IMG/VR virus record: IMGVR_UViG_2693429668_000006 | Reading direction: 5' to 3' (one strand) | DNA length: 64,000 bases | From: a virus | Taxonomy: Duplodnaviria > Heunggongvirae > Uroviricota > Caudoviricetes | Part shown: positions 1 through 64,000 of the stretch, in pieces | Layout of the letters: every line of letters begins with the position of its first letter | Numbering within the stretch: position 1 is the first letter of the stretch | The notes under the pieces: generated by a model | What the model saw: the letters and a program-made list of their open reading frames with translations, nothing else | Told to the model about the DNA's origin: nothing | Database searches by the model: none | Position numbers and translations under genes: made by a program

Positions 1-1594
1 CGATGGTATATGCACTTGCAAGAGCTAGTTTTATCGTTTCGCCACTCATTGAACCCGATAAATCAATCACTTGTTGAACACAGGCGTTAACGGCTTTAGA
101 TTCTTCTTTTTTACGAAACACGCGATCATCATTCATTGTTAATCTGTAGATACTTGAACCATGAATGCGCCCCCGACGCTGGCCAGGTATAAACTGAACT
201 CTGTTTCTGCTTGCTATTGCACGTTCCAGGTCTTTTGCCAGCGTCGACGAAACACCTGACGAAAGGTGCTTTTCAATATATTTGTCGAAGAGCTGGTTGC
301 CTTCAGGAACGATGCGATAACGGCTGATTGGATATCCACCTAAATCAATATCGGAGAATGTTTTAATAAGCCGTTTGATATGGGCTTCTGCCTGATCAAT
401 CGAGCCGATGAAGTCGTATGAGCGATTGTATGGCCTGTATTCGCTTTTCGAGCTTTCTGTTAACTCGCTTTTAATCGTTTCGGATAGCGCATCTTCTGTC
501 ATGCCTCCGACTTCATCTTCCATGCTATCCAACTCCTCTAAAGCCTCTTCCAGACTCATTTTTGACGGAGTTGGAATGTCTGAAGAGCCGTCTTCTGTCG
601 ATTTTCTTTTTTCGTGGTCAGTGGTAAATGATTCTGACGCCGCGTTATCAGAAGCACCAGAATCTGATACCTCTTTATCATTTTCTGTATCATCGAATAT
701 TGTTTCTGATGATTCAGAATTATCTGAATCATCACTGTCGTTATTATCATGTTTGTACTTACTGTGTGATTCTGATTTGATAGATTTGTGATTATCTAAC
801 GCTGAGGGTGTCTCATGATCTTCGTTGTCTTCATTGTTTTCTCCAGAGGCATCCGTCTGGTCAGCGTCTGAAGGATCGGAAGTTTTTCCCGGAGCTGACT
901 CCTTACCTTTGCTTTCACTTTCAGTGTCTTTGAGGATCTTAGCTATGGTCGCAGCCACCTTTACACAATCCTCGGTGCAAGACATGTTACGCACGGCCAC
1001 ATCGATACCATGTTCTTTTAATAATGAAATTGGTTTCTCAATGACAGGCCAATATTCATCCATGAAATCTACGAACGGTGCTTGGCCATCCCAGGCTCTT
1101 ACAACCGGACAGAGAAAGAAGTTTAGAAAAAGCGCGCGCTGATCTTTGCCACAATAAGCAATAGCCTCTGAAGCCTTTGTTTTAAAGACTTTTTCGATTA
1201 TAAGGCGCTGAGTTGCCATCAGATTACGTCTTGTTCCGTTAAAGACCTGACCCATTTTTCGCTCGATGAACACGTCTTCTAAGGCATTCCATAGCGACCA
1301 GGAAGGAACGCGTCCTTTTTCTCTCATTTTGTTGGACACACGAATATCGGTAAACAAAATGTGAGCAACCTCATGATCGAGAAATCCGCGCACAGCATTC
1401 ATCAATGCCGGTGTTGCGTTATCCGGGATTGATGGGATGTTTACGAGAATTGGCTCTCCATCATCGTTATAGCGTACATAAGCGTCGTCCCCTCGTTCTG
1501 CAACAGGGATGTTTTTACCTGAAAGGAGAGCGACTACTCGTTTTACACTGTCACGGAAGTCCTGAACCTCTTTGATGGAACGTTTTTTAGACAT
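1..1594 (-). CDS. CobT-like protein with acidic Ser/Asp/Glu-rich linker and C-terminal vWA-type region; partial, 3' end beyond window start
   Basis: Minus-strand ORF open from ATG at 1594..1592 (N-terminus MSKKRSIKEVQDFRDS..., SD AAAGGA upstream) to position 1; not in ORF track because stop lies outside window; family call from memory. Confidence 0.45.
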   Translation of the reverse strand, partial: MSKKRSIKEVQDFRDSVKRVVALLSGKNIPVAERGDDAYVRYNDDGEPILVNIPSIPDNATPALMNAVRGFLDHEVAHILFTDIRVSNKMREKGRVPSWSLWNALEDVFIERKMGQVFNGTRRNLMATQRLIIEKVFKTKASEAIAYCGKDQRALFLNFFLCPVVRAWDGQAPFVDFMDEYWPVIEKPISLLKEHGIDVAVRNMSCTEDCVKVAATIAKILKDTESESKGKESAPGKTSDPSDADQTDASGENNEDNEDHETPSALDNHKSIKSESHSKYKHDNNDSDDSDNSESSETIFDDTENDKEVSDSGASDNAASESFTTDHEKRKSTEDGSSDIPTPSKMSLEEALEELDSMEDEVGGMTEDALSETIKSELTESSKSEYRPYNRSYDFIGSIDQAEAHIKRLIKTFSDIDLGGYPISRYRIVPEGNQLFDKYIEKHLSSGVSSTLAKDLERAIASRNRVQFIPGQRRGRIHGSSIYRLTMNDDRVFRKKEESKAVNACVQQVIDLSGSMSGETIKLALASAYTI

Positions 1595-1692
1595 GGCTAA
1601 TCCTTTGTTATGAAAACAAATTATTTACTAGTGTGTTTAATGTAGCACTGCGCGAACAGGGAACTAAGCCATTCGCGCAGGGAGAAGAGGGG

Positions 1693-1905
1693 TTAACAGA
1701 TTCTGACGGCTAAAGACCCGGAGCCGGTATTGAGAAGCGTGAAGCGTTTGTTGTTAAGTTCGAATATAAAGCCAGTTGTGTCATTCACACCAACCTGAAT
1801 CTGCTCATTCGGTAGATCGGTGAGGATGTCAGCTACACACTCATCAGCTAATTTCTGTACGTGTCCGATCTCAAGAGCGATTAGGCTGGAAATAGTGGTG
1901 TTCAT
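1693..1905 (-). CDS. hypothetical small protein (70 aa)
   Basis: ORF track only; no recognisable motif. Confidence 0.3.
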   Translation of the reverse strand: MNTTISSLIALEIGHVQKLADECVADILTDLPNEQIQVGVNDTTGFIFELNNKRFTLLNTGSGSLAVRIC

Positions 1906-2156
1906 TCAATCAATCCATTCTAACTTATACTATGGTAAGGAATACTACTAAAATCTATATCAATACTGAATACATTCATATCATATGCAAGTTGATTTTC
2001 TTACCTGTTTTGGGCTAATTTTTCTCCGTGCAATGGCCTTTAACCGGTCTTTTAAGTGCCTATCGAAAAAAATGATAATAGCTTTACAACCCTAACCTTT
2101 GATGTAATATCGGTAAGCACTTACCAGAGAGAATTGAACGCGCAAAGGTTGTAACC

Positions 2157-2543
2157 ATGTCTGATAACAAGATTGAATTTATAGAAAGTCGCTACGCTGC
2201 TTTTATCGCAGGGTTGATTGAATCCTCACCTATGAGCCAGGCCCAGATAGCCAAAACAATTGGGTATAAAAACGCCAACAACCTTTCTTTAATTAAAAGC
2301 GGCAAAATTCCTTTGCCTATCGATAAGGTTCGTCCGCTGGCGCTGGCACTGGGCATTGAGCCAAGTCGTCTTATGATGATGGTGCTGGAAGAACGCCAAC
2401 CCGAACTCGCAGCATTTTTATACAAAGAAGGCACTGCTCCTCTTAACGAGGACGAAAAACAGGTTCTTGCTGCATATAACGAGCGATTCGGTAAAGAGAA
2501 AGGCGCATCACAAAAGGTTGTTGAGGCCATAAAGTCTCTATGA
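2157..2543 (+). CDS. HTH XRE-family transcriptional regulator
   Basis: Helix-turn-helix-like segment SQAQIAKTIGYKNANNLSLIKSG; divergent from integrase. Confidence 0.55.
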   Translation: MSDNKIEFIESRYAAFIAGLIESSPMSQAQIAKTIGYKNANNLSLIKSGKIPLPIDKVRPLALALGIEPSRLMMMVLEERQPELAAFLYKEGTAPLNEDEKQVLAAYNERFGKEKGASQKVVEAIKSL

Positions 2544-3641
2544 AAAATTTACACGAATAAGCTCTGTTGATAGACGATCTCCCTTAAATTTGTGGTCAAT
2601 TTCGTCTAAATCCGGTTGCTCTACGATTGATGCGATGTACGTCGAGAAACTTTCTAAGGCGTCTCGCATCTCGTCCATATAATCGTGCCGGTCGTAGACC
2701 CGATCTATCCCCTCAAGACTGTGGTTCATGATTTTACGTGATACCTCCTGGCTTATGCCTAATGCTGGGAAGTAACTACGCGCAGTACGGCGCAAATCTC
2801 GGGGTGTAAATGGCTCAAGCTCCATCAGTTCTGGTCGTTCCAGAATACGACGTAATGCCTGGGCTATTGCCACTTTAGACATAGGAAGGTCTTTCCCGAT
2901 TTTTTTATTCGAAGGCACGAGCCACTGGCTGTCTTTACCATATTCGAACAACTCTTCAATACAAGTGCGCATTAATGAGCTTAAAGGCAGAGAATGCTCA
3001 CGGGCAGATTTGTTCCTCTTGCCTTGATTCCAAACCCCACGCTTAAGATTGAACTCACTTTTTTTAGCCCGCAGTACTTCGTCAGGTCGTCTTGCGGATA
3101 CAAGACATAGCCTGGCCGCCCATTTTGTACCAGCGCACACATTGAAGTAGTCCCATATATTCCAGAACACCCATACCTCTGCGTCGGTCAGCTTCCGCTC
3201 GCGAGGTGTGGGCTTTGCGCCACCGGCAACTTTGTTAAGTGACATATCGTTTAACGGTGACACGTCTATCATCCCCTGGAAGGCGCACCAGCTAAGGAAC
3301 TGCTTCATCAGAGAGAAAACGCGGCGGCCCATAACAATTTTGCCATCCAGTATTAGTGGGTTGACCAGTTGGTTCACCATGAACCTATTAATGTCACTTA
3401 CTTTTACATCGGCAATGTGCGGCAAAACATGTATCAAAATACAATGAACAGCGATCTCTGGCCGACGTCTGGTTATCAGCAGAGATAAGCGAGTGAATAA
3501 CATGAATGCGTCCGAGAATCTCATGTCATTGCTGACCTGGGAGATCATAACGGCCTGCATTTGAGATGCTCTTTCGAGATACTCTATCGCCTCTTTTGAG
3601 GTGTTCTCCGCAGCGCGTGCTCTGTCAAAGCTATTTTTCAT
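2538..3641 (-). CDS. tyrosine recombinase / phage integrase
   Basis: C-terminal region RDLRRTARSY...HSLEGIDRVYDRHDY resembles tyrosine recombinase catalytic region; true start may be an internal Met. Confidence 0.7.
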   Translation of the reverse strand: MKNSFDRARAAENTSKEAIEYLERASQMQAVMISQVSNDMRFSDAFMLFTRLSLLITRRRPEIAVHCILIHVLPHIADVKVSDINRFMVNQLVNPLILDGKIVMGRRVFSLMKQFLSWCAFQGMIDVSPLNDMSLNKVAGGAKPTPRERKLTDAEVWVFWNIWDYFNVCAGTKWAARLCLVSARRPDEVLRAKKSEFNLKRGVWNQGKRNKSAREHSLPLSSLMRTCIEELFEYGKDSQWLVPSNKKIGKDLPMSKVAIAQALRRILERPELMELEPFTPRDLRRTARSYFPALGISQEVSRKIMNHSLEGIDRVYDRHDYMDEMRDALESFSTYIASIVEQPDLDEIDHKFKGDRLSTELIRVNFS

Positions 3642-3851
3642 ATGACAATCACCGAGTTACGCCGATGCACTGTATAAGTAAACAGTATATTAGGCATAGA
3701 TTCTTATAGGATCAAGAGTAAAAGTAACTCATTTTCAGCAATGATTCCATACATAGTAGGTATGGAATCATTTAGCCGTTGTTTTTTGAATTTTAAGGGA
3801 ACCAAGCGTGAGTTTGGTGGGAACAAAAACGGCTCCTGTGAGCCGTTAAAA

Positions 3852-4097
3852 TTAGAGAGTGGTGACGTATGCAGCCAGTTCTGTGTATCCGCCAATCGGT
3901 TGGCCATCGATCAGTACCTGGGGGATAGTCTCTACCGGTTTGCCAACAATTTCGCTAAGTTTTTCCTTATCGATACCGGCAGTGGTGATGTCGATGTACT
4001 CATAATCACCATAGCCGTGTCCCTTTAGTTGTTTCGCCAGCTCGACCGCACGTTTGCAATATGAGCAGTTATCTCGTCCGTAGATAACGATAGTCAT
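3852..4097 (-). CDS. glutaredoxin
   Basis: 81 aa, CSYC active-site motif near N-terminus, overall similarity to Grx1-type sequence; SD GAGGT before ATG. Confidence 0.7.
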   Translation of the reverse strand: MTIVIYGRDNCSYCKRAVELAKQLKGHGYGDYEYIDITTAGIDKEKLSEIVGKPVETIPQVLIDGQPIGGYTELAAYVTTL

Positions 4098-4236
4098 GTT
4101 TACCTCATAATAATTATGTGTTACTTAACCAGAAAATAAATATTACTATAAAAGATAGGTAAGTAAAAACCTATTTAATGTCTGCAATACATCGTAAACT
4201 TGCCTGTTAATCACAACTTAATTTAGTTAATATTTA

Positions 4237-5565
4237 ATGCAACTAACAATGGTAAGTACGAGAGCATACATGCCTGTTTTTATTTCTGTTGCAATTCTAA
4301 TGTTTTCCATAATAATTTTGTTTTTAGGTTTACTACTTGAGCCATTTCAAGATTGGAAGGTTACAGACCAAATTGCTGTATTGAGTAGTTTTATAACGAC
4401 AGCGGCTTTTTGTGCAACAGCGTGGAACGCCTATGAAGCAAGAAAAAGTGCAAAGGCAGCACTGGAGGCCGTTAGGATAACTACCGATTCATTGATTGAG
4501 ATGAGAAAAAATTCTTTCAAAGAATGGTTTGACACTTTATTAAATCAGCATGATGAGTTGTACAATAATGTCATACCAATCATTGAACAGACAAAAAAAC
4601 AATTTAATAAAAATGAAATGCATTCGTTTTTTTATCCATTGGTAAGAAAGCATGAGGTTATTCAGTACATAAAACATATTACCAATATATTAGTCTATGT
4701 AGATAACCGATTTTACATAGATGGAAATTGTTTTGATGAAAAAATGGAATATATTATTCAATTGAGTGGAAAAATACCACCGCAAATGAAGTTGGTTATT
4801 GCAGTTTTTGGATTGGACATCGATTCTCGTGAACCGCTGGATTCAAAAAAACTGTATGCTTTATTAAATAAATATGATTTTTTCAAAGATGAAATATTCT
4901 TTGATGATGCTTATTCAAGCATGCCTGAAGTAGAGCTATTTATAAAGGATAGATTTGATAAAATATTTAAAACCAAGATGTTAAAATACTTTTGGAACGT
5001 GATTAAGGAATATTATTCTCAAGTTGAAGTCAAAGAAATCTGGGTGGTTCGTCGTCCGCAAGTTGCTTCATCGGTATTAATGAACTACCAAACACCATTA
5101 TCTGGTTTAATTGATGATTATTTTAAAAATTTGCCAAATGAGGTAAAGAGCATTTTTGATGAAGCACTAAAAAAAGCTAATGATAGTGTTACGTCTATTG
5201 ATGACTATATTCATCGTTTGATCGGTTGCAGAGTCGCGTCGATTTCAGAGCATGTCCATTTCGAAAGTGAAATACTGAGTAGTGAAAAGGATGTGAAGGA
5301 TATGATTAAAAATTACATAGAGCAAAGAAAAACTGGAAAAAATGCGGTAAATCTTGGGCAGTTATATTTCTCGAGTGAGTCAGATGTAATTACAGGTGAT
5401 CAGTTGAGTGATGCGATCGATGAATATGAGAAAAAGTTGGCACTTATGGCAATAAACGATAATGATGATAGTGATAACCTATTGTGCCATATCTATATTA
5501 AATCATGTGAGATAGTTGATGAATATAAGCGTGAAACATTAAAATTGGGCGAGTACGCACAATAG
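4237..5565 (+). CDS. hypothetical membrane protein (two N-terminal TM helices, about 380 aa cytoplasmic domain), AT-rich
   Basis: Long ORF in strongly AT-rich DNA; hydrophobic segments PVFISVAILMFSIIILFLGLLL and IAVLSSFITTAAFCATAW. Confidence 0.55.
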   Translation: MQLTMVSTRAYMPVFISVAILMFSIIILFLGLLLEPFQDWKVTDQIAVLSSFITTAAFCATAWNAYEARKSAKAALEAVRITTDSLIEMRKNSFKEWFDTLLNQHDELYNNVIPIIEQTKKQFNKNEMHSFFYPLVRKHEVIQYIKHITNILVYVDNRFYIDGNCFDEKMEYIIQLSGKIPPQMKLVIAVFGLDIDSREPLDSKKLYALLNKYDFFKDEIFFDDAYSSMPEVELFIKDRFDKIFKTKMLKYFWNVIKEYYSQVEVKEIWVVRRPQVASSVLMNYQTPLSGLIDDYFKNLPNEVKSIFDEALKKANDSVTSIDDYIHRLIGCRVASISEHVHFESEILSSEKDVKDMIKNYIEQRKTGKNAVNLGQLYFSSESDVITGDQLSDAIDEYEKKLALMAINDNDDSDNLLCHIYIKSCEIVDEYKRETLKLGEYAQ

Positions 5566-5816
5566 GTTGTGCAGATTCGAAGCCTCTTTAAATTTTGCGC
5601 TGAAAATTGTTATTTTACGGTAAGTAACGCTGTTTTCAGCGCATAAATGTCAGTGAATAATTTGATGCTTGCTGTAACGATGGTACGCTACGTAAAATCC
5701 GATATTTATGAGACTGATTGCAGGTAAGGACTTACATAGCGCACAAAAATTGCTGATACCAGATGCAATATATGTTTAATGTCAAATTTTAGATAGGGGC
5801 GTATACGCCCCTGTCA

Positions 5817-6371
5817 TTATTTTATTTTATCTTCTTCTAAACGAGAAAATTTAAATTGTTTATCGGTGATGGTGAGTAGTGTTACACCTTCCTTTTCGTG
5901 TAAAAGACCGGCACCGTTTGACACCATAATCAATCTATCCTTCCCTCGAAAGATTTCATAATATTTACCAGCTCCACAAGTTTTAGTTTCAATACAGTCC
6001 ATGCCAGATACTGCTTCTCTGTTAAAAACACGATCTTTTGTAGCAACGGGTTTTCCGTACTCCTTTGTCAGCATTTCACTTATCTGGATGAATGTATACT
6101 TACCAACATTACTGGTTAATGACATTTCGACTTTTCCGTCGATCAGGTTGCCATTCGTATGCGGTTCTTTTTCAGTCGGACTATTTTTATCTTGAAGAAT
6201 AAACACTTCAACATTTTGTGTTAGCTTCTTGAATTGGGCTTTATAATTTTGTTCAAGTTCACTTTTATCTTTGCCTATTAACGTTAATTCATCTATTTCA
6301 GATTCGTTACACCCTGTTAGTGTTAACGCAATTATTAGAGATGCGAAAATATTGAGATGGCACTTCTTCAT
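5817..6371 (-). CDS. lipoprotein (signal peptide with lipobox LTGC)
   Basis: N-terminus MKKCHLNIFASLIIALTLTGC; AT-rich; hairpin 5795..5812 just past stop. Confidence 0.55.
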   Translation of the reverse strand: MKKCHLNIFASLIIALTLTGCNESEIDELTLIGKDKSELEQNYKAQFKKLTQNVEVFILQDKNSPTEKEPHTNGNLIDGKVEMSLTSNVGKYTFIQISEMLTKEYGKPVATKDRVFNREAVSGMDCIETKTCGAGKYYEIFRGKDRLIMVSNGAGLLHEKEGVTLLTITDKQFKFSRLEEDKIK

Positions 6372-6490
6372 TAATTTGTCTCCATGTTTAACTGCTGCGA
6401 TCTAATCAGGAACATGAAGGCAGTCTAACGCTGCCTCGGATCAAAGCGATAAAACGATACGTGAATATAACTAAGTGTCAACAAATCAAA

Positions 6491-6515
6491 AAAGGGGCCG
6501 AAGCCCCTTTGAATT
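6491..6515 (-). terminator. rho-independent terminator downstream of tRNA cluster
   Basis: Hairpin GGGGCCGAAGCCCC (6494..6507) followed on minus strand by TTTTTTGATTT. Confidence 0.5.
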
Positions 6516-6584
6516 TTGCGCTGAAAAAAGTGTTGCTAGGATGTTAGCAAGCTATGGTTAAGAACGTCTGCCGTAATTGTCTAT

Positions 6585-6662
6585 CACAGCGTTGAGCGGT
6601 CTGGTTTATGTTAGCGGAGTCTTAATCTGGTTGATTAAAAGGCCAAACCGCTCAACGCTGTG
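6585..6662. repeat. long inverted repeat (16 bp perfect arms, 46 nt loop) flanking tRNA cluster
   Basis: Arms CACAGCGTTGAGCGGT (6585..6600) and ACCGCTCAACGCTGTG (6647..6662). Confidence 0.6.
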
Positions 6663-6664
6663 TC

Positions 6665-6751
6665 TGGCGGAGAGTAATGGAATCGAACCATCATCGTTTG
6701 CACAATGGGACGGTTTTCAAGACCGCTTGAGCACCATGCTCCCTACTCTCC
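6665..6751 (-). tRNA. tRNA-Ser-like (anticodon UGA), type II, 87 nt
   Basis: Acceptor GGAGAGT/ACTCTCC, anticodon loop CTTGAAA, T-loop TTCGATT, 3' GCCA; hand-folded, D-arm not fully resolved. Confidence 0.5.
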
Positions 6752-7045
6752 AATTGTGTTGTGTGCTCCGTTTCGTGGAGCTAACGGCGGGTGATCAGAC
6801 CGCACCAGGTTGGACGTATTTCAGCGTTATGCTGTTGCAAGAGAGCCAAATTGTGATGGCCGGTGCTGATCTCCGGCATTGCCTACGTTAGCGGCCTTCA
6901 GGCAGTTCATCCGCTTGCTTCTACGTCGCACATCAGCCTGTGCATTCACCACAATGTTGAGAACACTGGTTGTCACGCTGCAACGCAACATTATATTCAT
7001 AAATTGGGATATGAACCCGTTACGCCAATGTTCTCAATATTATGT

Positions 7046-7121
7046 TGGTGCCGGTTAACGGACTTGAACCGCTGGCCATTTGCTTACAAAGCGACTGCTC
7101 TACCAACTGAGCTAAACCGGC
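7046..7121 (-). tRNA. tRNA-like, possibly tRNA-Thr (UGU), with imperfect anticodon stem (possible pseudo-tRNA)
   Basis: Good acceptor (GCCGGTT/AACCGGC), D-arm and T-arm, 3' ACCA, but anticodon stem GTCGC/GCAAA pairs at only 3 of 5 positions. Confidence 0.4.
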
Positions 7122-7125
7122 AATT

Positions 7126-7212
7126 TGGTGGGGAGTGATGGAGTCGAACCACCCGAGTCGCAATGACAGTAGATTTACAGTCTACACCGCTACCTCTACG
7201 GACTAACTCCCC
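7126..7212 (-). tRNA. tRNA-Tyr (anticodon GUA), type II, 87 nt
   Basis: Acceptor GGGGAGT/ACTCCCC, anticodon stem-loop GTAGA-CTGTAAA-TCTAC, long variable arm, T-loop TTCGACT, 3' ACCA; differs from host tyrT. Confidence 0.6.
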
Positions 7213-7217
7213 TAAAT

Positions 7218-7292
7218 TGGCGATGGTGGGTGGATTCGAACCACCGATCAGTTGGTTAACAGCCAACTGCTCTACCGCTGAGCTACACCATC
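7218..7292 (-). tRNA. tRNA-Asn (anticodon GUU), 75 nt
   Basis: Canonical cloverleaf: acceptor GATGGTG/CACCATC, D-arm GCTC-AGCGGTA-GAGC, anticodon stem-loop GTTGG-CTGTTAA-CCAAC, T-arm GGTGG-TTCGAAT-CCACC, 3' GCCA; sequence differs from host tRNA-Asn. Confidence 0.75.
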
Positions 7293-7556
7293 AATTCAGC
7301 ACTGCCAGTATTTATTACTCAGCAGTGCCAATCGCGGCGGTGTTAGTTTTTGCCAATAAACGCACCGCTACTTGCACTTTTCGTTAGTGCCAGACGTTTT
7401 CGACTTCGCTCAATAGAAGGCAAAATCTTTAAGTAGATGATGTTTCTGAGGACAGCACCTACTTTGTAATTTACATAATGCGGTGTATGGAATCATTTGT
7501 TGTGAAAACAGGCACCAATGGCAACAGTGGTTAAACCTACACAACAATCCTGTCTT

Positions 7557-7678
7557 CACAACGTTGAGGCCACTACCCCGATTGAATGTTTGCCCAACAT
7601 GTTACATATCAACGTTCGCCAGTATCTCTGTGAATAGAACCTTAGAATTGATAAAAATGTAATGGCCTCAACGTTGTG
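7557..7678. repeat. long inverted repeat (15 bp perfect arms, 92 nt loop) on other side of tRNA cluster
   Basis: Arms CACAACGTTGAGGCC (7557..7571) and GGCCTCAACGTTGTG (7664..7678); arm sequence related to element at 6585..6662. Confidence 0.6.
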
Positions 7679-8081
7679 TGCTGGCTAACCATACCAGCCG
7701 GGCTACGTCGCCGCTTTTTAACCCAGTATAAACGACATAATTGAACAAAATGACGTAACAGGATGGGCGGTCAGTGGCTAAGAATCCGGGAGTGATATGG
7801 AGTTGGAAATATACCGACCGCCCATTCTGTTACTTCATCGGAGAGGGCATGGGTGGTGCCGTATCATGCCCTCTCCTGCGTTCTGCAATCACACTCGCTC
7901 AGTGTGTCCCATTTCGGTAACGAGGCTGGAAACTGACCTCGCTGGTGTTTGGCTTATTAGGCTACTGCCAGATAGACTTCTTCGTTTGCACTTGTATTTA
8001 AGTTCAAACAGTCGCGTCTCAACGAAAACAAAGCCATCTTATACATAAAAGATAAGTAAGTAAATACTTATCGTGATGTTT

Positions 8082-8372
8082 TTATTCGGTTGTGACTTTT
8101 TTGATCATGGCCACTCTACGATCAGGTGTTCTTGTGATGGTTGCAGTGAATCGTTTCGCTTGGATAGTAATGGTTTCGTTCTCCTTAAGTTGCCCGTAGC
8201 GAGTTTCCACCAGGGTGCCAAGACGCCACAGGCAATCATCGATACGTTTATGACTGGCAAATTTAATCAGCAGCAGTTTTACGACTAACTGACCTACGTA
8301 AAAGGCGAATCCGACTCCAGTCGCGATGAAATAGTGTACCAACCACCAGTCCCAAGAAGTTAAATTGCTCAT
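8082..8372 (-). CDS. hypothetical membrane protein
   Basis: ORF track; hydrophobic segment WDWWLVHYFIATGVGFAFYVG; start ATG overlaps stop of upstream small ORF (ATGA). Confidence 0.45.
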   Translation of the reverse strand: MSNLTSWDWWLVHYFIATGVGFAFYVGQLVVKLLLIKFASHKRIDDCLWRLGTLVETRYGQLKENETITIQAKRFTATITRTPDRRVAMIKKVTTE

Positions 8373-8521
8373 TTTCTCACCTTTGTTTCATGAATTACCC
8401 GATACACACGCTTTCCGATGCACAGTGTTTTGGTTTTAAGTTCCTGCTTAATTAAGTCACGACAGATGCCGAAGCCGATAAGGAAACCAGCCATAAAAGC
8501 TAATGAGATGTATGGAATCAT
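8369..8521 (-). CDS. small membrane peptide (50 aa), translationally coupled
   Basis: Hand-translated MIPYISLAFMAGFLIGFGICRDLIKQ...; ATGA overlaps with both neighbours; below ORF-track size cutoff. Confidence 0.35.
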   Translation of the reverse strand: MIPYISLAFMAGFLIGFGICRDLIKQELKTKTLCIGKRVYRVIHETKVRK

Positions 8522-8733
8522 TCTAACGCTCCTGATTCTACTAATTGCTGTAGCAATACTTTCCCTTTATCAGTTAACTGGTAGTTGGCCGAGCACCACG
8601 TTTCAGAAACGTTTGCAACCAACCCTAACCGCTCTAACTTAGCCCGCGTTTTAGGCTTCCAGTACTCAGGGAACTCCGGCCACTTACTGATTTCATGAAG
8701 CGTTTCCTTCTCCCGCTTACTTAATACGATCAT
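8518..8733 (-). CDS. hypothetical small protein (71 aa)
   Basis: ORF track; coupled to neighbouring small ORFs. Confidence 0.4.
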   Translation of the reverse strand: MIVLSKREKETLHEISKWPEFPEYWKPKTRAKLERLGLVANVSETWCSANYQLTDKGKVLLQQLVESGALE

Positions 8734-8896
8734 CCTTAATCTCCTTCACTGTGTGGGTTATTTCTACAATGCGATAAATACGACCGCGTCGTTCTATAAC
8801 ACCGCTTTTAATGTAGTCATTGATGCAACTGGACATCACCACAATACCGATTAAAAAACCAACCGCTAAAAATGCAATCATCCAGCCGAGCATCAT
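8717..8896 (-). CDS. small membrane peptide (59 aa), translationally coupled to ligase gene
   Basis: Hand-translated MMLGWMIAFLAVGFLIGIVVMSSCINDY...; start overlaps ligase stop (ATGA); below ORF-track cutoff. Confidence 0.35.
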   Translation of the reverse strand: MMLGWMIAFLAVGFLIGIVVMSSCINDYIKSGVIERRGRIYRIVEITHTVKEIKDDRIK

Positions 8897-10215
8897 TCTT
8901 TATCTCCGATTCGATCTTCTGTATCGCGTAAGCAACGCGGCCATTTCAGTCGTGGGTGGCGTAAGCTGCCGTCCGGTGTTTTCTCGTGACAATGAACCTC
9001 AACAATACGACCACGGTACTTCTCTTTGTTGTTCCAGATCTCGTCCAGATATTTATGCTTAATGCCGCTCGCACGAACAATCACACCGTTTTCAAGGCGA
9101 ATAACAATTTTTCCAAGCGTGTTGGCAAAACCAGAGTCCGGGTCGCCCGACTCAAAGTCGATAATTTCACCATCTTCTGAATCTTCGTCTTTTAACTTCC
9201 ACCAGCTGCGGGTACGTTTAAACTCGTAAACAGAGTTCGGATCTTTGCCCATCTCCCCTTCTTCGTTATCGTCAAGGCGTTTCATGAAGCGTTCGATGAA
9301 GTCTTCGTGGCTATGGATGATATAGAACGGATGCAGGTGAATGTCTTGTGTGTAGCCTTCACTGCGATCGTTTTTGAACAACGCCACGAGAATAGCCAGG
9401 CGCTCTTTCAGCTTCATACCTGTCTTTGCATACTCTTTGGATTTAGCCTGTGCCCGCCATTCCGGTAGGAAGAAGTCGAAAACATGATAAATAGCGCCAA
9501 TTGCCTGCACGTTCTTTTTGCGCAATGCAGATACGGACTGGTTAAATGAACCGGCTGTTCCTTCACCATCGAAGAAGATGTGTTTGTGGCCTGAAAGTTT
9601 GCCTAATTCGAGCATTGCTGGCTTTAGGTGATCGAGAGACGTGATTGGATTACCAGTACGAGAAAGGAAGTTAACCTCTTCCTCGTCAACAATAACCTCG
9701 CAAATTACTCGCAAACCATCGAGCTTAAGACTGCCAATCATCGGCCATTTTGCTTTAGGGTTTGGCTTGAAGGGGTATTTGTCGCCTTTTTCTTTATACG
9801 GTGACGCCAGCTGCACCTCGAATTTCGGAATGGGATTTTCAAAAACCTTGTTGCATAGGCTAATCCCAACACCCGCTTTCGGGTCTTTTAAGAGGAAACG
9901 ACGGAACACGTCCTGCCCATCGGCGCACATTGACGCCACGATAGACTCAACAGCAGCTATTGCTGCGTTCCCCGTCAGCTCGCGAGAGGCCAGCTTATTC
10001 AGTACATCAATGGCTTTTTCGTCACTTGGGACGGACTCACTAAGCGGCTCTGCCACTTTGTATTTCTTTACCCCAAAACGGATGAAAGGGTTGAGCATCA
10101 ATGAAACCATGCTTTGTTCAAAGTCATCCATGTTGGCCAATGCCTCTTTTTTTGCATTGGTTCCCATAGCTTTCATTTCGTCCAGCTTATGCTTAAGTGC
10201 GATCAACTTTTTCAT
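8893..10215 (-). CDS. ATP-dependent DNA ligase
   Basis: Adenylation motif I KLDG in ...GSLKLDGLRVICE...; 440 aa. Confidence 0.75.
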   Translation of the reverse strand: MKKLIALKHKLDEMKAMGTNAKKEALANMDDFEQSMVSLMLNPFIRFGVKKYKVAEPLSESVPSDEKAIDVLNKLASRELTGNAAIAAVESIVASMCADGQDVFRRFLLKDPKAGVGISLCNKVFENPIPKFEVQLASPYKEKGDKYPFKPNPKAKWPMIGSLKLDGLRVICEVIVDEEEVNFLSRTGNPITSLDHLKPAMLELGKLSGHKHIFFDGEGTAGSFNQSVSALRKKNVQAIGAIYHVFDFFLPEWRAQAKSKEYAKTGMKLKERLAILVALFKNDRSEGYTQDIHLHPFYIIHSHEDFIERFMKRLDDNEEGEMGKDPNSVYEFKRTRSWWKLKDEDSEDGEIIDFESGDPDSGFANTLGKIVIRLENGVIVRASGIKHKYLDEIWNNKEKYRGRIVEVHCHEKTPDGSLRHPRLKWPRCLRDTEDRIGDKE

Positions 10216-10682
10216 TGTTGTTTTGCCTCCATATGTTGATCGATTTGCTCATGTGTTTCTTTTGTTGTTTCTTCAATCAACGCCGCATACACGTCAGTGA
10301 TCGCTGTTTGTGATGTGGCGCTCTTCTTAACCATGCTATTAATCATTACACTGTCACGTTTTCGTTTTATAGTTCTGGCTTGTTTATTCCGTTCTTCAAC
10401 CTCCTTAATGAGTGCGGTCATATCTTCGAAATACAGAGATTCTCCTTTACGAATCTCTTCAACCATCATTTTTAACGCCTTGCATTTGCCTGCTTTAATA
10501 GCGGTTGCGCACGACTGGAAAGACGTTCGAGGAAGACGGTTTTCTTTGAAGGCAAGAATGGTGTGCTGGCAAACGGAGTAGCTGCAATATGCCGACTCAC
10601 CGTTTATCTTTACTTCCTCACAACGAAGTGAATAACCGTTATTTCCTGAAATAGAAGGGACTTTTGACAAATCAGCTTTCAC
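10212..10682 (-). CDS. hypothetical protein, Cys-rich N-terminus
   Basis: ORF track; overlaps ligase start by 4 nt. Confidence 0.4.
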   Translation of the reverse strand: MKADLSKVPSISGNNGYSLRCEEVKINGESAYCSYSVCQHTILAFKENRLPRTSFQSCATAIKAGKCKALKMMVEEIRKGESLYFEDMTALIKEVEERNKQARTIKRKRDSVMINSMVKKSATSQTAITDVYAALIEETTKETHEQIDQHMEAKQQ

Positions 10683-10749
10683 AATTACCGCCAGAAATAA
10701 TCTTGTGCTTACCTATCATTATTTGCGTAAAAAACGACACACAGAGAGC

Positions 10750-11532
10750 TTACCAACTTCCCCAGCTAATCATCTTGCGCTGATCGCTTTCTAAGCGATA
10801 GGGGGCAAGAAGCTCTGTGACATGATTGGTGGCGTATGATTTGGCCTCTTGCTCTATCATCGGTAATTCGTTAGCAATCCTGACCATCTTCCCAGCAAAT
10901 TCCGCCATTACGCCATCACACGCCTTACCCGCATCAACAATGATATGCACAAGATCCAACTGGCTTTTGCACATGTCCCAAAGAGTCGAATATTCGCTCT
11001 CCCTGATTAGGTTTACAGCATCATTAGCCCCTTTATTAATCAAAACCTCCAACAGATTTGTCGGGGTGACGAAATCGGCTTTCAGAGACAATGTTGGTTC
11101 AGCTTTTACCGACAGCAAGTAATCTTCAAAGTTTTGCTTGTCTTCCAGCAAAGCTAAACTACGCATAGCTCGAATTGATTCTCGAATAACGGCTTCAATA
11201 TGTTCGTCACCTGGAGGACAGATAATGGTATCTGTATAGATGACTCTGCCATCAAACCACGCCCCAACCTGCACTTTTAGAGTTCGTAAGTTTTCTTTGC
11301 GTACAAAAACAACTAATGCAGAACGTCGTGCATGTGCAGGTTCGCCCCATACGCACAACTTAACCTTCAGATAAGGTAGCCCCGGTAGAGGGATCTCGAC
11401 CAAACGAGTGGCGATATGATCCATTGCCGTATTGACGGCTTTTTCAATGATGTCTAGCCGATTGCTCTCGCTGATTTCTAAACCAGTTTTATCAATGATG
11501 TTGCAGGCTAATCTCTTAATTTCTTCTTTCAT
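10750..11532 (-). CDS. hypothetical protein
   Basis: ORF track, 260 aa, no recognised motif. Confidence 0.45.
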   Translation of the reverse strand: MKEEIKRLACNIIDKTGLEISESNRLDIIEKAVNTAMDHIATRLVEIPLPGLPYLKVKLCVWGEPAHARRSALVVFVRKENLRTLKVQVGAWFDGRVIYTDTIICPPGDEHIEAVIRESIRAMRSLALLEDKQNFEDYLLSVKAEPTLSLKADFVTPTNLLEVLINKGANDAVNLIRESEYSTLWDMCKSQLDLVHIIVDAGKACDGVMAEFAGKMVRIANELPMIEQEAKSYATNHVTELLAPYRLESDQRKMISWGSW

Positions 11533-11657
11533 ACCAACTCCTAGCTAACGGATGAAAGTATTCTTACAAAAACTTAAGTATGTATCTACTTATCATTTTA
11601 GGTGCAATAGTTCTTTATACTAAGATGCCGGGCATATCCTCAGCCCAGCATTCACCT

Positions 11658-12071
11658 TTAATGAGCTACAGCCTCACTGTTGCACATCTTTCTGTAGACC
11701 TGCTTATAACGCTGTAAATCATGAGGATCATTAGGTGCCAACGACTTCGATAGGATTTTGTATACCACCCCTTTTGAAAACATGCCCTTTGGCTTCATTT
11801 CGAGTTCAACAACATATGAGTGATAGCCCACGTATGCACCAAAGCCATTTTTGGCGTTTAATTCACCACACACAAAGCCTGTCACACTCCCATCATCATG
11901 ATCAGTCCTGACAAACTTATCTTTCCTAAACATCACCGACGTGGGATCTTTCATATCATCCGCAATTGCCTGTTGGCCCAGAGTAATAGCCTTCTCGTCT
12001 GTAGGCTTACACCCAACTAATGCAAACAACGACAATAAAGCACCTGTTAAAATCAACTTCTTTTTGCGCAT
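11658..12071 (-). CDS. lipoprotein
   Basis: N-terminus MRKKKLILTGALLSLFALVGC (lipobox LVGC). Confidence 0.55.
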   Translation of the reverse strand: MRKKKLILTGALLSLFALVGCKPTDEKAITLGQQAIADDMKDPTSVMFRKDKFVRTDHDDGSVTGFVCGELNAKNGFGAYVGYHSYVVELEMKPKGMFSKGVVYKILSKSLAPNDPHDLQRYKQVYRKMCNSEAVAH

Positions 12072-12298
12072 TTTGACTTCCCTTTATTTATATTTATCGT
12101 AGGTATTAGTTAACCAAAACACGAGCCGTGTCACAATAATTCCATAGCTCATTATTTCCATCAGTGATTAATATCACATCAACTTTACAGTTCATAAATT
12201 ATCAAAGCTGACAGATTAACTAAATTTAAGTACCCTTTTCGCACACTTGACGCTTGCCGCGTCTAAACTGTTCATCCTATATCAACAGAACATAAAAT

Positions 12299-13552
12299 AT
12301 GAAACTCATAAAACCTTCATCGTTGCTGGCATTAGCTTTGCTTTTCGGCCCTGGATACGTTAACGCAGATAATAAACAAACGCTGATCGACGCCGCCACC
12401 GCAGGAGATACCACAGCACAAAGTGCGTTAGGGACAAATTATTTGGATGGGGCTAATGGCTTTGATGAGGATTTAGTAGAGGCCAAGAAGTGGATCGATC
12501 TCGCCGCAGAAAAGGGAGATAAAGTAGCATATTATGCGCTTGGGGTTATGTACACAATTGGGAAGGGAGTAGATAAAGATCTAAATAAGGCCGTTGAGTA
12601 CTACAAACTAGCAGGAAATGCTCGCAACGGCAGTGCTTACCATAATCTTGCCGTTATATACGAACGAGGTTGGACTGGAAAGGAGGACCCAGAAGCTGCT
12701 TTAAAATATCACAAACTAGCAGTAGAAGCTGGTGATATACCTTCGCTTGCCTATATGGGATATTTATATCAATACGGTAAGGGAGTTCCGAAAGATTACA
12801 AGAAAGCATTTAAATCTTATAAAAAGGCTGCGGATAGTGGAAATGCCGCAGGAATGTATGGGCTAGGCTCTATGTACGACGATGGTGTTGCTGTTAAGCG
12901 CAACAATAAAGAGGCAATTAAGTGGTACTTGAAAGCAGCTGAATTAGGAAATAATAACGCCATGAGCGCGCTTGGATACAAGTTGATGCATGGAGAAGGT
13001 ATAAAAAAAGACTATTCGAAGGCCAGAAGTCTTTTAGAACAAGCAATCAGCTTAGGAAATGATTATGCCATGAACCACCTTGGTTACATGTATCTTAAGG
13101 GATTGGGCGTCAAACAGGATTATCGGAAAGCATCAGAGCTTTACCAAGCTGCTTGCGATAAAGATGACGAAACGGGCTGCGAAAACGTTGCTGCAATGAA
13201 AGCAAAAGGTACGTTCCGTTCGCCTTCAAAACAGCAAAATGCCAAATCTGACACTCAGCGACTTATTGCTAAATCCATTGATAAAGGCGTTAACGCAACA
13301 TTTACCTGGCAGGGTGATGATGCCGTCTTCACCGCTAATGATGGCAAAGTTGACTGCACCTTCTTGAAGGATTTTTCAGAGAAAGGAGGCAATCTGGCTA
13401 CCTCGTTTGTTTGCACCGATAACGTTCAAATCATCCTGAAGCAATTCAGAGATACCAAGAATGCCTACCTCGCGGTAATGACTGACAACTTCAACACAGA
13501 AGTTAAATCATTTTCGGTCAATGTTTACGTGACTAATACTGGTTCAAACTAA
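12299..13552 (+). CDS. secreted Sel1-repeat (TPR-like) protein
   Basis: Signal peptide MKLIKPSSLLALALLFGPGYVNA; repeated A-x-Y-x-L-G-x-M-Y-x-x-G-x-G-V-x-x-D/K units typical of Sel1 repeats; plus-strand island among minus-strand genes. Confidence 0.6.
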   Translation: MKLIKPSSLLALALLFGPGYVNADNKQTLIDAATAGDTTAQSALGTNYLDGANGFDEDLVEAKKWIDLAAEKGDKVAYYALGVMYTIGKGVDKDLNKAVEYYKLAGNARNGSAYHNLAVIYERGWTGKEDPEAALKYHKLAVEAGDIPSLAYMGYLYQYGKGVPKDYKKAFKSYKKAADSGNAAGMYGLGSMYDDGVAVKRNNKEAIKWYLKAAELGNNNAMSALGYKLMHGEGIKKDYSKARSLLEQAISLGNDYAMNHLGYMYLKGLGVKQDYRKASELYQAACDKDDETGCENVAAMKAKGTFRSPSKQQNAKSDTQRLIAKSIDKGVNATFTWQGDDAVFTANDGKVDCTFLKDFSEKGGNLATSFVCTDNVQIILKQFRDTKNAYLAVMTDNFNTEVKSFSVNVYVTNTGSN

Positions 13553-14797
13553 TGCTGCTATACCTTTTACCTTGCTTAAAAGTTCAAGCTGTCGTGAGTA
13601 AGGTTTTGCGCAATAGTAGGCTTTGATAATCTGCCCCGGTGTCGCATCGCCGGGGTCGAGTCCTTCCTCGCCCAAACACGCAACTTTGACATTAAGACCA
13701 ATACTGGTCAGTCGCCTGGCTGCGGCCATCGTGTTTCGTATAGCTTGCTTTTCACTATCCCACATCATGATCACATTACGTAATCCACGCGCCTTGAGCG
13801 TCAGGAACGCGCCCAACTGATCTTCTGCATCCTGAGTGGTGTTGCCAGATAGATGCATCCCGAACGTTCCTATTGGCTCCACGTAATCACGTAATGTTTC
13901 TTCGTCGAAAATAGCTCGTTTGACCCCCATAACATCGAACGCACCCTCACAGACAACTACAGTCTGTTTGCCGACTGCATTATGGCCGTTGTAGAGAAAT
14001 TTACCTGAAGCTGGAAGCTGCATAGGAAAGAGGTAGCGGCGTTCTGCTGTACCGGTAATGTCTCGTCCCTGAAATGTCTTCATTACCCCATCCAGATCGT
14101 AAACCGGTATCAGTATTCGCATATCGAATATCTGCCCTTTTACCTGATCTGTATACGGATCTACATAAGCGTGCTTGCCTTCGACGCAGTATCGTAGGTC
14201 AAAATACTTTGCCATTTCAGGTGATATGTTTCGTTCAACCAGATAGTCTGGAAGACGGCCATCTATAGGAAGCTCGTAATGACGAGGGAGTGCAACTGGC
14301 CCCTCTAACTCGACTGTGCTTGCAAGCACTAGCTCTTCTTTCTTTGGTGTCCACCCCTGGGAAAGAAGAGCGTTCTGCACATATTCCTCGAACTGTCGTC
14401 GTGATTTACCGCTGTAGTGCTTGAGGAAGACCAGCTTATTGAACTGAATCTCTTCGGGATGATCACCAGCGAAGCATTTGCCGACGCCACTGGTCAGATT
14501 GAAATATACCTTCCAGTTGGAGCTGCCGCATACCGGACACTCTTTGATATTCACTTCACGACCGCGAGCACTCACGCCTCCACGTCGATAAACGATACCT
14601 TCAGTATCCAACCATTGTTCAAAATCTAATTCGGCAATTAGCTCTTTCAGCTCGCTCACGATAATTCCACTTTTAACAGGCAATATTGTGACCAACCTAA
14701 ATGTTGATATAACATAAAGGCTCATGTGTTTTTCTTTTGTGGTTTGGCAAAAGAAAAGTTGTTTCACCAATGAATCAAGCGTGGAGGTGTTCTCCAC
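13544..14797 (-). CDS. DnaG-like DNA primase (zinc ribbon + TOPRIM)
   Basis: CPVCGSS...GKCFAG zinc-binding motif and TOPRIM-like VVVCEGAFDVMG; start position uncertain. Confidence 0.6.
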   Translation of the reverse strand: MENTSTLDSLVKQLFFCQTTKEKHMSLYVISTFRLVTILPVKSGIIVSELKELIAELDFEQWLDTEGIVYRRGGVSARGREVNIKECPVCGSSNWKVYFNLTSGVGKCFAGDHPEEIQFNKLVFLKHYSGKSRRQFEEYVQNALLSQGWTPKKEELVLASTVELEGPVALPRHYELPIDGRLPDYLVERNISPEMAKYFDLRYCVEGKHAYVDPYTDQVKGQIFDMRILIPVYDLDGVMKTFQGRDITGTAERRYLFPMQLPASGKFLYNGHNAVGKQTVVVCEGAFDVMGVKRAIFDEETLRDYVEPIGTFGMHLSGNTTQDAEDQLGAFLTLKARGLRNVIMMWDSEKQAIRNTMAAARRLTSIGLNVKVACLGEEGLDPGDATPGQIIKAYYCAKPYSRQLELLSKVKGIAALV

Positions 14798-14806
14798 GCT
14801 TATTTT

Positions 14807-16147
14807 TTAGGTAACGTCTAAGATTCGCTCAATGAAGCGCATTTGTTCGAGGTTTTGTTTAACGCGAATGCTGATCCCTCCCTGCTGGTTACGTGAACCG
14901 GCAAAGTAGAGACGAGCCTCTCCTTTCGCTTCTTCTTCTTCGGTTTTGTTGATCGTTATTACCAGGTCAGCAATACGTACTTTTTCGATGTTGTCGGCAG
15001 CGTGCATCATTGTGGCAACTTCTGACGCGCCACCTTCACGGTTTGTCTGCGATGCCGTGATCCCAGCAACGTTATGCTTGTCATAAAGAGCACGTAAATC
15101 GGTGTAGATACTACGAATGTTGGCGCGATCATCACGAAGGTCATAACTGGCACGCATCAAATCTGCGTAGTCGACAACAACCATGTCAGGCACCATGCCG
15201 TTGGCTTTCATGCTGTTAAGCATACGGTCCAGATCTGCCGGTGACATACTTCCTGACGGACGCTCAACAACCCACAAACTACCAATCCCCTTAGAGGCTC
15301 CCAACTCTGCCAACTTACGATGAACTTCATCGCGCCGTTCCACCAACTTGGACATTTCCGTCTCCGACAATCTTGCATCAAAACGGTCGGACAAAATGTT
15401 GGTGTGAACCTCCAGCGAGAGATACAGAACATTGTAGCCAGCAAGCGTTGCGTTTATGGAAAACTCGCCCATTGCGGTCGATTTACCGGATTTAGCGAAC
15501 CCCATGAAGAGCACCATTTCGCGCTTTGCCCAGCCTTTTTGGTACAGCAACCTATCGAGAAGAGGGAGTCCAGTTGTAATACTGTTTGGTACATACTCCT
15601 CTGAAGCCTCATATTCACGCGCTTTCAATCGCTCACTTGCGGAGGTGTAGTAGTCATAGATTCCGGTCGCTTCGTTCGATCCAATCTGCTGAACCTTGGC
15701 CATGATTGCCATCGCCCCCTGAAAGTCGCCCTTCTCTTTCAGTTCAGCAGCCTTAATCAGAGCATCATCAAACGCTACGCTTTTTGCGAAGGTTGATACC
15801 TGGTCAACCATGTACGAGGTATCGGACAATTTTTCTGCAAGGATGCGCTTAAACGCAACAACAACATCGGCGAATAGTTCCTCACGGATAGTCTTATCGC
15901 GTTTCGCACGCTTAAGCATATCCAGAATTGCAGATGAAGAGGGCGCGCTCTTGTACATACGGTAATAGCCCGAAACCATATTAACCAATATGGCATTGGC
16001 CGCATTGGCAAATTGGCTAGGCACAACCAGATCTCCCGCACGAGTAAGAAACTCGTGATCACGACAAAAATATGCCGTCAGTCTGTTCTGGAAATCTTCA
16101 TCAAACTCTTCGGACAGCCCGCGTCCTGTATGGCAAAGTTCGGTCAT
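14807..16147 (-). CDS. DnaB-family replicative helicase
   Basis: Walker A GFAKSGKST, Walker B VVVDYADLM, RecA-like C-terminal domain. Confidence 0.7.
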   Translation of the reverse strand: MTELCHTGRGLSEEFDEDFQNRLTAYFCRDHEFLTRAGDLVVPSQFANAANAILVNMVSGYYRMYKSAPSSSAILDMLKRAKRDKTIREELFADVVVAFKRILAEKLSDTSYMVDQVSTFAKSVAFDDALIKAAELKEKGDFQGAMAIMAKVQQIGSNEATGIYDYYTSASERLKAREYEASEEYVPNSITTGLPLLDRLLYQKGWAKREMVLFMGFAKSGKSTAMGEFSINATLAGYNVLYLSLEVHTNILSDRFDARLSETEMSKLVERRDEVHRKLAELGASKGIGSLWVVERPSGSMSPADLDRMLNSMKANGMVPDMVVVDYADLMRASYDLRDDRANIRSIYTDLRALYDKHNVAGITASQTNREGGASEVATMMHAADNIEKVRIADLVITINKTEEEEAKGEARLYFAGSRNQQGGISIRVKQNLEQMRFIERILDVT

Positions 16148-16166
16148 GTGCTTTCCTTTGTTTTTT

Positions 16167-16182
16167 AAACAAATTGTTTTCT
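16167..16182. promoter_or_regulatory. operator-like palindrome AAACAAATTGTTTTCT upstream of helicase gene
   Basis: Member of recurring AACAAnTTGTT motif family. Confidence 0.4.
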
Positions 16183-16190
16183 AGTATTAG

Positions 16191-16940
16191 TTAATTAGAT
16201 AGGGGATCAATAAACCGCCGTGCTTCTTCCAGTTCTTCTGGAAAGTGGGCGGAAATAAGGCGCTCTGGAACGATTTCCATTAGCCAGATAGCGGAGAAAA
16301 TTGCGCGTATGCGCTTACTGCGAGGGATGGTGCGCAAACGCTCCAGAATCCACTCAAAATAGCTTTCCTGAATCGGGTTGAACTGCATGTCTCCCATATG
16401 CTTAAAGCTAACCAGAGAGTCATCCAGACGGGTTGTTGCGCGTCTGGCTAATTTCTCTTCAAATATCTCAATCAGTTCTGGCTGCCACAAATGCTGTGGG
16501 CGAGGCAGCTTGTCCCACAGACGTCGTGCAGCTGCGGAAAGAACAGTGGAGATAAAGTAGTCGTATGAGCAGCAATAGCGATCCGCAAACTGGCGTGCTT
16601 TCCATAGCGACGTTTTATTAGCAGTCGACAACTCCTGATAAGGCAAGCGTTTTAACCCGGTGGTGAACGGAGCTGTTTCAAAGTGTTCACGACCGTGCGT
16701 CAGCATGATATTTGAGTACTGACGTTTGTATGCCTCCGTAAACAGACAGGTGGCCATGAGAGGATGCATATCGCGGTAATCAAACCACTTCGTCTCAAAC
16801 AGTTCAGCCTCGTCTTTGCAGCGCGACAAACCAATGTTTTCAGCAACCCACTTGTCCATAACAGCGGTATTCCACTCTGTCATGAAGTCGTACTGGTCGT
16901 TGTCGATGGTATCGAAAAAGATTTGGCTCATGTGGCTCAC
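16191..16940 (-). CDS. hypothetical protein (replication region)
   Basis: ORF track, 249 aa. Confidence 0.45.
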   Translation of the reverse strand: MSHMSQIFFDTIDNDQYDFMTEWNTAVMDKWVAENIGLSRCKDEAELFETKWFDYRDMHPLMATCLFTEAYKRQYSNIMLTHGREHFETAPFTTGLKRLPYQELSTANKTSLWKARQFADRYCCSYDYFISTVLSAAARRLWDKLPRPQHLWQPELIEIFEEKLARRATTRLDDSLVSFKHMGDMQFNPIQESYFEWILERLRTIPRSKRIRAIFSAIWLMEIVPERLISAHFPEELEEARRFIDPLSN

Positions 16941-17045
16941 CTGGTAGGTAGTTACTTACTTATCACAATGAGCGGATGATAGCGACTGGTGGCAGTTTTT
17001 GGAAGTGGAAACGGAAGGGACTTGTTCTGGTGGGTGTCTTTAAAA

Positions 17046-17104
17046 GACCTGCTTCTGTATATACAAATAATAAGTAACTTATTAAATACATACGGAAGCA
17101 GGTC
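17046..17104. repeat. 59 bp imperfect palindrome with AT-rich core TAATAAGTAACTTATTA
   Basis: Arms GACCTGCTTCTGTAT / ATACGGAAGCAGGTC; related copy at 49164..49218. Confidence 0.55.
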
Positions 17105-17112
17105 ATAATCTA

Positions 17113-18819
17113 TTAATGATTGAGTATTTTATTAACACGCAGCTTATTAAGTGTTGATTTTGAAGCAACTTCCTCCAAAGCTTCTATTGCTTTATCAGTG
17201 ATGCTCTTCTGTTCGTCTGTCGGGTGTTGCATACCCTTGAACTTGAGCATAGTCTCTTCTACTAAATTCAAAGCATCCTGATCACAGGATAATATCCAGT
17301 TTACGTAATCATCTTTAGAAAAACTGTTAAGAATATTCACATCACTATGGTTAAATCTTCCACCAGCTATTTTTTTTATAATTTTATCTAAGTTATAGTC
17401 ATCTGGATTTCTATCTTTCAATTTTTTTTCAATTCTGAAACCTAATTCTTCATTTCCGAAGATCTCTACTCGCAAAGAATTAAATGTAGCATACGCATTG
17501 TCTTTATTAACAAAAGCATCTGCATATGCCTCTATAATATTATTACAATCTCTATCCAATTTGATTAGGACATTTATTAAACCTACGAACTGTCCAATTG
17601 GTATACGCAACAGACTATCGTTAATTACGCGCTCAATTTGAAAAATAAACTCTGATTCATTATCTTTAAAAGAGTTTCTAAAAACATCCCAAATTTTATA
17701 AACCTCACATAAAACCCTATTATCTCTATATTGTTCATTTTTTTCTTTTATTATATTTAGAATATTGCTTTCAGAAGACACATAACCGTTCTTAAGGTAA
17801 AAATCTATATCATCATCGAAAGCACTTTCTGCTCGTTCATAAATAATATCAAGGCTATTAACAAATGAATATACAGAGTTAACTTCTTCCTTTTCATCTT
17901 TATCATCTAACATATAGTCGAATGCATGTATATTTTTGATTGACTCCTTAAATGAAGCATAATCAACGCTAGGAACACCAAAATAGTAAACCACTGAAAA
18001 TAAGACCAATCTATTAATAAAACTTTCTCTAACCTTATCCTCTGCTAACTTTAGCACATCTCTAAATATAACTAGAGATGATTTTATTTTATTTAATATT
18101 CTAATGTTTTTGATGTTTAAATCATTTGCTAGGTTTTTTAACAAAAGAAAATCAGGGTCAGTCTCATAAAAAACTTTTCTTAAGTTTTTCTCAGGCGTGG
18201 GATCGTATTTTATTTCCACATCAATTATTTTTTCTCTATACTCTAAAAACTGTTGTTGTGCAGTTTCTTCATGTAAGTTATCTTCATTTAATATTAGAAC
18301 AACCTTGCAATTTTTTCTTCTTGCCAACTCATCAATTACCCCCATAATCTCTTTAATTTCTAGCGCACTACCTTTTCGTTCAATATCATCAATGCAAACC
18401 AAATAATTATTAACAAATTTATACTCAAGAGATGACAGCAGATTATCAGTTTTGAACCCAAAAAAATCGTTCTTTCCAAAATGTATTAAAAATTTTGACA
18501 AGGAGTTGTATTTCAACCATCCCCAAAACCCATTTCTATAACGAATCATAGTTCGATCCGTTTCAGATAAAATCAGTTCTTTATATTTCTTTTCATTAAT
18601 TGGTGTGGCACAATGATAAAGAGCTTTTTTAATGTCTCCAATAGAATTTATTCCAAACAAAGAAACATATGAATATGCATTAAAATCTAATTTTTTAGAA
18701 TGTTTAGTATAAAAGCTATTCCAATAATGCGTTTTACCTACTCCCCAATTTCCTTTTATGACAGCAACCCGATGATCTGAGTCCAAAAAATTTTTTAAAA
18801 ATACTTCTATCGATTCCAT
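17113..18819 (-). CDS. KAP-family P-loop NTPase (candidate defence or abortive-infection protein)
   Basis: N-terminal Walker A KGNWGVGKTHYW matches KAP signature GxWGxGK[ST]; 568 aa; strongly AT-rich relative to neighbours. Confidence 0.55.
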   Translation of the reverse strand: MESIEVFLKNFLDSDHRVAVIKGNWGVGKTHYWNSFYTKHSKKLDFNAYSYVSLFGINSIGDIKKALYHCATPINEKKYKELILSETDRTMIRYRNGFWGWLKYNSLSKFLIHFGKNDFFGFKTDNLLSSLEYKFVNNYLVCIDDIERKGSALEIKEIMGVIDELARRKNCKVVLILNEDNLHEETAQQQFLEYREKIIDVEIKYDPTPEKNLRKVFYETDPDFLLLKNLANDLNIKNIRILNKIKSSLVIFRDVLKLAEDKVRESFINRLVLFSVVYYFGVPSVDYASFKESIKNIHAFDYMLDDKDEKEEVNSVYSFVNSLDIIYERAESAFDDDIDFYLKNGYVSSESNILNIIKEKNEQYRDNRVLCEVYKIWDVFRNSFKDNESEFIFQIERVINDSLLRIPIGQFVGLINVLIKLDRDCNNIIEAYADAFVNKDNAYATFNSLRVEIFGNEELGFRIEKKLKDRNPDDYNLDKIIKKIAGGRFNHSDVNILNSFSKDDYVNWILSCDQDALNLVEETMLKFKGMQHPTDEQKSITDKAIEALEEVASKSTLNKLRVNKILNH

Positions 18820-18870
18820 TGGTGTCTATCCTTCAACTCATATATTGGGCGTAACAAACGCCCAATATAA

Positions 18871-19230
18871 TCACCCTTTCTTCATCAACTCGCGTTTAAT
18901 TTCATCGGTACGCATCGTGACATCGGCAGCTGTGATCGCCTCGTTAAGTTTCACGATGTCCTCGATTTCCTGCGGTGTCTTCTCCGCAAGATGGAAAATA
19001 GCAGCACGAATCACGTCAGAACGAGTGAACTTCTCGAAGCGAGGGATGAACTTCATCATCTCCAGCAGTTCGAAGTATTCGTCCTCCAGTGACATTGTGC
19101 GGCTTTTAATTTTCTCTTTGCCACGAGTCGGGCGTCCCTGTGGTCTGACTGGTTGGCGCAAAGGAGTTGTGTTCTTAGCCGGTGCATCAGGCTCTTTGCG
19201 CTTTGCTAGGTCACCCATTTTCATGGACAT
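18871..19230 (-). CDS. small partition protein (ParG-like ribbon-helix-helix centromere-binding protein)
   Basis: 119 aa, immediately downstream of ParA with overlapping start/stop; RHH-like C-terminal segment. Confidence 0.45.
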   Translation of the reverse strand: MSMKMGDLAKRKEPDAPAKNTTPLRQPVRPQGRPTRGKEKIKSRTMSLEDEYFELLEMMKFIPRFEKFTRSDVIRAAIFHLAEKTPQEIEDIVKLNEAITAADVTMRTDEIKRELMKKG

Positions 19231-19898
19231 TATTCTTCTTCCTCCAGACTCAACAGATAATCTACAAATTCTTCAAACTCGGCTTCCGCCTTTTTGTCGC
19301 GCTCGCTACCGGTCATTTCAAAGATAGAACGACCAGACTCTTCCGCATCATCATAGACGTTGCGGTTATATAGATTGACTGGCGCAGACTCGATGCCAAA
19401 CGTCTCAACAATCTCTTTAGCCGCCAGAATGCGAGACACTTGTGATGGCAAAGCCGGGCACTGGTTCATGACCGCGCGGACCTTCACTTTATCGTTTACA
19501 TTACGAACATTGTCGATAATAGGATCGATGTCACGCAGAGATTTCAAATCACGACGCTTAGGACGAAGCGGGATAATGATAACGTCGGCCATCAGCATCG
19601 CTTGTCGCTGAATTTCGGAGTCAAAGCCACCAGCATCTACCACTACAAACTCAGCTCTACCCTGAAGCGATTTTAGGTGCTTAATGATGTCATCCTGAAC
19701 GTATGCAAAAGGAATCAGCTCAAGGTCTTCGTTCTGTCGACGGTCTTCACACCAGCTTGTTGTCGTGCGCTGAATATCTATATCAGTGATATAAACCTTC
19801 TTCTTCTTTTTGACTTTCAGGCAAACGGCAATTTGCTGGGCAACGGTGGATTTGCCAGGCCCGCCCTTTGTGCCGCCAACCACAAAGATCTTGGTCAT
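19230..19898 (-). CDS. ParA-family partition ATPase
   Basis: Deviant Walker A VVGGTKGGPGKST at N-terminus; 222 aa. Confidence 0.75.
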   Translation of the reverse strand: MTKIFVVGGTKGGPGKSTVAQQIAVCLKVKKKKKVYITDIDIQRTTTSWCEDRRQNEDLELIPFAYVQDDIIKHLKSLQGRAEFVVVDAGGFDSEIQRQAMLMADVIIIPLRPKRRDLKSLRDIDPIIDNVRNVNDKVKVRAVMNQCPALPSQVSRILAAKEIVETFGIESAPVNLYNRNVYDDAEESGRSIFEMTGSERDKKAEAEFEEFVDYLLSLEEEE

Positions 19899-19933
19899 TG
19901 GAGAGTTCCCTTTGCGTCTATTATTATCGTCTG

Positions 19934-19950
19934 AAACAACTTGTTTTCTT
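19934..19950. promoter_or_regulatory. operator-like palindrome AAACAACTTGTTTTCTT upstream of parA
   Basis: Recurring AACAAnTTGTT motif; adjacent palindromes GTACGGTGATATGCCGTAC and GGCTATAGCC in the 19898..20178 intergenic region. Confidence 0.4.
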
Positions 19951-20216
19951 ATATGTGATATAGCCTAAATGCCTACGGCTACGGTGTAAAGGTTAAATGG
20001 TAGGTTGTGGTTAACAATTGGCAATCATAGCTTGTATTTGTCTGTTGAAAAAAGTAACAATGACCTCTATATTACAAGTACGGTGATATGCCGTACACAA
20101 TTTGATAATGCACACGTAATGGGCTATAGCCTTTTAAAGTAATTTTTGAGTCGAAAACTCAGTTTGAACAGAGGAGATTGATGGCCTTCCTACATCACGG
20201 CCATCAGGAGGAATAC

Positions 20217-20486
20217 ATGTCAGCACTAAAAAAGCAGCGCATCGATTTGAGATTAACCGATGACGATAAAAGCATCATCGAGGAAGCTGCCGCAATGTCT
20301 AACCAGAGCATTACTCAGTTTATGGTTAGCAGTGCATCTGAACGTGCCGTGAAAGTTATAGAGCAACACCGTAGACTAGTTCTGAATGAAGAATCCTGGA
20401 ATCTGGTTATGGACGCTATAAGCAATCCTCCGGCACCGAACGACAAGCTGAAACGAGCTGCTGATCGTCTGAAAAGCATGGAGTAG
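20217..20486 (+). CDS. DUF1778 / TacA-like antitoxin
   Basis: 89 aa, MSALKKQRIDLRLTDDDKSIIEEAAAM...NPPAPNDKL; SD AGGAGG before ATG at 20217; immediately upstream of GNAT gene. Confidence 0.65.
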   Translation: MSALKKQRIDLRLTDDDKSIIEEAAAMSNQSITQFMVSSASERAVKVIEQHRRLVLNEESWNLVMDAISNPPAPNDKLKRAADRLKSME

Positions 20487-20493
20487 TTTACTC

Positions 20494-21015
20494 GTGAGCA
20501 ATACAACGATAGAGATTTTCTCTGGAGAGAAAGATTATGATCTAAACGGTTTTGATTGCGGCGAAGAGTCACTAAACGCCTTTTTAGCCAACCACTTAAA
20601 AAGGCAGCATGAGGGAAAAATTCTTCGTGCTTATGTGCTTTGCACTCAAGAAGAAAGGCCAAAAGTGTTAGGATATTACACTTTGTCAGGTAGTTGTTTT
20701 GAAAAGGAGTCCTTACCTTCAAGAAGCAAACAAAAGAAGGTTCCTTATCGGAATGTTCCAAGTGTTACTTTGGGTAGGCTGGCTTTGGACAAGTCCCTTC
20801 AAGGTCAAGGATTTGGCTCAATGCTTGTAACACATGCAATGCGCGTTGTGTACAATGCATCTCTTGCTGTAGGCATTCATGGACTTTTCGTTGAGGCGTT
20901 AAATGACAAAGCCAAGGCGTTTTATAAAAGTTTAGGCTTTATCCAGCTGGTTGGTAACAACGAGCGTTCTTTGTTCTATCCTACAAAATCTATCGAAAAA
21001 TTGTTCGAAGAATAA
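20494..21015 (+). CDS. GNAT-family acetyltransferase toxin (TacT/AtaT-like)
   Basis: 173 aa GNAT fold with ...LQGQGFGSMLV... acetyl-CoA motif; paired with DUF1778 gene; GTG start. Confidence 0.65.
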   Translation: MSNTTIEIFSGEKDYDLNGFDCGEESLNAFLANHLKRQHEGKILRAYVLCTQEERPKVLGYYTLSGSCFEKESLPSRSKQKKVPYRNVPSVTLGRLALDKSLQGQGFGSMLVTHAMRVVYNASLAVGIHGLFVEALNDKAKAFYKSLGFIQLVGNNERSLFYPTKSIEKLFEE

Positions 21016-21047
21016 TGTGTTCCCCTCATTTGAGGGGAACTTCGACA

Positions 21048-21233
21048 TCACCAACCACAAACCCTCTCTCCCATCGTATTGTGAAAAAGGATTTGGCGTT
21101 CGGTTTCTTCAGTCATTACATCATTATTGCTGATATAGATAGGCTCAGCCCCATCGCAGAACAACACGCTGGCTGTTTGTGGTTTAATGACGCACCCACT
21201 TATCATACAACTCACGATGAACGGCAGAAGCAT
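21048..21233 (-). CDS. possible o-spanin (Rz1-like lipoprotein) overlapping 3' end of i-spanin-like gene
   Basis: Lipobox-like CMISGC; out-of-frame overlap with 21184..21435; weak, not proline-rich. Confidence 0.3.
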   Translation of the reverse strand: MLLPFIVSCMISGCVIKPQTASVLFCDGAEPIYISNNDVMTEETERQILFHNTMGERVCGW

Positions 21234-21435
21234 CTTTCTGACGTATTTTACTGCTCGTCTCATTCACCACTTTCACTGTGTTTTGAAGTCGTTTTCTGTC
21301 TTCCTGTTTTGCCTTCTCTTCCATTGCTCGTCGCGCCGCATTCCCGCCCATCGTGTAAGCGCCGACAAGAACGAAAAGAACGGCAGCCAGCGTAATCAAA
21401 GCAACTTTTAGCTTTGTCATCAGGCTGCCTAGCAT
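21184..21435 (-). CDS. possible i-spanin (Rz-like)
   Basis: N-terminal TM anchor LKVALITLAAVLFVLVGAY followed by charged coiled-coil-like region. Confidence 0.35.
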   Translation of the reverse strand: MLGSLMTKLKVALITLAAVLFVLVGAYTMGGNAARRAMEEKAKQEDRKRLQNTVKVVNETSSKIRQKDASAVHRELYDKWVRH

Positions 21436-21436
21436 A

Positions 21437-22156
21437 TTAGACCATCCCTTTCTGGTGTTTTCTTACCTGCGACCAGGCAATGAATCCTGCCACAACAATA
21501 GTGGCAATACCGAAGATGATGCGTACTGTATCCCCGCTAGAGATATGACCTTGTGCTTTATCCATAGCAGCGGAAACCTGCGGCATAACATCGGCCAGCT
21601 GCGCCAGACCAATACCTGCTGTAACAGTTGCGCCTGCGGTTTCTTTAGTTACAGGAACAGCCTTCACGGTTTTCACCGGCTTAACAACGCCAGCTCGACG
21701 CAGACCTTCCTCAATAACTTCTGCCGCATACCAGGTGTTCAGCGTTTTTAGCGGGCCTCGGCCATTCTCGTGGCGAATGATTGCCTCAACCAAAGGTCGA
21801 AGGATGTCGTAATCATGCAGATCGATGATCATGTCTGCGGTTACACCAACGGCTTTAGACACCTCATTAATGTAGGCGTCAGTATTGTTTTCATTCGGCG
21901 GTGCCCAGCGTTCAATAACTTCACGAATGGTATCGATACTTGTGCCGTCTTTTGCGCGACGTTTATCGTGGTAGGTAATTAGAGTCACCGCCAGCGCACG
22001 AATCCCCCAAACAGGGTCTTTAAACGTGCAAAAGCGCGGTTCGTCTGGATTCGCAACCAGACCTTGCCACGGTGATCCTTTATCAAGATTACCGGGGTTA
22101 TTATTACGAATGCCTCTCGGAGTCTTCATCCTTGATCTCCTGTTATTGCAGTCCAT
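21437..22156 (-). CDS. putative peptidoglycan hydrolase / endolysin with C-terminal TM segment
   Basis: Position in lysis-like cassette; conserved-looking GIRNNNPGNL motif; C-terminal hydrophobic stretch; assignment uncertain. Confidence 0.35.
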   Translation of the reverse strand: MDCNNRRSRMKTPRGIRNNNPGNLDKGSPWQGLVANPDEPRFCTFKDPVWGIRALAVTLITYHDKRRAKDGTSIDTIREVIERWAPPNENNTDAYINEVSKAVGVTADMIIDLHDYDILRPLVEAIIRHENGRGPLKTLNTWYAAEVIEEGLRRAGVVKPVKTVKAVPVTKETAGATVTAGIGLAQLADVMPQVSAAMDKAQGHISSGDTVRIIFGIATIVVAGFIAWSQVRKHQKGMV

Positions 22157-22466
22157 TTTTTACGCCATACGCGGCTAACCCCAAAAGCAGTGCAGTAATA
22201 ATGAACGACGTTATTTTAGAAACAATGCCGCCAAAGAACCCACTGGAGATGGAATCTAACCGGTTAAGGAGCTTGTCCAGGTTGGAGTGTTGAATACTAT
22301 GTTGCGCCGGGGTCATATCACCAAAGTAGGTTTTCAGCTGATCATTGACCTCCTGGCCAATTTCTTCACGTAGCTCTTTGCCTAATTTGCCAACAACCTC
22401 CCGAGCAACGATCGCGGCAATACGCTCAACTTGCTCTGTTGTAACGCCCGCCATCTCGTTCGACAT
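22143..22466 (-). CDS. hypothetical membrane-anchored protein (holin candidate)
   Basis: 107 aa with single C-terminal TM; first gene after side-fibre gene. Confidence 0.3.
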   Translation of the reverse strand: MSNEMAGVTTEQVERIAAIVAREVVGKLGKELREEIGQEVNDQLKTYFGDMTPAQHSIQHSNLDKLLNRLDSISSGFFGGIVSKITSFIITALLLGLAAYGVKNGLQ

Positions 22467-22669
22467 GTTTTCCTCCGTGAAAAGTCAAATCGGGATGGCG
22501 GATTTATATCACACTTCTCCTTTTAATTGTAGGTATATACTTACCTACCTATACATATACCGTTTAACGGTTGTTCATATTCGCATCTAGTAACTCACTA
22601 ATATATCCCTATGATTGCGGCTGTGAAATCGCATTTTTAAACCACACAGCCATATAAATAATGTCTAAA

Positions 22670-25600
22670 TCAGTTACTTGTTGCCCCAACAGTACCTGCA
22701 AATTTCAGCCATTGACCTGACGGACTTCTATTACTACGGTAGTGATAAACGAGGATTGCGTTTGTAATCCCACCATAGTCAGCTTTGTGTGACGTCGTTA
22801 AACGAATTGTATAATCACCGTTAGGTAGATTAAAAACTTCGATTATAGATTCTGCTAATTCTACAGCACCAAATCCCGTTATATTGTTGATACTGCCAGC
22901 ATTGAATCCCATAGCATCGCCAAAGCCAATCCAATAACTTTTGCTAAACGCCCCATTTGATTTTAGGTGGCTAATGAATGCGGACAAGCTCATGCCCATA
23001 TCCCCACCTGAAACAGAGGAAGTTCGCACAGTCATACTTGGAAGAGCACTGCTCTTCACATAGGAACTTAGAAGGTTTGTTACCTCTGTTTTCGTGTAAG
23101 CATTAAGGTTAGCCGCAGTCAAAGTTATATCGGCAGAGCCATCAAACGCCACACCAGCAATTTTCCTTGCTGTCTGCAATTTTGTGGCGGTTGCGGCATT
23201 ACCAGTAGTGTTCTGGTTCCCATCTGCATTCACACCTGGAATGCTGTCTTTTTTAGTATATATCTGAGTCCAGTCCTCTTCGAACCCATAGCCATCACGT
23301 GATGAACGGTAATACAATCCACCATTTTTATAATGCGCTCGGATTTGGAGAGTCCGACAACTACCTACGCCTATATAAAAATTTGCAACGATATAAGAAT
23401 CCCCGGAGCGTGTAACATTATACGCACCTGATTCGGCATTCCACGGGACCGCACCACTAGCATCGGCATAAGTTCCAGTAGCGCGTCGAGCAAAAGCAGA
23501 TACATTTGCAGCTGTTAGTGTTATATCAGCAGAACCATCAAAAGACACGCCGCTTATTTTTCTAGCAGTTTGCAACTTCGTAGCTGTTGAAGCATTACCG
23601 TTCAAACTACCATTTACGCCACCAGTAACATTTAGTCCATTACCAATGGACACAGCACCGCTGGTATTATTAATTGTAATAGGTCGCAAACCGTTCCATG
23701 AACCTAATGTGTCTCCTGATGCTGTTAGCATGAAATATGTGTTCGATCCATCATTACGGATAAAGAACCCAAAGCTACCGTAAGCAATGCGGAAACCATT
23801 TGCATATTTTGAAACGATCTCACCAGAAGACGTTAATCCGCCAGTTAACGCTCCTCCAGATAGTGGTAAAGCTCCGACATCAGCCGCAGTAGGCTTGTTT
23901 TTAGTGTTATACGCTCTGCGCCATCCTGGTGAATAGCTCGTCCCGTTAAATACATAGATAAACTCCGCATTAGTGAGAGCACCAGAGACACTCGCCGTTG
24001 TGGCCGTTGTTATACGGATCGTATAATTGTTTGAGCTACTACCGTTATTAAATACCTCTATAACAGCTCCTGCTAATGGAATAACGCCACAACCAGTTTC
24101 ACTATTTGGTATGGTTGCACTATTGGCATAGGCCCACGCACATCGAGCAATCCATGACTTTGTGTTAAATGCTCCATTATTTTGCAATAACGTCACTAAC
24201 TGTGCTGTTGTTATTGCTCCGCCATTACTTCCTGTAGTTAACCAACCAGTAGGAGATGCCGGGCAACCTATATTTGCTGGCGACAAGGAAATATTTGCCG
24301 AGCCGTCAAACGACACCCCATTGATAGTACGCGCAGTCTGCAACTTCGTAGCAGTAGCCGCGTTGCCCGTTGTATTCTGATTACCAGTCGTATTAACACC
24401 TGGCAAATTAATATTCGCAGTACCATCAAAGCTCACGCCGCCGATAGTTCTTGCCGTCTGAAGTTTTGTAGCAGTTGCAGCATTACCAGTGGTGTTCTGA
24501 TTACCCGTAGTGTTTACACCTGGAAGGTTAATATTTGCAGAACCGTCGAAAACAACTCCACCGATAGATCTTGCCGTCTGCAATTTCGTGGCTGTACTTG
24601 CATTACCATTCAATGAACCAGTTAATCCACCTGTAACAGACAACGGACCTGAAACTGTTCCTCCGGTTGTTGGCAGTGCTCCAATATCTGATGGTGTAGG
24701 TTTCTGATGTGAGCTATACATCGTATAAACAACACCATCGGTAACGCTGGAAGGCTTACTCGCTGAATATGTTGGCGAGGTATAAATAGAAACTGTCGCA
24801 TTTGCAGTACAATCCCAATGGATATTTACACGAGTCGCATAATTGCCAATCTCAACGTAAATATCATATGTATCGCCGGATGTGTTGATCCAGGCGAAAT
24901 TCGTTAATCCGACAGCTGTACGCTTCCACAAAGCACCTGTAATCCCTTTGGGGTTTCCATTGCCTGCTCGTAGAACCAGTTCTGAAATGCCTGCCTGATG
25001 TGGGGAGCCGACGTTGTAACCAGCGCCACCAATCAATGCGATGTAAACGATGGAACTCGCTTGTGGCATGGTAACCGTAGCCAGTTTGAACCACCCTGCC
25101 CCGCCAGAGAAAGACATCGTTACTGAATTTAAAGTACCAATATCTTTCGGCGTTAATGTGATATCCGCAGTCAGTGCTTTACCGTTAACTTTTCGGTTAG
25201 ATGGCACCCTGCTATTCGCATTGTCATTGGCTGCTTTAACTGCTTTTGGCGTTGCGGCCAGCGATTCACTGGTGCTGTCGACAGCACTGCTAAGTTTCAC
25301 AACACCTTTAGTTGTAAGGCTTGCGTCTTCCATCGCAACTGCACCGGCAATCTCTTCAGCACGATCAGCAGCAGCTTCCGCACGGGTCGCAGCGGATTCA
25401 GCAGCAGTTTTGCTCTGAGATGCTGCCGTCGCACTGCCTGCCGCCTCTGTTGCTTTCGTGGATGCCGTCGTGGCACTGCCCTTCGCTGCTGACGCCTGTC
25501 TGGTCGCCTCATCTTTTGAAGCAGACGCAGATGATGCCGATGACGCCGCCGAACTGGCGGACGATGCGGCAGCCGTTTTTGAGGATTCTGCGCTGGTTTC

Positions 25601-26695
25601 CGACGCTTTCGCGTTCGTTTCGGATGTCTTCGCTGCGGAAGCAGACCTCGCTGCTGCGCTAGCCTGTTCAGTGGCTTCGCCAGCCTTCGTTGTGGCTGTT
25701 GAAGCAGACGATGCGGCACTTTCTGCCGATTTTCCGGCGGCGGTGGCACTGGCTGAGGCCTGCCCGGCACTTGTTGACGCGGCACTGGCAGACGACGCAG
25801 CCGCTGTTTTTGAGCCTGCCGCAGCTGAGGCACTCTGTGCTGCTGCCGTCTCAGAAGACTTAGCGTTCGTCTCGGACGTTTTTGCCGCCTTCGCGGAATT
25901 GCCTGCCGCTGTTGCCGAGGAGGCTGCACTACTGGCGCTCAAGGATGCGTTCGTTTCTGATGATTTCGCTGCCTCTTTTGAGGCCGCCGCATCCCGGGCT
26001 GAGGTGGCAGCTTCTGACGCTTTCGTGGTCGCGGTGGATGCAGAAGTGGCTGCTGATTGTTGTGACGCTGCGGCATTCGTTTCAGATTTTTTCGCAGCAG
26101 TTGCACTCGCACTTGCGGCACTTTGTGAGGATGCCGCAGCGGATGCACTTTGAGACGCTTGAGAGGCTTTTTCTCCAGCGGTATTGGCGCTTTCTGCTGC
26201 TGCGGCAGCACTGGCCGCTGCCTCACGAGCTTTGTCGCCAGCAGCATCAATCGCGTCAGTGTTATTTTTATACCACTCAACGTTTTCGTTGTGCTCGTTG
26301 ACGATCTGCATTAGCGGCTTAACGGTTACTTCTGTACCGTCTTCACGCTCGATTGTCACCTCATCCAGAGCAGTCAACCAACTGCGCATAGACTTGGAAT
26401 CAGCCGACATACGCGACATTAGTGCTGTAAAGCGCGCGCTAAACTGTGTTAAGTCGCCTTCATAGGTCGTAATGATTCGGCACGGAACCTCAGACTGAGT
26501 TTCGCCGGTATAAGGTTCTGAGAGAACAATATTCGTATCGCTTATTACGCGCTTGATCTCATACAGCTTATTGTCGGGGCCAATGACGATCATCCCCGGC
26601 AACACACCATTAGCTGTTACGTTCCAGGCTGTCCCTGCCCCAACCAGAGTATTGCTACCCTGTGTAAATGTGATAGTACCTTCCCTGTACCACAT
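22670..26695 (-). CDS. side tail fibre protein (lambda Stf-like) with Ala/Ser-rich region and five tail-fibre repeats
   Basis: Ala/Ser-rich segment ...AKKSETNAAASQQSAATSAST...KTSETNAKSSETAA... closely resembles lambda Stf; five copies of GNA(S/A)TATKLQTAR-x-I-x-GV-x-FDG-x-A-x-I-x-L. Confidence 0.8.
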   Translation of the reverse strand: MWYREGTITFTQGSNTLVGAGTAWNVTANGVLPGMIVIGPDNKLYEIKRVISDTNIVLSEPYTGETQSEVPCRIITTYEGDLTQFSARFTALMSRMSADSKSMRSWLTALDEVTIEREDGTEVTVKPLMQIVNEHNENVEWYKNNTDAIDAAGDKAREAAASAAAAAESANTAGEKASQASQSASAAASSQSAASASATAAKKSETNAAASQQSAATSASTATTKASEAATSARDAAASKEAAKSSETNASLSASSAASSATAAGNSAKAAKTSETNAKSSETAAAQSASAAAGSKTAAASSASAASTSAGQASASATAAGKSAESAASSASTATTKAGEATEQASAAARSASAAKTSETNAKASETSAESSKTAAASSASSAASSASSASASKDEATRQASAAKGSATTASTKATEAAGSATAASQSKTAAESAATRAEAAADRAEEIAGAVAMEDASLTTKGVVKLSSAVDSTSESLAATPKAVKAANDNANSRVPSNRKVNGKALTADITLTPKDIGTLNSVTMSFSGGAGWFKLATVTMPQASSIVYIALIGGAGYNVGSPHQAGISELVLRAGNGNPKGITGALWKRTAVGLTNFAWINTSGDTYDIYVEIGNYATRVNIHWDCTANATVSIYTSPTYSASKPSSVTDGVVYTMYSSHQKPTPSDIGALPTTGGTVSGPLSVTGGLTGSLNGNASTATKLQTARSIGGVVFDGSANINLPGVNTTGNQNTTGNAATATKLQTARTIGGVSFDGTANINLPGVNTTGNQNTTGNAATATKLQTARTINGVSFDGSANISLSPANIGCPASPTGWLTTGSNGGAITTAQLVTLLQNNGAFNTKSWIARCAWAYANSATIPNSETGCGVIPLAGAVIEVFNNGSSSNNYTIRITTATTASVSGALTNAEFIYVFNGTSYSPGWRRAYNTKNKPTAADVGALPLSGGALTGGLTSSGEIVSKYANGFRIAYGSFGFFIRNDGSNTYFMLTASGDTLGSWNGLRPITINNTSGAVSIGNGLNVTGGVNGSLNGNASTATKLQTARKISGVSFDGSADITLTAANVSAFARRATGTYADASGAVPWNAESGAYNVTRSGDSYIVANFYIGVGSCRTLQIRAHYKNGGLYYRSSRDGYGFEEDWTQIYTKKDSIPGVNADGNQNTTGNAATATKLQTARKIAGVAFDGSADITLTAANLNAYTKTEVTNLLSSYVKSSALPSMTVRTSSVSGGDMGMSLSAFISHLKSNGAFSKSYWIGFGDAMGFNAGSINNITGFGAVELAESIIEVFNLPNGDYTIRLTTSHKADYGGITNAILVYHYRSNRSPSGQWLKFAGTVGATSN

Positions 26696-26788
26696 GTTGA
26701 ATATGCTCCTTGATTTGGCGGGTTATCCTTGCCCGCCATTAAGTAAATACTTACCTATTTTTACCGATATAAAATTTTTTTTCCACCA

Positions 26789-29700
26789 TCACAGACGGCC
26801 AATTCTTACTCGTAGGACGTTGTTATCGTCATAAACGTCAATCCGCTGACCATTTATAACCAATCTCCCATTGCCGCCGCTATTACCGTTGATCTCAAGC
26901 GTTCCATTTTTGCCGAACCGCCATCCAGATCTACCGCTAACAAAATTGGTAGATTGCAGATCGCCTACTTTTGCATTGGTGATTGTGCCATCCTTGATAT
27001 ACGCTCCATTCATATAGGCGATACTGTTTTCGATAACAAATGGCGTTGTGATCTTCCCGTTAACAGAGTTGACCAAACCAAACCTGTCCGCCTGAACCAA
27101 AAACTGAGATAGCCCAGTGGTGTCAATACCAAGCGCAATACCGGCAACATACTTCTGCCCTCCGCTCGTTGAAGTCTCCATTTTCAACGTCCACGCGGTT
27201 GATACTTTTTTGTTGGTATCAGCAATAGCTGTTGCCTGCTGTTGAATTGTCGCGGTATTTCCATCCACCTCTGCTTTCAGAGTATCGATTCGCCCACTCA
27301 GAGCATTATCTGCCTGCGTTCTCGCTGTCGTTTCAGTTGTGACCGCCGCAGAAATGTTGGCTGCTGTTTGAGACTCTAAGTTTGTGATTTGAGTCGCCAA
27401 TGCAGCATCTTGCTCTGTACGCGTTTTCGTTTCGGTTGCTACAGCCGCTTTAATATCCTCTTTGTATTGAGAGGTCAGCTTGGTGATCTGAGACGACAAC
27501 GCCGAGTCAGCATCAGTTCGAGCCTGCGTTTCAACTGCAACGGCCGCACTAATATCTTTCGCTGTCTGTGCTTTTAAACTTGAAACCTCTTTTGTTAAAG
27601 CGGTATCACCATCTGCACGAGCCGTTGTTTCTCTGGCAAGAGACGCCTCGAGATCATTAGCTTTTGCTGTAAGAGACGTAATCTGGGTAGACAATGCACT
27701 ATCGGCATCAGTCCTTGCTTTTGTCTCTACAGCAACCGCTGCGGCAATATCAGTTCCGGTTTGTGCTCGCAGGCTGTTAATTTCTCGTGAGAGCGCCTGG
27801 TCAGCACTTGCTCTGGCCTCCTGCTCCTGAGTGATGGCCGCGGATATATCACCGTCAACCTTTGACTGAAGCTGGTTTATTTGTTTGGCTAACGCAGAGT
27901 CCCCGCTTGCTCGGGCCTCCTGCTCACTACGTATTGCAGCAGAAATATCATCATCAACCTTTGCCTGAAGTTGGGTGATCTGGCTTGCCAGAGCCGAATC
28001 TTCCGTTGCTCGGGCTTCTTGCTCTTCCTTAATGGCTGCGACGATATCGTTGCTTACTTTCGACTCAAGCTGAGTGATCTGTGTCGTCAGAGCTTCATCG
28101 GCAGATGTACGAGCCTCCTGCTCTGTACTAATCGCCGCGCTGATATCTCCTTCAAACTTAGATTGCAGCTGAGTGACACGCTTTGCCAACGCTTCATCGC
28201 CATCGGCACGAGCGGTGGACTCTTCCAGAATACTGGCCTTAATGTCTTCGCCAATTTCTACGCGAATTTCCTCAACCTTCGTGGCCATTGCAGACATATC
28301 ATCAGCAAAGGTTTTCTGTGTTGTTGCGATCTTCGCGTTATTGACCATCTGCTTGTGCTGGTCTTCATCTTGACGAAGAGCCAGGTCAATATTTGTTTTG
28401 GCTAACGCCTCAATGTTCGTAGTCAGTTCTGCACTGGCACGATCGACCTCTGCAACCGTCTTTTTCATTTCTTCAACGGCAGCGGAGCTTTCCTCTACCG
28501 TTGACTGCAACACTTCCAGTTGTTTAGCGTTTGCAGCATCGCCTTCAACACGAGCCTCGCTTTCCTTAGCAATAAGAGCCGCCGCTTCATCTCTTGCAGC
28601 CTTTATTGCCTCGACTGTATTAGCGAGAGCTTTATCGTGTTCAGATACGGTGTTTTCGATTTCAACAATTGCAGCATCAGTAGCATCAATTTTTTCAAAC
28701 GCTTCATTGACCTTGTCGATCGTTGCCGAAACCTCACCTTTAAGCTCGGTTTGTGCGTTCTCCAAAGCATCGCTACGCTCGTTGAATTTTATTTCAAAAT
28801 CCGCGAGGTTATCGCTGAACTGCTTATCTAATTCAGCTATATCTTCCTTAACGTCGTTTACCGCCCCCTCCAAAGATTCGACGCTCTGGTTGATATGCTC
28901 ATTTAACTCGTCAACTGCTTCTTGAGAGGCTTTGCTGTTGATGTCCTCAAGCAGAGCCTGACCAAGCTCGGAAGATGTAATTTTGCCAGTCAGGAACGAC
29001 AGTACATCGCGAGTTGTCGCCTCTGTACCCAAGTTTGAGTTCGGAGGACTTAACATACCTCGCTTGTTCGATGCTCGAACCCAGTAATACCACGTTTCGC
29101 TATCCCCAAGACCAGCATGTGTAAAGGTGGTGCTTGCAGACTCTGCGATCAGTTTCGCCGTATCCAGATTGTTGGTCTGGGATGCGTAAACATTAATGTG
29201 ATCAAGGTCTACCGAATCTGGATTAACCCAATTCAGTATCACATTACGATAGTCTCCAACGGCCGTTAATGACGTTGGGGCATCCGGCGGTGTCATTGTG
29301 CCCAACACCTGATAAACGGTACTGATAATCTCTGTTTTTTTACCGTTGAATGAAACCGCATACAGCTGGAAGTCGTAGCGTCCATTCTCCGCGACATTAA
29401 CGATTTCGTATTGCTCTTCGGTTACACGCGCCGATTGCCAGTTCGATACATTGTTTTCATCAGAACGTCGCCAACTGATCCAATACTCTGGAGATTTCCC
29501 TTCCCATGTTGCAGTCAGTTTTACTGACAGGTTGCCCGGGCTTGAGAGATAAGTCCCTTCAGTGATTTGCAGATTAGATGGCTTGGAGTAAGTTGGGTCC
29601 AATACCGTCGTATTCTGCGGGATCAGCGTTGCACCATTGTCGATTGCCTCATATTTAGACGGATTGTTCTCAACAGCGGTGATGTCAAAGCTACCCGGCG

Positions 29701-31522
29701 TTTCCCCCTGCGCGATGTTAACGATGCGAACGCGCATAGGTTCGAGGTCTGGTTCTGTAATAGTCCAGACGCCGTTCAAAACAGGCGTTTCAGCCGAAGA
29801 CAGGGCTTTTGAAAACGTAACTTTTGTTATATTTTCGCCAGTTTCAAGAACATCGCGTTCAACGATTTTGCCTTCCTGATTCAGTATTCGAATAAAGCAG
29901 CCGCCTTTGGCTAACGACACAGGCGCATCGAGTGTGACGCTGTTTTTGGTAAACGCCACAATTCGACCTGAGTTACGTTTGCCTGCGCGATATTTGTTCT
30001 GAATCAGAACGGTTTCACCAGGCATCAGAAATGACGCGTCTAAGCCGGCAGTAAATGTAATTACATCCGACTCCATTCTGGCGGTATATAAAAGCCACAA
30101 ACCAACTCGGTGAGCCTGCCCTCGGCTTGTACAGCCAAATGCTACGACTTCTGTTTTACGCTCACCATAACGGCGCATTGCGTCCTGATCTTCGACGTAC
30201 TCGATGTTTTGCTTATAACCGTCCTCCTTGTTGTTGTAGGTTACGAGCGCAACGGATGGGCGATCTTTACGCGCAGAACCTTTATAGGTAAACAATCCAT
30301 CTTTGACGTTAGAGTTGGTAAACATCATTACCGGATCTGATGGGCTATCCTGCATGATGTTAACCATCCCACCAGCCCAAAACACCATGCCGCGGAATGC
30401 TCCGGCAATATCCTGAATTAGCCGGTATGCGTCCTGTCGACTGGTGATCTGCGTATTGATTGCAAAGCGTTTCTCTTTGCCACCAAAGCCATCATCGACC
30501 TCTTCGTCACAATATCGACCAATCTGGTACAACTGGCCAAGGTCAATCATAGATTCCGACACATACTGACCAAGGCCATATCGAGCATTGGTCAGCAAAT
30601 CAAAGAGAATCCACGCGGGGTTCGAAGAAGACAACAGCTTAAAAGTGCCATCCCATACCCCAGCGTAAGTGTTACTGGACTCGTTATAGTTTGAAGGTAC
30701 TCGAATTTTTAGGCCACGCACCAGATAAGAGCGAGATGGCATGGTGCTGCCGAATTGCTCAGAGTTTACCTTCAATCCAACCAAAACAGAGTTTGGATAG
30801 TTCATCGGTGTATCGACAATTTCCCCGATTGAATCCACCCATGTATCGTTATAGAGATACTGGCTACTGTTATCATCGGTAATACGGACCACACGAACCT
30901 TGTATGCTCGTCCAGGCTTAGGCAGCTTCAGCTCATAGCTACGGTAATAAACGCCGGTCTTCTTTGCTGTTAGCTTAATGCCAACGCTTTTTTCACCTTC
31001 AGCGACCACATCTACAAATGTTGAGTCGCCATTTGCTATCTGGAACTTGTACTCAACAGTCGTACCGTTCGTGTCACCAGTTTTTTTATCTATGCTTCGC
31101 AAAGAAGGAAACTTCATGATGACACGAACCCGATCAGCTTCATCGTTATCGATTGAAACCGTTACATAATGTGTTTTTTTTAACTGGATATTGACGGATT
31201 TAGGCGTTTCAACGAAATCAAAGCCAGACATTGGAGTCTGGTCTTGTGAACCGTCGCGAAAATCCCATGTGATTCCGCTGAAGTTGGAGGAACCGTCTTC
31301 ATTTACAATCGGCAGATCGTCGATAAAAATAGATCTTGCGCCATTTACTAAGCCGCCAATTACCCCTTCCCCAAGAAGATCGAGGATAGCGGCCATTGCA
31401 CGAGAATTTACGGTATCGTCGGCTTCAACCGGTGTACGGCTGGAGCTTTTGCTGCTTTTTTTACCACCCGCACCGGCAATAAACAGCGGTAGCTTTTTCT
31501 TCTTGAACTGTTCCATGTTCAA
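26789..31522 (-). CDS. tail tip / host specificity protein (lambda J-like) with expanded coiled-coil stalk
   Basis: N-terminal and C-terminal regions align by eye with lambda J (e.g. VGLKVNSEQFGS..., GQKYVAGIALGID...); about 370 aa of 28-residue-type repeats inserted. Confidence 0.8.
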   Translation of the reverse strand: MNMEQFKKKKLPLFIAGAGGKKSSKSSSRTPVEADDTVNSRAMAAILDLLGEGVIGGLVNGARSIFIDDLPIVNEDGSSNFSGITWDFRDGSQDQTPMSGFDFVETPKSVNIQLKKTHYVTVSIDNDEADRVRVIMKFPSLRSIDKKTGDTNGTTVEYKFQIANGDSTFVDVVAEGEKSVGIKLTAKKTGVYYRSYELKLPKPGRAYKVRVVRITDDNSSQYLYNDTWVDSIGEIVDTPMNYPNSVLVGLKVNSEQFGSTMPSRSYLVRGLKIRVPSNYNESSNTYAGVWDGTFKLLSSSNPAWILFDLLTNARYGLGQYVSESMIDLGQLYQIGRYCDEEVDDGFGGKEKRFAINTQITSRQDAYRLIQDIAGAFRGMVFWAGGMVNIMQDSPSDPVMMFTNSNVKDGLFTYKGSARKDRPSVALVTYNNKEDGYKQNIEYVEDQDAMRRYGERKTEVVAFGCTSRGQAHRVGLWLLYTARMESDVITFTAGLDASFLMPGETVLIQNKYRAGKRNSGRIVAFTKNSVTLDAPVSLAKGGCFIRILNQEGKIVERDVLETGENITKVTFSKALSSAETPVLNGVWTITEPDLEPMRVRIVNIAQGETPGSFDITAVENNPSKYEAIDNGATLIPQNTTVLDPTYSKPSNLQITEGTYLSSPGNLSVKLTATWEGKSPEYWISWRRSDENNVSNWQSARVTEEQYEIVNVAENGRYDFQLYAVSFNGKKTEIISTVYQVLGTMTPPDAPTSLTAVGDYRNVILNWVNPDSVDLDHINVYASQTNNLDTAKLIAESASTTFTHAGLGDSETWYYWVRASNKRGMLSPPNSNLGTEATTRDVLSFLTGKITSSELGQALLEDINSKASQEAVDELNEHINQSVESLEGAVNDVKEDIAELDKQFSDNLADFEIKFNERSDALENAQTELKGEVSATIDKVNEAFEKIDATDAAIVEIENTVSEHDKALANTVEAIKAARDEAAALIAKESEARVEGDAANAKQLEVLQSTVEESSAAVEEMKKTVAEVDRASAELTTNIEALAKTNIDLALRQDEDQHKQMVNNAKIATTQKTFADDMSAMATKVEEIRVEIGEDIKASILEESTARADGDEALAKRVTQLQSKFEGDISAAISTEQEARTSADEALTTQITQLESKVSNDIVAAIKEEQEARATEDSALASQITQLQAKVDDDISAAIRSEQEARASGDSALAKQINQLQSKVDGDISAAITQEQEARASADQALSREINSLRAQTGTDIAAAVAVETKARTDADSALSTQITSLTAKANDLEASLARETTARADGDTALTKEVSSLKAQTAKDISAAVAVETQARTDADSALSSQITKLTSQYKEDIKAAVATETKTRTEQDAALATQITNLESQTAANISAAVTTETTARTQADNALSGRIDTLKAEVDGNTATIQQQATAIADTNKKVSTAWTLKMETSTSGGQKYVAGIALGIDTTGLSQFLVQADRFGLVNSVNGKITTPFVIENSIAYMNGAYIKDGTITNAKVGDLQSTNFVSGRSGWRFGKNGTLEINGNSGGNGRLVINGQRIDVYDDNNVLRVRIGRL

Positions 31523-31533
31523 AAAATCCTTGT

Positions 31534-32127
31534 TTACATTAGCTGGTCAATCGTGATTGAAGAACTCACAACCTGTGAGCCAACCAGAATTTCCTCGCCA
31601 TAGATAAGTTGTACTGGGTTGCCCTGGTTTTCTGTATTTTGAGGGCCGTCGAAATAATAAGAGTTCGAGTTATCTGCCTGTCTCACACTTTCGTTAGTGG
31701 CTTGCGGCGATATGATTTGTGATATGCCGCCCATCATCAGTGACAAACCGAGAGGTGCTAAAGCAGGCATCACTACCGCCGATACAACCAACAAAGCGGC
31801 CCCTACTACCGTCTGAAACCACCCAAAAGCAGATCCACCGCTTCCTCGCGGAACAGGTGTAATGCGGATTTTGGCAATGTTGTCAGACTGCCCCATCATC
31901 TGATATTCACTTTCGTCAACAGACCACTTGTGGCCCTGTTTATTGGTGATCTGGATGTGGTAACGGTCATAGGTTTTGATATTGCGCTTCATCCATGCTT
32001 TAAACCCAGGCTTGTTGGCCTCAATTAAATCCAGAGCCTGTTTTGTATTGCGCACCTTTAGATGCCAGTGGCGGCCAAAATGTTTGGCCATAGGGCCGCC
32101 AAGCTGCACATGAACTAACTCAGACAC
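31534..32127 (-). CDS. tail assembly protein (lambda I-like)
   Basis: Gene order after K; segments VPRGSGGSAFG and LIYGEEILVGSQVVSSSI parallel lambda gpI. Confidence 0.6.
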   Translation of the reverse strand: MSELVHVQLGGPMAKHFGRHWHLKVRNTKQALDLIEANKPGFKAWMKRNIKTYDRYHIQITNKQGHKWSVDESEYQMMGQSDNIAKIRITPVPRGSGGSAFGWFQTVVGAALLVVSAVVMPALAPLGLSLMMGGISQIISPQATNESVRQADNSNSYYFDGPQNTENQGNPVQLIYGEEILVGSQVVSSSITIDQLM

Positions 32128-32939
32128 GTCTCATCTCCCTTGAGCAAGTCTCTGTGACGCAAGTGATGCGTCGTATGTTTCTGATACATTCCGCCGTAAT
32201 AAGCACGACAACTAAGACGGTCGATCTGGTGATGAAGAATCATTCCATCGCCGATATAAACCGCGCAGTGATCTGGCATTTTCCCGTATTGAATAAAGAA
32301 GACGTCCCCACGTTGAGGCTCTGTTCTAGGTGCAAGCCGTACCAATCCCTCGTTTCGGTAGTTCTGGTCGAGAATGTCGTTATCGCCGGTGTACCACGAT
32401 GGAATATGCAGGTGTGCGTTCGGGTTAAGCTCGACGTTAAACTCACGCTTCAAATAGTCCCGACACAACATCCAGCAATCGAATACGCCAAATACATACG
32501 GTCTACCCAGGTATGGCATTTCGAAACCATCAGGTGTGATCACATTCATCTCGCTAAAATGGAAAGGGGCATCTCCCTCAACATTCTTGCGAATAGCCAG
32601 AATCATCCACGGAACTTCCGTCGCTTCACAGCCTGCACGATCGGCATCAGATGCTTCTGCTGATTCATCAGTATGTGAATGCCAGATTGCGATTACGTCA
32701 CCTGCATCCTCTGCCGCCATAATGTCGTCAACGTGCATTACAAAAGTGTTCTGCGGGTTCTCCGAAACATTTCGCGCTTCCATAAAGCGATATTTGTCGC
32801 CATTAGTTCTCACCAGAAAGCCACACGCTTCATTAGGGTAGCGATTTATGGCGCAGAGATAGATTTGCTGCATAACATCAGAGCCAAGCTCAGGGATTGC
32901 TTTATTACCCATATCGCGTAGCTCCAATAAACCCGCCAA
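32115..32939 (-). CDS. tail assembly protein (lambda K-like; MPN/JAMM + NlpC/P60 domains)
   Basis: JAMM-like IWHSHTDESAEASDAD and Cys/His NlpC-P60-like C-terminus (DCWMLCRDY). Confidence 0.65.
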   Translation of the reverse strand: MAGLLELRDMGNKAIPELGSDVMQQIYLCAINRYPNEACGFLVRTNGDKYRFMEARNVSENPQNTFVMHVDDIMAAEDAGDVIAIWHSHTDESAEASDADRAGCEATEVPWMILAIRKNVEGDAPFHFSEMNVITPDGFEMPYLGRPYVFGVFDCWMLCRDYLKREFNVELNPNAHLHIPSWYTGDNDILDQNYRNEGLVRLAPRTEPQRGDVFFIQYGKMPDHCAVYIGDGMILHHQIDRLSCRAYYGGMYQKHTTHHLRHRDLLKGDETCLS

Positions 32940-33603
32940 AATGGATCACTCCGTTGGCAAAATAATTCCGACGCGCATTACAGGCGTCATAACGTTTTGT
33001 GCAGTAATCAGCACCAGACATAGACGTCTGCTGGTTATTTTTGTCGAAATATGGACCGGTATAGCCGCATTCTGGCCCTCGGTATTTCCACGGGCAGGTG
33101 TTTTTAATGATCTGACGATACGGCAGTTGCACCCCCATCAAATCGAACACACTGGACAATTCAAACTCGACAACCTGATGAGTTTCGAGAGTTTTCTGTT
33201 CGATAAACCACATTTCATCCGGGAAATGTTGGTTTGGATCTGCTGTTGGGTTGCCGTCTTTAAAATTAACGGCATCGAGGAAGCGAGCCAGCGTCATCTT
33301 GCGAATAATGCGGCAGCCAACAAGATCGTCGTTCGCCTGAACTTCCGCAGAGACGGTTCCGGCAAAGTTCGATACCTGAATTTTTGGACGTGGCAACGTT
33401 CCCTGGCCAGTTTTGTCAAAGCCTGATGCTTTGATTGGCCACGGCTCGTATGTCACTCCTTGCCAGACGACCGGTTGCATCAGTTCGTTTGTTCCGGCGT
33501 GGAAGAATAACTTCCCCCCTGAAGTTGTGTTCGACATATCCAGTACGAACAACTCAATGAGTGCAGAGGGAGATAAGCTCTGAATATCAGCTTTAATTCC
33601 CAT
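32905..33603 (-). CDS. minor tail protein (lambda L-like)
   Basis: Shared segments with lambda gpL (e.g. RFLDAVNF, CPWKYRGPECGY, GGF); start set at ATG 33603 with SD AAGGATGA. Confidence 0.7.
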   Translation of the reverse strand: MGIKADIQSLSPSALIELFVLDMSNTTSGGKLFFHAGTNELMQPVVWQGVTYEPWPIKASGFDKTGQGTLPRPKIQVSNFAGTVSAEVQANDDLVGCRIIRKMTLARFLDAVNFKDGNPTADPNQHFPDEMWFIEQKTLETHQVVEFELSSVFDLMGVQLPYRQIIKNTCPWKYRGPECGYTGPYFDKNNQQTSMSGADYCTKRYDACNARRNYFANGVIHFGGFIGATRYG

Positions 33604-33685
33604 TGTTTCATCCTTGAAATAAGTAGGCGCTAACATCCTGTCAGCGCCACAATGATAGTAAATTAGTACTTACTTATCCAGATAC

Positions 33686-34021
33686 TTAAGCCTCAAATAC
33701 TTGTCTGAATGTAGCAGTTAAGACACAGTACCCCTGATATCGCTTGACCGTATGACTGTCACATACAACTACAATCCGTTTTCCTCTTGGATTAACCCAA
33801 TAGAACGACTCAACGCCTGCTCGCTCAGTCAGGAAGTCATCGATTGCATTAATTTCGTTGTATGATCTGGTAAAGGTTAACGACCATTCTTCTTTAATAC
33901 GATTAAGACCTTGAGCCTGTCGCTGCTCGTAGTCATCACCAAAATTAAGTACCGTTACATTCGGTTTTACGCTTTTTTCAGATTCGTAATCTGGATACCA
34001 ATTAAACGTTTGTCTTTCCAT
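33686..34021 (-). CDS. minor tail protein (lambda M-like)
   Basis: 111 aa; pattern FGDDYEQRQAQGLN resembles lambda gpM FGDGYSQRAPAGLN; gene order. Confidence 0.6.
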   Translation of the reverse strand: MERQTFNWYPDYESEKSVKPNVTVLNFGDDYEQRQAQGLNRIKEEWSLTFTRSYNEINAIDDFLTERAGVESFYWVNPRGKRIVVVCDSHTVKRYQGYCVLTATFRQVFEA

Positions 34022-34063
34022 CTCACATCCTTGTGAGACTGCCCCGGTCGGGGCAGTCGATAG

Positions 34064-37000
34064 TTAGTTACGTTGAGTGTTTGGGTTGAGTGATCCGCCA
34101 GGGCGTTTCTCTTGAGCGATAGTCTCAAGCGCGATTGCTTTCATCCGTTGAGCGGCATTGTTCCATATGCTTTCTGTATCGCCGGATTCAGTTGTGCTAC
34201 CGTCACTATGGACGTTGATCTCAATTGATACAGGAGAAAGAACATTTCCTCCTCCACTCATACCATCGGTACTGAGCGTTACAGGGATTGTTCGACCATC
34301 AGGCAATGGAACATACGCCTCATTCATAGAACCTTCCCCAAACAACGCTAATTGAGGTGAGTTAGCAATACCGCCTTTCTGGTATGCCCGGAGCGGGATC
34401 ACGCCGTCTTTTCCGAATATTCCGCCATTTGCAAACTTCGGGATTGCAGGAATGCCTTTAGTTCCGTCAGCCACACTGCTGGTTGCGGTTTTAGCAGAGC
34501 TTGATGTCACGCTGTCGAAACCACCGCCAGCCCATACTGAAACCAAACCAGATGCAACTGTCGCGCCGAAATTCAACCACTTATTACCAGAGCCGGAAGC
34601 ATTAGCTCCAAGCATTGCAAACGCGGCAGACAGAGCGCCGGTAACAGAGCTGAGGTTCTGCATCGAGAAGATGGAGTCCTTCACTGCTTTTGTCTCAGCA
34701 TCTTTGGCTTCGGTGCTATTAAATAGCCCTGATACCCAGCTACCAATCGCATTTGTTGCTGTGCCAATTGCGCTGGTGGTCTGCTGTGTCGTTTGCCCCA
34801 ATCCAGTTACCGAACTGGACGTCTCCTTCGTGGCTTCTCCTACCGACTTGTCGCCATTAACAGTGTTGCTTATGCGCACACCTTGATTGGCAACTGCGGA
34901 AGCAACCCCGGTGAGCAAATTACCACTCTGTGAACTACCAGCTGCGGTGGTTCCCATTCCCAACATGTTCATTAGAGGCAGCGTGATCTGCGACTTCACG
35001 ACCATATTGGTGATATCTTTCAAAATGGACTGAGATAGGCTGGAGAAGCTCATCTTCCCGTTAATAACGAAATCAGTCAGGACATCAGTTAAGCCACTAA
35101 ACAAATCAGTCCAGGTGCTTTCGATCTGCTCTGCCAGATTTTCGTATTCCAGTGCCAACTTCTGCGTCGCAGTCCCCGTCTCTTTAATAAGCGCGGTATT
35201 GCCAGCAGCAATCAGTTGATTGATTTTCTTTGTATAAAGCGCCACAACTTTAGGATCAGACGCCTTATCACGAAGTTCTATCAACGCTTTGAGATTGCGG
35301 TTGTAGGTGTCTTCGAAATCAGCAACTTTCTCTTCGCGAGACGGCGTATAGCCAGCACTAATAATGGAATCCGCCTCCGGTGCCCAAGTGGAGATCATCT
35401 GCTCAACATTGCGGCGATTAAACATCTCACGATATTCAGGTGTCGCATTTTTGAGGTCTTCAAGACGTTTTTTCGCCTTGTCGATCATCTCTTGAGTGAT
35501 GAACTCGTTAGGAACCGCATTAGCCAAATCTGTCAGCGATTTCGTTGTATCGCGAAGAGACTGATCAAACGATACCGTAGCCTTAGAGCTTTCACCCATT
35601 TGCCCCATAAGCTGATCGGCTTTGTCCAGAGCCTTCTGGTATCCGGCTGCCAGTTTCTGTTGCGCTGCCTGTTCCTTCTTGGCCGCACGCTGCGAGGCGT
35701 TAGCTGATCGTTGGGCTGCTTTCTCGGCAGCTGCTGCATCCTGTTCACGAGCTTTAGTAAGTGCGGCAATGGCTGCGGCACGCTCTTCATCGCTCATTTT
35801 CTCCAGAGAGCTGGCACTGGATGCTTTCTGCAAATTAAGCTGCGTCTTGAGTTGTTTAGGCCCAATAATCGGCTTACCTTCGAAGTCCATCATCGGAGTG
35901 CCGTCAGGCAAAGTACGCTGATAAGTCGCAGAATCCATCTGGTTTCGCATATATTGCGCCAACGCCTTCTGAGCAGCTTTATCAGTTGTACCTAACCCAA
36001 GAACAGTCCCCTGGTTTGACATTACGCCCTTACCAGTTTTGGCCGCGTTATCTCTCTCGAACTCTGCCTGAGTAAGTTCCTGAGCAACGGCTTCCAAATG
36101 CTCCTGATAACCACGAATACTGCCTTGCAGTTTCTGGATTTGCTCGGTATTGCCATCCTTTTTGGCTTTTTCAAGCTGATCATTAAGAGTCGCGATTTGC
36201 TTCTCGGTCGCATTCTTACGAGAAGAAAGTGAATCAACCAGTTTTTGCGCAGGCTCCAGATAGCTTTTGTTTACCGTTTCACGTAACGGTGCCAATAGCT
36301 TGTTCTTTTCGTCATCTGAAAGTGAACCGTCATCATTGATTTTCTGGATCTTATCCAGAGCCTCCTGCCGGGCTTTCACGAATGTTGCCGCGAAAATCTG
36401 GTTTTCCGCTCGAATTTTCTCAATCTGAGATTCGGCAGCCTCTTTAGCCAAACGCTTTGCTACAGCGCCGTCACCAAGAGCTATCGTGCCGGTTATCTTT
36501 TGATACTCTTCCTGATTTTTTTTCAGGCGTGCTTCGATGTCAGCCTTCGACTCTTTGTGAGTAATAACACCGGCAGAGTTAGATACGTAATTAACACCCT
36601 CACCAGTTTTTAATGCTCGTTGATCAGCAAGAATCTGCTTTTCGAGCTTTTCTGCGCGGTCGGCCATTTGTGCACGTTTGGCCGCCGTCATCGCCTCTGG
36701 TATTTTCCTAATCTCGTCAACGACCTTTGAAGTTTCGCTGCGGAGCATGGTCATGTACGTGATTAGGCCAGCAACAGCTACAGTGGCAACTGTAAATGCT
36801 GCCCCTATAGGGTTTGCTGCAATGAACGCCGTTAATCCAGCAAAAGCGCCTTTAAGCCCCGTAATCGCCCCACGGATGGCGAAAATAAGAGAGGGGATCG
36901 GAGCCAGCCCCATACGTGCCGCACGATTGAATCGGGTTACTGCTGTAGCGCCGAGGTTAAATGGAGTCTGTATGGCGGTCGCCATCGTGGCAAAGGTGCT

Positions 37001-38638
37001 AACCATCTGGCTGCCTGCGCCAACTACCCCCATGATCCCTGCTCGCATCAGTTTGAACGCAACCATCGCGGCCACGACCTTACCGAGATTAATTACCAGC
37101 TCTTGGTTCTTTGCTAACCATTGAGCAAGCTGACGCAACCCATCGATTGCCGTCGTTAACCCCGAGCCTAAAGAATTGGCAAACGAAATCCCTTCGGCGC
37201 TATTCATGATTGAAGCCAGTTCTTTCATCCCCTTCGATAGAGAATCCAGATATCCGGCCTGACCAACCCGATCAGCAAATAACGTGAATGACGTCTGAAG
37301 TTGCGCCAGCGCACCTGTGTAGGTTTGCATCATGTCTTTCGCTGCGTTCTCATTCTCCGCACGCAGACCAACAAACATCAGAGACAACGCCTGTTTTGCC
37401 TCAACCGTACCGCTGGCAACGGCTTTAGTCAGTTCCCCCATAGTGATGCCTGCGGCGTCTGCCATTGCCTGCATCGCGTTAGGAACGGCTTCACCTAATT
37501 GCTGACGTAGCTCTTCCATTGACACAACGCCCTTACCGGACATCTGCTGAACGGCCACAGCCGCACGTTTCAACAGCTCACTATCACCACCAAAACGAGC
37601 AACGGAGTCCACCAGCGCCTTCAGAGAACCATCGGTTGGATCTAAGCCAGCAGAACGAAACTTCACGAAGGAATCTGTTAACGCCTGCATCGCGAACGGC
37701 GCATTTTGCGCCATGTCTACGATGTACTTCATATCATCAGCGGCAGCCTGGCCCGGGTTGGACTTCTCCTTATTCAACCCTCGAAGCATCACCCGCATAC
37801 GTTCCATTTCGGCCGCAGCTTCAACAATAGGCTTCTGCCACCCAAACATGATGTCAGTAACCGTTCTGGCTGCATCTCCGATCTCGCCAAGCAGGAAAAT
37901 GTTGCCACGAAGGCCAGAGAATATACCTCCTTCGTTACTTTTACCGCTATGGCCAGAAGCGCCGCTACGCCGCCCGCTACCACCATCGCCACTTCCAGAT
38001 GTACGAACGCGTACCGGCTTGCTAATCAGTTGCTGACGTCCGATAACTTCGTCCATCTGCTCACGAACCTTTTTCAGTCCCTCGGCAGCCTGACTCGTTG
38101 TGACACCCCAATTACTGAGTCGCTTCGTCGTGGTATTAAGGCGCGTATTCATGCCACTCACGGACGCAGAGGCTTCTTTGGCCTCCGTACCAAAGCGGCT
38201 TGCGCTTTTGCTTGCATAGGTCGCCCAATCAGAGAAATCATTTAGCTCTGATTGCACTTTACGTAATGACGCGGTGAGTTTATCTACTGAAGAAGTTGTC
38301 GTATCGACGCGCTCAATCAGGGCTTTAAGACCAGAATTGAGGCTGGTGATGTTGCCACGCATTTTACGCGTAGCATCTGAAGCAAGCTCAAAACCGGCAG
38401 CTACATCCTGTAGTTTATCTGCCGTAGAATCGAGCTTGCTTTCCAGAACGCCAATGATACGGGCGACCGAACCCAAAGAGCGTTCAAAGGTTTGGATTTT
38501 TTGAGCAGGCTTTGTTACCTGCTCACCAAATCGAGTAAGCAGTTTCCCCGCACGATCGATTGACGCTGTAAACTGTTTGTCTTCCAGCGACAGGATAAAC
38601 TCTACGTTTTGTGACATTCCCTTGTCATCCTCTGCCAA
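34064..38638 (-). CDS. tail tape measure protein
   Basis: 1524 aa, coiled-coil and Gly/Ala-rich hydrophobic segments, position between G-T chaperones and M. Confidence 0.75.
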   Translation of the reverse strand: MAEDDKGMSQNVEFILSLEDKQFTASIDRAGKLLTRFGEQVTKPAQKIQTFERSLGSVARIIGVLESKLDSTADKLQDVAAGFELASDATRKMRGNITSLNSGLKALIERVDTTTSSVDKLTASLRKVQSELNDFSDWATYASKSASRFGTEAKEASASVSGMNTRLNTTTKRLSNWGVTTSQAAEGLKKVREQMDEVIGRQQLISKPVRVRTSGSGDGGSGRRSGASGHSGKSNEGGIFSGLRGNIFLLGEIGDAARTVTDIMFGWQKPIVEAAAEMERMRVMLRGLNKEKSNPGQAAADDMKYIVDMAQNAPFAMQALTDSFVKFRSAGLDPTDGSLKALVDSVARFGGDSELLKRAAVAVQQMSGKGVVSMEELRQQLGEAVPNAMQAMADAAGITMGELTKAVASGTVEAKQALSLMFVGLRAENENAAKDMMQTYTGALAQLQTSFTLFADRVGQAGYLDSLSKGMKELASIMNSAEGISFANSLGSGLTTAIDGLRQLAQWLAKNQELVINLGKVVAAMVAFKLMRAGIMGVVGAGSQMVSTFATMATAIQTPFNLGATAVTRFNRAARMGLAPIPSLIFAIRGAITGLKGAFAGLTAFIAANPIGAAFTVATVAVAGLITYMTMLRSETSKVVDEIRKIPEAMTAAKRAQMADRAEKLEKQILADQRALKTGEGVNYVSNSAGVITHKESKADIEARLKKNQEEYQKITGTIALGDGAVAKRLAKEAAESQIEKIRAENQIFAATFVKARQEALDKIQKINDDGSLSDDEKNKLLAPLRETVNKSYLEPAQKLVDSLSSRKNATEKQIATLNDQLEKAKKDGNTEQIQKLQGSIRGYQEHLEAVAQELTQAEFERDNAAKTGKGVMSNQGTVLGLGTTDKAAQKALAQYMRNQMDSATYQRTLPDGTPMMDFEGKPIIGPKQLKTQLNLQKASSASSLEKMSDEERAAAIAALTKAREQDAAAAEKAAQRSANASQRAAKKEQAAQQKLAAGYQKALDKADQLMGQMGESSKATVSFDQSLRDTTKSLTDLANAVPNEFITQEMIDKAKKRLEDLKNATPEYREMFNRRNVEQMISTWAPEADSIISAGYTPSREEKVADFEDTYNRNLKALIELRDKASDPKVVALYTKKINQLIAAGNTALIKETGTATQKLALEYENLAEQIESTWTDLFSGLTDVLTDFVINGKMSFSSLSQSILKDITNMVVKSQITLPLMNMLGMGTTAAGSSQSGNLLTGVASAVANQGVRISNTVNGDKSVGEATKETSSSVTGLGQTTQQTTSAIGTATNAIGSWVSGLFNSTEAKDAETKAVKDSIFSMQNLSSVTGALSAAFAMLGANASGSGNKWLNFGATVASGLVSVWAGGGFDSVTSSSAKTATSSVADGTKGIPAIPKFANGGIFGKDGVIPLRAYQKGGIANSPQLALFGEGSMNEAYVPLPDGRTIPVTLSTDGMSGGGNVLSPVSIEINVHSDGSTTESGDTESIWNNAAQRMKAIALETIAQEKRPGGSLNPNTQRN

Positions 38639-39292
38639 ATATTTGCATCAGTTGCTCTTTGGCGTCAGGGTCTGCCTTATCCTGGCTTGGATCGTAGACT
38701 TTATCTGTTACGACTGGTCTTCCAATCCTGAGTTGCAAACCCTCCATGAACGCCTTCACAGCCTCGCCATCCGCCTGGGACGCACGAGCGACTTGTAAGT
38801 TGCGGACATCCTCTTCCGCACGCAGACGGTCTATATTGCGACTGAGCATCCAGAACATCGTGAGAGGAACGTTCAGTAGCTCTAATGGCGACACGGCGTA
38901 GTGAGCAACTACACGACTGAAATAGAATCCGAGATCTATTGAGACGGTCCTTGTCCCGGATTCATCGCGGGAAATTACTTTGCCCCTTCGCCAGCCGCTT
39001 TTTCGTTTTCTTCATCAATCACTTCCATAGCGAAGGTGAAGATCTGCTGGAGTTGCGGAACAGTCAGTTTTTCAAGAACTTCGTCAGGTACTGAAGGGAT
39101 AACCTTACGAACCAGATCTGCATAAGCTGTCACTTGCTCAACAGGAGACATATTCATGAGATCTTTGCCTTCCATCTGCTTGATGGAAACGAACAGACCT
39201 ACCGTCATTTCAACGATGGGATATTCCTGACCGCCAAATTTGATGCTTTTCTTCGGAGGCAGAATGGAATCTAGATCGAGTAATTTGGTCAT
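38625..39292 (-). CDS. tail assembly chaperone G-T fusion produced by programmed -1 frameshift
   Basis: -1 frame stays open across the G stop into ORF 38625..38894; candidate slip site GCA-AAG-TAA at 38975..38983. Confidence 0.5.
38975..39292 (-). CDS. tail assembly chaperone (lambda G-like)
   Basis: 105 aa ending ...EENEKAAGEGAK; upstream of tape measure. Confidence 0.6.
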   Translation of the reverse strand: MTKLLDLDSILPPKKSIKFGGQEYPIVEMTVGLFVSIKQMEGKDLMNMSPVEQVTAYADLVRKVIPSVPDEVLEKLTVPQLQQIFTFAMEVIDEENEKAAGEGAK

Positions 39293-39347
39293 TGGTTAAA
39301 ATCCTTTTAAAAGAGAGGCCCATCCTGAGCCTCTGCTTAATTACTGA

Positions 39348-40094
39348 TTAATCTGCGGGGTTAATCGTTACTGACTTAGTTGCCTTCTTACCACCGCTAT
39401 TGCTGGTGAAGGAGATATTTGTAGAACCCTGCGCCACACCACGTACCAGACCCGTTTGATCTACCGTGGCCTTTTCCTGGTCTTCGGATTCCCAAACACC
39501 GGTTTTGTCTGCGGCATCAGCTGGAGTGATTTCGGCTGTCAGTTGCACAGTTTCTCCAGCTTTTACGGTTGGAGATTCCGGTGAGATCGACACAGTTTTT
39601 ACCGGTTTAGGACCGCTCATTTTGCCCAGAACGCCTTCATCATCCGGGTATGCGCTGAACTGAACAGAGAACACACGAACATCATCAGACTGGTAGGTCA
39701 TAGTGAAGTTGCCCGCGGTTGCCGCTTTCGGGATGGTCAACACATAGTCGGTGGTGTCCTGCGGAGTCAGAACCAGCTCCTTCGCCACATCAATCAGGTT
39801 AACGCCCTGTGCAGATGTGATCGTGACAGAGTTGTCATCTTCGCTCAGAGTAGAACCAGGCATCAGGTCAACCATGTTTTGGAGTACAGACTCAGCCAGA
39901 GGCGCGGTGATGGTAATGTTGCGCCCCTGAACTAATTCGGAAATTACGGTCTGCCCCAACTGATCGACGGTGACTTTCAGCGTTTCAGTGGCTACTTCAA
40001 CCTGAACACCACCTTTGGTGTAACCCAAATCCACACCACCAAACGACACCTTACAGGCACCAAGTTTGATGTTTTTTACATGGGTATTAGACAT
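39348..40094 (-). CDS. major tail protein (lambda V-like) with C-terminal Ig-like (Big_2-type) domain
   Basis: Position before G/T; C-terminal Ig-like segment; start set at ATG 40094 with SD AAGGAG. Confidence 0.6.
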   Translation of the reverse strand: MSNTHVKNIKLGACKVSFGGVDLGYTKGGVQVEVATETLKVTVDQLGQTVISELVQGRNITITAPLAESVLQNMVDLMPGSTLSEDDNSVTITSAQGVNLIDVAKELVLTPQDTTDYVLTIPKAATAGNFTMTYQSDDVRVFSVQFSAYPDDEGVLGKMSGPKPVKTVSISPESPTVKAGETVQLTAEITPADAADKTGVWESEDQEKATVDQTGLVRGVAQGSTNISFTSNSGGKKATKSVTINPAD

Positions 40095-40168
40095 TGATGG
40101 AAAACTCCTTTTTCCGTTAATTCTACGCATTCATTGCGCTAATAGTAAGTATATACTTACCAATTGAG

Positions 40169-40675
40169 TTAATTCAATAAATAGCCAGCAAATTCAACAG
40201 GAATGCCTGCTTCTATTAATGCCCCATCATTTTTGGGATAAATGATTGGCATCGCCATCGGTCGTACAAGTCGAAAATAAACACCACCAGATTCCGTTTC
40301 CTCTACTGGAAACATCTCAATGATTTTATTGGCTTTCTCAACCGTCGTAGTAATTGACGAACCACGCACAATGATTGTGAATGATTCGTGATAAAAGCCC
40401 TGTAGCTCATGATCGATGCTGATACCGGTATTTGGGTTAATAAGCAGGACGCCAGATTTCACATTGGCAGGCAAGTAGTGACAGAAAATATCAGTCCCGA
40501 CCGTGCCAATCTTTGCCTTCTGCATCAAACTTGCAAACGCTTCAATAAACACATTAACCTCTCGTAAAACCGGCTTTTCTGGCAGCCTCCAGAATCGCTT
40601 CTGAGAACTGCTTCTCGCTAATTTCCACCGCTCTTTCCAGAAAGTGTGGCCCAACACGAGGTTTAACACCGGCAA
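40169..40675 (-). CDS. tail terminator-like protein (lambda U position); start uncertain
   Basis: Gene order; ORF track start overlaps upstream gene by about 120 nt, internal ATG at 40525 possible. Confidence 0.4.
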   Translation of the reverse strand: MPVLNLVLGHTFWKERWKLARSSSQKRFWRLPEKPVLREVNVFIEAFASLMQKAKIGTVGTDIFCHYLPANVKSGVLLINPNTGISIDHELQGFYHESFTIIVRGSSITTTVEKANKIIEMFPVEETESGGVYFRLVRPMAMPIIYPKNDGALIEAGIPVEFAGYLLN

Positions 40676-41027
40676 TTGGTGGGTTTGTCACGTTCTTCAT
40701 TCGAGAAAGATAACCGAGTCGGTATTTACCCAGCTCCATGTACTTAGCATAGTCACCTACTTCTACGCCCGGATGCCCCTGACGTGGTTTTGCTCCAGAC
40801 ACAGAAAGCTCAATGCGCAGCCCTGAATAACCTTCTTTAATCACCCTGGCAAAGATAGCTGTCTCCAGAGATCCGGTTTCCAGCGGAGCCATTGCACGGC
40901 TGAGACGCTCAACCAAACGCGCCAGCTTTTCCATGTCCCGGATAAGATATCGCTTAAATGCTTTCTGGCTGTTGTTGAGTCGATTCCCCGCACGTTTGAA
41001 CTGATGCGCATCGTATTTCAGACCCAT
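40554..41027 (-). CDS. tail completion / HK97 gp10-like protein
   Basis: Gene order in head-tail joining block; tentative. Confidence 0.4.
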   Translation of the reverse strand: MGLKYDAHQFKRAGNRLNNSQKAFKRYLIRDMEKLARLVERLSRAMAPLETGSLETAIFARVIKEGYSGLRIELSVSGAKPRQGHPGVEVGDYAKYMELGKYRLGYLSRMKNVTNPPIAGVKPRVGPHFLERAVEISEKQFSEAILEAARKAGFTRG

Positions 41028-41458
41028 ATATTCGCCCCTACTTCAAGATGCCCAGGTCTTCCTCGTAGCCCCCAGCGGCGATGAACACTGGACACCTTTA
41101 ATTTTTGACCTTCAAGGATCAGCACATCATCAAGTTGTACAGCCGCTTCTAAAGGGACAACTAACACAGCATCAAACAGCTCCAGACTCGCCTTACCACG
41201 ACTACCAGAGCTATCAGCACGAACTGACGATTTCTCATTACTCTGTTCGAACTTAACCACGCCGACATTCGTCTTCCTGACGAATTGTAATTGCGCCTCG
41301 CCGTAAACGTTCTTTGCGCCAAAGCGGTAGATCGCAATTTCTGTTTGCCACGAAATATTCATGCTCTCTCTCTGTTGTTGTCGGTCGCTCTCATTACTGG
41401 CCAAAAACCCTTTCGACCAAAAGTAAATAATGCGACTGGCGTTACGCACGGCGAACAA
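41018..41458 (-). CDS. head-tail adaptor-like protein
   Basis: Gene order; start probably at internal Met. Confidence 0.35.
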   Translation of the reverse strand: MFAVRNASRIIYFWSKGFLASNESDRQQQRESMNISWQTEIAIYRFGAKNVYGEAQLQFVRKTNVGVVKFEQSNEKSSVRADSSGSRGKASLELFDAVLVVPLEAAVQLDDVLILEGQKLKVSSVHRRWGLRGRPGHLEVGANIWV

Positions 41459-42275
41459 TCATACGGTTGTTGATGTAACTGACCAGCAAGCGCCAGGTAC
41501 TGCGAGCCACATGAACGTTTGCAGCTTTACCGGTACGGTACATGTTGGTTGTTTCACCGATTGACTCTGACAAAATGCCATCCTCTCGTGCTGCGGCAAC
41601 ATCATTGCCATTTGCGATCTCACACGCTTCGTTGACAACGGCAAGCATCAACGCTTCTTTGAAGTAGTCAGGGAACTCTTCAAACTGCTCCTGCGTCATC
41701 TTTTCCCAATCGACTAAATCATGCCGGTACGCTCCATCTGCTCCCCACGGAATGTCATACACATTCAGCATATTTTGAGGGCGATCGTATCGGTCAAAGT
41801 CGATACGTAGAATTTTGCGGATTGAGAACGGTAAAGTTTTAATTCGTCTGGTAGCCTCAATGAGACGCTTGCGCATTAAGCCTTCACCATCCGACAGCAA
41901 AGTGTCCCCATTCAGCATATCGATCGCCTGCATTTGAGCATCAGCGACAGTTGCAAACGACTGTTCTGGTATCGACAGTTCAAAACTATTCAGCAGAACA
42001 TACATTTGCCGCTCTTCATGCGTCAGACCCGATGCAACAGCCTTCACAATGACGTACCGCAGATCGCGTTCTTTCTCAGAGAGCTGGTTATATTCAGCCG
42101 ACACGACAACCGGAATCGACATTTGACCGCTGGTAATTTCTAGCGGCTCGCCATCAACGAGAATAGCCCCGGTGCTGTCCTTTACTGTGTAGGTAGCAGA
42201 TTCGATATCCAGCACGTTGAAGGCAAATGAAAGGGAAACAGCTTCACCGCTACGATACGAGTCGATCTGCGCCAT
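41442..42275 (-). CDS. hypothetical head-tail region protein
   Basis: ORF track, 277 aa. Confidence 0.4.
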   Translation of the reverse strand: MAQIDSYRSGEAVSLSFAFNVLDIESATYTVKDSTGAILVDGEPLEITSGQMSIPVVVSAEYNQLSEKERDLRYVIVKAVASGLTHEERQMYVLLNSFELSIPEQSFATVADAQMQAIDMLNGDTLLSDGEGLMRKRLIEATRRIKTLPFSIRKILRIDFDRYDRPQNMLNVYDIPWGADGAYRHDLVDWEKMTQEQFEEFPDYFKEALMLAVVNEACEIANGNDVAAAREDGILSESIGETTNMYRTGKAANVHVARSTWRLLVSYINNRMIVRRA

Positions 42276-42709
42276 TACTCACCGCCTTGTGCTTTCAGGA
42301 TGCCTTCAATCATCTCGACAATTCCTTTCGCTTTGACACCAACCTGATTACCAATCACACGTAGACCGGCAATGCCTTCATTGTCTGCAATTGACTCCAA
42401 CTCTTCTCGTGTGAAAGTCTGGATCTGTTTGGCCGGTTCATCTGGTGTCCCACGTTTCATTGGCACAATGTCAGGTGCTGCTGGCTCGGTAATCAGGTCT
42501 GCGGTCAACTCGCCACGATCACTGTATGCGGCAGACGGAGAAACATTTTTGCCCTCGACTGTTGATGCTCGCATTGAGGCACAAATCCTTTGCTGATCGA
42601 TAAAAGGCAACTCCGCTACGGACACCCCGTTCTCGAACTGAACGCCGCACAACATTCCCGAATAACCGGAAAATTGCGGTTCTAATAAAACAATTTTTGC
42701 TGGTTTCAT
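42275..42709 (-). CDS. hypothetical structural-region protein
   Basis: ORF track, 144 aa. Confidence 0.4.
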   Translation of the reverse strand: MKPAKIVLLEPQFSGYSGMLCGVQFENGVSVAELPFIDQQRICASMRASTVEGKNVSPSAAYSDRGELTADLITEPAAPDIVPMKRGTPDEPAKQIQTFTREELESIADNEGIAGLRVIGNQVGVKAKGIVEMIEGILKAQGGE

Positions 42710-42753
42710 AACGCATTCTCTCTACTTGGGCGGCTTTCGCCGCCCAATATTGA

Positions 42754-43674
42754 TTATTCCTGTGCAGCAGTGACTTCTACGGTCGCTGTCGCTTTGTGGC
42801 TACCATCTTGGGTAGTAACCTCGATTGTGGCAGTACCAGCCGCAACGCCAGTTACAACACCGGTTTCGCTATCCACCGTTGCAAACTCGGTATTTTTGGA
42901 TTCCCAAGTAACGGTTTTATTTGTTGCTCCTGCCGGCTCGACATTTGCGGTCAGCTGAACAGTTTTGTTTGCCTCAACGGTTGTGCTATTTGGGTCGATT
43001 TCGACGCCGGTAACAGCCACAACAGGCGCAGTTACTTCCACCGTTGCAGTTCCCTTTTTGCTGCCATCTTGGGAAACGATCTCAATCGTCGCAGTGCCAA
43101 CTTCTACACCAGTAACGTTCCCGCTCTGGTCTACCGTTGCCTTGTCTTCATTTTTGGAAGACCAAGTAACTGCCTTATTCGTCGCATTTGACGGCTGAAC
43201 ATTCGCTTTCAGACTGACTGATTTCCCTTTCTCAACAGAGGTTGAGTCTGGCGTTACCGTTACGGATTGAACGGCTACCGGATTTACGGTGACTTCCACT
43301 GACGCGGAAAGCTGGGTTTCCTGATCAGTTGCGGTAATTTTCACTTTGCCTGGTGCTACGCCAGTTACTAATCCAGTGCCGTTGACGGTTGCAATTTGAT
43401 CATTGGCTGACTTCCAGGTGAATGAACTGGCACTCTTACCCATAGTAATACCTGCACTAAGTTGAACAGTTTTCCCAACCAAAACTGACGGTGAAGCCGG
43501 GGTTATGTTTACGGATTGGGAGAAGGGAACCGCCTGCAAACAAGCAGATAGCTGACTTTGTTGTCGCTCGGTTAAAGGTTCATCGGAGATAGAATTGGTA
43601 AATCCGGCACGGCACATATGCCCCGTAAAATCCGAAAATGCCTCTTCCGTAATCTTCATCTTTTGTTCTGGCAT
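42754..43674 (-). CDS. Ig-like (Big_2-type) triple-repeat protein, probable capsid decoration protein
   Basis: Three repeats of about 90 aa with pattern VT..V.V.P...TV..G.T.QL.A.V.P..AT.K.VTW.S.N...ATVD..G.VTGV..G.ATI; immediately after major capsid gene. Confidence 0.55.
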   Translation of the reverse strand: MPEQKMKITEEAFSDFTGHMCRAGFTNSISDEPLTERQQSQLSACLQAVPFSQSVNITPASPSVLVGKTVQLSAGITMGKSASSFTWKSANDQIATVNGTGLVTGVAPGKVKITATDQETQLSASVEVTVNPVAVQSVTVTPDSTSVEKGKSVSLKANVQPSNATNKAVTWSSKNEDKATVDQSGNVTGVEVGTATIEIVSQDGSKKGTATVEVTAPVVAVTGVEIDPNSTTVEANKTVQLTANVEPAGATNKTVTWESKNTEFATVDSETGVVTGVAAGTATIEVTTQDGSHKATATVEVTAAQE

Positions 43675-43685
43675 TTCTCGCTCCT

Positions 43686-43711
43686 ACAAAAAGGGTGGGC
43701 GTATAGCCCAC
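43686..43711 (-). terminator. rho-independent terminator after major capsid gene
   Basis: Hairpin GGGTGGGC-GTATA-GCCCACCC followed on minus strand by TTTTTGT. Confidence 0.5.
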
Positions 43712-43747
43712 CCTTTAACATAGATAATTACTTATCTACTTCACTGA

Positions 43748-44623
43748 TTAAATTTTTACATTGGTCAGTGCAGCGATAGCCTTATCGTGCTTATTCGCCA
43801 GAGAGCAGTACCACTTCACACGGGTACGTACTGCGTCTTTGTTCTGTACAGTACCAATGTTTTCAACAACGATACCTGCGTTGTCGCCGCCATACAGACC
43901 AGTAACGCCGTTCTCTTCTGACAGATGCAGGCAGTAGATGCTTGCTTTGCCAGAATCGGTCGGGATGAAGTCGTTGATGATGAACGGAACGCCGTTATGA
44001 CACAGCATCGGACGACCGAAGTTCTCCATCATGATTTCAGACGGACCTACGTTTACTGTACGCAGCAGCGCACGGTAAGCACGCAGGTGCTCTGAACGCA
44101 TCATGATGCAGTCAGCACCAAGATCTTTCACCGCATCGACCAGTTCGTCGAACATAGAGAAAGTCATAGATGCACCGGCGATATCGATCTTCTGATCTGC
44201 GTGCATCAGGCGTGGAATGCCGTCAAACGCCTTGTTGTTGGAGCTGGAGTCACCCAAAATCAGGTTGCGACGGAACGCACGAGCCAGACCTTTAACTTTC
44301 TGACGAACCTGAATAGCCAACTGGTTGTTGGTGTCGGCCATAGTGGTCGCCAGGAATTTATCAACGTCTACGTCACCAGCCAGAATACGCAGTTTCGCAA
44401 CGCATTCTTCGAAGGTTGCTGCACCTTCAGGGATGGTGTCGTTAACGTCGATGAAGGTAGCTTCACTCAGCGTTTTTTCACGGTTGTACAGATATGCCTT
44501 TGAATTAATTTTCATAAAAGGCAGGATGGCAAACAGGTCATCGCGATCGATGATAGTTTCGATCACACCCTGTTCAAGTTCGTTGTTAGACAGCTTTTCA
44601 GCTTCTTCACGCAGTAATGGCAT
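43748..44623 (-). CDS. major capsid protein (putative)
   Basis: 291 aa; position after scaffold and portal genes; followed by strong terminator. Confidence 0.55.
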   Translation of the reverse strand: MPLLREEAEKLSNNELEQGVIETIIDRDDLFAILPFMKINSKAYLYNREKTLSEATFIDVNDTIPEGAATFEECVAKLRILAGDVDVDKFLATTMADTNNQLAIQVRQKVKGLARAFRRNLILGDSSSNNKAFDGIPRLMHADQKIDIAGASMTFSMFDELVDAVKDLGADCIMMRSEHLRAYRALLRTVNVGPSEIMMENFGRPMLCHNGVPFIINDFIPTDSGKASIYCLHLSEENGVTGLYGGDNAGIVVENIGTVQNKDAVRTRVKWYCSLANKHDKAIAALTNVKI

Positions 44624-44648
44624 CTATCAATTCCCTTTGATTTAGATG

Positions 44649-45536
44649 TTACTTAAGTCCAATTTTCCCCAGACCGGAGGCCAACTTATCCATAGTCGAC
44701 TTGTTCTTCGGTTGGGATATTGTGTAGGTCGATTTGGAATGTGAGCCTACACCCTGCTTGGCTTCGCTACGCATCAATGCGTCAGCTTCCGGATCTGCCC
44801 GCACAATGCGTTCAATCGCGGATTCAAACGGCAACGGCTTACCTTCACCGTCAACCAGAACAGCTCGTTCTTTGTGACCTGCCGGTTTGTCATAACCCAC
44901 TACGCTACCGTCTTCACCCACTTCAAAATGAGAACCGTAGATCACGCGGGCTTTTGCCGGGGTCATCAGAACTTTGTCACGTAGGAAGAGAGAGTTACTG
45001 AAGGAAGCGCCCACGGTCATCTCGACTAATTGAGATTTCAGTGATGCGTTTTCACTTTCCAGTGCTGCATAACGTTCGTCACGCTGTGCCAGCTCTGCCT
45101 GGTGTGCTTCGATCATCTGTTTTTTAACAGCATCGAACTCACCACGACGCTCCAGTTCAGCTTGCTCCGCCTCACGACGTGCGTTTTCTGCGGCCTGTTC
45201 AGCTTCTAAAAGCTGGCGAGCACGAGCCGGATCGATATCACCGTACTGAGCAAGCTGATCGGCCAATGTGCGCTCTTTCTCTTTGCGCTTCATGTTCTCC
45301 TTCAGCAGTTCAGCACCAGCTTTCTTGGTTTTACGAAGTTCGGCCAGTAACTCTTCCTGAGTCATGCCAGCGTATTCGTCATCGCCCTTCGGCTGCTCTT
45401 TTTGTTCACCCTGTTTGTCAGGATCTTGTGTACTCTGCTCATTATCAGCAGCTACACCGCCAGCGCCTCCACGCTCATGCGCTTCAGCGACATCCATCAG
45501 ACCACGACGGGCCAAAAGCATTTGCCACAGATTCAT
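44649..45536 (-). CDS. head scaffolding protein (putative)
   Basis: Glu/Ala/Arg-rich predicted coiled coil; between portal and capsid genes. Confidence 0.5.
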   Translation of the reverse strand: MNLWQMLLARRGLMDVAEAHERGGAGGVAADNEQSTQDPDKQGEQKEQPKGDDEYAGMTQEELLAELRKTKKAGAELLKENMKRKEKERTLADQLAQYGDIDPARARQLLEAEQAAENARREAEQAELERRGEFDAVKKQMIEAHQAELAQRDERYAALESENASLKSQLVEMTVGASFSNSLFLRDKVLMTPAKARVIYGSHFEVGEDGSVVGYDKPAGHKERAVLVDGEGKPLPFESAIERIVRADPEADALMRSEAKQGVGSHSKSTYTISQPKNKSTMDKLASGLGKIGLK

Positions 45537-45557
45537 AAAAATTCCTTTTGTTACTTA

Positions 45558-47132
45558 TCACTCGTTCTCTTGAGTAGATGAGTCCCCATTCCCTCGGGGT
45601 TGATCTTGCCCGCTTTCTTGGGCTGCACCACGATCATAGGTAAGTACTGACTTATTTTCAAGGGTATTTAGATCATTTTTTGGAGGAAAATTCAAGAGAT
45701 CTTTATCAAATTCCTTTTTCATCGCCTCAGTAATGTTCGGGAAAATCTTCTCAATAAGCATTTCCATCTGGTGACGACGTACAGAGTCCGGTGCCTGAAG
45801 TAATGACAGTTTCTCGGCAACAGAAAATTCATCAGTAAGGCCACGAATATCGAAACTTTCTGGATATGCAATTAAAGAGTGGTCTTCGTCCAGATCTACC
45901 CCCATCCATTTCGCAACCAGTAGCATGATTTGGCGTTCAGCCCTTTCCAGACGCTCTGCTTTTGTGACAAGCAAGCTATTTACACGCTGGAAGTCATACA
46001 TTTTTGCGGCACCAGATGAATTATCGATTCCCTGTGCGTTGTCCTGCTTCGTTCGCTCACCAGCTACACCAACTGAATGGTAGATTTCGTTAATCACCGT
46101 CTTAATCGTAGTGATGATCATCTGAGCTTGTTTCGGGTCTGGTGACAGATAAAACGGCTGGTTTCCACCTTCAGAATCGTAGGTGAAGACTCGCTTTGTG
46201 CCCATTTCAAGCACTTTAGTGTGGTTTTCATCACCAGGTAAAAGCGACTGTACCGGTATAGCCAACTGGCTAAATGTCTGATCCTGAATAATGGCATCAA
46301 GGTTTGACAGATAGTTTGCAACCGCACGATCAAGATAAGCGATATCATCGATCAACGATGGGCTGAAATACGGTGATTCACTTTCTCCAATACAATCAAC
46401 AGGAAACACAGGAACTACGCCGAGATTATGCTCACCGCTATCCTCTAAAATAACTTTTGCCTGACGGCGACCTGCTCCACCAGCGCCCTTCTTCACTTCC
46501 TCACGGAACAGATACCACTCGTTTTGTGTCCACAGACGATAACGTTGGTATTCCTGACCTGTAGAAGTAAAAGGATCTGCGTCATCACGAGCGACTTCCA
46601 CAATTAACGCCCACAACATATTCCCGTCGTCGTCCCATGCCACATCCAGCATTTGCTGAGGTGAAATCCAGTAGGCGTAGGCGCGAGCATCTTTCTTTTT
46701 CTCGTCAGCTACTGACTCAACATCACCACTCATCGTGCTATCGACAACAACCCATATGCGACCGTAAATAGACGACTGCAAATCAATAGCGGCCATAAAT
46801 GAGTCAATAGAGGCATTCTGGCGAGTCGCACGTTTCCAGAAATTGCGGATCTGCTCTGGTGCCTCTTCGATATTTCTATGAATGTCTTCTTTAAAGAGAT
46901 ATTTGTTGATGAGGTTTACCACCTCACGAGTGTGGTTGAAGCGATAAGCACGTTCAACTCGCTCCTTAAACTCCTGATCTCCCTCTTTAAAGTAACGAAA
47001 GATATTGTCTGTAAACCAACCACGCCCGCCAGCGTAAGTGCTGGCGAGGAAGTCCCAATGTTCTTTTTTCTTTTCGTATTCCGGGTGGCGTCGCGCCACC
47101 AGATCCTTAATTTGTTTGTCGTTCAATTCCAT
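45558..47132 (-). CDS. portal protein (putative)
   Basis: 524 aa, immediately downstream of large terminase. Confidence 0.55.
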   Translation of the reverse strand: MELNDKQIKDLVARRHPEYEKKKEHWDFLASTYAGGRGWFTDNIFRYFKEGDQEFKERVERAYRFNHTREVVNLINKYLFKEDIHRNIEEAPEQIRNFWKRATRQNASIDSFMAAIDLQSSIYGRIWVVVDSTMSGDVESVADEKKKDARAYAYWISPQQMLDVAWDDDGNMLWALIVEVARDDADPFTSTGQEYQRYRLWTQNEWYLFREEVKKGAGGAGRRQAKVILEDSGEHNLGVVPVFPVDCIGESESPYFSPSLIDDIAYLDRAVANYLSNLDAIIQDQTFSQLAIPVQSLLPGDENHTKVLEMGTKRVFTYDSEGGNQPFYLSPDPKQAQMIITTIKTVINEIYHSVGVAGERTKQDNAQGIDNSSGAAKMYDFQRVNSLLVTKAERLERAERQIMLLVAKWMGVDLDEDHSLIAYPESFDIRGLTDEFSVAEKLSLLQAPDSVRRHQMEMLIEKIFPNITEAMKKEFDKDLLNFPPKNDLNTLENKSVLTYDRGAAQESGQDQPRGNGDSSTQENE

Positions 47133-47158
47133 TTGAATAACCTTAGATAATTACTTAC

Positions 47159-48415
47159 CTATCGAGAACCACCAAGAATAACACGGTTTTTGACTGGATA
47201 CCTACGATGTACTGGATAGCCCAATGCGTCTGCACTATGCTCAATGCCACCTGTCTTATCCATATCTCGTGTTCCAGGCTTGTAGATGACTTTTTCCAGT
47301 GAATCAATCAAATGCTTGCACTTCGGATCGATATACAGCCGGATATCTCCAGATGCGGTCATCAGCATTCGGTTAACAGCATTAACACGATCCGCAATTG
47401 GCGGGTGCTTTTTCGAATAATCGACACGTAAGAATCCCTTCTCTTTGAATATGTCGACGTCAGACTCCCCGCGAGCATGTTGGCGATAAGCACCTGCCGG
47501 ATCTGGAAATACCGTTATCTGTGATTTCCAGCGCCAGAAGCGTCTCTCAAGCTCATCACAAACCTCTGCCGTGTTAGAGGAAAAGAGCACCAATTCATCA
47601 ATTGCCCATAGCTCACCATTTGGCTGAGGTTGCAAAATTACTGAAGACATCGGGTCAATGTTGAAGTCCTGCCCTACCCATATAGGCAACCGAGGGTTGA
47701 ACTGAAGCGGTTTTACATGCACGTTACGATCGAACGGGTAGTAAACGCGCCCGGACATGTTCTCAAAGCTCGCCAGGTACTCCTGAGCGAACGATTTCGG
47801 GTCCATATCGTTCTTAGCAGCTTCAATTTCCGCCGTAGGTACAAACGGAGAATCGGCAGTTACAAACTGCCAGCTCTTCCACTGTCCCTTTCTTTGCAGC
47901 TCTACGTTCTGGCCTATAGTCCACAGTTTGTGAAATTCCGAGAAGCCTTTTGGCGTACCAATGATCAGTGCACCGCCGCGTGTCGATGAAAGAGTAGGTC
48001 GTAACACCTTGTACCAGGTGTCAGCCTTCATATCCTGAAATTCATCAAGCACTACAAAATGCAACGCTACGCCGCGCAGAGTGTCAGGCTTATCAGCACC
48101 TTTGAGGGCGATCTCCGAACCGTTCTTCAACACGATTGTCATCGTGGTGTCGTTCTTTTTCCTAACCCACTTACGAGGCAGAACTTCCTGTAGATCGTCC
48201 CACAAAATCTGGCGAGCCATCTGGTAAGTAGGAGCGACATACCAGACTCTTTGCTTTTTTTCCTTTGCCGCCGCACGAATAATAGTGGAGATCGACAACC
48301 GGGATTTTCCCCAGCGTCGACCAGCACAAACAACTTTAAATCGATGCGGAGACTGGAAGACTTTCATCTGTCCAGAATGCAGTTGCACAAGACTGAGCGA
48401 GGACGGGATTGCCAT
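47159..48415 (-). CDS. terminase large subunit
   Basis: Walker A VVCAGRRWGKS, Walker B-like HFVVLDEF, C-terminal nuclease-like region. Confidence 0.75.
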   Translation of the reverse strand: MAIPSSLSLVQLHSGQMKVFQSPHRFKVVCAGRRWGKSRLSISTIIRAAAKEKKQRVWYVAPTYQMARQILWDDLQEVLPRKWVRKKNDTTMTIVLKNGSEIALKGADKPDTLRGVALHFVVLDEFQDMKADTWYKVLRPTLSSTRGGALIIGTPKGFSEFHKLWTIGQNVELQRKGQWKSWQFVTADSPFVPTAEIEAAKNDMDPKSFAQEYLASFENMSGRVYYPFDRNVHVKPLQFNPRLPIWVGQDFNIDPMSSVILQPQPNGELWAIDELVLFSSNTAEVCDELERRFWRWKSQITVFPDPAGAYRQHARGESDVDIFKEKGFLRVDYSKKHPPIADRVNAVNRMLMTASGDIRLYIDPKCKHLIDSLEKVIYKPGTRDMDKTGGIEHSADALGYPVHRRYPVKNRVILGGSR

Positions 48416-49047
48416 TATTCGTCCTCCCCTTCACTTCCATCATCTGTCGCATCAAATTCGCTTAGAGCTTCTTCTTCCAACGTCTCAAGCAATTCGTCAT
48501 CGATGATTTCAGGCTCGTCGTCTTCCTGACGTAATTTCGCCACCTGGGAAGGCGTAAGCTCACCAAATACCAGGTTCGGAATTTCTTCCTCGTCATTTTC
48601 CGCATGATCCATGCCCAATGCTTTGGACGAAACTTCAAAGCATTTTGCAAGGGTATTACTGGCTCTCTGTAAGCTCTTGAGAGAATCCTCAATCGCCCCT
48701 AAAGGCTTACCCTCACGTTTGGCCGTAGTGACTTCGACCATCACCATCTGCCCCAACGCATACGCCCAGCCGTCATAACGTGTACGACGTTCTTCTATCT
48801 TTTCCGCACGGGCTTTAGCGCGAAGCTCTGCGTCAGATTTAAGAGACTCACGAACCATCTTCCCAACAGAGTCCGCGCCTTTCTCTAATCCTCGCTTTTT
48901 GAAATGTCTGGAGAGTGTTTCACGACGAATGCCGTACTCTTCCTCCAGCTTTGAGAGTGTATATTCGCCTGACGTCCATTTGGCTTCAGCTTCGGCCCAC
49001 TCCGCTGGTGTCAGGCGAGTTTTTACCTCGTCTTTTTCGACCGTCAT
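48415..49047 (-). CDS. terminase small subunit (putative)
   Basis: 210 aa, N-terminal HTH-like region, acidic C-terminus; start/stop overlap with large terminase. Confidence 0.5.
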   Translation of the reverse strand: MTVEKDEVKTRLTPAEWAEAEAKWTSGEYTLSKLEEEYGIRRETLSRHFKKRGLEKGADSVGKMVRESLKSDAELRAKARAEKIEERRTRYDGWAYALGQMVMVEVTTAKREGKPLGAIEDSLKSLQRASNTLAKCFEVSSKALGMDHAENDEEEIPNLVFGELTPSQVAKLRQEDDEPEIIDDELLETLEEEALSEFDATDDGSEGEDE

Positions 49048-49086
49048 AGATCCCTCTAAAACACACAGAGCGCGTCCATGCGCTCT

Positions 49087-49127
49087 AAAACAACTTGTTT
49101 ACTGCATCTGCTAACCAACTTGTTTTC
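49087..49127. promoter_or_regulatory. two operator-like palindromes (AAAACAACTTGTTT and AACCAACTTGTTTT) upstream of terminase genes
   Basis: Recurring AACAAnTTGTT motif. Confidence 0.4.
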
Positions 49128-49163
49128 TGGGGTGTTTAATTAGGTCTGGCATGTCTTACGAAG

Positions 49164-49218
49164 CCTGCTTCCGTATATATTTAATAAGTTACTTATTATT
49201 TATATATACAGATGCAGG
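49164..49218. repeat. 55 bp imperfect palindrome, related to 17046..17104 element
   Basis: Arms CCTGCTTCCGTATATAT / ATATATACAGATGCAGG around core TAATAAGTTACTTATTA. Confidence 0.5.
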
Positions 49219-49242
49219 TCTTTAAATAAGCTCCCAGACCGA

Positions 49243-49509
49243 TTACATCACCAGTAACTTCGCTTTGGCTCGACCTAAAGTGGTTAACCCAAGAGTCCGG
49301 CGGTGATAGCGATTGTCACTGCGTTGGCGCGTATGCCCTTTCTCCACCAGCCCCTTTTTTATCAGAGCGCGAATTGAGAACTGGATACTTTGCTTGGTTG
49401 TCTTGTACGGCAAAACTTCAAGCAATTCGTCCAGGTCAAGTAGATGACCTCGCTCATAACCGAGATTGAGCGTTTTGATGATGTCCTTTTGTTTGTCGGT
49501 TAACGTCAT
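49243..49509 (-). CDS. small winged-helix-like DNA-binding protein (putative)
   Basis: 88 aa, basic; tentative. Confidence 0.35.
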   Translation of the reverse strand: MTLTDKQKDIIKTLNLGYERGHLLDLDELLEVLPYKTTKQSIQFSIRALIKKGLVEKGHTRQRSDNRYHRRTLGLTTLGRAKAKLLVM

Positions 49510-49518
49510 GGCAAATCC

Positions 49519-50409
49519 TTATGCCGGTAAAGCAATTTCTAACGGTTTATCCAAAGGTTGTTTGTCGAATGCCAGCAGTGGCAGCGTGTCAGGCAGTCGA
49601 CGGCCAAAGTCAGGGTTTCGGTACACACCATACAACGGAGACGTAAAGCTCAGGTTGTGAATGTCCTTGAGCAGCTTCACAATGCTGGCCTCGTCCACCA
49701 GACTGTCGGCAATGTCCTGAATCGTCGTGCCACGATTCCGCCCAGCTTTTGCCAGGGAACTGTTCTTATGGTAGTCCGCCACCAAATCGCGCAGCGCACG
49801 GCGACGACGAGACTCGCTCATAGCGAACAACTCTTTGACGATCGCCTCGTTATCACCCGGGTCGGAGCGGAAATGGCGCTGGAACACACGCAGTGCACTT
49901 TCATAGCTCTTCGGTCGCTCAGGGCGGATGAACTTAAACCCTGCTTTCATGGCGAAGGGATTGTATTTGCTCATCGAGGACTGGATCTCAATGATTGGCC
50001 GGTCATGCATCCTGCTAACCAGGTTAATCATTCTATAAGAGACGCCTACGCCACGATACTGAGTATCCACAACTGAGCGACTGATCACCGCAAAGTTGTT
50101 ATTCACGTACCGACCCCAGTACTGGTTAGCCACGGTGGTATTAGTGGTTGGTTTCAACTTAGGAAACATGCGGTGGCGAGGTGCCAACAGTAGTTTCGGG
50201 TAAGCCATAACCACGACGCCCACCAGACGGTCATCAAGTTCGCAGCGATAGTAAGTTGGCGCGAAAGGTTTGCCGTCTGTTTTGTAGTGAAGCGACTTAA
50301 GAGCGTGCCAGTCCTCTACAGTTCCCTTTGTAACAGTCATTCGCTCCAGAAAGTCCAGATGACGCGGAAACTCTTCAGGGCGGTAGCGTTTAATGATGAT
50401 GTCCGTCAT
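49519..50409 (-). CDS. GNAT-fold acetyltransferase-like protein
   Basis: Motif A-like VVDTQYRGVGVSYRMINL (Q-x-x-G-x-G); 296 aa; start overlaps stop of ABC ATPase gene. Confidence 0.5.
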   Translation of the reverse strand: MTDIIIKRYRPEEFPRHLDFLERMTVTKGTVEDWHALKSLHYKTDGKPFAPTYYRCELDDRLVGVVVMAYPKLLLAPRHRMFPKLKPTTNTTVANQYWGRYVNNNFAVISRSVVDTQYRGVGVSYRMINLVSRMHDRPIIEIQSSMSKYNPFAMKAGFKFIRPERPKSYESALRVFQRHFRSDPGDNEAIVKELFAMSESRRRRALRDLVADYHKNSSLAKAGRNRGTTIQDIADSLVDEASIVKLLKDIHNLSFTSPLYGVYRNPDFGRRLPDTLPLLAFDKQPLDKPLEIALPA

Positions 50410-51071
50410 GAATGGACCTCATCATGACTACCATTGTGATATTCCACCTTCACGCGTTCTTTGTAGTGCTTGGTGATCTGCATATCAGGGCGCAGCGCGT
50501 TCTTCAGGTCTTCGTGAGTCGTCGCCACCATTACCGTCGCACCAACCTTTCGAGCGGCACGCTGGAGGTTAGACGCCACAACCTGAGCGGTTACACGGTC
50601 GAGAACAGCGCCGAACTCGTCAGCAGCCCATACTTTAGCGCCTGACTCAATCAGTTTGGCAATCTTGAGACGATATTTCTGGCCGTCTGACATTTCAGAA
50701 GGCTTGCGAACAAACAGATATGCATCGTTCAGACCAGCCATAGATAACAACCCAAGCGCATCACTGGTCGTTTTGCCCAACTGATCGATGACGTTAACCT
50801 CATTATCGAAGGTAAAATCATCGATGGAGGCTACAGACAGCCCTTCATCCTTCATCTGTCGTTGCAACTCGCGCAGCACAACGGATTTGCCGGAACCGGA
50901 TTGGCCGGTGATGTACACCACATCGCCCTGCTTCACTTCCAGCTCCAGATTGTCGTAAAGCGTCCACTCTTTTTCGTCCAGGCCAAGCCCGAACGACTCA
51001 GCGATTTCCAACGTGCGCGTGGTTTTATTTACGCGTGTCTGAAACGATACGTTGATGATGTATTTGCTCAT
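50406..51071 (-). CDS. ABC-type ATPase (soluble, single nucleotide-binding domain)
   Basis: Walker A GQSGSGKS, signature MSDGQKYRL, Walker B KVWAADEF, H-loop VATTHE. Confidence 0.65.
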   Translation of the reverse strand: MSKYIINVSFQTRVNKTTRTLEIAESFGLGLDEKEWTLYDNLELEVKQGDVVYITGQSGSGKSVVLRELQRQMKDEGLSVASIDDFTFDNEVNVIDQLGKTTSDALGLLSMAGLNDAYLFVRKPSEMSDGQKYRLKIAKLIESGAKVWAADEFGAVLDRVTAQVVASNLQRAARKVGATVMVATTHEDLKNALRPDMQITKHYKERVKVEYHNGSHDEVHS

Positions 51072-51736
51072 GCAGCCATCTCCCCGGAAGAGATCTTCTC
51101 CGCATATGCCACAAATGCGTCTACCCCGCTTTCTCCCGTCATTTCTTCCATATGGGCAAGCAAATCACCAACAACAATGGCAGAGCCAGCAGGGAGCGTT
51201 TTAAAGCCCAATACGTCGACAACACGTACTTCTTCCGCTGCAACTTCACGACTGATCTCGGTGTGTTCATCCTTCTGTCGTTTAGTTTCTTCGCCAAGAT
51301 CGATAACTAGCGAGTCGGTGTCCATTTCTTCTGTCATACTGCCAACGAGAACATTCAACTCACGCTCTTCAAAGCCGAAAACCTCGATATCGTCCAGAAC
51401 AAGCGACTCAAGCTCTTTCTGTAGCTTAATTGCATCGTAATCAATGCTGGCAAGTCGGTTATCTTCAAGGCGCTTCGCACGAACCTCGTCATCACTGAGA
51501 TCATCGCGAACAATAACCGGTACGCGCTCAAGTCCAGCAAAAATTGCAGCCTCACGGCGGCCGTGGCCAGTAATAATTACGTCGTTCTTATCGACCGTAA
51601 TTGGCTGGTCAAATCCGCGCTTTTTAATGGCTGCGGCTAGATCTCGGATCTGCTGTTCATCATGCTTTTTGGCATTCATCTCATAGGGAATAAGATCTGC
51701 CGGGTCGCGATATACGATTTCAAACTTTTTGGTCAT
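51068..51736 (-). CDS. ParB-like nuclease domain protein
   Basis: ParB/Srx motif ITGHGRREAA; acidic C-terminus; start set at ATG 51736 overlapping upstream stop. Confidence 0.55.
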   Translation of the reverse strand: MTKKFEIVYRDPADLIPYEMNAKKHDEQQIRDLAAAIKKRGFDQPITVDKNDVIITGHGRREAAIFAGLERVPVIVRDDLSDDEVRAKRLEDNRLASIDYDAIKLQKELESLVLDDIEVFGFEERELNVLVGSMTEEMDTDSLVIDLGEETKRQKDEHTEISREVAAEEVRVVDVLGFKTLPAGSAIVVGDLLAHMEEMTGESGVDAFVAYAEKISSGEMAA

Positions 51737-52434
51737 TACATACGCTCCTTGTAGTAGTCGACCAGCCACACCAGAGCCTCACCAGCGTTCTCCATTTCAT
51801 TACCGGTGTTAATAGCCTGCTCTTTGATGATGTTTTTTATGGTTTCTGCAACACGATCTGACGCATCGAAAGTTACTTTGAAGCGCATGGTCTGATGTTC
51901 CGCACCCACACGTTCGGTTTTCTCTCGTTTGTCGGTATCGACAGGCTCATCACTACCACGAGACAACGCCTCCAGTGCTTCAAGGTCGATTGCCGCCTCT
52001 TTTGCTAAAACCATCGAGATTTCGTCGTCATACGGAGCGATTTCAGACAGTTGATAGTCAAGTTCTGACTGAATTTCTTCAATGAAGCGTTGCAATGCGA
52101 TTTGGTCGTCTTCACCGTATCGCTCGTTGTCCACCAGTGACATCTGTTTAGCTACGACATCGCTAATTTTGCCCACAGAAAGCACCGGAACCGTTGAAAT
52201 TCCTTGCTCAATAGCAGCACGCCAGCGATGTTCGCCGCCGAGGATTTCAAAAAATCCATCTTCAAGTTCACGAGCCAAAATTGGCTTAAAAAAGCCCAAT
52301 TTTTCGATAGAACCTTTCAGTTTTTCAAAATTCTGCGCACCAACCGAATTGGTGTTCCAGGTATTCGGGCGAAGGTTGGCAACATCAACCTGCAAAATCG
52401 TGATTTTTACATCCATTTTATTGCTACAATCCAC
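51736..52434 (-). CDS. ParB-like nuclease domain protein (second copy)
   Basis: ParB/Srx motif ILGGEHRWRAA. Confidence 0.55.
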   Translation of the reverse strand: MDCSNKMDVKITILQVDVANLRPNTWNTNSVGAQNFEKLKGSIEKLGFFKPILARELEDGFFEILGGEHRWRAAIEQGISTVPVLSVGKISDVVAKQMSLVDNERYGEDDQIALQRFIEEIQSELDYQLSEIAPYDDEISMVLAKEAAIDLEALEALSRGSDEPVDTDKREKTERVGAEHQTMRFKVTFDASDRVAETIKNIIKEQAINTGNEMENAGEALVWLVDYYKERM

Positions 52435-52498
52435 TAAGTAATCACTTACTTATTATAATAGCCAAATAACATACAAAAGGCACTAAGGAAAGAGGTTT

Positions 52499-54058
52499 AT
52501 GACTGTTCGGATTGTATCTAACGCAGTAAATGCGCTTATTTCTGGCGCAGATGACAAGGTAAAGCAACTGGTGCAGCAAATGTTGAGCTACGAAGTCGAG
52601 ACTGGCGACTGGAAGGGCACAAGCACGATGTTCAACTGGAGTAAAAACTCGTTCCCTGCTGGCTTTGCCAAGCCTGTAGCGGCGAACTTGAACAAGGCGG
52701 GCATCAAATGTGTTCATATCCGCAAAGACAAAGCCCCGGCGCTTGGTAAACCAAATCCTGCGGTTAACCCATTCCCATACAATCCTGATTATGCGTATCA
52801 GGATCAGACTGTGGAAACACTGGTTCGAGAGGGAATGATGATTGCGCAGATCGCTACTGGTGGCGGGAAATCTAACGTTGCCTGCAAAGCAGCTGCACGT
52901 ATCGGTCGAATGACATTATTTTTAACAACCCGCTCTGTTCTGATGTTTCAAATGGCCGAAAACTTCCAGAGATCCATCGACTACCGCGCCGAAAATGGCG
53001 AACCGTGGTTAAAAGACCAAAAGGTTGGAGTCATTGGCTCGGGTGAGTTCCAGGTATCACGACATATCAACGTCGCTACAGTTCAAACTCTTGCAAGTTT
53101 CCTCGAAGAACCACCACGCGATGCAACACCAGATAAGAAAAGCTACCACCTCAAACGTCGGGAGTTGGTGAAACGCTTCCTTTCAAGTGTCTCTCTTCTT
53201 ATTCTGGAAGAGGCGCATGAGTCTTCAGGCTCAAATTTCTATGACATCGCCAGATTATGTGTGAACGCAGACTATCGTCTGGCGCTTACAGCCACGCCGT
53301 TCATGAAGGATTCGACGGAAGCCAACATGCGCCTGATGGCGGTGGCCGGGCGAATTGAAATTAAAGTCACAGAAAAGTACCTGATTGATCGAGGCATTCT
53401 GGCAAAGCCGTACTTCCTTTATCATAAAGTTGCCTACAAGCCAGACGAGGCCAGAATCAAGGCCGAACTTGCCAACAAACACCTCAATTTTAGAGTTGGT
53501 ATGAGCACCGCCTACCAAAAGGCTTATCAGTTGGGGATCGTGTATAATTTGGGACGTAACGAGGCCATAGTGCGCGAGGCATTGCTTTATAAGCAACATT
53601 CACTCAACTGCATGACTCTGGTTCGTCTTAAACGCCACGGGCAAATCCTGATGGAGATGATGAAGGAGTCAGGTCTTAAAGTTGATTTCATCTATGGGGA
53701 ATCTAACCAGACGACAAGGCAAGCAAAGCTGAATAGTTTAGCGTCTGGTGAAATAGATGTTTTAATAGGCTCGACTATTCTGGATGTTGGTGTTGATGTG
53801 CCAAGCGTTGGTGCGGTCATTCTTGCTGGTGGTGGGAAAGCAGAAGTTGAAATGAGACAGCGTGTCGGTCGTGGCTTACGAGCCAAAAAAAATCAGGCAA
53901 ACGTGTGTTTTATCACCGATTTCATTGACATTAGCAACAAATACCTGTTGTCTCACTCTTATGAGCGAAAACACATCATCGACACCACACCTGGCTTTGC
54001 AGAAGGTGTATTGCCTATTGATGGAGCATTCGATTTTGGAGTTCTGAAACGAGATTAG
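52499..54058 (+). CDS. SF2 (DEAH-type) DNA/RNA helicase
   Basis: Walker A ATGGGKS, DEAH-like LILEEAHE, motif III TATPF, motif VI QRVGRGLR. Confidence 0.7.
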   Translation: MTVRIVSNAVNALISGADDKVKQLVQQMLSYEVETGDWKGTSTMFNWSKNSFPAGFAKPVAANLNKAGIKCVHIRKDKAPALGKPNPAVNPFPYNPDYAYQDQTVETLVREGMMIAQIATGGGKSNVACKAAARIGRMTLFLTTRSVLMFQMAENFQRSIDYRAENGEPWLKDQKVGVIGSGEFQVSRHINVATVQTLASFLEEPPRDATPDKKSYHLKRRELVKRFLSSVSLLILEEAHESSGSNFYDIARLCVNADYRLALTATPFMKDSTEANMRLMAVAGRIEIKVTEKYLIDRGILAKPYFLYHKVAYKPDEARIKAELANKHLNFRVGMSTAYQKAYQLGIVYNLGRNEAIVREALLYKQHSLNCMTLVRLKRHGQILMEMMKESGLKVDFIYGESNQTTRQAKLNSLASGEIDVLIGSTILDVGVDVPSVGAVILAGGGKAEVEMRQRVGRGLRAKKNQANVCFITDFIDISNKYLLSHSYERKHIIDTTPGFAEGVLPIDGAFDFGVLKRD

Positions 54059-54060
54059 TT

Positions 54061-54339
54061 ATGAGTGAAAAGAAAACAACTTACTGTCAGGTAGCATTGT
54101 CTGATAAGGCCAATGACAAACTTGGAAAGTTTCAAGTGAAACTAAAAGAAAAAAATATCAAAATGTCTAAGGCTGAAGTCATAAATACCATTCTGGAACA
54201 ATTGACAATGGCCGACTTTGACAAGGTTATATCTTCTGTCGGGGCTTCCGCTAAGACTCGTGAGAAAATCATGCGTATCTATGAGAACTCTAATATGACA
54301 AAGGAAGATCTCGAAACGCTATTAAGCAGATTAAAATAA
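54061..54339 (+). CDS. hypothetical small protein
   Basis: ORF track, 92 aa. Confidence 0.4.
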   Translation: MSEKKTTYCQVALSDKANDKLGKFQVKLKEKNIKMSKAEVINTILEQLTMADFDKVISSVGASAKTREKIMRIYENSNMTKEDLETLLSRLK

Positions 54340-54365
54340 TCACGCTATCAATTAGGGAGACAAAG

Positions 54366-54830
54366 ATGAAGTCTCCCATACTGTTCACTTTCTGTTCTAA
54401 AACTATCATGAAATACTCGCTTCTCCCTCTACTAACGTTACCAGTGTTGATGCTTGCCGCGTGCCAATCACACCCAATATCAATCCATGACGCCAAACCA
54501 GCACCGCAGGCCAAAGTGTTAAAGTATCAAAGCGCAGCGCCAGCTACGTTGGTGGTAATGAGAGACACAGGTTTTGTAGGAGCTGGATGTGATGCTTCCA
54601 TTTTCATCAACGGCGAAACTGTCGCAAAACTGGCTACAGGCGAAAAAGCGACTTTCCATTTAAATGCCGGAGAATTAATTGTGGGTGCATCTCTTGAAGG
54701 TGCAGGTTTATGTGCTCTAAACCCCGCTCGTCAAGAGCGAGAAACGACTCTGAAGAATGGAGACACAAAAGCGTTCAGGGTGTTTACCAGCAATTCTGGT
54801 GACATCGACATTCTGCCAACAACTCTGTGA
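54366..54830 (+). CDS. lipoprotein
   Basis: Signal peptide with lipobox LMLAAC. Confidence 0.5.
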   Translation: MKSPILFTFCSKTIMKYSLLPLLTLPVLMLAACQSHPISIHDAKPAPQAKVLKYQSAAPATLVVMRDTGFVGAGCDASIFINGETVAKLATGEKATFHLNAGELIVGASLEGAGLCALNPARQERETTLKNGDTKAFRVFTSNSGDIDILPTTL

Positions 54831-54834
54831 TGAC

Positions 54835-55359
54835 ATGACAACCAAAGATATTACCTACGGTATCCAAGCTGAACTCTGGCCGCGAGATTACACTAACGTT
54901 GAAAAACTACTGATGTTCTGGCGCAGAGAACAAATTCCTGTAAGGGTCACTCTCGAAGATGGCCAGGCGTTTTGCATGTACGTTTATGGCCTCATGCCAT
55001 CTCGTAACAAAGTTGACCTTTGCCCAGCCCCTTTTGACAAAGAAAATCGTATAAGGCTCCCACTTGAACGCATTAGTACAATTGAATCAGGTGTGGTTGA
55101 CAGTATCGCTCACGATTTCAAAGGTCGACTAACAGTTCACCCTGATTATGTCGATAATCGGCCATCACGCCGCGATTTTTTTGCAATTTGCAACCAAGCC
55201 TACAAAGCAAACAAATCTATAAGGGTGTACATGGCGGATGGCCGTGAAATTGAGGGGGTGTCAGCAGGCGCAGATGCTTGTCAGGTTACACTACGTGTCG
55301 AGAACGGTAGAAAAATAGTTGTTTTGTTCGATTGGGTTGAACGAATTTTGCCTTTTTGA
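54835..55359 (+). CDS. hypothetical protein; start uncertain
   Basis: ORF track (54757 start overlaps previous gene); internal ATG at 54835. Confidence 0.4.
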   Translation: MTTKDITYGIQAELWPRDYTNVEKLLMFWRREQIPVRVTLEDGQAFCMYVYGLMPSRNKVDLCPAPFDKENRIRLPLERISTIESGVVDSIAHDFKGRLTVHPDYVDNRPSRRDFFAICNQAYKANKSIRVYMADGREIEGVSAGADACQVTLRVENGRKIVVLFDWVERILPF

Positions 55360-55362
55360 GTT

Positions 55363-55671
55363 ATGAAATCGATATTGTTACCACCATTATTTTTACTTTG
55401 CTCAGTTGCGGCAAATGCAATGGACTATAAGCCTGTCATTCAGTCGCTGATGAATGACGTGTGCTCAACGTCTCAGAATGTATCAGTTTGCATGTATCAA
55501 TTTTCGGCAGCCGTAAAAGCAGGAAAAGCGATAGGCGAGAATGTGGAACTGTGTAAGAAAGTGGCAAATGAAGAACGGGCAATGTTGGATTGCGAATCTA
55601 GCGAGTCATCGGCACAGTTCGTTGATGCGCTATTTGACACCAATCGTAAGGCTGTAGAGTCTGTTCAATAA
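55363..55671 (+). CDS. small secreted protein
   Basis: N-terminal signal peptide MKSILLPPLFLLCSVAANA. Confidence 0.45.
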   Translation: MKSILLPPLFLLCSVAANAMDYKPVIQSLMNDVCSTSQNVSVCMYQFSAAVKAGKAIGENVELCKKVANEERAMLDCESSESSAQFVDALFDTNRKAVESVQ

Positions 55672-55954
55672 ATCTATAAGGTTAATAACCGGCTAAGTCC
55701 GGTTATTATTTTTCACATCACTTCTTTATATCTACAAATCAAATAACCTAAATATATATAAGGTCTAAAGCCGCAATCAATTATTTATTTAGGGAACACC
55801 TTCGACGATCTCGCTTTTATTTCTAGGACTTTCATCCCTGCAAAAAATTTAAAAAAAACACTTGCAATCTTTTTTCGCATATCGATAATTGAACTCGTCG
55901 AAAGCGAAGACGCTAACGACAATAAATTTTAAATTTACATAAGGAAAAATTATC

Positions 55955-56605
55955 ATGGCTAACATTATCATTTCTAAAAAATCCATCATTGAAGCTGCTT
56001 CCATTGTATCCGATGAACTGCGCGAAAAAGCAGATCTGGCAACTCAAACATATAACGAACATTATAAAAATGGTACGCACACTAAAGCAGACAAAGCAAA
56101 TATGCAAGCTGCGACCACTAAACTTGCTTACTTCATCAACAACGTCGTAAACGCAGTAGAAGACGAAAAATTATGCTCTGTTTTCTACTATGCGATTAAA
56201 GCAAGCAAACAAGCGCCAGAAGTATTTTTCCGTGATGCAATGACTAATAGTTATTCTCTGGAAAAACTGGTTTATCTGGTTAAATCAATTAAATCTGGTA
56301 AATGCGTTTATTCCATCGCTGATATGTCTGGATCTCGTGTATTCGCTTTAATCGATATGATTAACGACGAGATCGACACGTTCACTAATGGCGCTGTTTT
56401 CGATTTAATGAATGAAGCTAAAAAAGCGTGTGAAATTAAATTGGACGCTGGTTATACTCAAGCCAACCAGTTGATCAATCTTTGCGAACGTCTTGGACTT
56501 GTTGAAAAAGTCAAAGGAGCTGGGAGCGCGAAAGCTGGTACTCAGCAATATCGCTTCATTAAAAATGATTTCTACAATTATTTAGCTGATGCTTTCAAAG
56601 CGTAA
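55955..56605 (+). CDS. hypothetical protein (AT-rich early-type gene)
   Basis: ORF track, 216 aa; AT-rich upstream region; hairpin 56618..56636 downstream. Confidence 0.5.
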   Translation: MANIIISKKSIIEAASIVSDELREKADLATQTYNEHYKNGTHTKADKANMQAATTKLAYFINNVVNAVEDEKLCSVFYYAIKASKQAPEVFFRDAMTNSYSLEKLVYLVKSIKSGKCVYSIADMSGSRVFALIDMINDEIDTFTNGAVFDLMNEAKKACEIKLDAGYTQANQLINLCERLGLVEKVKGAGSAKAGTQQYRFIKNDFYNYLADAFKA

Positions 56606-56653
56606 TTAATGGAATCAAGCGCCCACTATGGGCGCTTTAAAGGAGCTTTGAAA

Positions 56654-56857
56654 ATGGTCAGCTATGACAAGATCCGCGCGGAATATCGCGCAAAGTATCG
56701 CGCTTATAAACTAGAATTAATCGATGATTTAATCGCGCAACGCGACCAATTAAATTTTACGTTTTCTGATTTGCTTAACAGCAAGCGAGATTGCAAGCGC
56801 AAACGTGAATACTTACGTTTAAGCGCATTAATCGGAAAACTTCAAAATTCTATTTAA
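56654..56857 (+). CDS. hypothetical small protein
   Basis: ATG at 56654 preceded by SD AAAGGAG; the ORF-track start at 56609 would include the hairpin. Confidence 0.4.
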   Translation: MVSYDKIRAEYRAKYRAYKLELIDDLIAQRDQLNFTFSDLLNSKRDCKRKREYLRLSALIGKLQNSI

Positions 56858-56877
56858 TTTTTTTAAGGAGCTTAATC

Positions 56878-57108
56878 ATGTTTGTTCTTATCGCTGGCGT
56901 TAACGTCCATAACGAATATTATGTTAATCGCATCGCTGGGATCGCTGGTTACGCTGGGCGCGCAGTCGAGTTTATCGATGAAACAACGCGTAAAATTGAT
57001 TTATTGAGCGACCAGGAGCGAAAAAAAGCAGACGTGAACGACGCTGATATATTTTTAATGTTAAAAGCGTTTGTAGAAATGGGATTTAAAATCAGTTTAC
57101 ACAAATAA
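56878..57108 (+). CDS. hypothetical small protein
   Basis: ORF track, 76 aa; followed by two terminators. Confidence 0.4.
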   Translation: MFVLIAGVNVHNEYYVNRIAGIAGYAGRAVEFIDETTRKIDLLSDQERKKADVNDADIFLMLKAFVEMGFKISLHK

Positions 57109-57113
57109 AATCG

Positions 57114-57139
57114 AGCGCCCACTATGGGCGCTTTTTTCG
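57114..57139 (+). terminator. rho-independent terminator
   Basis: Hairpin AGCGCCCACTATGGGCGCT followed by TTTTTCG; identical hairpin at 56618..56636. Confidence 0.55.
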
Positions 57140-57159
57140 TTTCCAATACTTCCACAATA

Positions 57160-57186
57160 ACGCGCCATTGATGGCGCGTTTTTTAT
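57160..57186 (+). terminator. rho-independent terminator (second, tandem)
   Basis: Hairpin ACGCGCCATTGATGGCGCGT followed by TTTTTTA. Confidence 0.5.
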
Positions 57187-57600
57187 TGTCTTTAACTCAC
57201 TCCAACAACATAAAAATAAGCGCCAAAATAACGCCATAAACGCGCTTTTATATCCTTACCAGTACATACCCATTACTTAACACATTAACGCGCTTAAAAC
57301 GCGTTATATTGCGCTATAGCGTATGGTTAATCATTGGCTTTTAGTCTTGCTATGTGATCCGCGTTTATTTGTCGGCGCGGATCGGCATTTTGTTTTGTTC
57401 CGTATCCGCTCGCGTATTATGTGCGCGTGATTTTTCACATAATCACACCACTTAATCACGTATGTGATTATGCTACGAAAGAAATCTGGATGTCTCAGGC
57501 GACGAAAGTCATCATAATTTTCCCCGCTCGCCTGTCCGACAACCGCTGGTTGGATTCCACCAGCTTCCCGATGTTTTTTTCTACATAAAGGCGAATGCAG

Positions 57601-57710
57601 CCGTTTCCCGAAAAAATCCTGGCCGTTTCCCGTCGGCTCATGAATACGTTCCTCGCCGTTTCTGAAAATTTCCCTGCGGCAGCTGGTGGCTATAGAGAAA
57701 GGGCCGTTTC
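57601..57710. repeat. iteron cluster 1 (four GCCGTTTC(C/T) repeats)
   Basis: CCGTTTC at 57601, 57623, 57656, 57704. Confidence 0.55.
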
Positions 57711-57722
57711 TGGCCCTCTTCT
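57697..57722 (-). terminator. rho-independent terminator after gene 57726..58208
   Basis: Minus-strand hairpin GGGCCAGAAACGGCCC followed by TTTCTCT. Confidence 0.45.
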
Positions 57723-57725
57723 CAG

Positions 57726-58208
57726 TTACACGCCATCAAGGATGTGGATGCGGTTGCTTGCGTATACATTCAGCATAAAGTTAGCGCAAAACAGTTTCCA
57801 TGTATCAACGCCAGCGGTATACGTAATGTTTTTGCATTTAATCGCATTGTTGGCGATCCGCATCCCCTGCGATACTGCTTCATCGTCGGAAAATTTGAAC
57901 GACGATTGAGTTTTAATCCAGACAGAAATCTGCGTAGCGAACTCAATCAGCTTGGACTGGCAGAATCGCCCGGAGCGCACCGGAAAGACGAACGTTCCGA
58001 ATCCAGAATTTACCACATATGCTTTCTCAAATACCCGCGAGTAACGACGATTGCCAATGATGTCGCGTGCAATAATGCATTTTTCTTGTGCTGACAGTTC
58101 TACCGTCTCATTGTCGCGCCATGCACCAAGTACTCGTTTTTCAATGTCAGAGAACGTTACAGCGATATTGCCATGTGCGGGTGCGTTTACAGTAGCGATA
58201 AAATTCAT
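57726..58208 (-). CDS. hypothetical protein (accessory array)
   Basis: ORF track, 160 aa; own promoter/operator motif at 58227..58260. Confidence 0.5.
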   Translation of the reverse strand: MNFIATVNAPAHGNIAVTFSDIEKRVLGAWRDNETVELSAQEKCIIARDIIGNRRYSRVFEKAYVVNSGFGTFVFPVRSGRFCQSKLIEFATQISVWIKTQSSFKFSDDEAVSQGMRIANNAIKCKNITYTAGVDTWKLFCANFMLNVYASNRIHILDGV

Positions 58209-58226
58209 GATTAATTCCTTATCGTA

Positions 58227-58260
58227 AATAACAAATTGTTTTCTTGTTGGTGTTAATTAT
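58227..58260 (-). promoter_or_regulatory. conserved promoter-operator element (extended -10 TGCGATAAT plus AACAAATTGTT palindrome)
   Basis: Near-identical element repeated at 58714..58750 and 60851..60890. Confidence 0.5.
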
Positions 58261-58412
58261 CGTTGTACGAATAAGGCGTCAAAGTGGAAAGTTGCGGTAG
58301 CCGGACGGGAACAGGTGGGTTTGTCGGTTGCCTGGAGGTAAGAGGTTGGTGTTTTTAGCCTGCGGGAAACAGGATGGTCATTTAAGGCCACCAGCATTGG
58401 TGGCCTTAATCT

Positions 58413-58700
58413 TTAGTGGAGCAGACCGATGTCGATGGTATCCCCTGAATCATCCACACGGATCATCAGCATGGCAAAGGCGTTTAGTGGATAGCTTGCG
58501 TGCCATTCAGGGAAGCGGTCATCTCGCATGAAGTCGGCAATGTCGTAAACGCATCCCTCAAAGTGGAAGAATCGCGTGCTTACCTGCTCGTCATAATCCA
58601 CATGATCCATTTCTTGCTGTTCTGTTTCCGGCAAGTCCAGCCATGATTCAAGAAATACATTTTGTGCTTTAGGGGTAATGGTGAAATCAGTCATGAGCAT
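58413..58700 (-). CDS. hypothetical small acidic protein (accessory array)
   Basis: ATG at 58700 with SD GAGG; ORF track start at 58826 would overlap the promoter element. Confidence 0.4.
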   Translation of the reverse strand: MLMTDFTITPKAQNVFLESWLDLPETEQQEMDHVDYDEQVSTRFFHFEGCVYDIADFMRDDRFPEWHASYPLNAFAMLMIRVDDSGDTIDIGLLH

Positions 58701-58883
58701 ATCCTCACTGCGTAAACATGTTGTTTTCTTGTTGGTGTAATTATCGCAGTGTAGATAAGGCATAAAAGAAGTTAATACAGGCTGAATACACAAGAAAGGT
58801 TCTGGAAGTTGATAGCCAGGTTTCAAACTAACCTTCGGTTATTAAAAGTCATTTAAGACCACCAATGCTGGTGGCCTTAATAA

Positions 58884-59027
58884 TTATCGCCCGATTACGC
58901 TAAGGATCTTTTCCTCAACTGATTTGTTGTTGCGACTAAACTGCCTTGCGTATCTGATGACAGAAGAGGCGTTTTGCTTTCTGACCATCTCGGCTCTTTC
59001 CTTCAGGCGTTTCTTGAAATCGCCCAT
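58884..59027 (-). CDS. possible small basic protein (47 aa)
   Basis: Hand-translated MGDFKKRLKERAEMVRKQNASS...; below ORF-track cutoff; hairpin 58855..58878 downstream. Confidence 0.25.
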   Translation of the reverse strand: MGDFKKRLKERAEMVRKQNASSVIRYARQFSRNNKSVEEKILSVIGR

Positions 59028-59029
59028 AT

Positions 59030-59404
59030 TTACCACCAGGCGCAGAAGGTCAGTCTGTTATTGTGAAAGTCGTGGTTCTTAATCAGATCTTCCACAAGCT
59101 CTTTCAACTCCCCCACATCATGCCAGTAACCTTCATCGTACTCCTGACTGCCGAAGAAAAAACCTTCCCGGGTAGGCAAGTACTCTTCGCAATTACTTTC
59201 GTTTATGTGCATCAAATGAGCCTTCAGAAAACAAATGTCATTCATCGTTAATTCTAAAAGCTCACAATTTTCGACTTCACCTACGTTGCGCTCCATCCAC
59301 CCAACGAGCGCATTGAACTTACGGAAGTAAGCAACCTGCTTTCTGGATGCCTCGTTATTCAGATCGTTTTTAGGCTGTGTCTCGATATAGATATCAAGTC
59401 CCAT
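59030..59404 (-). CDS. hypothetical protein (accessory array)
   Basis: ATG at 59404 with SD AAGGAA. Confidence 0.4.
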   Translation of the reverse strand: MGLDIYIETQPKNDLNNEASRKQVAYFRKFNALVGWMERNVGEVENCELLELTMNDICFLKAHLMHINESNCEEYLPTREGFFFGSQEYDEGYWHDVGELKELVEDLIKNHDFHNNRLTFCAWW

Positions 59405-59490
59405 GATGGTTTCCTTATTAAGTTGCTTCAGTGAAATCATTTTCACAAATCAGATAAGGCAGAAAACAAATTGTTATCGGGCTTAATAAA

Positions 59491-59517
59491 ATGGCGCGGT
59501 TTACGCGCCATTTAAAG
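59491..59517 (-). terminator. rho-independent terminator after gene 59522..59917
   Basis: Hairpin ATGGCGCG-GTTTA-CGCGCCAT followed on minus strand by TTTATT. Confidence 0.5.
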
Positions 59518-59521
59518 AGGA

Positions 59522-59917
59522 TTAAGCGAATACGCTTTCAGGGATTAAGGTGTCGGCAGGAATGCCAGAGGTAATGCGCAGGCCGTACTGACCAATCCAG
59601 GTAGTGTTGGTATTCAGGTTGGAGGCGAATACGGTGTTAACCATATTCATCATGGTTTCAAACACCTCTTCATCAACCTGGCGGAAGTAGCTCTCGATTT
59701 TCAGCAGCAGCGGGTCAGTTGCATCGAGAATGGACTGGTATTGAGTCGCGTACTCGCCGTCGGAGTCATCACCTTTACGCACGATCGTACTGGCCTGTAC
59801 TTCGGCGCCAGTTTCGGTGTTGTACGTAACAACGGTGATTTTTGCCACATTCTTACCTTCGGCGGTTTCAGAGGCATAGTAAACATCAACTGTCAGTTTT
59901 TCGCGTTTAATGGTCAT
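59522..59917 (-). CDS. hypothetical protein (accessory array)
   Basis: ATG at 59917 with SD GGAGAG. Confidence 0.45.
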   Translation of the reverse strand: MTIKREKLTVDVYYASETAEGKNVAKITVVTYNTETGAEVQASTIVRKGDDSDGEYATQYQSILDATDPLLLKIESYFRQVDEEVFETMMNMVNTVFASNLNTNTTWIGQYGLRITSGIPADTLIPESVFA

Positions 59918-60043
59918 TTCACTCTCCGTAGTGTATTGGTTATTTTTATATTCTATGATCGTAAGTATGTACTTACAATACAAAAAAGCCCCGTAAGGAT
60001 GGCGGGGCTGTCGTACTGTCGACTAATTACCACTTGCACATTA

Positions 60044-60355
60044 TCAGGCTATTGCCATCACTGATGCTCTCTGAATCTCTTGCTGGGCCACGCGGTTAAC
60101 TTCCATCAAGGCCAGTTCGAGCTGATGTTCCGGCCACATTCTTTGAAATGCCACCCAGCCTTTTCCACGCTGGCGACGAACATTCATTACATAACGAGTA
60201 AAGGTGTTTTTATCGAAAGACACCGCTGTTTCACGGAACAGACGAATAGAGGTTCCATTGGCAACGATGTCCAGCAAAGTTAATTGAGCAACCAGCGCAG
60301 GCTTCTCTTTTCTCTTCTGGTCTTTGTCCAGACCAAGAACCAATGATTTTTTCAT
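60044..60355 (-). CDS. hypothetical basic protein, possible DNA-binding (accessory array)
   Basis: ATG at 60355 with SD GGAG; 103 aa. Confidence 0.4.
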   Translation of the reverse strand: MKKSLVLGLDKDQKRKEKPALVAQLTLLDIVANGTSIRLFRETAVSFDKNTFTRYVMNVRRQRGKGWVAFQRMWPEHQLELALMEVNRVAQQEIQRASVMAIA

Positions 60356-60508
60356 CACAACTCCGTAAACAACTTGTTTTCTCAATGGCGTAAATAATAC
60401 CAGTAAGAAAACGGCTACAAAGCATAATGATCAGGTGCATGATCGATATGCAGGTTCTTCCCTGCGGCTATAGAGAAATTAAGCCAGCAATGCTGGCTTT
60501 GGTTGGGA

Positions 60509-60838
60509 TTACGCGAATACCTCAAGAAACTCCTGAACGTCCCAATGCTGGACGAGGTGAAGATAGACCTTAGAAATCACGTCATTTTCGCTATCGCATG
60601 TGAAGTAGTACTTCTGGCTGCGGTTGTATGTGTCCACACAAAATTCGCTCATATCCATAAAGTCAGCATCTTCACCCATGTCGCAAATCATCAAAGCAGG
60701 TGCATCATCACGAGTCATCAGCTCAAGCACCCACCGCGAATTGATCAGAGTGGAAGACCAACCTTCCAGCTCATAGAACTGGTCAAACTCTTTTTGAGTC
60801 AATTTCTTGATTTGGTTGATGTCGATATGTGCAAACAT
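60509..60838 (-). CDS. hypothetical acidic protein (accessory array)
   Basis: ATG at 60838 with SD AAGGA; the first ATG in the ORF lies inside the conserved operator motif. Confidence 0.4.
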   Translation of the reverse strand: MFAHIDINQIKKLTQKEFDQFYELEGWSSTLINSRWVLELMTRDDAPALMICDMGEDADFMDMSEFCVDTYNRSQKYYFTCDSENDVISKVYLHLVQHWDVQEFLEVFA

Positions 60839-61202
60839 AAAGCAATCCTTAAACAACATGTTTTCTTGATGGTGTTATTATCGCAATAACGCACAGGCGA
60901 AAAAGGATTTTATTCCGGTGAATGTGGTTTTGGCAGTGAGTTTTCAGGTTCAGTACCGAGAACACTTTTTACATTATTCTGATTTAGTGGCCGAAGGTGG
61001 CTGGTGGGCAGAATAATCATCTCCCCGAAAACCTACTGAAATCGATTGTGACCCGTTGGCTGTCTGGCACAATTACGCTGTAGCTGGGCATTCAGAGGGA
61101 ATCCAGCGGTAAGTAAGTTCGCCTGCACGTGAGCGCCTCTCTTCTTCCCGCACATTACAGGTGGGTAGCCGCAACTCTCCCTCACGCTATACCGGTACGC
61201 CG

Positions 61203-61337
61203 CCGTTCCTGAACCGGCATCGAGCCTTTTCCCGAAACCCACACAGGCAACTCGACCGTTTCCCTGAAAACCTCCAGCCGTTCCCCGAAGGCAACCCAGC
61301 CGTTTCTGTAGCGGGATGCAACCTTTTCCCTGTATGG
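61203..61337. repeat. iteron cluster 2 (six CCGTTTCCC-type repeats phased about 21-22 bp)
   Basis: Repeats start at 61203, 61225, 61257, 61278, 61299, 61322. Confidence 0.6.
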
Positions 61338-62400
61338 ACCGAAGGCTGACCGTAGGGGTGTTACGGGGGATAAAATCAGGAGTTGAATAAATACGAAAAA
61401 GGAGGCGACACCCCTCCTTCCCTCCCCACTTATACATACCTGGCTTCTTCGCTATACATGTTGTGTTTTATCTGTCTCAACCTCTCTATAGGCGTTAATG
61501 CTCACTCCTTCCAGAATGTTCTATACGGCGACTATTTCTGTTGGTGAATTGGGCGTGTTGTTCTCTCTGTCGGTGTAAATGGTTTCGTTCGTTTTGCGGT
61601 GGTTCTTCTATGGGGTGTTCTCGTCGTTTTGGTGATTGTTCTTCTCCGTGTATGGAGTAATGGCAGGTGGGCGATTGCTTTCGTTATTGTGTTTGAGTTG
61701 TTTGTCTGGAGTGTGTGAAAGGCTTTTGTAGTTATTCGTGTATTGGGTAATGGCGTTTCCCGTGATTGTTATGTTTCGTGTCTTTTGGGATTGAGAGAAA
61801 CCTTGCGGTTACAGGCTTCGTTGGGGTTTCAGCGGTTCAGGTGTTTCTTCGCTGTTTGGGTAATGGCGTGTCGTGGGTATCGCGCGTATGAATGTTTTCG
61901 GATTGCCTGTGAAAGTTAGGTTGGTTGTCCGGTAGCCTGGGGAGAAGAGGTGGGTCTTTTCGGTAGCCTGCCATAAAGAGGTTGGTTGTTTTGGGGAATG
62001 GCATGTGTGTTATTTAGTTGTTTTGTTATGCCTGAAAATAAGTTGTTTATATGGTTGTGTAACGCAACGGGAACGATTTTGAGCGTGTGTTTTTGTTGGT
62101 AGTGTGTTGGGTCGTCTGTGGTGAAAATTGGACGCTGTGGCGCTGTCTGCTGCGTAGAATTACGGGTATAAGCAGTGATGTGTGAAAACGTCAATTTTTT
62201 AGACCAAATCGGATGAAAGCGTTGATGTTTCGTTGATCTGTTATTCAGTTGTTTTCTTGATTGTATAAACAACTATAACTTATTGATATTTAAGGATGTG
62301 ATTGCGGGTATGGAAGGGGAGTAGTGGCGATCAACGGATTCTTATAGAAAAGAATCAAATTGTGACCGCCATTATCAACGGTTTGAATCTGTTTGCAGAT

Positions 62401-62700
62401 TTACCAGTTCCAGCACTCAAGCCCTTCAACGACCGGCGCACCACAATCAAAATGTACAGAGTCAAAGCCTACATCAAGTACTTTCTGAATGTTAGCAATC
62501 GCGCCTTCGGATATACCATATCGACGCAAGTCGTCTTTCCAGACATCATCCTGTAACCCGGCGTGGACAATACAACCGCCGTCAATTTGCGAAACCCAAT
62601 CCAGCTCATTGCTTGCGATCATGAATCGGCGAGCATCTTCCTCTGATGTATGAGATGAGCTGATCAATGCCACCTGGTAGGCTTGGGTAATGTTCAACAT
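62401..62700 (-). CDS. hypothetical protein (last gene of element before host junction)
   Basis: ATG at 62700 with SD GGAG; operator-type motifs at 62713..62779 upstream. Confidence 0.4.
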   Translation of the reverse strand: MLNITQAYQVALISSSHTSEEDARRFMIASNELDWVSQIDGGCIVHAGLQDDVWKDDLRRYGISEGAIANIQKVLDVGFDSVHFDCGAPVVEGLECWNW

Positions 62701-62815
62701 TTCAACCACTCCAAAACAAGTTGTTTTCTTATGTGGTTTATTATCTCCATCAACAAAAGGCAGAAAACAAATTGTTTTAGGTACTGTGTAAATCAGAAGG
62801 GATTGTGTCTATATG

Positions 62816-62848
62816 AAAATGCCCGGCGTGTTGCCGGGCATTGCGAAG
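62816..62848 (-). terminator. metG transcription terminator
   Basis: Hairpin GCCCGGCAACACGCCGGGC directly after metG stop on minus strand. Confidence 0.5.
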
Positions 62849-62861
62849 AGAGGTTGTTTAA

Positions 62862-64000
62862 TTACTTAACCTGGTGGCCAGGTTTAGCACCAGCATCCGG
62901 GCTTAACAGGAAGATATCTTTCCCACCGGGGCCAGCAGCCATCACCATACCTTCGGAGATACCGAAGCGCATTTTACGCGGAGCCAGGTTAGCCACCATA
63001 ATGGTGTGACGACCAATCAGTGCCTGTGGGTCTGGATAAGCAGAACGGATGCCTGAGAAGACATTGCGTTTTTCACCACCTAGATCCAGCGTCAGACGCA
63101 GCAGTTTGTCAGAGCCTTCAACAAACTCCGCGTTTTCAATCAGCGCCACGCGCAGGTCAACTTTGGCGAAGTCATCAAAGGTGATGGTTTCCTGAATCGG
63201 ATCGTCTGCCAGCGGGCCAGTAACTGGCGCGGCAGTGGCTTTCACTTCTTCTTTAGAGGCTTCCACCAGTGCTTCAACCTGCTTCATGTCGATGCGGTTA
63301 TACAGTGCTTTGAACGGATTAACTTTGTGCGCCAGCAGCGGTTGCTGGATACCATCCCAGGTCAGTTCTGTATTCAGGAATGCTTCTGCACGTTCAGTCA
63401 GTTTCGGCAGTACCGGCTTCAGGTACGTCATCAGCACGCGGAACAGGTTAATGCCCATAGAGCAAATCGCCTGCAGATCGGCATCGCGTCCTTCCTGCTT
63501 CGCCACCACCCACGGAGCCTGTTCATCGACATAGCGGTTAGCCAGGTCAGCCAATGCCATGATTTCACGGATAGCTTTACCAAATTCGCGGCTTTCCCAT
63601 GCTTCGCCAATCACTTCAGCGGCATCAGTAAAGGTTTTGTACAGTTGCGGGTCAGCCAGTTCGCTTGCCAGCACGCCGTCAAAACGCTTGTTGATAAAGC
63701 CTGCATTACGGGAGGCCAGGTTAACCACTTTGTTCACGATATCGGCATTCACGCGCTGAACGAAATCCTCCAGGTTGAGATCGATATCATCAATGCGCGA
63801 AGAGAGTTTCGCAGTGTAGTAGTAACGCAGGCTGTCAGCGTCAAAATGATTCAGCCAGGTGCTGGCTTTAATAAAGGTGCCGCGAGACTTGGACATCTTT
63901 GCGCCGTTCACCGTCACATAGCCATGAACAAACAGGTTGGTCGGCTTGCGGAAGTTGCTGCCTTCCAGCATGGCAGGCCAGAACAGGCTGTGGAAGTAAA
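62862..64000 (-). CDS. metG: methionyl-tRNA synthetase, C-terminal part (5' end beyond window)
   Basis: Translation ends ...[23 protein letters not shown] and matches the enterobacterial MetG anticodon-binding and C-terminal tRNA-binding domains. Confidence 0.9.

Follow-up and report, generated by a model that had tools for sequence, protein, structure and literature searches.

The minus strand of positions 6491-7880 of the window, that is, of the whole 64,000-nt stretch of DNA that we analysed, carries four tRNA genes and three long hairpins that belong to one conserved and apparently undescribed family. In the loci that we compared, with one exception, a tRNA for Asn, Tyr, Thr, Ser or Arg is followed either by another tRNA within 12 nt or by a hairpin of this family that starts 0-2 nt past the CCA end. 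We take the region for a unit of transcription, coding for no protein, in an SSU5-like phage-plasmid of E. coli, and presume that it is copied into a single RNA. The reading that we prefer, and put forward tentatively, is that the long hairpins are cis-acting processing signals for the excision of the tRNAs from one precursor, via RNase III and/or RNase P. The features of the unit are listed in Table 1.

Table 1. Features of the putative tRNA transcription unit, in the order of the tRNA strand (positions are those of the window).
Feature	Position	Strand	Remarks
Perfect 12-bp hairpin	7840..7876	.	Directly upstream of hairpin V; inverted repeat I14 and fold; unrelated to the family
Hairpin V, 26-nt arms	7750..7838	.	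Arm sequence differs, GUAACAGAAUGGGCGG...; inverted repeat I1
Hairpin U (122 nt)	7557..7678	-	Leader, 264 nt upstream of tRNA-Asn; inverted repeat I3
Hairpin	7298..7329	-	Ends 5 nt ahead of the tRNA-Asn 5' end; fold of 7293-7900
tRNA-Asn (GUU)	7218..7292	-	Opens the run; ARAGORN; Rfam tRNA 75.4 bits
tRNA-Tyr (GUA)	7126..7212	-	Class II, long variable arm; 5 nt past Asn; ARAGORN; Rfam 41.6 bits
tRNA-Thr (UGU)	7046..7121	-	4 nt past Tyr; ARAGORN; Rfam 63.8 bits
Hairpin T1 (95 nt)	6950..7044	-	Starts 1 nt past the tRNA-Thr CCA; inverted repeat I4
Mosaic spacer, hairpin T1 to tRNA-Ser	6752..6949	-	
tRNA-Ser (UGA)	6665..6751	-	Class II; atypical D-arm; ARAGORN, RefSeq as Ser
Hairpin S (78 nt)	6585..6662	-	Starts 2 nt past the tRNA-Ser CCA; inverted repeat I2
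3' trailer, hairpin S to terminator	6511..6584	-	Small hairpin UUGCUA-ACAUCC-UAGCAA (6533-6550) and U-run; fold of 6485-6664
Intrinsic terminator	6491..6510	-	AAAGGGGCUUCGGCCCCUUU then U-run; closes the unit; terminator scan and fold

The initial annotation had described four minus-strand tRNA-like genes. ARAGORN rejected none of them and called Asn-GUU, Tyr-GUA, Thr-UGU and Ser-UGA, and RefSeq annotates all four on a plasmid that is 99.8% identical. The Asn, Thr and Tyr genes score above the threshold of the Rfam tRNA model RF00005 (29 bits). The best Rfam match of tRNA-Ser is tRNA-Sec, at 44.8 bits and under that model's threshold of 47. Its D-arm is Sec-like (5-6 bp stem, 4-nt loop), and the annotators of the D6 record report that tRNAscan-SE gave no amino acid. 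Thr-UGU had been singled out as non-canonical because of a poorly paired anticodon stem. The Rfam alignment indeed places two mismatches there (G.A and C.A), but the second one is a rare allele, present in 3 of ~40 loci; relatives carry GCGAA in this stem, or the fully paired CCTGC/GCAGG. The structurally odd member of the array appears to be tRNA-Ser, not tRNA-Thr. Of 5426 complete E. coli genomes, a blastn search with the cluster matched no more than 1070, for the most part on plasmids, so the core chromosomal tRNA genes of E. coli are not matched by it. This lends indirect support to the claim that the sequences are unlike those of the host isoacceptors. ACA makes up 26% of the Thr codons in the window, and UCA 20% of the Ser codons.

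Two related inverted repeats had been said to bracket the cluster. Both are where they were placed, at 6585-6662 and 7557-7678, with arms of 20 nt (6585-6604/6643-6662 and 7557-7576/7659-7678) that are 95% complementary as DNA, and both are members of one hairpin family. The bracketing did not hold, since there is a third member at 6950-7044, and members lie after tRNA runs or in the leader. The gap between 6752 and 7045, previously left unassigned, is made up of this third hairpin and of a mosaic spacer homologous to the 'upl/plp' region of P1. The three hairpins have stems of ~20 bp and the base CACARYGUUGAG, which in the family pairs with CUCAAYRYUGUG around a variable interior. On the minus strand, 20 uninterrupted pairs are formed by S (-40.1 kcal/mol, z -9.8) and by U (-44.7 kcal/mol, z -6.3). 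T1, where one mismatch interrupts ~20 pairs, folds at -36.7 kcal/mol; its z-scores are -5.3 for the minus and -3.0 for the plus strand. A stem-only model, R1, also scored them higher on the minus than on the plus strand (50.5 vs 43.7 bits for S, 45.5 vs 30.4 for T1 and 52.5 vs 42.6 for U), and found exactly three family members over the 64 kb, all clustered. The 12-mer core occurs seven times at one mismatch or fewer where 1.4 are expected, a count reached in none of 100 shuffles. Uninterrupted stems of at least 16 bp are nearly all confined, in the whole 64 kb, to positions 6585-7833; block-wise shuffles gave 0-3. No U-tract was found 3' of S, T1 or U, which led us to reject them as intrinsic terminators.

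The family is found well beyond the window. We identified it in P1, P7, D6, Ro157c2, SSU5, pJN2-26, Cyrano, CMS-2020a and ~100 IMG/VR loci, and its range covers P1-like and SSU5-like phage-plasmids, some lambdoid-like phages, Rahnella and Ewingella. A scan of 185,579 species genomes returned 11 matches. Three of these are real, all in Rahnella or Ewingella, and the remaining ones are chance or low-complexity matches. The repeats are conserved with the tRNA cluster in other genomes. For example, hairpin S follows tRNA-Ser in 13 of 13 non-redundant contexts, the homologue of T1 lies at 2684-2777 of the P1 locus (L001), and U keeps its position in SSU5-like phages. The records of P1 and P7 annotate the homologous array as part of the ban operon, which C1 represses; this speaks for co-transcription in these relatives. 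There are also members without tRNA genes nearby (within 400 nt, or 1,500 nt for three chromosomal loci), in lambdoid-like phages, Rahnella and Ewingella; in the lambdoid-like phages, the hairpin has the repressor gene on one side and the early-left genes on the other. No Rfam family matched the hairpins in this region of the window, scanned at E up to 10, or in two sets of four and three related loci; the output consisted of tRNAs, plus sub-threshold STnc100 matches in the relatives only. Literature searches that covered the tRNAs of P1, its ban operon, SSU5 phage-plasmids, hairpins in tRNA clusters and pHCM2 yielded no description of these hairpins.

The pattern of substitutions points to RNA structure on the tRNA strand. 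When counted at 20 fixed stem positions, the six hairpin classes show 22 distinct G.U states on this strand versus 4 on the other, and 10 positions are compensatory. The asymmetry is clear in class U (7 to 0) and weak in T1 (3 to 2). Among the syntenic class-U elements there are three compensating pairs, and every one-sided change gives G.U. Between classes, 97% of the cells are paired and both sides have changed in 12 of 20 pairs, counts that are partly circular because the elements were chosen as hairpins. Conservation is uneven along the element: the first 12 bp of the stem are conserved in sequence, the distal part covaries, and the interior is the least conserved part, barely alignable between subgroups. 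Because this evidence points to RNA structure on the tRNA strand, two of the readings first offered for the repeats, processing signals and small structured RNAs, are both still viable.

The position of the hairpins was studied in 61 non-redundant contexts of tRNA-Asn, Tyr, Thr, Ser and Arg. The next tRNA lies within 12 nt in 23 of them, and a hairpin of at least 14 pairs starts 0-2 nt past the CCA in 34. Our script scored three others as 'none', yet these have bulged family hairpins. The one true exception is in SSU5, where tRNA-Asn is followed by a decayed arm.

The mosaic spacer has no significant overall fold (z -1.1) and matches no Rfam family at E up to 10. It includes the trailer GUGAAUGC with the small hairpin GCACA-GGCUGA-UGUGC (6928-6949), the small hairpin GCCGGAGAUCAGCACCGGC with CAUCACAAU (6850-6877), and the small hairpin GCUCC-ACGAAAC-GGAGC with ACACAAC (6758-6781). 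The segment 6757-6878 is common to P1 and 10 other loci, and 6850-6878 to 23 loci; the first 68 nt of the spacer are shared with the closest relatives only. A 57-aa ORF on the minus strand, at 6827-7000, has a start that falls in a hairpin loop. The P1 ORFs 'upl' and 'plp' look spurious. The Plp frame of P1 runs opposite tRNA-Thr and two hairpins, on the antisense strand, and is frame-split or interrupted by stops in relatives. In the window, Upl lacks both of its ends; annotation of either as a protein is probably unwarranted. Hairpin V keeps its place, ~460 nt ahead of tRNA-Asn, in the SSU5-like loci, where five of its positions are compensatory. It is undetected by model R1 and unrelated to the CACARYGUUGAG family. 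A scan of the window found no promoter for the tRNA unit.

If the long hairpins are processing signals, a single precursor would yield the four phage tRNAs, with three family hairpins embedded in it: one in the leader, one after the Asn-Tyr-Thr run and one after Ser. Each hairpin would give an endonuclease site where no downstream tRNA offers a site for RNase P. It would be cut by RNase III inside the 20-bp helix and/or by RNase P at its 5' base. Exonucleases would then trim the tRNA to its encoded CCA, and the adjoining RNA would keep a stable helix as a cap. The conserved hairpin bases also coincide with joints of reshuffled tRNA and spacer modules, within SSU5-like phage-plasmids and between those and the P1 family.

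Several characteristics of the hairpins are consistent with cleavage by RNase III. The E. coli enzyme is a symmetric dimer that takes ~22 bp of double-stranded RNA; in vivo, its double-cleavage sites are a median of 58 nt apart, G-C/C-G is favoured at the two central pairs, and cleavage sites are found next to tRNAs (PMC6212723). The stems of S, U and T1 are of the size required (~20-22 bp), and the separations of the hairpin arms are within the range of in vivo double cleavages (PMC6212723). The hairpin base CACAAC|GUUGUG is dyad-symmetric about a central C-G/G-C, in agreement with the stated preference of the enzyme, the site of any cut being only putative. If RNase III cut at the centre of the dyad, just 6 bp of helix would remain on the side of the base, which is short for this enzyme. 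The hairpins resemble those cut by RNase III in T7 early RNA, the lambda N leader and sib, rRNA stems and DicF, in that they are helices of about two turns in long early transcripts, and the P1 record has a 'dicF-like region' annotated in the same leader. However, the classical sites usually have internal loops, whereas the stems here are perfect. We discarded DicF (RF00039), C4 (RF01695) and YrlA (RF02553) as relatives; at E up to 10, the window matches none of them. A YrlA match of 25.6 bits, the single one in P1 and D6, spans tRNA genes and no hairpin, and DicF and C4 are unmatched there.

There are also precedents for RNase P, which acts at tRNA-tRNA junctions, on the 4.5S RNA precursor, on the C4 RNA of P1 and P7, and in the removal of the leuX terminator. 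As at such junctions, the hairpin fills the place of the next tRNA in the run, at a spacing of 0-5 nt, and every hairpin is followed by a purine, like a discriminator base. In contrast with RNase P substrates, most family members have no T-loop, and the hairpins are not ideal substrates because no CCA follows the helix. Two observations count against the processing reading. A purely structural signal would not need the sequence conservation of the first 12 bp. Furthermore, the formation of tRNA 3' ends is not the sole role of the family, since some members lack nearby tRNAs and U lies 264 nt away.

The hairpins could instead be genes for stable small RNAs acting in trans, for example as regulators, sponges or decoys for host nucleases or tRNA-directed defences, which would be released from the tRNA precursor like RNAs C and D (species 1 and 2) of phage T4. 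We regard this as unlikely, even if the T4 layout is similar: RNA D lies 1 nt after tRNA-Arg and RNA C a further 6 nt on, so that structured non-tRNA RNAs directly follow a tRNA on the same strand, as the hairpins do 0-2 nt past the CCA. A T-arm is present in T4 RNA C and in the loop of a single P1 member of the family, and perfect T-arm mimics occur in some loops (e.g. GGGUUCGAAUCCC in P1, which has a 13-mer in common with the T-arm of T4 RNA C). This 13-nt match to P1 is the sole similarity; matches of rnaC and rnaD to the window are short and at chance level, and we rejected homology. Neither T4 RNA is a long perfect hairpin, and the fold of RNA D is not significantly better than that of shuffles (z -0.8), whereas the family is marked by its conserved, dyad-symmetric base and by a stem of 20 bp. 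We know of no function for the stable RNAs C and D of T4. Within classes, parts of the interior are conserved (AAGACUCCGC in class S; CACAGAG, UGGGC and AAUCGG in class U), which speaks for this reading, and the family hairpins without tRNA genes in other phages also fit it. Across subgroups, however, the interiors are barely alignable, and conservation peaks at the paired base and not at any single-stranded candidate seed. The hairpins also lack a terminator or U-tail of their own, and a perfect 20-bp helix should not persist, since RNase III is expected to cut it.

The 74 nt that follow tRNA-Ser and hairpin S, with a small hairpin and a U-run and then an intrinsic terminator, recall the 3'ETS-leuZ type. 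We take this trailer to have the shape of a small RNA derived from a 3' trailer, but it is unconserved in CMS-2020a. The modules adjoining the hairpins in P1, D6 and locus L085 resemble the prophage small RNA STnc100 (PasD, RF02076), which also speaks for small-RNA genes. Such a module follows a family hairpin in P1, D6 and a lambdoid-like phage, at 29-40 bits and over model positions 31-147, and has motifs in common with the window (GGUGAAU with a small hairpin, and CCGG..CCGGC with CAUCA). The long hairpins themselves are outside the matched part of the model. The gap in the window is not a member, having no match at E up to 10 (the threshold is 47 bits). STnc100 and tRNAs have been reported to cluster in prophages (bioRxiv 10.64898/2026.05.13.724894).

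An action on transcription, with structured RNA blocking the loading of Rho or with nut/put-like antitermination across the array into downstream genes, seems to us quite improbable. It draws on the lambdoid-like phages, where the hairpin occupies the place of nutL/putL in the early-left transcript, directly after a terminator-like hairpin and U5. In P1, the operon continues past the array with the protein genes tciABC and ban; in the window, a strong terminator comes after the last hairpin, and no gene lies between the two. The whole 1.4-kb region is dense with helices and short linkers. Many 3' arms carry GCUCUUA and have a small hairpin of 5 bp after them; we assume that this motif is similar to the lambda boxA. 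Yet, it is buried in a 20-bp helix and present in some classes only, to which S, U and T1 of the window do not belong. A likeness to HK022 put was dropped, as no related motif was found in that region between nun and cI. Finally, a role in transcription leaves the spacing of 0-2 nt from the CCA unexplained.

We give slightly less credence still to the repeats mattering as DNA, be it as recombination joints or as remnants of a mobile tRNA cassette, with the conserved 12-bp palindromic ends serving as recombinase sites or microhomology. Reshuffling has certainly been extensive. The loci examined show 26 distinct arrangements of tRNAs and spacers, and the spacers between Thr and Ser measure 8-646 nt. 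Homology breaks at CACAAC: a shared module is followed by a hairpin in two related loci (L004 and L046) but by tRNA-Ser in the window. CACAAY is found 4-6 nt upstream of tRNA-Ser in 12 of the 12 spacer arrangements inspected. The unrelated lineages of P1 and SSU5 have near-identical tRNAs and hairpins, and the T1-type hairpin of P1 is preceded by a 3' remnant of tRNA-Thr. However, there is no transposase or dedicated recombinase. The sole nearby integrase, 3 kb away, is of the generic phage type (PF00589), and P1 has none in this operon. We saw no dispersed copies in the 64 kb and no target-site duplications, and rejected a MITE or other transposable element given only three clustered copies in 64 kb. 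Integron attC sites were also rejected: their cores R'' (RYYYAAC) and R' (GTTRRRY) are missing at both ends of all three hairpins on both strands. Hence, of the mobile cassette proposed initially, only a weaker form stands, namely modular reshuffling at the hairpins. Complementarity also runs 8-10 bp past the conserved ends, and this distal stem covaries and favours G.U states on the tRNA strand, which argues for selection on RNA. A DNA-level role is not a full alternative, because it is compatible with the processing model as a side effect. It is very hard to believe that the hairpins are functionless, neutral palindromes kept by descent beside useful tRNA genes, as the loss of the one after tRNA-Asn in SSU5 might suggest, when 20-bp stems are held by compensatory changes in diverged genomes with unalignable interiors, when all but 1 of the 61 contexts follow the position rule and when the family is found in several unrelated phage lineages.

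More speculatively, the CACAAC...GUUGUG hairpins might be a new modular RNA family of temperate phages of Enterobacterales, whose dyad-symmetric 12-bp base is read by a specific factor. Its roles would be linked: setting RNA ends in early transcripts and providing joints by which unrelated phage-plasmid lineages swap modules of tRNAs and small RNAs. Alternatively, the stem-loops would be excised and, some of them with T-arm mimics, act in trans as tRNA-like decoys against host tRNA-directed nucleases or modification enzymes. We consider this wider proposal unlikely.

P1-type and SSU5-type phage-plasmids are frequent in E. coli from clinical and animal sources, and 1070 of the 5426 complete genomes have this cluster or its relatives. 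Phage tRNAs are nowadays regarded both as codon supplements and as counter-measures against host anticodon nucleases (PMC11464382). How they are excised from long phage transcripts has been little studied beyond T4, and a conserved, easily recognizable hairpin at the very point where the next tRNA is absent offers an experimental way into this process. If the hairpins are ordinary RNase III sites, they would make a tidy, if modest, addition to knowledge. For annotation, the hairpin family could enter the libraries of RNA families.

The initial annotation bracketed the tRNA cluster with two long inverted repeats. Both are present (hairpins S and U), and a third member of the same family, hairpin T1, lies between them and begins 1 nt past the CCA of tRNA-Thr. 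As minus-strand RNA, hairpins S and U form 20 uninterrupted pairs each (z -9.8 and -6.3). The 12-mer CACARYGTTGAG occurs seven times with at most one mismatch, against 1.4 expected, and, in the whole 64 kb, nearly all stems that run for 16 bp or longer without interruption lie in 6585-7833. A stem-only covariance model retrieved exactly three matches in the window, S, T1 and U, scoring 7-15 bits higher on the minus strand than on the plus strand; as all three were in the training set, the informative part of this result is the absence of further matches. Between hairpin S and the intrinsic terminator lie 74 nt (6511-6584) with a small hairpin and a U-run, which together with the terminator have the shape of a 3'-trailer-derived small RNA. 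This trailer is conserved in Cyrano, not in CMS-2020a.

Features of the tRNA array and its flanks, in order of position
Feature	Position	Strand	Remark	Basis
Intrinsic terminator	6491-6510	minus	closes unit	
Hairpin S	6585-6662	minus	family member	covariance model
tRNA-Ser (UGA)	6665-6751	minus		ARAGORN
Hairpin T1	6950-7044	minus	family member	covariance model
tRNA-Thr (UGU)	7046-7121	minus		ARAGORN; Rfam 63.8 bits
tRNA-Tyr (GUA)	7126-7212	minus		ARAGORN; Rfam 41.6 bits
tRNA-Asn (GUU)	7218-7292	minus		ARAGORN; Rfam 75.4 bits
Hairpin U	7557-7678	minus	family member, leader	covariance model
Long hairpin V	7750-7838		arm sequence unrelated to family	inverted repeat, fold
Long hairpin	7840-7876		arm sequence unrelated to family	inverted repeat, fold

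Family elements have the base CACAAC-G-(U/G/A)-U-(G/A)-AG, pair at about 20 positions and enclose 30-80 nt of variable interior. Classes were set by arm sequence: S (3' of tRNA-Ser), T1, T2 and T3 (tRNA-Thr), N (tRNA-Asn) and U (leader). The structure is that of an RNA on the tRNA strand. In class U, ten syntenic genomes have interiors that can scarcely be aligned and keep 20 pairs, three of them with compensatory double changes, and all one-sided changes give G.U on the tRNA strand, none A.C. Over the first 20 positions per arm in six classes, distinct G.U states numbered 22 for the tRNA strand and 4 for the other, and ten positions showed at least two Watson-Crick pair types. The way the elements were collected did not create this asymmetry, because the hairpin finder accepted both kinds of wobble; it is strong in class U and weak in T1 (3 vs 2). 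When classes are compared, pairing holds in 97% of cells and double changes occur at 12 of the 20 pairs, a count that is partly circular since the elements were selected as hairpins. Hairpin V in the window folds slightly better as the plus strand. The hairpin family is selected at the RNA level.

We then analysed the position of the hairpins relative to all tRNAs in the related loci, which gave 61 contexts (Asn, Tyr, Thr, Ser and Arg) once redundant ones were removed. Another tRNA lies within 12 nt downstream in 23 of them, and a hairpin of at least 14 pairs starts 0-2 nt past the CCA in 34. Three Thr contexts scored as 'none' by the script are bulged family hairpins, leaving as the sole real exception the tRNA-Asn of SSU5, where a decayed S-type 5' arm comes next. 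Hence, the hairpin takes the 'next tRNA' slot at the end of each run, with equally tight spacing. In Cyrano, tRNA-Ser sits 8 nt past tRNA-Thr with no hairpin between them, in agreement with this rule. In the P1 group, a tRNA-Ile (CAU; Met according to ARAGORN) lies outside the array, directly upstream of ban, without a hairpin. SSU5 (L006 ~2640-2691) has tRNA-Asn as its only tRNA, and the decayed arm, ACATAGCGCTGAACGGTTTGG, lacks a partner arm, which suggests that SSU5 lost a tRNA-Ser/hairpin module. A diverged tRNA-Asn/tRNA-Thr pair (~84% identity) occurs in a lambdoid prophage of E. coli E2348/69 (L075, 2386-3350), with a Q antiterminator and an HNH endonuclease gene on one side and a holin gene on the other; the hairpin downstream of it does not belong to the family and starts 7 nt past the CCA.

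Family members were found in Punavirus (P1, P7, D6 and Ro157c2), in SSU5, pJN2-26, Cyrano and CMS-2020a, and on Rahnella and Ewingella chromosomes. Pattern scans of IMG/VR yielded 53 and then 69 loci, in overlapping lists, and further hairpin classes occur in phage contigs of ~40-45 kb. In Rfam scans of the window and related loci, no family of Rfam 15 matched any hairpin class, and the literature searched held no description of the family. Contigs with lambdoid immunity (~40-45 kb) carry a 71-nt member between the repressor gene and the early-left genes, within the early-left transcript (L085 4380-5160, L078, L081, L089, L108 and L109). For example, the order in L085 is repressor terminator, pL-like promoter with repeated operators, 50-aa ORF, terminator-like hairpin with U5, family hairpin, sub-threshold STnc100-like module and early genes. 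No tRNA gene lies less than 400 nt from the family hairpin in these lambdoid-like loci. Elsewhere, tRNA-like 3' fragments come after the family hairpin, or its loop contains a perfect T-arm mimic (GGGUUCGAAUCCC in P1, L001 2917-3004; AGAGUUCGACUCUCU in L004, ~3400-3500; listed with these, GUCCGUUCAAUUCGGAC; Ewingella example in L067 3300-3500). Family members are thus associated with early phage transcripts and with tRNA-like sequence in general, beyond intact tRNA genes. The P1 mimic and the T-arm of T4 stable RNA C have a 13-mer in common. Many 3' arms of T2, T3, N and lambdoid-type hairpins (e.g. L077 6907-6989) read (U)GCUCUUA(A)C, which we take to resemble the boxA antitermination sequence, and a small 5-bp hairpin follows ~14 nt past such arms; S, T1 and U in the window are without the full motif. 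Several more long hairpins precede tRNA-Asn in P1, and one of them overlaps a 'dicF-like region' that the P1 record places in the ban-operon leader (L001 3614-3715); the Rfam DicF model did not match this region at E up to 5.

As a tRNA cluster the array is unremarkable, and relatives already have it annotated. Its region matches SSU5-like phage-plasmids of Enterobacteriaceae: the top overall match is the E. coli plasmid p19KM1803_1 (99.8% identity across the cluster), among phage records, CMS-2020a and Cyrano (Escherichia phages) match best, and SSU5, pJN2-26 and Cyrano share the gene order of the window. Upstream, the minus strand carries several small ORFs and the gene for an ATP-dependent DNA ligase; the gene for a phage-type integrase is ~3 kb from the cluster. 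Directly past the stop codon of an upstream 96-aa ORF is a palindrome, GATAAGTA-TTTACT-TACTTATC (8051-8072), after which the minus strand reads TTTTAT. The palindrome may act as an operator or a weak terminator, and related loci have a longer version ~730 nt upstream of tRNA-Asn. ARAGORN recovered the four minus-strand tRNA genes proposed initially, and Rfam scored Asn, Thr and Tyr. Their description as unlike the host isoacceptors is also supported: by blastn the cluster matches just 1,070 of 5,426 complete E. coli genomes, with 810 matching places plasmid-borne, so the core chromosomal isoacceptor genes are too different for detection. In the ORFs of the window (G+C 45.6%), 26% of Thr codons are ACA and 20% of Ser codons are UCA, each roughly double the fraction in E. 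coli; hence the ordinary codon-supplement explanation fits Thr-UGU and Ser-UGA. The Thr gene had been singled out as non-canonical, and its anticodon stem does have two non-standard pairs in the Rfam alignment (G.A and C.A), but the structurally unusual gene is tRNA-Ser. The common Thr anticodon-stem alleles in ~40 related loci are the fully paired CCTGC/GCAGG, and GTCGC/GCGAA; GCAAA in the window is a rare one-step derivative found in 3 of the loci compared. Because its D-arm combines a stem of 5-6 bp with a loop of 4 nt, tRNA-Ser scores higher with the selenocysteine (tRNA-Sec) model than with any other in Rfam (44.8 bits, just under the threshold of 47), even though UGA, its anticodon, is one for Ser codons. 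For the D6 homologue, the annotators record no amino acid from tRNAscan-SE. This tRNA-Ser is conserved in P7, D6 and SSU5-like elements, there too next to the same hairpin.

The interval 6752-7045, at first left unassigned, consists of hairpin T1 and a 195-nt mosaic spacer that folds no better than shuffled sequence (z -1.1). Its first 68 nt are restricted to the nearest relatives, 6757-6878 is common to P1 and ten other loci, and 6850-6878 to 23 loci. Its identifiable pieces, the trailer GUGAAUGC with a small hairpin and small 5-bp hairpins that each have CAYCACAAY after them, recur in other phages. In P1, D6 and one lambdoid-like phage, spacer pieces fall within sub-threshold matches to the prophage small RNA STnc100; the window has no such match at E up to 10, and we dropped this assignment. 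In P1 (NC_005856), the homologous region carries two annotated ORFs, upl and plp, on its other strand (L001 2465-3034). Plp has a non-ATG start, is antisense to two family hairpins and 30 nt of tRNA-Thr, and in relatives falls into different frames or contains stop codons. In the window, Upl is cut short at either end. Both are probably annotation artefacts over non-coding RNA.

The loci examined show 26 different tRNA/spacer arrangements (e.g. Asn-Ser, Asn-Tyr-Thr-Ser, Asn-Thr-Ser, Arg-Tyr-Thr-Ser or Asn alone), with Thr-Ser spacers of 8 to 646 nt, the longer ones being strings of family hairpins and small modules. Homology breaks coincide with the motif CACAAC. It terminates a shared 122-nt module, followed in the window by six nucleotides and tRNA-Ser, and opens another long hairpin in two related loci (L004 and L046). 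Each of the 12 spacer arrangements inspected has CACAAY 4-6 nt 5' of tRNA-Ser (6758-6763 in the window), perhaps as a signal or a recombination scar. CACAAY also occurs outside hairpins in the leader (7499-7504), pairable with a nearby GUUGUG. P1 retains a 3' remnant of tRNA-Thr ahead of a T1-type hairpin, and P7 and SSU5-like loci have identical tRNA-Thr alleles. Together, these breaks, motifs, remnant and alleles indicate that the array has been exchanged between two unrelated phage-plasmid lineages, at joints that coincide with the hairpin bases. The repeats had been suggested as remnants of a mobile tRNA cassette. The array has no transposase, no dispersed copy in the 64-kb window and no attC-type core site, which argues for recombination at conserved sequence instead of a mobile element.

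In P1 and P7 the homologous array lies within the C1-repressed ban operon according to the record annotation; hence the hairpins are co-transcribed with the tRNAs. We infer that this also applies to the window, and that the hairpins are cut. A 20-bp GC-containing helix 0-2 nt past the CCA would block 3' exonucleases, so maturation of the tRNA would require an endonuclease cut at the helix or inside it. RNase III and RNase P are the two candidates, and a cut by either would leave the flanking RNA ending in a stable helix. As a whole, this mechanism, with the hairpins as processing signals cut by RNase III and/or RNase P, is a tentative proposal to which we give somewhat less than an even chance. 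RNase III is a symmetric dimer for ~22 bp of dsRNA, its paired stem cuts in vivo are a median of 58 nt apart with G-C/C-G favoured at the two central pairs, and its sites adjoin tRNAs (PMC6212723). The hairpin base is conserved in sequence while the distal stem covaries, and this base, CACAAC/GUUGUG, is dyad-symmetric about C-G/G-C. A preference of RNase III at the dyad could explain why its sequence is conserved beyond pairing. RNase P already separates neighbouring tRNAs that are this closely spaced; its substrates further include the T4 tRNA/RNA C-D precursor and hairpin-like RNAs (4.5S RNA, P1 C4 RNA). In mechanism, the nearest known kinds are hairpins at which RNase III processes early phage transcripts, and punctuation by RNase P; the family hairpins agree in size, the one property compared.

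The hairpins might instead be stand-alone small RNAs, as in T4, an alternative that we regard as unlikely. The tRNA cluster of T4 comes nearest in layout: its stable RNAs C and D are found 1 and 6 nt past tRNA-Arg. These RNAs, unlike the family, are not long hairpins and have no sequence in common with the window. STnc100/PasD are the nearest described RNAs for neighbouring modules in relatives, not in the window. No U-tract follows any of S, T1 and U, so the hairpins are not terminators; that they act in transcription otherwise, as a Rho shield or a nut/put-like element, seems quite improbable. A DNA-level role in recombination, with the hairpin bases as joints, is compatible with processing and slightly more doubtful still. 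That the hairpins have no function is very improbable. DicF, C4, YrlA, attC, MITE and terminator were also tried as identities for the hairpins, which have the defining features of none of them. In the comparison with HK022 put, the HK022 region between nun and cI showed no related motif.

What this analysis adds to an ordinary tRNA cluster is a hairpin family absent from Rfam 15 and from the literature searched. Its function is only proposed; the family itself is real, conserved, placed by rule and common to unrelated temperate phages.

What the first reader, a model, noticed from the sequence alone, without database searches (positions are those of the whole stretch)
12299..13552. Secreted Sel1-repeat protein encoded as a plus-strand island among minus-strand replication genes
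Sel1/TPR-like repeat proteins with signal peptides are usually host-interaction factors rather than phage functions. The gene is on the opposite strand to its neighbours and its 3' end overlaps the primase gene end by 9 nt. This suggests lysogenic-conversion cargo.
Basis: partly seen in the sequence, partly recalled or inferred. Interest (0 to 1): 0.4.

Follow-up and report, generated by a model that had tools for sequence, protein, structure and literature searches.

The report
Variable Sel1-repeat cargo gene, phage-plasmid
An SSU5-type phage-plasmid of E. coli carries, in a cargo hotspot right behind its primase gene, an optional gene for an exported Sel1-repeat protein that ends in a previously undescribed small beta-barrel; its function is untested, so it is an ordinary kind of phage cargo with a few unusual details.

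Summary
ORF 12299-13552 (+, 417 aa) is a real gene under purifying selection. It has a Sec-type signal peptide, eight Sel1 helix pairs (Pfam E=5e-56) and a 9-nt convergent overlap with the primase stop.

The window is an SSU5-type phage-plasmid. The gap between the primase and the phrog_4248 gene is an accessory hotspot. In relatives it is empty, or holds a lipoprotein gene, this Sel1 gene, both, an unrelated ORF (SSU5, pHCM2), or fimbriae plus Phd/Doc. About a quarter of E. coli elements with this primase carry the Sel1 gene, always on plasmids.

- The last ~100 aa form a confident 8-stranded beta-barrel with no Pfam family and only 9 clusters among 1.84 billion representatives.
- The central repeats (residues 111-310) are about 50-65% identical, recombine, and vary in repeat number between plasmids whose flanking genes are 99-100% identical.
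- A 46%-identical homologue sits in the moron position of a lambda-like prophage.

"Cargo" is supported. "Lysogenic conversion" and "host interaction" are untested. My best guess, at low confidence, is a periplasmic binder that neutralises incoming toxins or phage envelope-breaching proteins. Interest is modest.

The parts
11594..13543 (.). Accessory cargo block in the hotspot between the phrog_4248 gene and the primase stop. It replaces about 39 nt of intergenic DNA in phage Cyrano.
   Evidence: blastn of the window against Cyrano, PhiR41_1 and SSU5: homology ends at 11593 and resumes at 13569/13599. The primase C-terminus is conserved at protein level.
11658..12071 (-). 137-aa predicted lipoprotein (MRKKKLILTGALLSLFALVG|C), phrog_2320, function unknown. 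It is a separable second cargo gene of the slot.
   Evidence: It is present without the Sel1 gene in Cronobacter pH322_1 and absent from Enterobacter pMS-37c, which has only the Sel1 gene. No Pfam, NCBIfam, PADLOC or PDB match.
12208..12236 (+). Promoter-like element CTGACA-17 nt-TACCCT upstream of the Sel1 gene (inferred, weak).
   Evidence: The block is conserved between the E. coli and Enterobacter upstream regions (CTGACA-17-TAACCT in the latter) while the surrounding DNA diverges. The generic promoter scan did not report it.
12299..13552 (+). Sel1-repeat/beta-barrel protein gene, 417 aa plus stop.
12299..12367 (+). Signal peptide, residues 1-23, predicted cleavage VNA|DN.
   Evidence: Sequence features and conservation in homologues. 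AF2 pLDDT <50 for residues 1-22.
12368..13207 (+). Sel1-like repeat superhelix, residues 24-303, eight helix pairs. The last pair carries a C286-x7-C294 cysteine pair.
   Evidence: Pfam 7 repeats. AF2 helices H23-H303 at pLDDT >90. Foldseek top hits are LceB, EsiB/c5321, LpnE, Oxalobacter Sel1 proteins and HcpC.
12629..13228 (+). Hypervariable, recombining central repeats (residues 111-310). This includes the 36-aa repeat at residues 233-268 (nt 12995-13102) that the common 381-aa allele lacks.
   Evidence: 47-65% aa identity with saturated or near-saturated dS against plasmids whose primase, helicase, phrog_4248 and lipoprotein proteins are 99-100% identical. P0002 is a mosaic allele. This is one of only two intragenic identity troughs below 70% in the 64-kb comparison.
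13256..13540 (+). Conserved C-terminal 8-stranded beta-barrel domain, residues ~320-414, with conserved C353 and C372. It is an orphan domain family.
13544..13552 (.). 9-nt convergent overlap of the Sel1 and primase stop regions (TCAAACTAA).
   Evidence: The same overlap is seen in L009, L011 and L010.
13544..14659 (-). DNA primase (371 aa as annotated in relatives; the mechanical ORF extends to a GTG at 14797). It is a backbone gene that bounds the slot.
   Evidence: phrog_47 E=1.4e-62, weak DNAG_N/Toprim_2 matches. 100% aa identity to the primase of NZ_CP062814.1.

Best explanation
SHOWN. The gene encodes a two-module protein with a Sec-type signal peptide: a superhelix of eight Sel1 repeats, then a short linker, then a compact 8-stranded beta-barrel that belongs to no described family. 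It is optional cargo in a fixed insertion hotspot immediately downstream of the primase stop of SSU5-type phage-plasmids. The barrel and the first two repeats are conserved. The central repeats exist as old, divergent alleles that recombine and gain or lose whole repeats, independently of the near-identical backbone.

INFERRED. The protein stays in the periplasm. The reasons are: Sec signal only; two conserved cysteine pairs that suggest disulfides; no lipobox; and a barrel too small, at ~95 aa, to span the outer membrane. It is transcribed from its own promoter against the direction of the replication operon, and so is probably made while the element sits as a plasmid.

MOST LIKELY MECHANISM (a guess, low confidence). 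It is a stoichiometric binder that captures and neutralises a foreign protein arriving in the periplasm. That target could be an interbacterial toxin (T6SS, CDI or colicin-type), or a peptidoglycan hydrolase or ejection protein of a superinfecting phage. On this reading it acts as an orphan immunity or exclusion factor that benefits the lysogen. The variable repeats would set target specificity, and the barrel would supply a constant inhibitory or docking function.

The confidence of 0.35 applies to this mechanism; the descriptive part marked SHOWN I hold at about 0.9.
For: Architecture and export.

Accessory status and hotspot:
- The slot is empty in Cyrano, PhiR41_1, NZ_CP113488, pFJMB80007_2 and pKO_JKo3_2.
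- Other states are lipoprotein only (pH322_1), Sel1 only (pMS-37c), both (window, L009, L011), an unrelated ORF (SSU5_041, pHCM2), and fimbriae plus Phd/Doc (pEC21Z137).
- Prevalence is 62 of 252 E. coli genomes, all on plasmids.

Allelic pattern typical of specificity or arms-race loci:
- Sel1 is 75% identical while the flanking genes are 99-100% identical.
- dS in the centre is saturated or near-saturated, against 0.09 in the barrel.
- A mosaic allele exists.
- The only comparable intragenic trough in 64 kb is in the tail-fibre gene.

Cargo in other mobile or antagonism contexts: the homologue P0010 lies after the tail fibres of a lambda-like prophage, and P0006 lies inside an orphan CdiA-CT/immunity island.

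[quoted passage not shown] The PA5086-5088 immunity proteins appear among the Foldseek hits. Barrel neighbours include the T6SS immunity protein BtaiB, the lysozyme inhibitors PliC, MliC and PhiA, and a phage 'putative lysozyme inhibitor'.
Against: No experiment or expression data exist.
- No cognate toxin gene lies next to the gene in the phage-plasmid.
- PADLOC finds nothing.
- The Sel1 fold matches virulence-associated proteins (LceB, EsiB, LpnE, HcpC; E~1e-17 to 1e-13) far better than T6SS immunity proteins (E~1e-5).
- No positive selection was detected (dN<dS).
- The Sel1 allele does not co-vary with the tail-fibre allele, which argues against exclusion tuned to the element's own tail type.
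- The CDI-island context is one genome, and the gene is not placed directly after a CdiA-CT.
Confidence: 0.35

Rival explanations
1. Host-interaction (colonisation or virulence) factor. On this reading the protein is released or surface-exposed and binds an animal-host molecule, as EsiB binds secretory IgA. The repeat variation would then reflect antigenic or ligand diversification.
For: The closest solved structures are EsiB/c5321 of ExPEC (34% identity), the Legionella proteins LceB and LpnE, and Helicobacter HcpC. EsiB binds sIgA and impairs neutrophil activation (PMC3735183). The carrier plasmids come from gut, blood and urine isolates of humans and animals. The lambdoid-prophage moron position is one where virulence cargo is common.
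Against: Only a Sec signal is present, with no T2SS, T5SS or lipoprotein anchor, so the default location is the periplasm. Carrier strains also come from soil, wastewater and food, and the homologues in Pantoea and Pseudenterobacter are not obviously host-linked. Sel1 fold similarity is generic across functions.
Confidence: 0.2
2. Modulator of the bacterium's own envelope. On this reading the protein binds a resident periplasmic enzyme or sensor, for example a lytic transglycosylase (as Legionella EnhC binds Slt, from my own knowledge) or a sensor kinase (as ExoR does). This would tune peptidoglycan turnover, envelope stress or permeability in favour of plasmid carriage.
For: Periplasmic Sel1 proteins with such roles exist. 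NCBIfam gives weak sub-threshold similarity to MerG, AlgK, MotX and ExoR. The barrel resembles inhibitors of peptidoglycan hydrolases. The neighbouring cargo gene encodes another envelope protein, a lipoprotein.
Against: A conserved host target would not explain deep allelic divergence and repeat-number change among plasmids of the same species. All NCBIfam hits are far below their cut-offs (50-60 bits against 330-700). The lipoprotein and Sel1 genes occur independently.
Confidence: 0.15
3. The gene matters mainly as a transcription unit. On this reading, convergent transcription across the primase 3' end silences or is silenced by the replication operon, and the protein product is secondary.
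For: The 9-nt overlap leaves no room for a terminator and is conserved across genera. The unrelated cargo ORFs of SSU5 and pHCM2 also end within 1-2 nt of the primase stop.
Against: The protein sequence is under purifying selection, with a highly conserved folded C-domain. Homologues function outside this context, in a prophage and on chromosomes. Many relatives have an empty slot.
Confidence: 0.04
4. Required phage function, for example a chaperone or a virion or lysis component.
For: It belongs to a PHROG family and lies among replication genes.
Against: It is absent from SSU5, a plaque-forming phage, and from Cyrano and PhiR41_1. It is absent from about three quarters of E. coli elements with this primase.
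Confidence: 0.02

Closest known systems
EsiB / c5321 (E. coli ExPEC Sel1-like repeat protein, PDB 4bwr)
   Same: E. coli Sel1-like repeat superhelix; 34% identity over 278 aligned columns, Foldseek E=4e-17. It is also an accessory, island-borne gene.
   Different: EsiB has no C-terminal beta-barrel and is chromosomal, on a pathogenicity island. It is reported to bind sIgA (PMC3735183). No such activity was tested here.
Sel1-type T6SS immunity proteins (K. pneumoniae Sel1E; P. aeruginosa PA5086-5088)
   Same: Sel1-repeat proteins that neutralise an incoming toxin by binding. They occur as divergent paralogues or alleles (PMC7108748).
   Different: Those genes sit next to their effector genes inside T6SS loci. 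Here no effector is nearby. Structural similarity is weaker (E~1e-5), and they lack the barrel.
Helicobacter cysteine-rich proteins (HcpA/B/C)
   Same: Secreted Sel1-repeat proteins with Cys-x7-Cys pairs. Acinetobacter phage homologues of the query are auto-annotated 'hcpC'.
   Different: Hcp proteins carry a Cys pair in every repeat. Here only the last repeat does (C286/C294). Hcp proteins have no barrel domain.
MliC/PliC/PhiA/ACP periplasmic lysozyme inhibitors and the BtaiB T6SS immunity barrel
   Different: There is no sequence relationship: no Pfam MliC hit at E<=1 and no PDB sequence hit at E<=10. Those proteins are stand-alone and not fused to Sel1 arrays.
Classical temperate-phage morons and periplasmic exclusion proteins (lambda bor/lom, phi80/N15 Cor, P1 Sim, T4 Sp) - from my own knowledge
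   Same: Optional envelope-targeted genes with their own orientation or promoter, placed in otherwise conserved phage modules. They protect or alter the lysogen.
   Different: There is no sequence or fold relationship. This gene's function and expression are untested.

Membership tests
Sel1-like repeat (SLR) proteins, Pfam PF08238 | Tandem ~36-aa helix-turn-helix repeats that match the Sel1 profile above the gathering score | tested here: met
   185.5 bits against a cut-off of 30.7, in 7 stretches. The AF2 model shows 8 helix pairs at pLDDT >90.
Sec-exported (periplasmic) protein | N-terminal signal peptide with n, h and c regions and an AxA-type cleavage site; no lipobox | tested here: met
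   Manual feature check: K2/K5, h-region Kyte-Doolittle 2.78, VNA|D; homologues share the pattern. SignalP was not run and localisation was not tested experimentally.
Helicobacter Hcp family | A Cys-x7-Cys pair in each Sel1 repeat | tested here: not met
   The protein has only four Cys residues: C286/C294 in the last repeat, and C353/C372 in the barrel.
T6SS Sel1-type immunity proteins (Tli5b/Sel1E type) | Encoded adjacent to the cognate effector gene | tested here: not met
   The neighbours are a lipoprotein gene, the phrog_4248 gene and the primase. It could be an orphan immunity gene at best.
T6SS Sel1-type immunity proteins (Tli5b/Sel1E type) | Neutralises a specific toxin by direct binding | not testable with these tools
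   This needs co-expression, competition and binding assays.
MliC/PliC lysozyme inhibitors (Pfam PF09864) | Sequence match to the MliC profile | tested here: not met
Curated Sel1 equivalogs MerG, AlgK, MotX, ExoR (NCBIfam) | Score above the curated equivalog cut-off | tested here: not met
   35-60 bits against cut-offs of 330-700.
Known anti-phage defence systems (PADLOC-DB 2.0) | Match to a defence-protein model | tested here: not met
   Only a spurious 18.7-bit PtuA hit with no accepted stretch.
Phage moron / lysogenic-conversion gene | Accessory: variably present among close relatives and dispensable for the phage cycle | tested here: met
   Absent from SSU5, Cyrano and PhiR41_1. Present in 62 of 252 E. 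coli carriers of this primase. The slot contents vary.
Phage moron / lysogenic-conversion gene | Autonomous transcription unit expressed from the resident prophage or plasmid | tested here: inconclusive
   Opposite orientation, a 227-nt upstream region and a weak conserved promoter-like element. There is no clear terminator and no expression data.
Phage moron / lysogenic-conversion gene | Changes a host phenotype | not testable with these tools
   This needs isogenic lysogens.

The most novel reading that the evidence does not exclude
The Sel1 array plus orphan beta-barrel may define a new family of mobile periplasmic 'specificity-cassette' protectors carried by temperate phages (phage-plasmids and lambdoid prophages). 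In this reading, a constant barrel inhibits or docks onto a class of envelope-breaching enzymes. A recombining, repeat-number-variable Sel1 array retargets the protein to different incoming toxins or phage tail proteins. That would be a periplasmic defence or immunity layer absent from current defence catalogues.
Probability: 0.15. Interest if true: 0.6.

Novelty: new variant of a known kind. Interest (0 to 1): 0.35.

Why it matters
SSU5-type phage-plasmids are common in clinical and animal Enterobacteriaceae: 252 of 5426 complete E. coli genomes carry this primase. Their accessory genes are a likely source of traits they confer on hosts, yet most are unannotated.

This gene is one of the two most divergent intragenic segments (the other lies in the tail-fibre gene) in an otherwise 96%-identical backbone. 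That pattern usually marks a molecular arms race. Identifying the ligand would show whether these elements protect their hosts in the periplasm against competitors or phages, or instead alter interaction with the animal host. It would also assign a function to an orphan beta-barrel domain and to phrog_8741.

If the function proves to be a generic binder with no phenotype, this is simply one more phage moron.

Tried and rejected
1. att-like or direct repeats flanking the cargo block: only chance-level 12-nt matches.
2. Co-variation of the Sel1 allele with the other hypervariable segment, in the tail fibre at 25.5-26.1 kb: rejected. The window's tail allele (>=99.7%) occurs with 381-aa Sel1 alleles. 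The other five 417-type plasmids are not among the 60 best tail-segment matches, which reach down to 96.3%.
3. Positive selection in the variable repeats: not seen. dN<dS with dS saturated or near-saturated, so the pattern reads as old alleles plus recombination.
4. Obligate pairing of the lipoprotein and Sel1 genes: rejected, since each occurs alone.
5. The cargo replacing the primase C-terminus: rejected. The C-terminus is conserved at protein level.
7. Widening the C-domain family: a profile search and the 1.84-billion-representative search found only 9 clusters, and the two weakest (Big_5/PKD proteins) match only a short motif.
8. PADLOC, NCBIfam, Rfam and PDB sequence searches gave nothing specific.
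9. A second Sel1 gene next to the prophage homologue (L006:10047-10982) is an unrelated cytoplasmic, membrane-anchored type.
10. The afdb50 fold library was unavailable.
11. Literature: no paper in the library links Sel1 proteins with phage-plasmids.
Full report
**1. What is at the coordinates**

The six-frame ORF list shows an ATG ORF at 12299..13552 on the + strand, 417 aa. Every other sizeable gene at 8.9-18.8 kb is on the minus strand. These are:
- ATP-dependent DNA ligase (8893-10215)
- phrog_5055 (10212-10682)
- phrog_4248 (10750-11532)
- a 137-aa lipoprotein-like ORF (11658-12071, phrog_2320)
- a DnaG/Toprim primase (13544-14659/14797, phrog_47)
- a DnaB-like helicase (14807-16147)
- phrog_2500
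- a KAP-family NTPase

The + strand protein matches Pfam Sel1 (PF08238) at 185.5 bits, E=5.4e-56, in seven stretches. Its N-terminus MKLIKPSSLLALALLFGPGYVNA|DN has the three regions of a Sec/SPase-I signal peptide and no lipobox cysteine. All full-length homologues have an equivalent N-terminus.

**2. What element this is**

The locus is 100% identical to plasmid pTIC (MF554642.1, 'uncultured bacterium'). It is 99.0-99.9% identical to ~110-kb non-mobilizable plasmids of E. coli and E. fergusonii. The primase and helicase are 96.5-97.5% identical at DNA level to the Escherichia phages Cyrano, CMS-2020a and PhiR41_1, and 80% identical to Salmonella phage SSU5.

The window also holds tail, capsid, portal and terminase genes that are syntenic with these elements. 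It is therefore an SSU5-type phage-plasmid, a group with a small persistent genome and a large shell and cloud genome (PMC7969092).

**3. The gene is cargo in a hotspot**

Against Cyrano, homology stops at window 11593 and resumes at 13569. About 39 nt in Cyrano correspond to ~1.95 kb here. The primase C-terminus is conserved at protein level (...LELLSKVKGIAALV* against ...LELQSKVLGIKALS*), so the block is inserted exactly after the primase stop.

Sampling relatives shows six states of the slot:

| Slot content | Elements |
|---|---|
| Empty | Cyrano, PhiR41_1, E. coli NZ_CP113488, Enterobacter pFJMB80007_2, K. oxytoca pKO_JKo3_2 |
| Lipoprotein only | Cronobacter pH322_1 |
| Sel1 gene only | Enterobacter pMS-37c |
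| Both genes | the window and E. coli plasmids |
| An unrelated + strand ORF without a signal peptide | SSU5_041; a 350-aa ORF in S. Typhi pHCM2 |
| Fimbrial operon plus Phd/Doc | pEC21Z137-115K |

Among 5426 complete E. coli genomes, 252 carry this primase and 62 carry the Sel1 region. All 63 Sel1 places are on plasmids and none is chromosomal. In PLSDB, 400 plasmids match the primase, and 84 have a tblastn match covering at least 80% of the protein.

SSU5 is a plaque-forming phage (references listed in PMC7969092) and lacks the gene, so the gene is dispensable for the phage cycle. No flanking repeats explain the exchange. Exchange is probably by homologous recombination in the flanks.

**4. 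Anatomy of the protein**

AlphaFold2 on a 22-sequence alignment gives 16 helices (eight helix pairs) for residues 23-303 at pLDDT >90. Confidence was low for the last ~100 residues. Foldseek against the PDB returns only Sel1-like repeat proteins: LceB, EsiB/c5321 (34% identity), LpnE, Oxalobacter Sel1 proteins and HcpC. The T6SS immunity proteins PA5086-5088 appear much lower, at E~1e-5.

In the alignment of full-length homologues, the C-terminal ~100 residues are the most conserved part. Most invariant columns lie in residues 321-409.

Predicted alone, this segment folds confidently (pLDDT 89.9, pTM 0.80) into eight antiparallel strands. It has:
- no Pfam or NCBIfam family
- no PDB sequence relative even at E<=10
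- only nine clusters at E<1e-3 among 1.84 billion representative proteins

Seven of those nine clusters are real. They are four Sel1 fusions (P0007, P0013, P0123, and P0126 at 36% identity), two short proteins that look like truncated calls (P0121, P0124), and the 91-aa stand-alone P0125. In PHROGs the domain occurs only in phrog_8741, which is this same family.

- avidins
- membrane barrels such as NspA and OmpA

Among viral models, the best matches are a 106-aa protein of E. coli phage Mt1B1_P17 (TM 0.75) and a Serratia phage 'putative lysozyme inhibitor'. These are fold-level resemblances only.

At ~95 aa, with mostly 6-7-residue strands and a conserved C353/C372 pair on neighbouring strands, I read it as a soluble periplasmic barrel rather than a membrane anchor. 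This is an inference. The last Sel1 repeat carries a C286-x7-C294 pair of the Helicobacter Hcp type, which also fits an oxidising compartment.

**5. Evolutionary behaviour**

Compared with plasmid NZ_CP062814.1, aa identities are:

| Protein | aa identity to the window |
|---|---|
| Primase | 100% |
| Helicase | 99.3% |
| phrog_4248 protein | 99.6% |
| Lipoprotein | 99.3% |
| Sel1 protein | 74.8%, and one 36-aa repeat shorter (381 aa) |

By segment:
- Residues 26-105 are 90% identical.
- Residues 311-417 are 94% identical, with dS 0.09.
- Residues 106-310 are 49-65% identical, with pS 0.67-0.90 (saturated or nearly so) and dN 0.26-0.43.

These are therefore old alleles exchanged by recombination, not recent positive selection. 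P0002 is a clean mosaic: residues 1-110 are the window type (108/110 identical) and residues 111-310 are the 381-aa type.

Over the whole 64-kb window the two plasmids are 89% alignable at 96.4% identity. Only two intragenic troughs fall below 70%: the Sel1 centre (12.6-13.05 kb) and a segment of the tail-fibre gene (25.5-26.1 kb).

The two variable loci are not linked. The window's tail segment recurs at >=99.7% identity with 381-type Sel1 alleles. The 417-type centre occurs in only six PLSDB plasmids, five of which are not among the 60 best tail-segment matches.

Between genera (E. coli against Enterobacter, 56% identity), pN is well below pS everywhere (0.17-0.35 against 0.74-0.84). The 9-nt overlap is retained. 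The gene is thus an old, selected resident of this slot in part of the lineage.

**6. Homologues elsewhere**

P0010 (46% identity, same architecture) lies directly after the tail-tip and tail-fibre genes at the end of a lambda-like prophage, next to host metabolic genes. This is the classical moron position. P0006 (58% identity, Pseudenterobacter) lies within an array of CdiA fragments (Fil_haemagg_2, PT-VENN), small ORFs and an IS element. P0009 (Pantoea) has an uninformative context.

**7. Expression**

A 227-nt A+T-rich region separates the Sel1 gene from the divergent lipoprotein gene. The block CTGACA-17-TACCCT (12208-12236) is conserved in the otherwise divergent Enterobacter upstream region, as CTGACA-17-TAACCT. 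It is a weak sigma-70-like candidate that the generic scan did not list.

The two genes overlap tail to tail, so there is no room for a terminator between them, and the transcripts must overlap. The unrelated cargo ORFs of SSU5 and pHCM2 also end within 1-2 nt of the primase stop. This suggests mutual interference between cargo transcription and transcription of the replication operon. That is an inference, and no expression data were available.

**8. Interpretation**

'Lysogenic conversion' remains an untested label, and 'host interaction' is only one option.

I favour a periplasmic binder that neutralises an incoming protein (confidence about 0.35). Five observations point that way:
- The protein is periplasmic by default.
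- The allelic pattern resembles specificity loci such as the tail fibre.
- The family travels as temperate-phage cargo, and once sits in a toxin/immunity island.
- Sel1 proteins are proven T6SS immunity proteins (PMC7108748).
- Small periplasmic barrels of this fold are often enzyme inhibitors or immunity proteins.

Four observations count against it:
- No cognate toxin is nearby.
- There is no PADLOC match.
- The Sel1 moiety resembles virulence-associated proteins more closely (EsiB, PMC3735183).
- The fold evidence is generic.

The rivals are a host-interaction factor (0.2), a modulator of the cell's own envelope enzymes (0.15), a mainly transcriptional role (0.04) and an essential phage function (0.02).

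**9. Novelty and score**

The gene is already annotated in RefSeq as 'tetratricopeptide repeat protein' and is in PHROGs with unknown function. I found no paper in the searched library that links Sel1 proteins to phage-plasmids.

It is a Sel1-repeat phage moron, which is a known kind. It has an undescribed C-terminal barrel and a notable hypervariable-cassette behaviour, so I rate it a new variant of a known kind. Interest is 0.35.

Noticed in passing
window 11575-11592: The inverted repeat TAAGTA-N6-TACTTA lies just upstream of the phrog_4248 gene and exactly at the left edge of the cargo slot. It is conserved in SSU5, Cyrano, PhiR41_1 and the Enterobacter plasmid, with ATAAGTA/TACTTAT arms in SSU5. 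It could be an operator or a terminator.
   Followed up: partly
window 17113-18819 (-): A 568-aa KAP-family P-loop NTPase sits in a GC 0.31 stretch and matches the PADLOC candidate defence family PDC-S49 (E=2e-21). The segment 17109-18874 is replaced by different DNA in NZ_CP062814.1, so this is a second cargo hotspot.
   Followed up: partly
window 3773-6489: A low-GC (0.32-0.35) island holds a 442-aa ORF (4237-5565, +) and a 184-aa ORF (5817-6371, -), neither with a Pfam match. NZ_CP062814.1 has other genes in the corresponding region, including one annotated as an AbiGi-family antitoxin. This may be a defence island.
   Followed up: partly
window 25500-26100: A tail-fibre/host-specificity gene segment is only ~68% identical to NZ_CP062814.1 inside a 96% backbone. 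It is the only other intragenic trough as deep as the Sel1 centre. It reassorts independently of the Sel1 allele.
   Followed up: yes
window 20006-21050 and 54315-55668: Two further segments are not alignable, or only ~77% identical, to NZ_CP062814.1. They are additional variable regions of the phage-plasmid.
   Followed up: no
window 6665-7292 (-): A cluster of four tRNA genes (Ser-TGA, Thr-TGT, Tyr-GTA, Asn-GTT). Cyrano has a similar cluster in the same region, annotated as Ser, Thr and Asn.
   Followed up: no
window 2157-3641: A tyrosine integrase/recombinase gene (2538-3641, -) overlaps the end of an HTH regulator gene (2157-2543, +). On a plasmid prophage it may act as a dimer-resolution or inversion recombinase.
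   Followed up: no
window 13544-14797 (-): The mechanical primase ORF starts at a GTG at 14797 and, by coincidence, is also 417 aa. Relatives annotate a 371-aa protein, which corresponds to a start at 14659 in the window (some records give 1185 nt). The true start is unresolved.
   Followed up: partly
L001:3994-4959 (SSU5_041) and L013:2391-3443 (pHCM2): Unrelated + strand cargo ORFs occupy the same slot and also end within 1-2 nt of the primase stop. SSU5_041 has no signal peptide; the pHCM2 ORF has no significant Pfam match. The insertion point is fixed at the primase 3' end whatever the cargo.
   Followed up: partly
L006:10047-10982: In the lambda-like prophage, the Sel1-barrel homologue is followed by a second, different Sel1 protein: 311 aa, no signal peptide, a Cys-rich zinc-ribbon-like motif and a C-terminal hydrophobic segment.
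   Followed up: partly
window 11658-12071 (-): The neighbouring 137-aa lipoprotein (phrog_2320) is itself mobile cargo. It is found at 93-100% identity in E. coli phage-plasmids and at ~59-62% identity in Cronobacter and Enterobacter ones. It has no family or structure match. It is a candidate surface or exclusion lipoprotein.
   Followed up: partly

Follow-up and report, generated by a model that had tools for sequence, protein, structure and literature searches.

A palindromic, operator-like motif recurs at promoters of SSU5/pHCM2-type phage-plasmids and may be bound by a partition-type protein

The plasmid-prophage P1 holds scattered operons off with its immunity repressor C1, which acts at more than 12 promoter-overlapping operators; these operators are asymmetric, 17 bp long and bound by a monomer. 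The gp71 stoperators of mycobacteriophages L5 and Bxb1 are asymmetric 13-bp sites, bound by the immunity repressor, that block elongation. Partition proteins also serve as global regulators, such as KorB of RK2 and SopB of N15, itself a phage-plasmid, both of which are large HTH ParB proteins, and proteins of the ParG/omega type repress their own par promoter. In lysogens, most phage genes are silent anyway. The omega protein of pSM19035, of the type Ib ribbon-helix-helix kind, has an unstructured N-terminus and sites that overlap three promoters (PMC3074150), and FljA-type repressors are reported to prevent the translation of fliC mRNA (PMC2652032). In the literature we searched, the silencing of about 100 kb of lytic genes during plasmid replication in SSU5/pHCM2-type elements is not described.

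The stretch of DNA analysed here, 64,000 nucleotides in full and hereafter the window, belongs to an SSU5/pHCM2-type phage-plasmid near phage Cyrano (pLF82), and this copy carries aac(6')-Ib-cr. Clinical E. coli, Salmonella, Klebsiella and Enterobacter commonly carry such phage-plasmids, and one search returned 748 matching plasmid records. The initial annotation of the window had pointed to a recurring palindrome at promoter-proximal sites and called for a motif scan with a shuffled control. The scan bears out a non-random recurrence: exact AACAANTTGTT (AACAAnTTGTT) occurs eight times in the window against 0.21 expected, with none of 100 shuffles reaching eight, and with at most one mismatch there are 13 copies against 4.39 expected. 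The longer half-site AGAAAACAA occurs 13 times in the window against 1.31 expected. The half-site reads (A)GAAAACA with a 3-bp spacer, the gene-strand consensus is AGAAAACA-AnT-TGTTTa, and the duplex form of the site, as written for binding, is AGAAAACAATTTGTTTA. The positions first given for the copies are right to 1-4 nt, except that the one placed at 62246 is a half-site only, and the AAGAAAACAAnTTGTTT context noted around the dyad is real and reads on the minus strand, that of the genes. We distinguish class A copies, which follow a -10 box, from class B copies, which lie at a -35 box. The sites in the window are as follows.

1615..1625, minus strand: class A, one mismatch (AATAATTTGTT), 20 nt before the start of a CobT-like gene
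16168..16178, minus strand: class A, exact, 20 nt before the start of the DnaB-like helicase gene (14807..16147)
19935..19945, minus strand: class A, exact, 36 nt before the start of parA (19230..19898)
49089..49099, minus strand: exact, the more downstream of two paired copies, within the leader of the small terminase gene (48415..49047)
49114..49124, minus strand: class A, one mismatch (AACAAGTTGGT), 25 bp upstream of the 49089 site and directly after a -10-like TAATTAAACACC
58230..58240, minus strand: class A, exact, 21 nt before the start of the gene at 57726..58208; GATAAT at 58256-58261, with TTGACG 15 bp farther upstream
58715..58725, minus strand: class A, one inner mismatch, 20 nt before an ATG at about 58694
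59465..59475, minus strand: class B, exact, after a terminator hairpin and abutting the -35-like TTTTCTGCC of a promoter with TGTGAAAAT
60368..60378, minus strand: class A, exact, 12 nt before the ATG at 60355
60852..60862, minus strand: class A, one inner mismatch, 13 nt before the ATG at 60838
62037..62047, minus strand: weak site, one mismatch
62249..62257, minus strand: half-site only (AGAAAACAA), the other arm degenerate with three mismatches
62715..62725, minus strand: class A, exact, 14 nt before the start of a DUF5983 gene (62401..62700)
62766..62776, minus strand: class B, exact, 51 bp upstream of the 62715 site

Every copy is intergenic, as the promoter-proximal placing claimed at the outset would have it, and 11 of the 13 sites with at most one mismatch in the window sit 12-36 nt before a minus-strand start codon, 3' of a -10-like GATAAT or TAATTA. 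Class A copies, set between this box and the ribosome-binding site, begin 8-15 nt past the box (GATAAT/TAATTA, often extended as TGnGATAAT) and end 12-36 nt before the start codon, and thus cover roughly +3 to +21, a placing that assumes a transcript start set by the GATAAT-type box. The class B copies (59465 and 62766) are a minority, lying at the -35 box and, in paired cases, 51 bp upstream of a second copy; the 62715 and 62766 sites flank the -35 and -10 of a single promoter. Equal geometry is found at the helicase, parA, RNR-beta, terminase and CobT-like promoters, none of which is a copy of another, and the motif is the most conserved block in the information profile across aligned promoter modules. 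The accessory-array promoters are mutual copies of about 55-75 bp. Site pairs have fixed spacings of 51 bp and 25 bp; since the 51-bp pairs sit in promoter modules copied from one another, their spacing may reflect common descent and not selection. The flanks are asymmetric, with AGAA constantly on the upstream side of class A sites. Neither these asymmetric flanks nor the near-universal placing in a 5' leader is required by a symmetric DNA-binding dimer.

We also considered the motif as a structured RNA element or intrinsic terminator. The RNA hairpin of the motif has a minimum free energy of 0 to -1.8 kcal/mol, the same as shuffles, and no compensatory changes were seen among motif variants. 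With negligible hairpin energy and no covariation, this candidate was rejected, and the negligible energy argues for recognition of double-stranded DNA.

The helicase, parA, small terminase subunit and accessory promoters named in the initial annotation all carry the motif, and it is kept in relatives: it occurs at the same promoters in Cyrano, Salmonella phage SSU5, Klebsiella pJN2-26 and the more distant L148, and persists where the flanking DNA of these relatives has diverged. Each genome has 12 exact sites plus near-exact ones, all intergenic, many of them overlapping promoters genome-wide. All 12 exact Cyrano sites are intergenic in a genome that is 87% coding, and outside the window the plasmid has four more exact copies of equal geometry (MF554642.1, 11659, 12388, 22611 and 32834). 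Positions 50-100 kb of SSU5 hold 10 exact copies against 0.10 expected (about 20 sites in SSU5 in total), and the first 50 kb of pJN2-26 hold eight against 0.13. The helicase site is kept in Cyrano (32081), SSU5 (34386, one mismatch) and L148 (11445). The parA promoter and its site are nearly identical in SSU5 and pJN2-26, and in L148 a TTGACC...TATAAG promoter, as read from the sequence, immediately precedes the parA site GAAAACATTTTGTTTTC. At the terminase, the 49089 site is kept in Cyrano (83) and SSU5 (82) and the 49114 site in SSU5 (57), while pJN2-26 has a single site here (38629); the site of the CobT-like gene is exact in SSU5 (42730) and pJN2-26. Pairs spaced by 51 bp recur in SSU5 (88320/88371, 93663/93714 and 85603/85654) and in pJN2-26 (24760/24811 and 28540/28591). 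We also scanned a viral collection for GAAAACAANTTGTTT. Among the matches listed, contigs with at least three copies are about 90-100 kb long, which fits SSU5-type elements; most others are single-copy, and no second phage family that would hint at the binder appeared among them.

Our tentative reading, which we hold as plausible rather than probable, is that SSU5, pHCM2, Cyrano and the Klebsiella relatives share the motif as a DNA operator, that a dimeric repressor encoded by the element binds it, and that the best guess for this binder is a 119-aa protein encoded next to parA. The motif's recurrence, position and conservation are observed; both the repression and the identity of the binder are what we infer. 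A dimer, or a dimer of dimers, would bind the dyad sites and block RNA polymerase at, or just past, initiation, keeping some 17-21 promoters of replication, nucleotide metabolism, packaging, partition and accessory genes low in the plasmid state; at the minority copies, two bound sites would bracket one promoter. A single dimeric regulator encoded by the phage had been suggested at the outset, and it stays the most economical reading because a non-random dyad recurs at the same promoters in otherwise diverged relatives. The binders then named, an XRE-type HTH protein or a small DNA-binding protein of the accessory array, find no support; no array protein matches a Pfam DNA-binding family. The candidate proteins, and the palindrome beside the XRE gene, are listed below.

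18871..19230, minus strand: 119-aa ORF, overlapping the parA stop; leading candidate binder
2112..2125, no strand assigned: separate palindrome GGTAAGCACTTACC beside the XRE gene (2157..2543)
54061..54339, plus strand: 92-aa protein of the uvsW operon (phrog_1466), with a pattern resembling ribbon-helix-helix; candidate
49243..49509, minus strand: 88-aa winged-helix-like protein just upstream of the terminase promoter; candidate
8518..8733: 71-aa winged-helix-like protein; candidate
54835..55359, plus strand: FljA-family protein (PF03614), likewise of the uvsW operon, predicted tandem Hfq/Sm-like fold; rival candidate

From its sequence, the 119-aa protein looks like a ParG/omega-like centromere-binding protein, with a basic N-terminal tail of 40 residues followed by a strand-helix-helix-like segment (KSRTMSLEDE...FTRSDVIRAAI). 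Its ParA partner is small (222 aa), has only MipZ/CbiA/AAA_31 matches and no N-terminal DNA-binding domain, and the order of small ParA followed by a small gene, typical of type Ib partition, is found here. In addition, a perfect site lies between the -10 and the parA start and is kept in four lineages, overlapping the par promoter as in type Ib systems, a layout that would allow autoregulation. Between E. coli and Klebsiella the predicted DNA-binding segment does not vary, nor does it in homologues with as little as 48% identity. This invariance parallels that of the motif. Profile searches with the 119-aa protein gave no Pfam match and no PDB sequence match, and hhalign against approximate ParG and CopG sequences was uninformative. 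A search for contiguous repeat arrays, upstream of parA and past the end of the par operon, found none, only single dyads. A search for the gene outside an SSU5-type backbone, where it could be told apart from the other candidates, showed one and the same gene order in every contig examined.

RNA-seq of the Cyrano lysogen puts 13 of the 16 genes that come first after a motif near background (5-13 against a median of 9.8), and the operons of XRE, repA, toxin-antitoxin pairs and uvsW, all motif-free, are on (PMC9928086). Motif genes are mostly silent, but so are most motif-free genes, and the lysogen data do not discriminate. The 119-aa gene reaches 89 against the median of 9.8. It is part of the parA operon, which is expressed at 50-89 despite its perfect site, so repression there would be partial at best.

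How this arrangement compares with the described systems depends on the feature examined. Omega (pSM19035) and ParG (TP228) are likewise encoded after a small ParA; they are small proteins whose N-terminus is unstructured and which have a ribbon-helix-helix, features seen here as a sequence pattern only. The inverted pair of 6-7-bp subsites matches the minimal inverted di-heptad of omega. Also alike, sites overlap several promoters, a layout that couples partition, copy number and other functions in omega and ParG (PMC3074150). Theirs, however, are arrays of 7-10 contiguous repeats at 3-6 loci, whereas here some 20 single dyads are spread across 110 kb of phage genome, downstream of the -10. 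Many copies overlapping promoters genome-wide recall P1 C1, yet the sites here are dyads, and the immunity-type XRE protein appears to use another palindrome. Tens of short intergenic sites in one orientation, many downstream of start sites, recall the L5/Bxb1 stoperators, but the sites here are symmetric and tightly coupled to the -10 box. KorB and SopB likewise have palindromic partition-protein sites dispersed over the replicon near promoters; unlike them, the two ParB_N-domain proteins here (51068..52434) are silent in the lysogen and lie beside packaging genes. If the 119-aa protein binds the motif, the dispersed sites could double as scattered centromere sites, and a partition protein as binder would mechanically couple the segregation of the plasmid to the silencing of the prophage. 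With about 20 promoters, the system would also offer an experimental handle in which a single protein acts on a single 17-bp site to control a defined gene set.

The same operator mechanism could work through another binder. We think it highly improbable that the XRE-type immunity repressor (2157..2543) binds the motif and directly controls all motif promoters, even though it is an HTH protein, reaches 96 in the Cyrano lysogen and has in C1 of P1 the precedent of an immunity repressor with many scattered operators. Its divergent control region with the cro-like gene (1906-2156) contains no motif at up to one mismatch and holds instead GGTAAGCACTTACC, a perfect palindrome adjoining the XRE start and kept with the XRE gene in pJN2-26; SSU5 has no XRE homologue and yet has about 20 motif sites, and in Klebsiella, where the motif has not changed, the protein shares only 56% identity. 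Its own conserved palindrome and its absence from the motif-keeping SSU5 make XRE an unlikely binder, and from sequence comparison GGTAAGCACTTACC is probably the XRE operator, apart from the AACAAnTTGTT system; the conserved XRE-linked palindrome, as written for affinity comparison, is GGTAAGnnCTTACC. It is less far-fetched, if still unlikely, that one of three other conserved proteins, of 92, 88 or 71 aa, is the binder. The 92-aa protein is strong in the lysogen (114 against 9.8), is kept in SSU5 and pJN2-26, and has an N-terminus that reads strand-helix-helix-like (TYCQVALSDKANDKL...MSKAEVINTILEQL); however, it is 52-63% identical among relatives in which the motif is invariant, it varies at would-be DNA-facing positions (Y8 to H, A12 to Q), and its AF2 model is of low confidence (pLDDT 57). 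The 88-aa protein, 84% conserved in Klebsiella, shows a weak full-length match to the LexA DNA-binding domain (E 0.07), and its gene is the immediate upstream neighbour of the paired sites at the terminase promoter, but both it and the 71-aa protein are at background in the lysogen. None of the three genes carries a motif copy at its promoter. If the 88- or 71-aa protein were the binder, the motif would be a lytic-phase timing switch and not a lysogenic lock.

The main rival reading, which we consider unlikely, moves the motif to RNA. The FljA-family protein would bind the 5' leader just upstream of the ribosome-binding site and block translation, as FljA of Salmonella does with fliC mRNA, the A-rich and U-rich arms contacting different faces of a tandem Hfq-like ring, so that the palindrome in the DNA would be a by-product. 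The protein at 54835..55359 matches PF03614 over its full length (E 2.5e-84), and its predicted model has two helix-plus-five-strand repeats, whose superposition on Hfq gives target-normalised TM-scores of about 0.70-0.86 and an rmsd of mostly 1-2.6 A; the gene is core to the SSU5-type family and expressed in lysogens. The 11 sites before a start codon also lie in the leader in a fixed flank orientation, if transcription starts after the GATAAT, and within the fliC leader of Salmonella, AACATCAAGTTGTAATTG has CAAGTTGT in common with the motif, at 19 nt before the AUG. The FljA-fliC pair thus resembles this system in a homologous PF03614 protein, a leader target before the ribosome-binding site and the CAAGTTGT core, but FljA has one known target against some 20 sites here, and some of these lie outside any leader: the two class B sites among the 13 are upstream of the -35 and hence outside the mRNA of the gene they precede. 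Recognition of a single strand has no need of the exact C/G symmetry, the unstable hairpin and missing covariation described above count against it, the E. coli fliC leader lacks a CAAGTTGT-type core, the fliC match involves just seven specified bases found post hoc, and the FljA-like protein may be a mere accessory gene that represses host flagellin. Both levels might be combined in a two-layer lock, which we rate as quite unlikely: the DNA operator would act at the start and the FljA-family tandem-Hfq protein would silence escaped mRNA through its transcribed copy, an A-rich and then a U-rich arm before the ribosome-binding site, with Salmonella FljA a domesticated copy of this phage-plasmid regulator and the fliC leader a mimic of the phage site (CAAGTTGT). 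The Salmonella FljA gene adjoins the phage-derived Hin invertase. Very unlikely, in our judgement, is a motif that is no operator at all but a promoter or initial transcribed sequence read by RNA polymerase or a host factor, or a boundary of cassette recombination. The mutually copied accessory-array promoters would suit such a role, as would the asymmetric flanks and the gene content between promoter modules, which differs among Cyrano, SSU5 and pJN2-26. Yet the motif is also present at promoters that otherwise share no sequence, a dyad is atypical of elements recognised by sigma factors, and beyond SSU5-like contigs the matches listed from the viral collection are mainly single. We know of no enterobacterial (E. 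coli or Salmonella) transcription factor with this consensus.

The motif-associated promoters were missed by a simple sigma-70 scan of 57-64 kb, since 15 bp separate their -35-like element from GATAAT. Several of them show, on inspection by eye, an extended TGnGATAAT -10. The motif aids annotation since it marks real promoters and corrects several start codons; downstream of the 59465 site, the true start of the gene is likely the ATG at 59404.

The palindrome AACAAnTTGTT, which the initial annotation had described as recurring at promoters and had tentatively assigned to a single phage-encoded regulator, is real and statistically overwhelming, and it marks a family-wide regulatory site. Exact copies (AACAANTTGTT) occur eight times in the window versus 0.21 expected from dinucleotide-preserving shuffles of the window, none of which reached eight. 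With one mismatch allowed, 13 sites were found versus 4.4 expected, and the nine-base half-site AGAAAACAA likewise occurs 13 times versus 1.3 expected. A 30-bp duplex with the motif reads AAGAAAACAATTTGTTTAA. The positions first assigned to the copies are correct within a few bases, except that 62246 is a half-site only. Four further exact copies with the same surroundings lie in the remainder of the plasmid beyond the window. In the fully annotated genome of Escherichia phage Cyrano (pLF82), all 12 exact copies are intergenic while 87% of the genome is coding, and of the 64 intergenic gaps on the main strand that measure at least 40 bp, about 17 contain one.

The window is part of a phage-plasmid of the SSU5/pHCM2 type. 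Over 57000-63900, the accessory-gene end, it matches pTIC, an uncultured-bacterium plasmid (MF554642.1), at 100% identity; Cyrano shows about 94-99% identity to the window, and Salmonella phage SSU5 about 81% across two thirds of the window length. The same promoters, namely those of terminase, parA, helicase, the CobT-like gene, RNR-beta and the accessory array, carry the motif in Cyrano, SSU5 and Klebsiella phage pJN2-26. SSU5 holds 10 exact sites within 50 kb versus 0.10 expected and pJN2-26 eight versus 0.13, and in the more distant relative L148 the motif is found at the parA and helicase promoters. In an alignment of the sites, information was concentrated in the motif far more than in any other block, and the flanks had drifted. 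Among the matches listed for a viral collection, a 14-base version of the motif gave mainly single matches outside SSU5-like contigs.

Since most genes lie on the minus strand, "upstream" is used here relative to that strand. The sites fall into two classes by their position in the promoter:

Class A, 11 of the 13 sites in the window: site between the -10 box and the ribosome-binding site, layout read on the gene strand.
Class B, sites 59465 and 62766: site abutting the -35 box, after a terminator hairpin and running into TTTTCTGCC, the -35-like element of the next promoter.

A class A promoter begins with a -35-like TTKAYGCC, a 15-bp spacer and GATAAT (often TGnGATAAT; TAATTA at other promoters). 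The -10 box is followed after 8-15 nt by AGAAAACAAnTTGTTTa, and then by 12-36 nt including the Shine-Dalgarno sequence before the ATG. If the transcription start lies, as is usual, 6-8 nt past the -10 box, the dyad would span about +3 to +21. The parA site of L148 reads GAAAACATTTTGTTTTC, and the half-site is therefore GAAAACA with the central AnT as spacer; single mismatches across all genomes fall mostly at these inner AnT positions. Some sites are paired. Sites 62766 and 62715 lie on either side of one promoter, with their starts 51 bp apart, a pair also found three times in SSU5 and twice in pJN2-26. The promoter modules with these pairs are clear copies of one another; their spacing may thus have been inherited and not selected for. 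The terminase promoter has two sites 25 bp apart (49114/49089), and pJN2-26 shows this spacing independently at its RNR-beta promoter.

We compared these positions with published expression values for LF82 lysogens (PMC9928086). Of the 16 genes that come first after a site, 13 are near background (5-13); the exceptions are the helicase (21), CYRAN_111 (25.5) and the parA operon (50-89). The motif-free operons of XRE, integrase, repA, toxin-antitoxin pairs and uvsW are on (PMC9928086). Cyrano is inducible by ciprofloxacin. The pattern fits repression in the plasmid state and is no proof of it, because most motif-free genes are silent too; that the motif is not an operator at all strikes us as quite improbable. 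A start-site-proximal operator for one element-encoded repressor is the likely general mechanism, a judgement that pools the three versions in which the binder is a protein encoded beside parA, another DNA-binding protein of the element, or the XRE protein (2157..2543).

The XRE protein had been one of two proposed binders. Its divergent control region (1906-2156) contains no copy of the motif, and SSU5 has no XRE homologue and yet keeps about 20 sites, which makes this assignment very unlikely. The control region instead holds a different perfect palindrome, GGTAAGCACTTACC, at 2112-2125, also present beside the 56%-identical XRE gene of pJN2-26. The other early suggestion, a small protein of the accessory array, fared no better, as no DNA-binding signature was found there. 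Four further conserved candidates were considered: the winged-helix-like 88- and 71-aa proteins, a FljA-like protein (54835..55359), and the products of

18871..19230, 119-aa candidate, overlapping the parA stop codon
54061..54339, 92-aa candidate, in the uvsW operon

In type Ib partition systems, centromere binding and repression of the par promoter are both carried out by a small ribbon-helix-helix protein. The ParA of this element is a short MipZ/CbiA-type ATPase, and together with the adjoining small ORF it matches the type Ib arrangement; in a documented case, omega of pSM19035, the sites overlap three promoters (PMC3074150). In the 119-aa protein, a basic tail of 40 residues precedes KSRTMSLEDE...FTRSDVIRAAI, which reads like a strand-helix-helix segment. 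The versions in SSU5 and Klebsiella are 90-92% identical to it, and homologues with only 48% identity still keep the putative DNA-binding stretch unchanged. Every lineage examined has a perfect site at the parA promoter, and in the Cyrano lysogen the gene stands at 89 versus a median of 9.8 (PMC9928086). Searches for its fold gave no Pfam or PDB sequence match and no hhalign support, and no type Ib-like repeat array was found near the par operon. A start-site-proximal operator with this ParG/omega-like protein as leading candidate binder is plausible, and we put it forward tentatively. It is unlikely, though conceivable, that another DNA-binding protein of the element occupies the operator. 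The 92-aa gene is highly expressed in the lysogen (114; PMC9928086), and its product is only 52-63% conserved with a low-confidence model; the 88- and 71-aa proteins have weak family matches and both genes are silent in the lysogen (PMC9928086). The first codons of the 92-aa gene (54071-54079, +) contain AAGAAAACAACTTACTG, a half-site with a degenerate second arm, which may be due to chance because the residues are not kept in SSU5.

The FljA-like protein raises the question of whether DNA or RNA is recognized. The gene (54835-55359, +) is a core gene across the whole phage-plasmid family. Its annotation as an ArsR-family transcriptional regulator in the plasmid record is countered by a full-length match to the FljA family (PF03614, E 2.5e-84) and by a predicted fold that is not winged helix. 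The AlphaFold model (pLDDT 79) has two helix-plus-five-strand repeats, each giving target-normalised TM-scores of about 0.70-0.86 on Hfq, and the protein is thus predicted to consist of two tandem Hfq/Sm-like domains; we found no literature statement that FljA is Hfq-like. FljA-type repressors are reported to block fliC mRNA translation (PMC2652032). The Salmonella fliC leader carries AACATCAAGTTGTAATTG 19 nt before the AUG, with CAAGTTGT in common with the motif, but the E. coli K-12 leader (L014) lacks this. Because of the family membership, the Hfq-like model, the action of FljA on fliC and the shared leader core, a FljA-type protein acting on the motif in the 5' leader is a real rival, although we give it only a small chance. 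Two features that a symmetric DNA-protein model does not need, the fixed orientation of the AGAA flank and the position of nearly all sites in the 5' leader, also keep it in play, whereas the strict dyad and the class B sites, which lie upstream of the -35 box, argue against it. As RNA, the dyad would form at most a 5-6-bp A-U stem of 0 to -1.8 kcal/mol, the same as shuffles, and no motif variant carries a compensating second change; a structured RNA element is therefore ruled out. Three features favour a symmetric protein that reads double-stranded DNA: a symmetry that is exact and extends to the C/G pair, the copies of class B, and the paired sites.

Dispersed operators that silence a plasmid prophage are already known as a kind (P1 C1, N15 SopB, RK2 KorB, omega, L5 stoperators), so no new principle is involved here. 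No account of this motif turned up in the searchable literature.

Several further features were observed. In Salmonella and Citrobacter fliC leaders (L018 2690-2760, L022, L015), AACATCAAGTTGTAATTGAT lies 19 nt before the AUG and has CAAGTTGT in common with the phage motif, and ATCAA...TTGAT can pair as a 5-bp stem. The palindrome beside the XRE gene (2112-2125, kept in Klebsiella pJN2-26) belongs to a second family, GGTAAGnnCTTACC, also present at 52437-52450, 16943-16960 and 5723-5736; degenerate copies lie upstream of the CYRAN_31 homologue and overlap the uvsW/parB divergent promoter at its perfect TATAAT. These sites probably make up the XRE regulon. The leader of the small terminase gene contains, between the motif and the gene start (49058-49086, -), a terminator-like hairpin, AGAGCGC-atggac-GCGCTCT, with GTGTGTTTT directly behind it. 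The hairpin is kept in SSU5 and pJN2-26, and its presence suggests that late genes need antitermination to be expressed. Tandem repeats of 28-31 bp in the accessory array (58292-58390 and 61927-61998; TAGCCTGG.GAGAAGAGGTGGGT-like) may be either coding repeats or iteron-like.

For CYRAN_105, _108, _110 and _103 (window 60852, 59446, 58826 and 61916-62272), several of the annotated start codons are placed within the promoter/operator module or upstream of it; an example is the ATG in AACATGTTGTT. Starts 12-60 nt further downstream are better and have a Shine-Dalgarno sequence. CYRAN_103, with two promoter-like modules inside it, may not be a real gene. Window 1-6400 is offset by about 1.3 kb relative to MF554642.1, and an insertion or deletion therefore distinguishes the two; a 442-aa ORF of low GC (34%) lies beside the integrase (4237..5565). 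Beside the parA promoter region lies an inserted resistance gene, aac(6')-Ib-cr (about 20415-21014, +; annotated in MF554642.1 at 68461..69060). The par operon is followed directly by a 568-aa KAP-family P-loop NTPase (17113-18819, -), which may be a defence or accessory cassette and occupies the place of a different gene in Cyrano (CYRAN_30).
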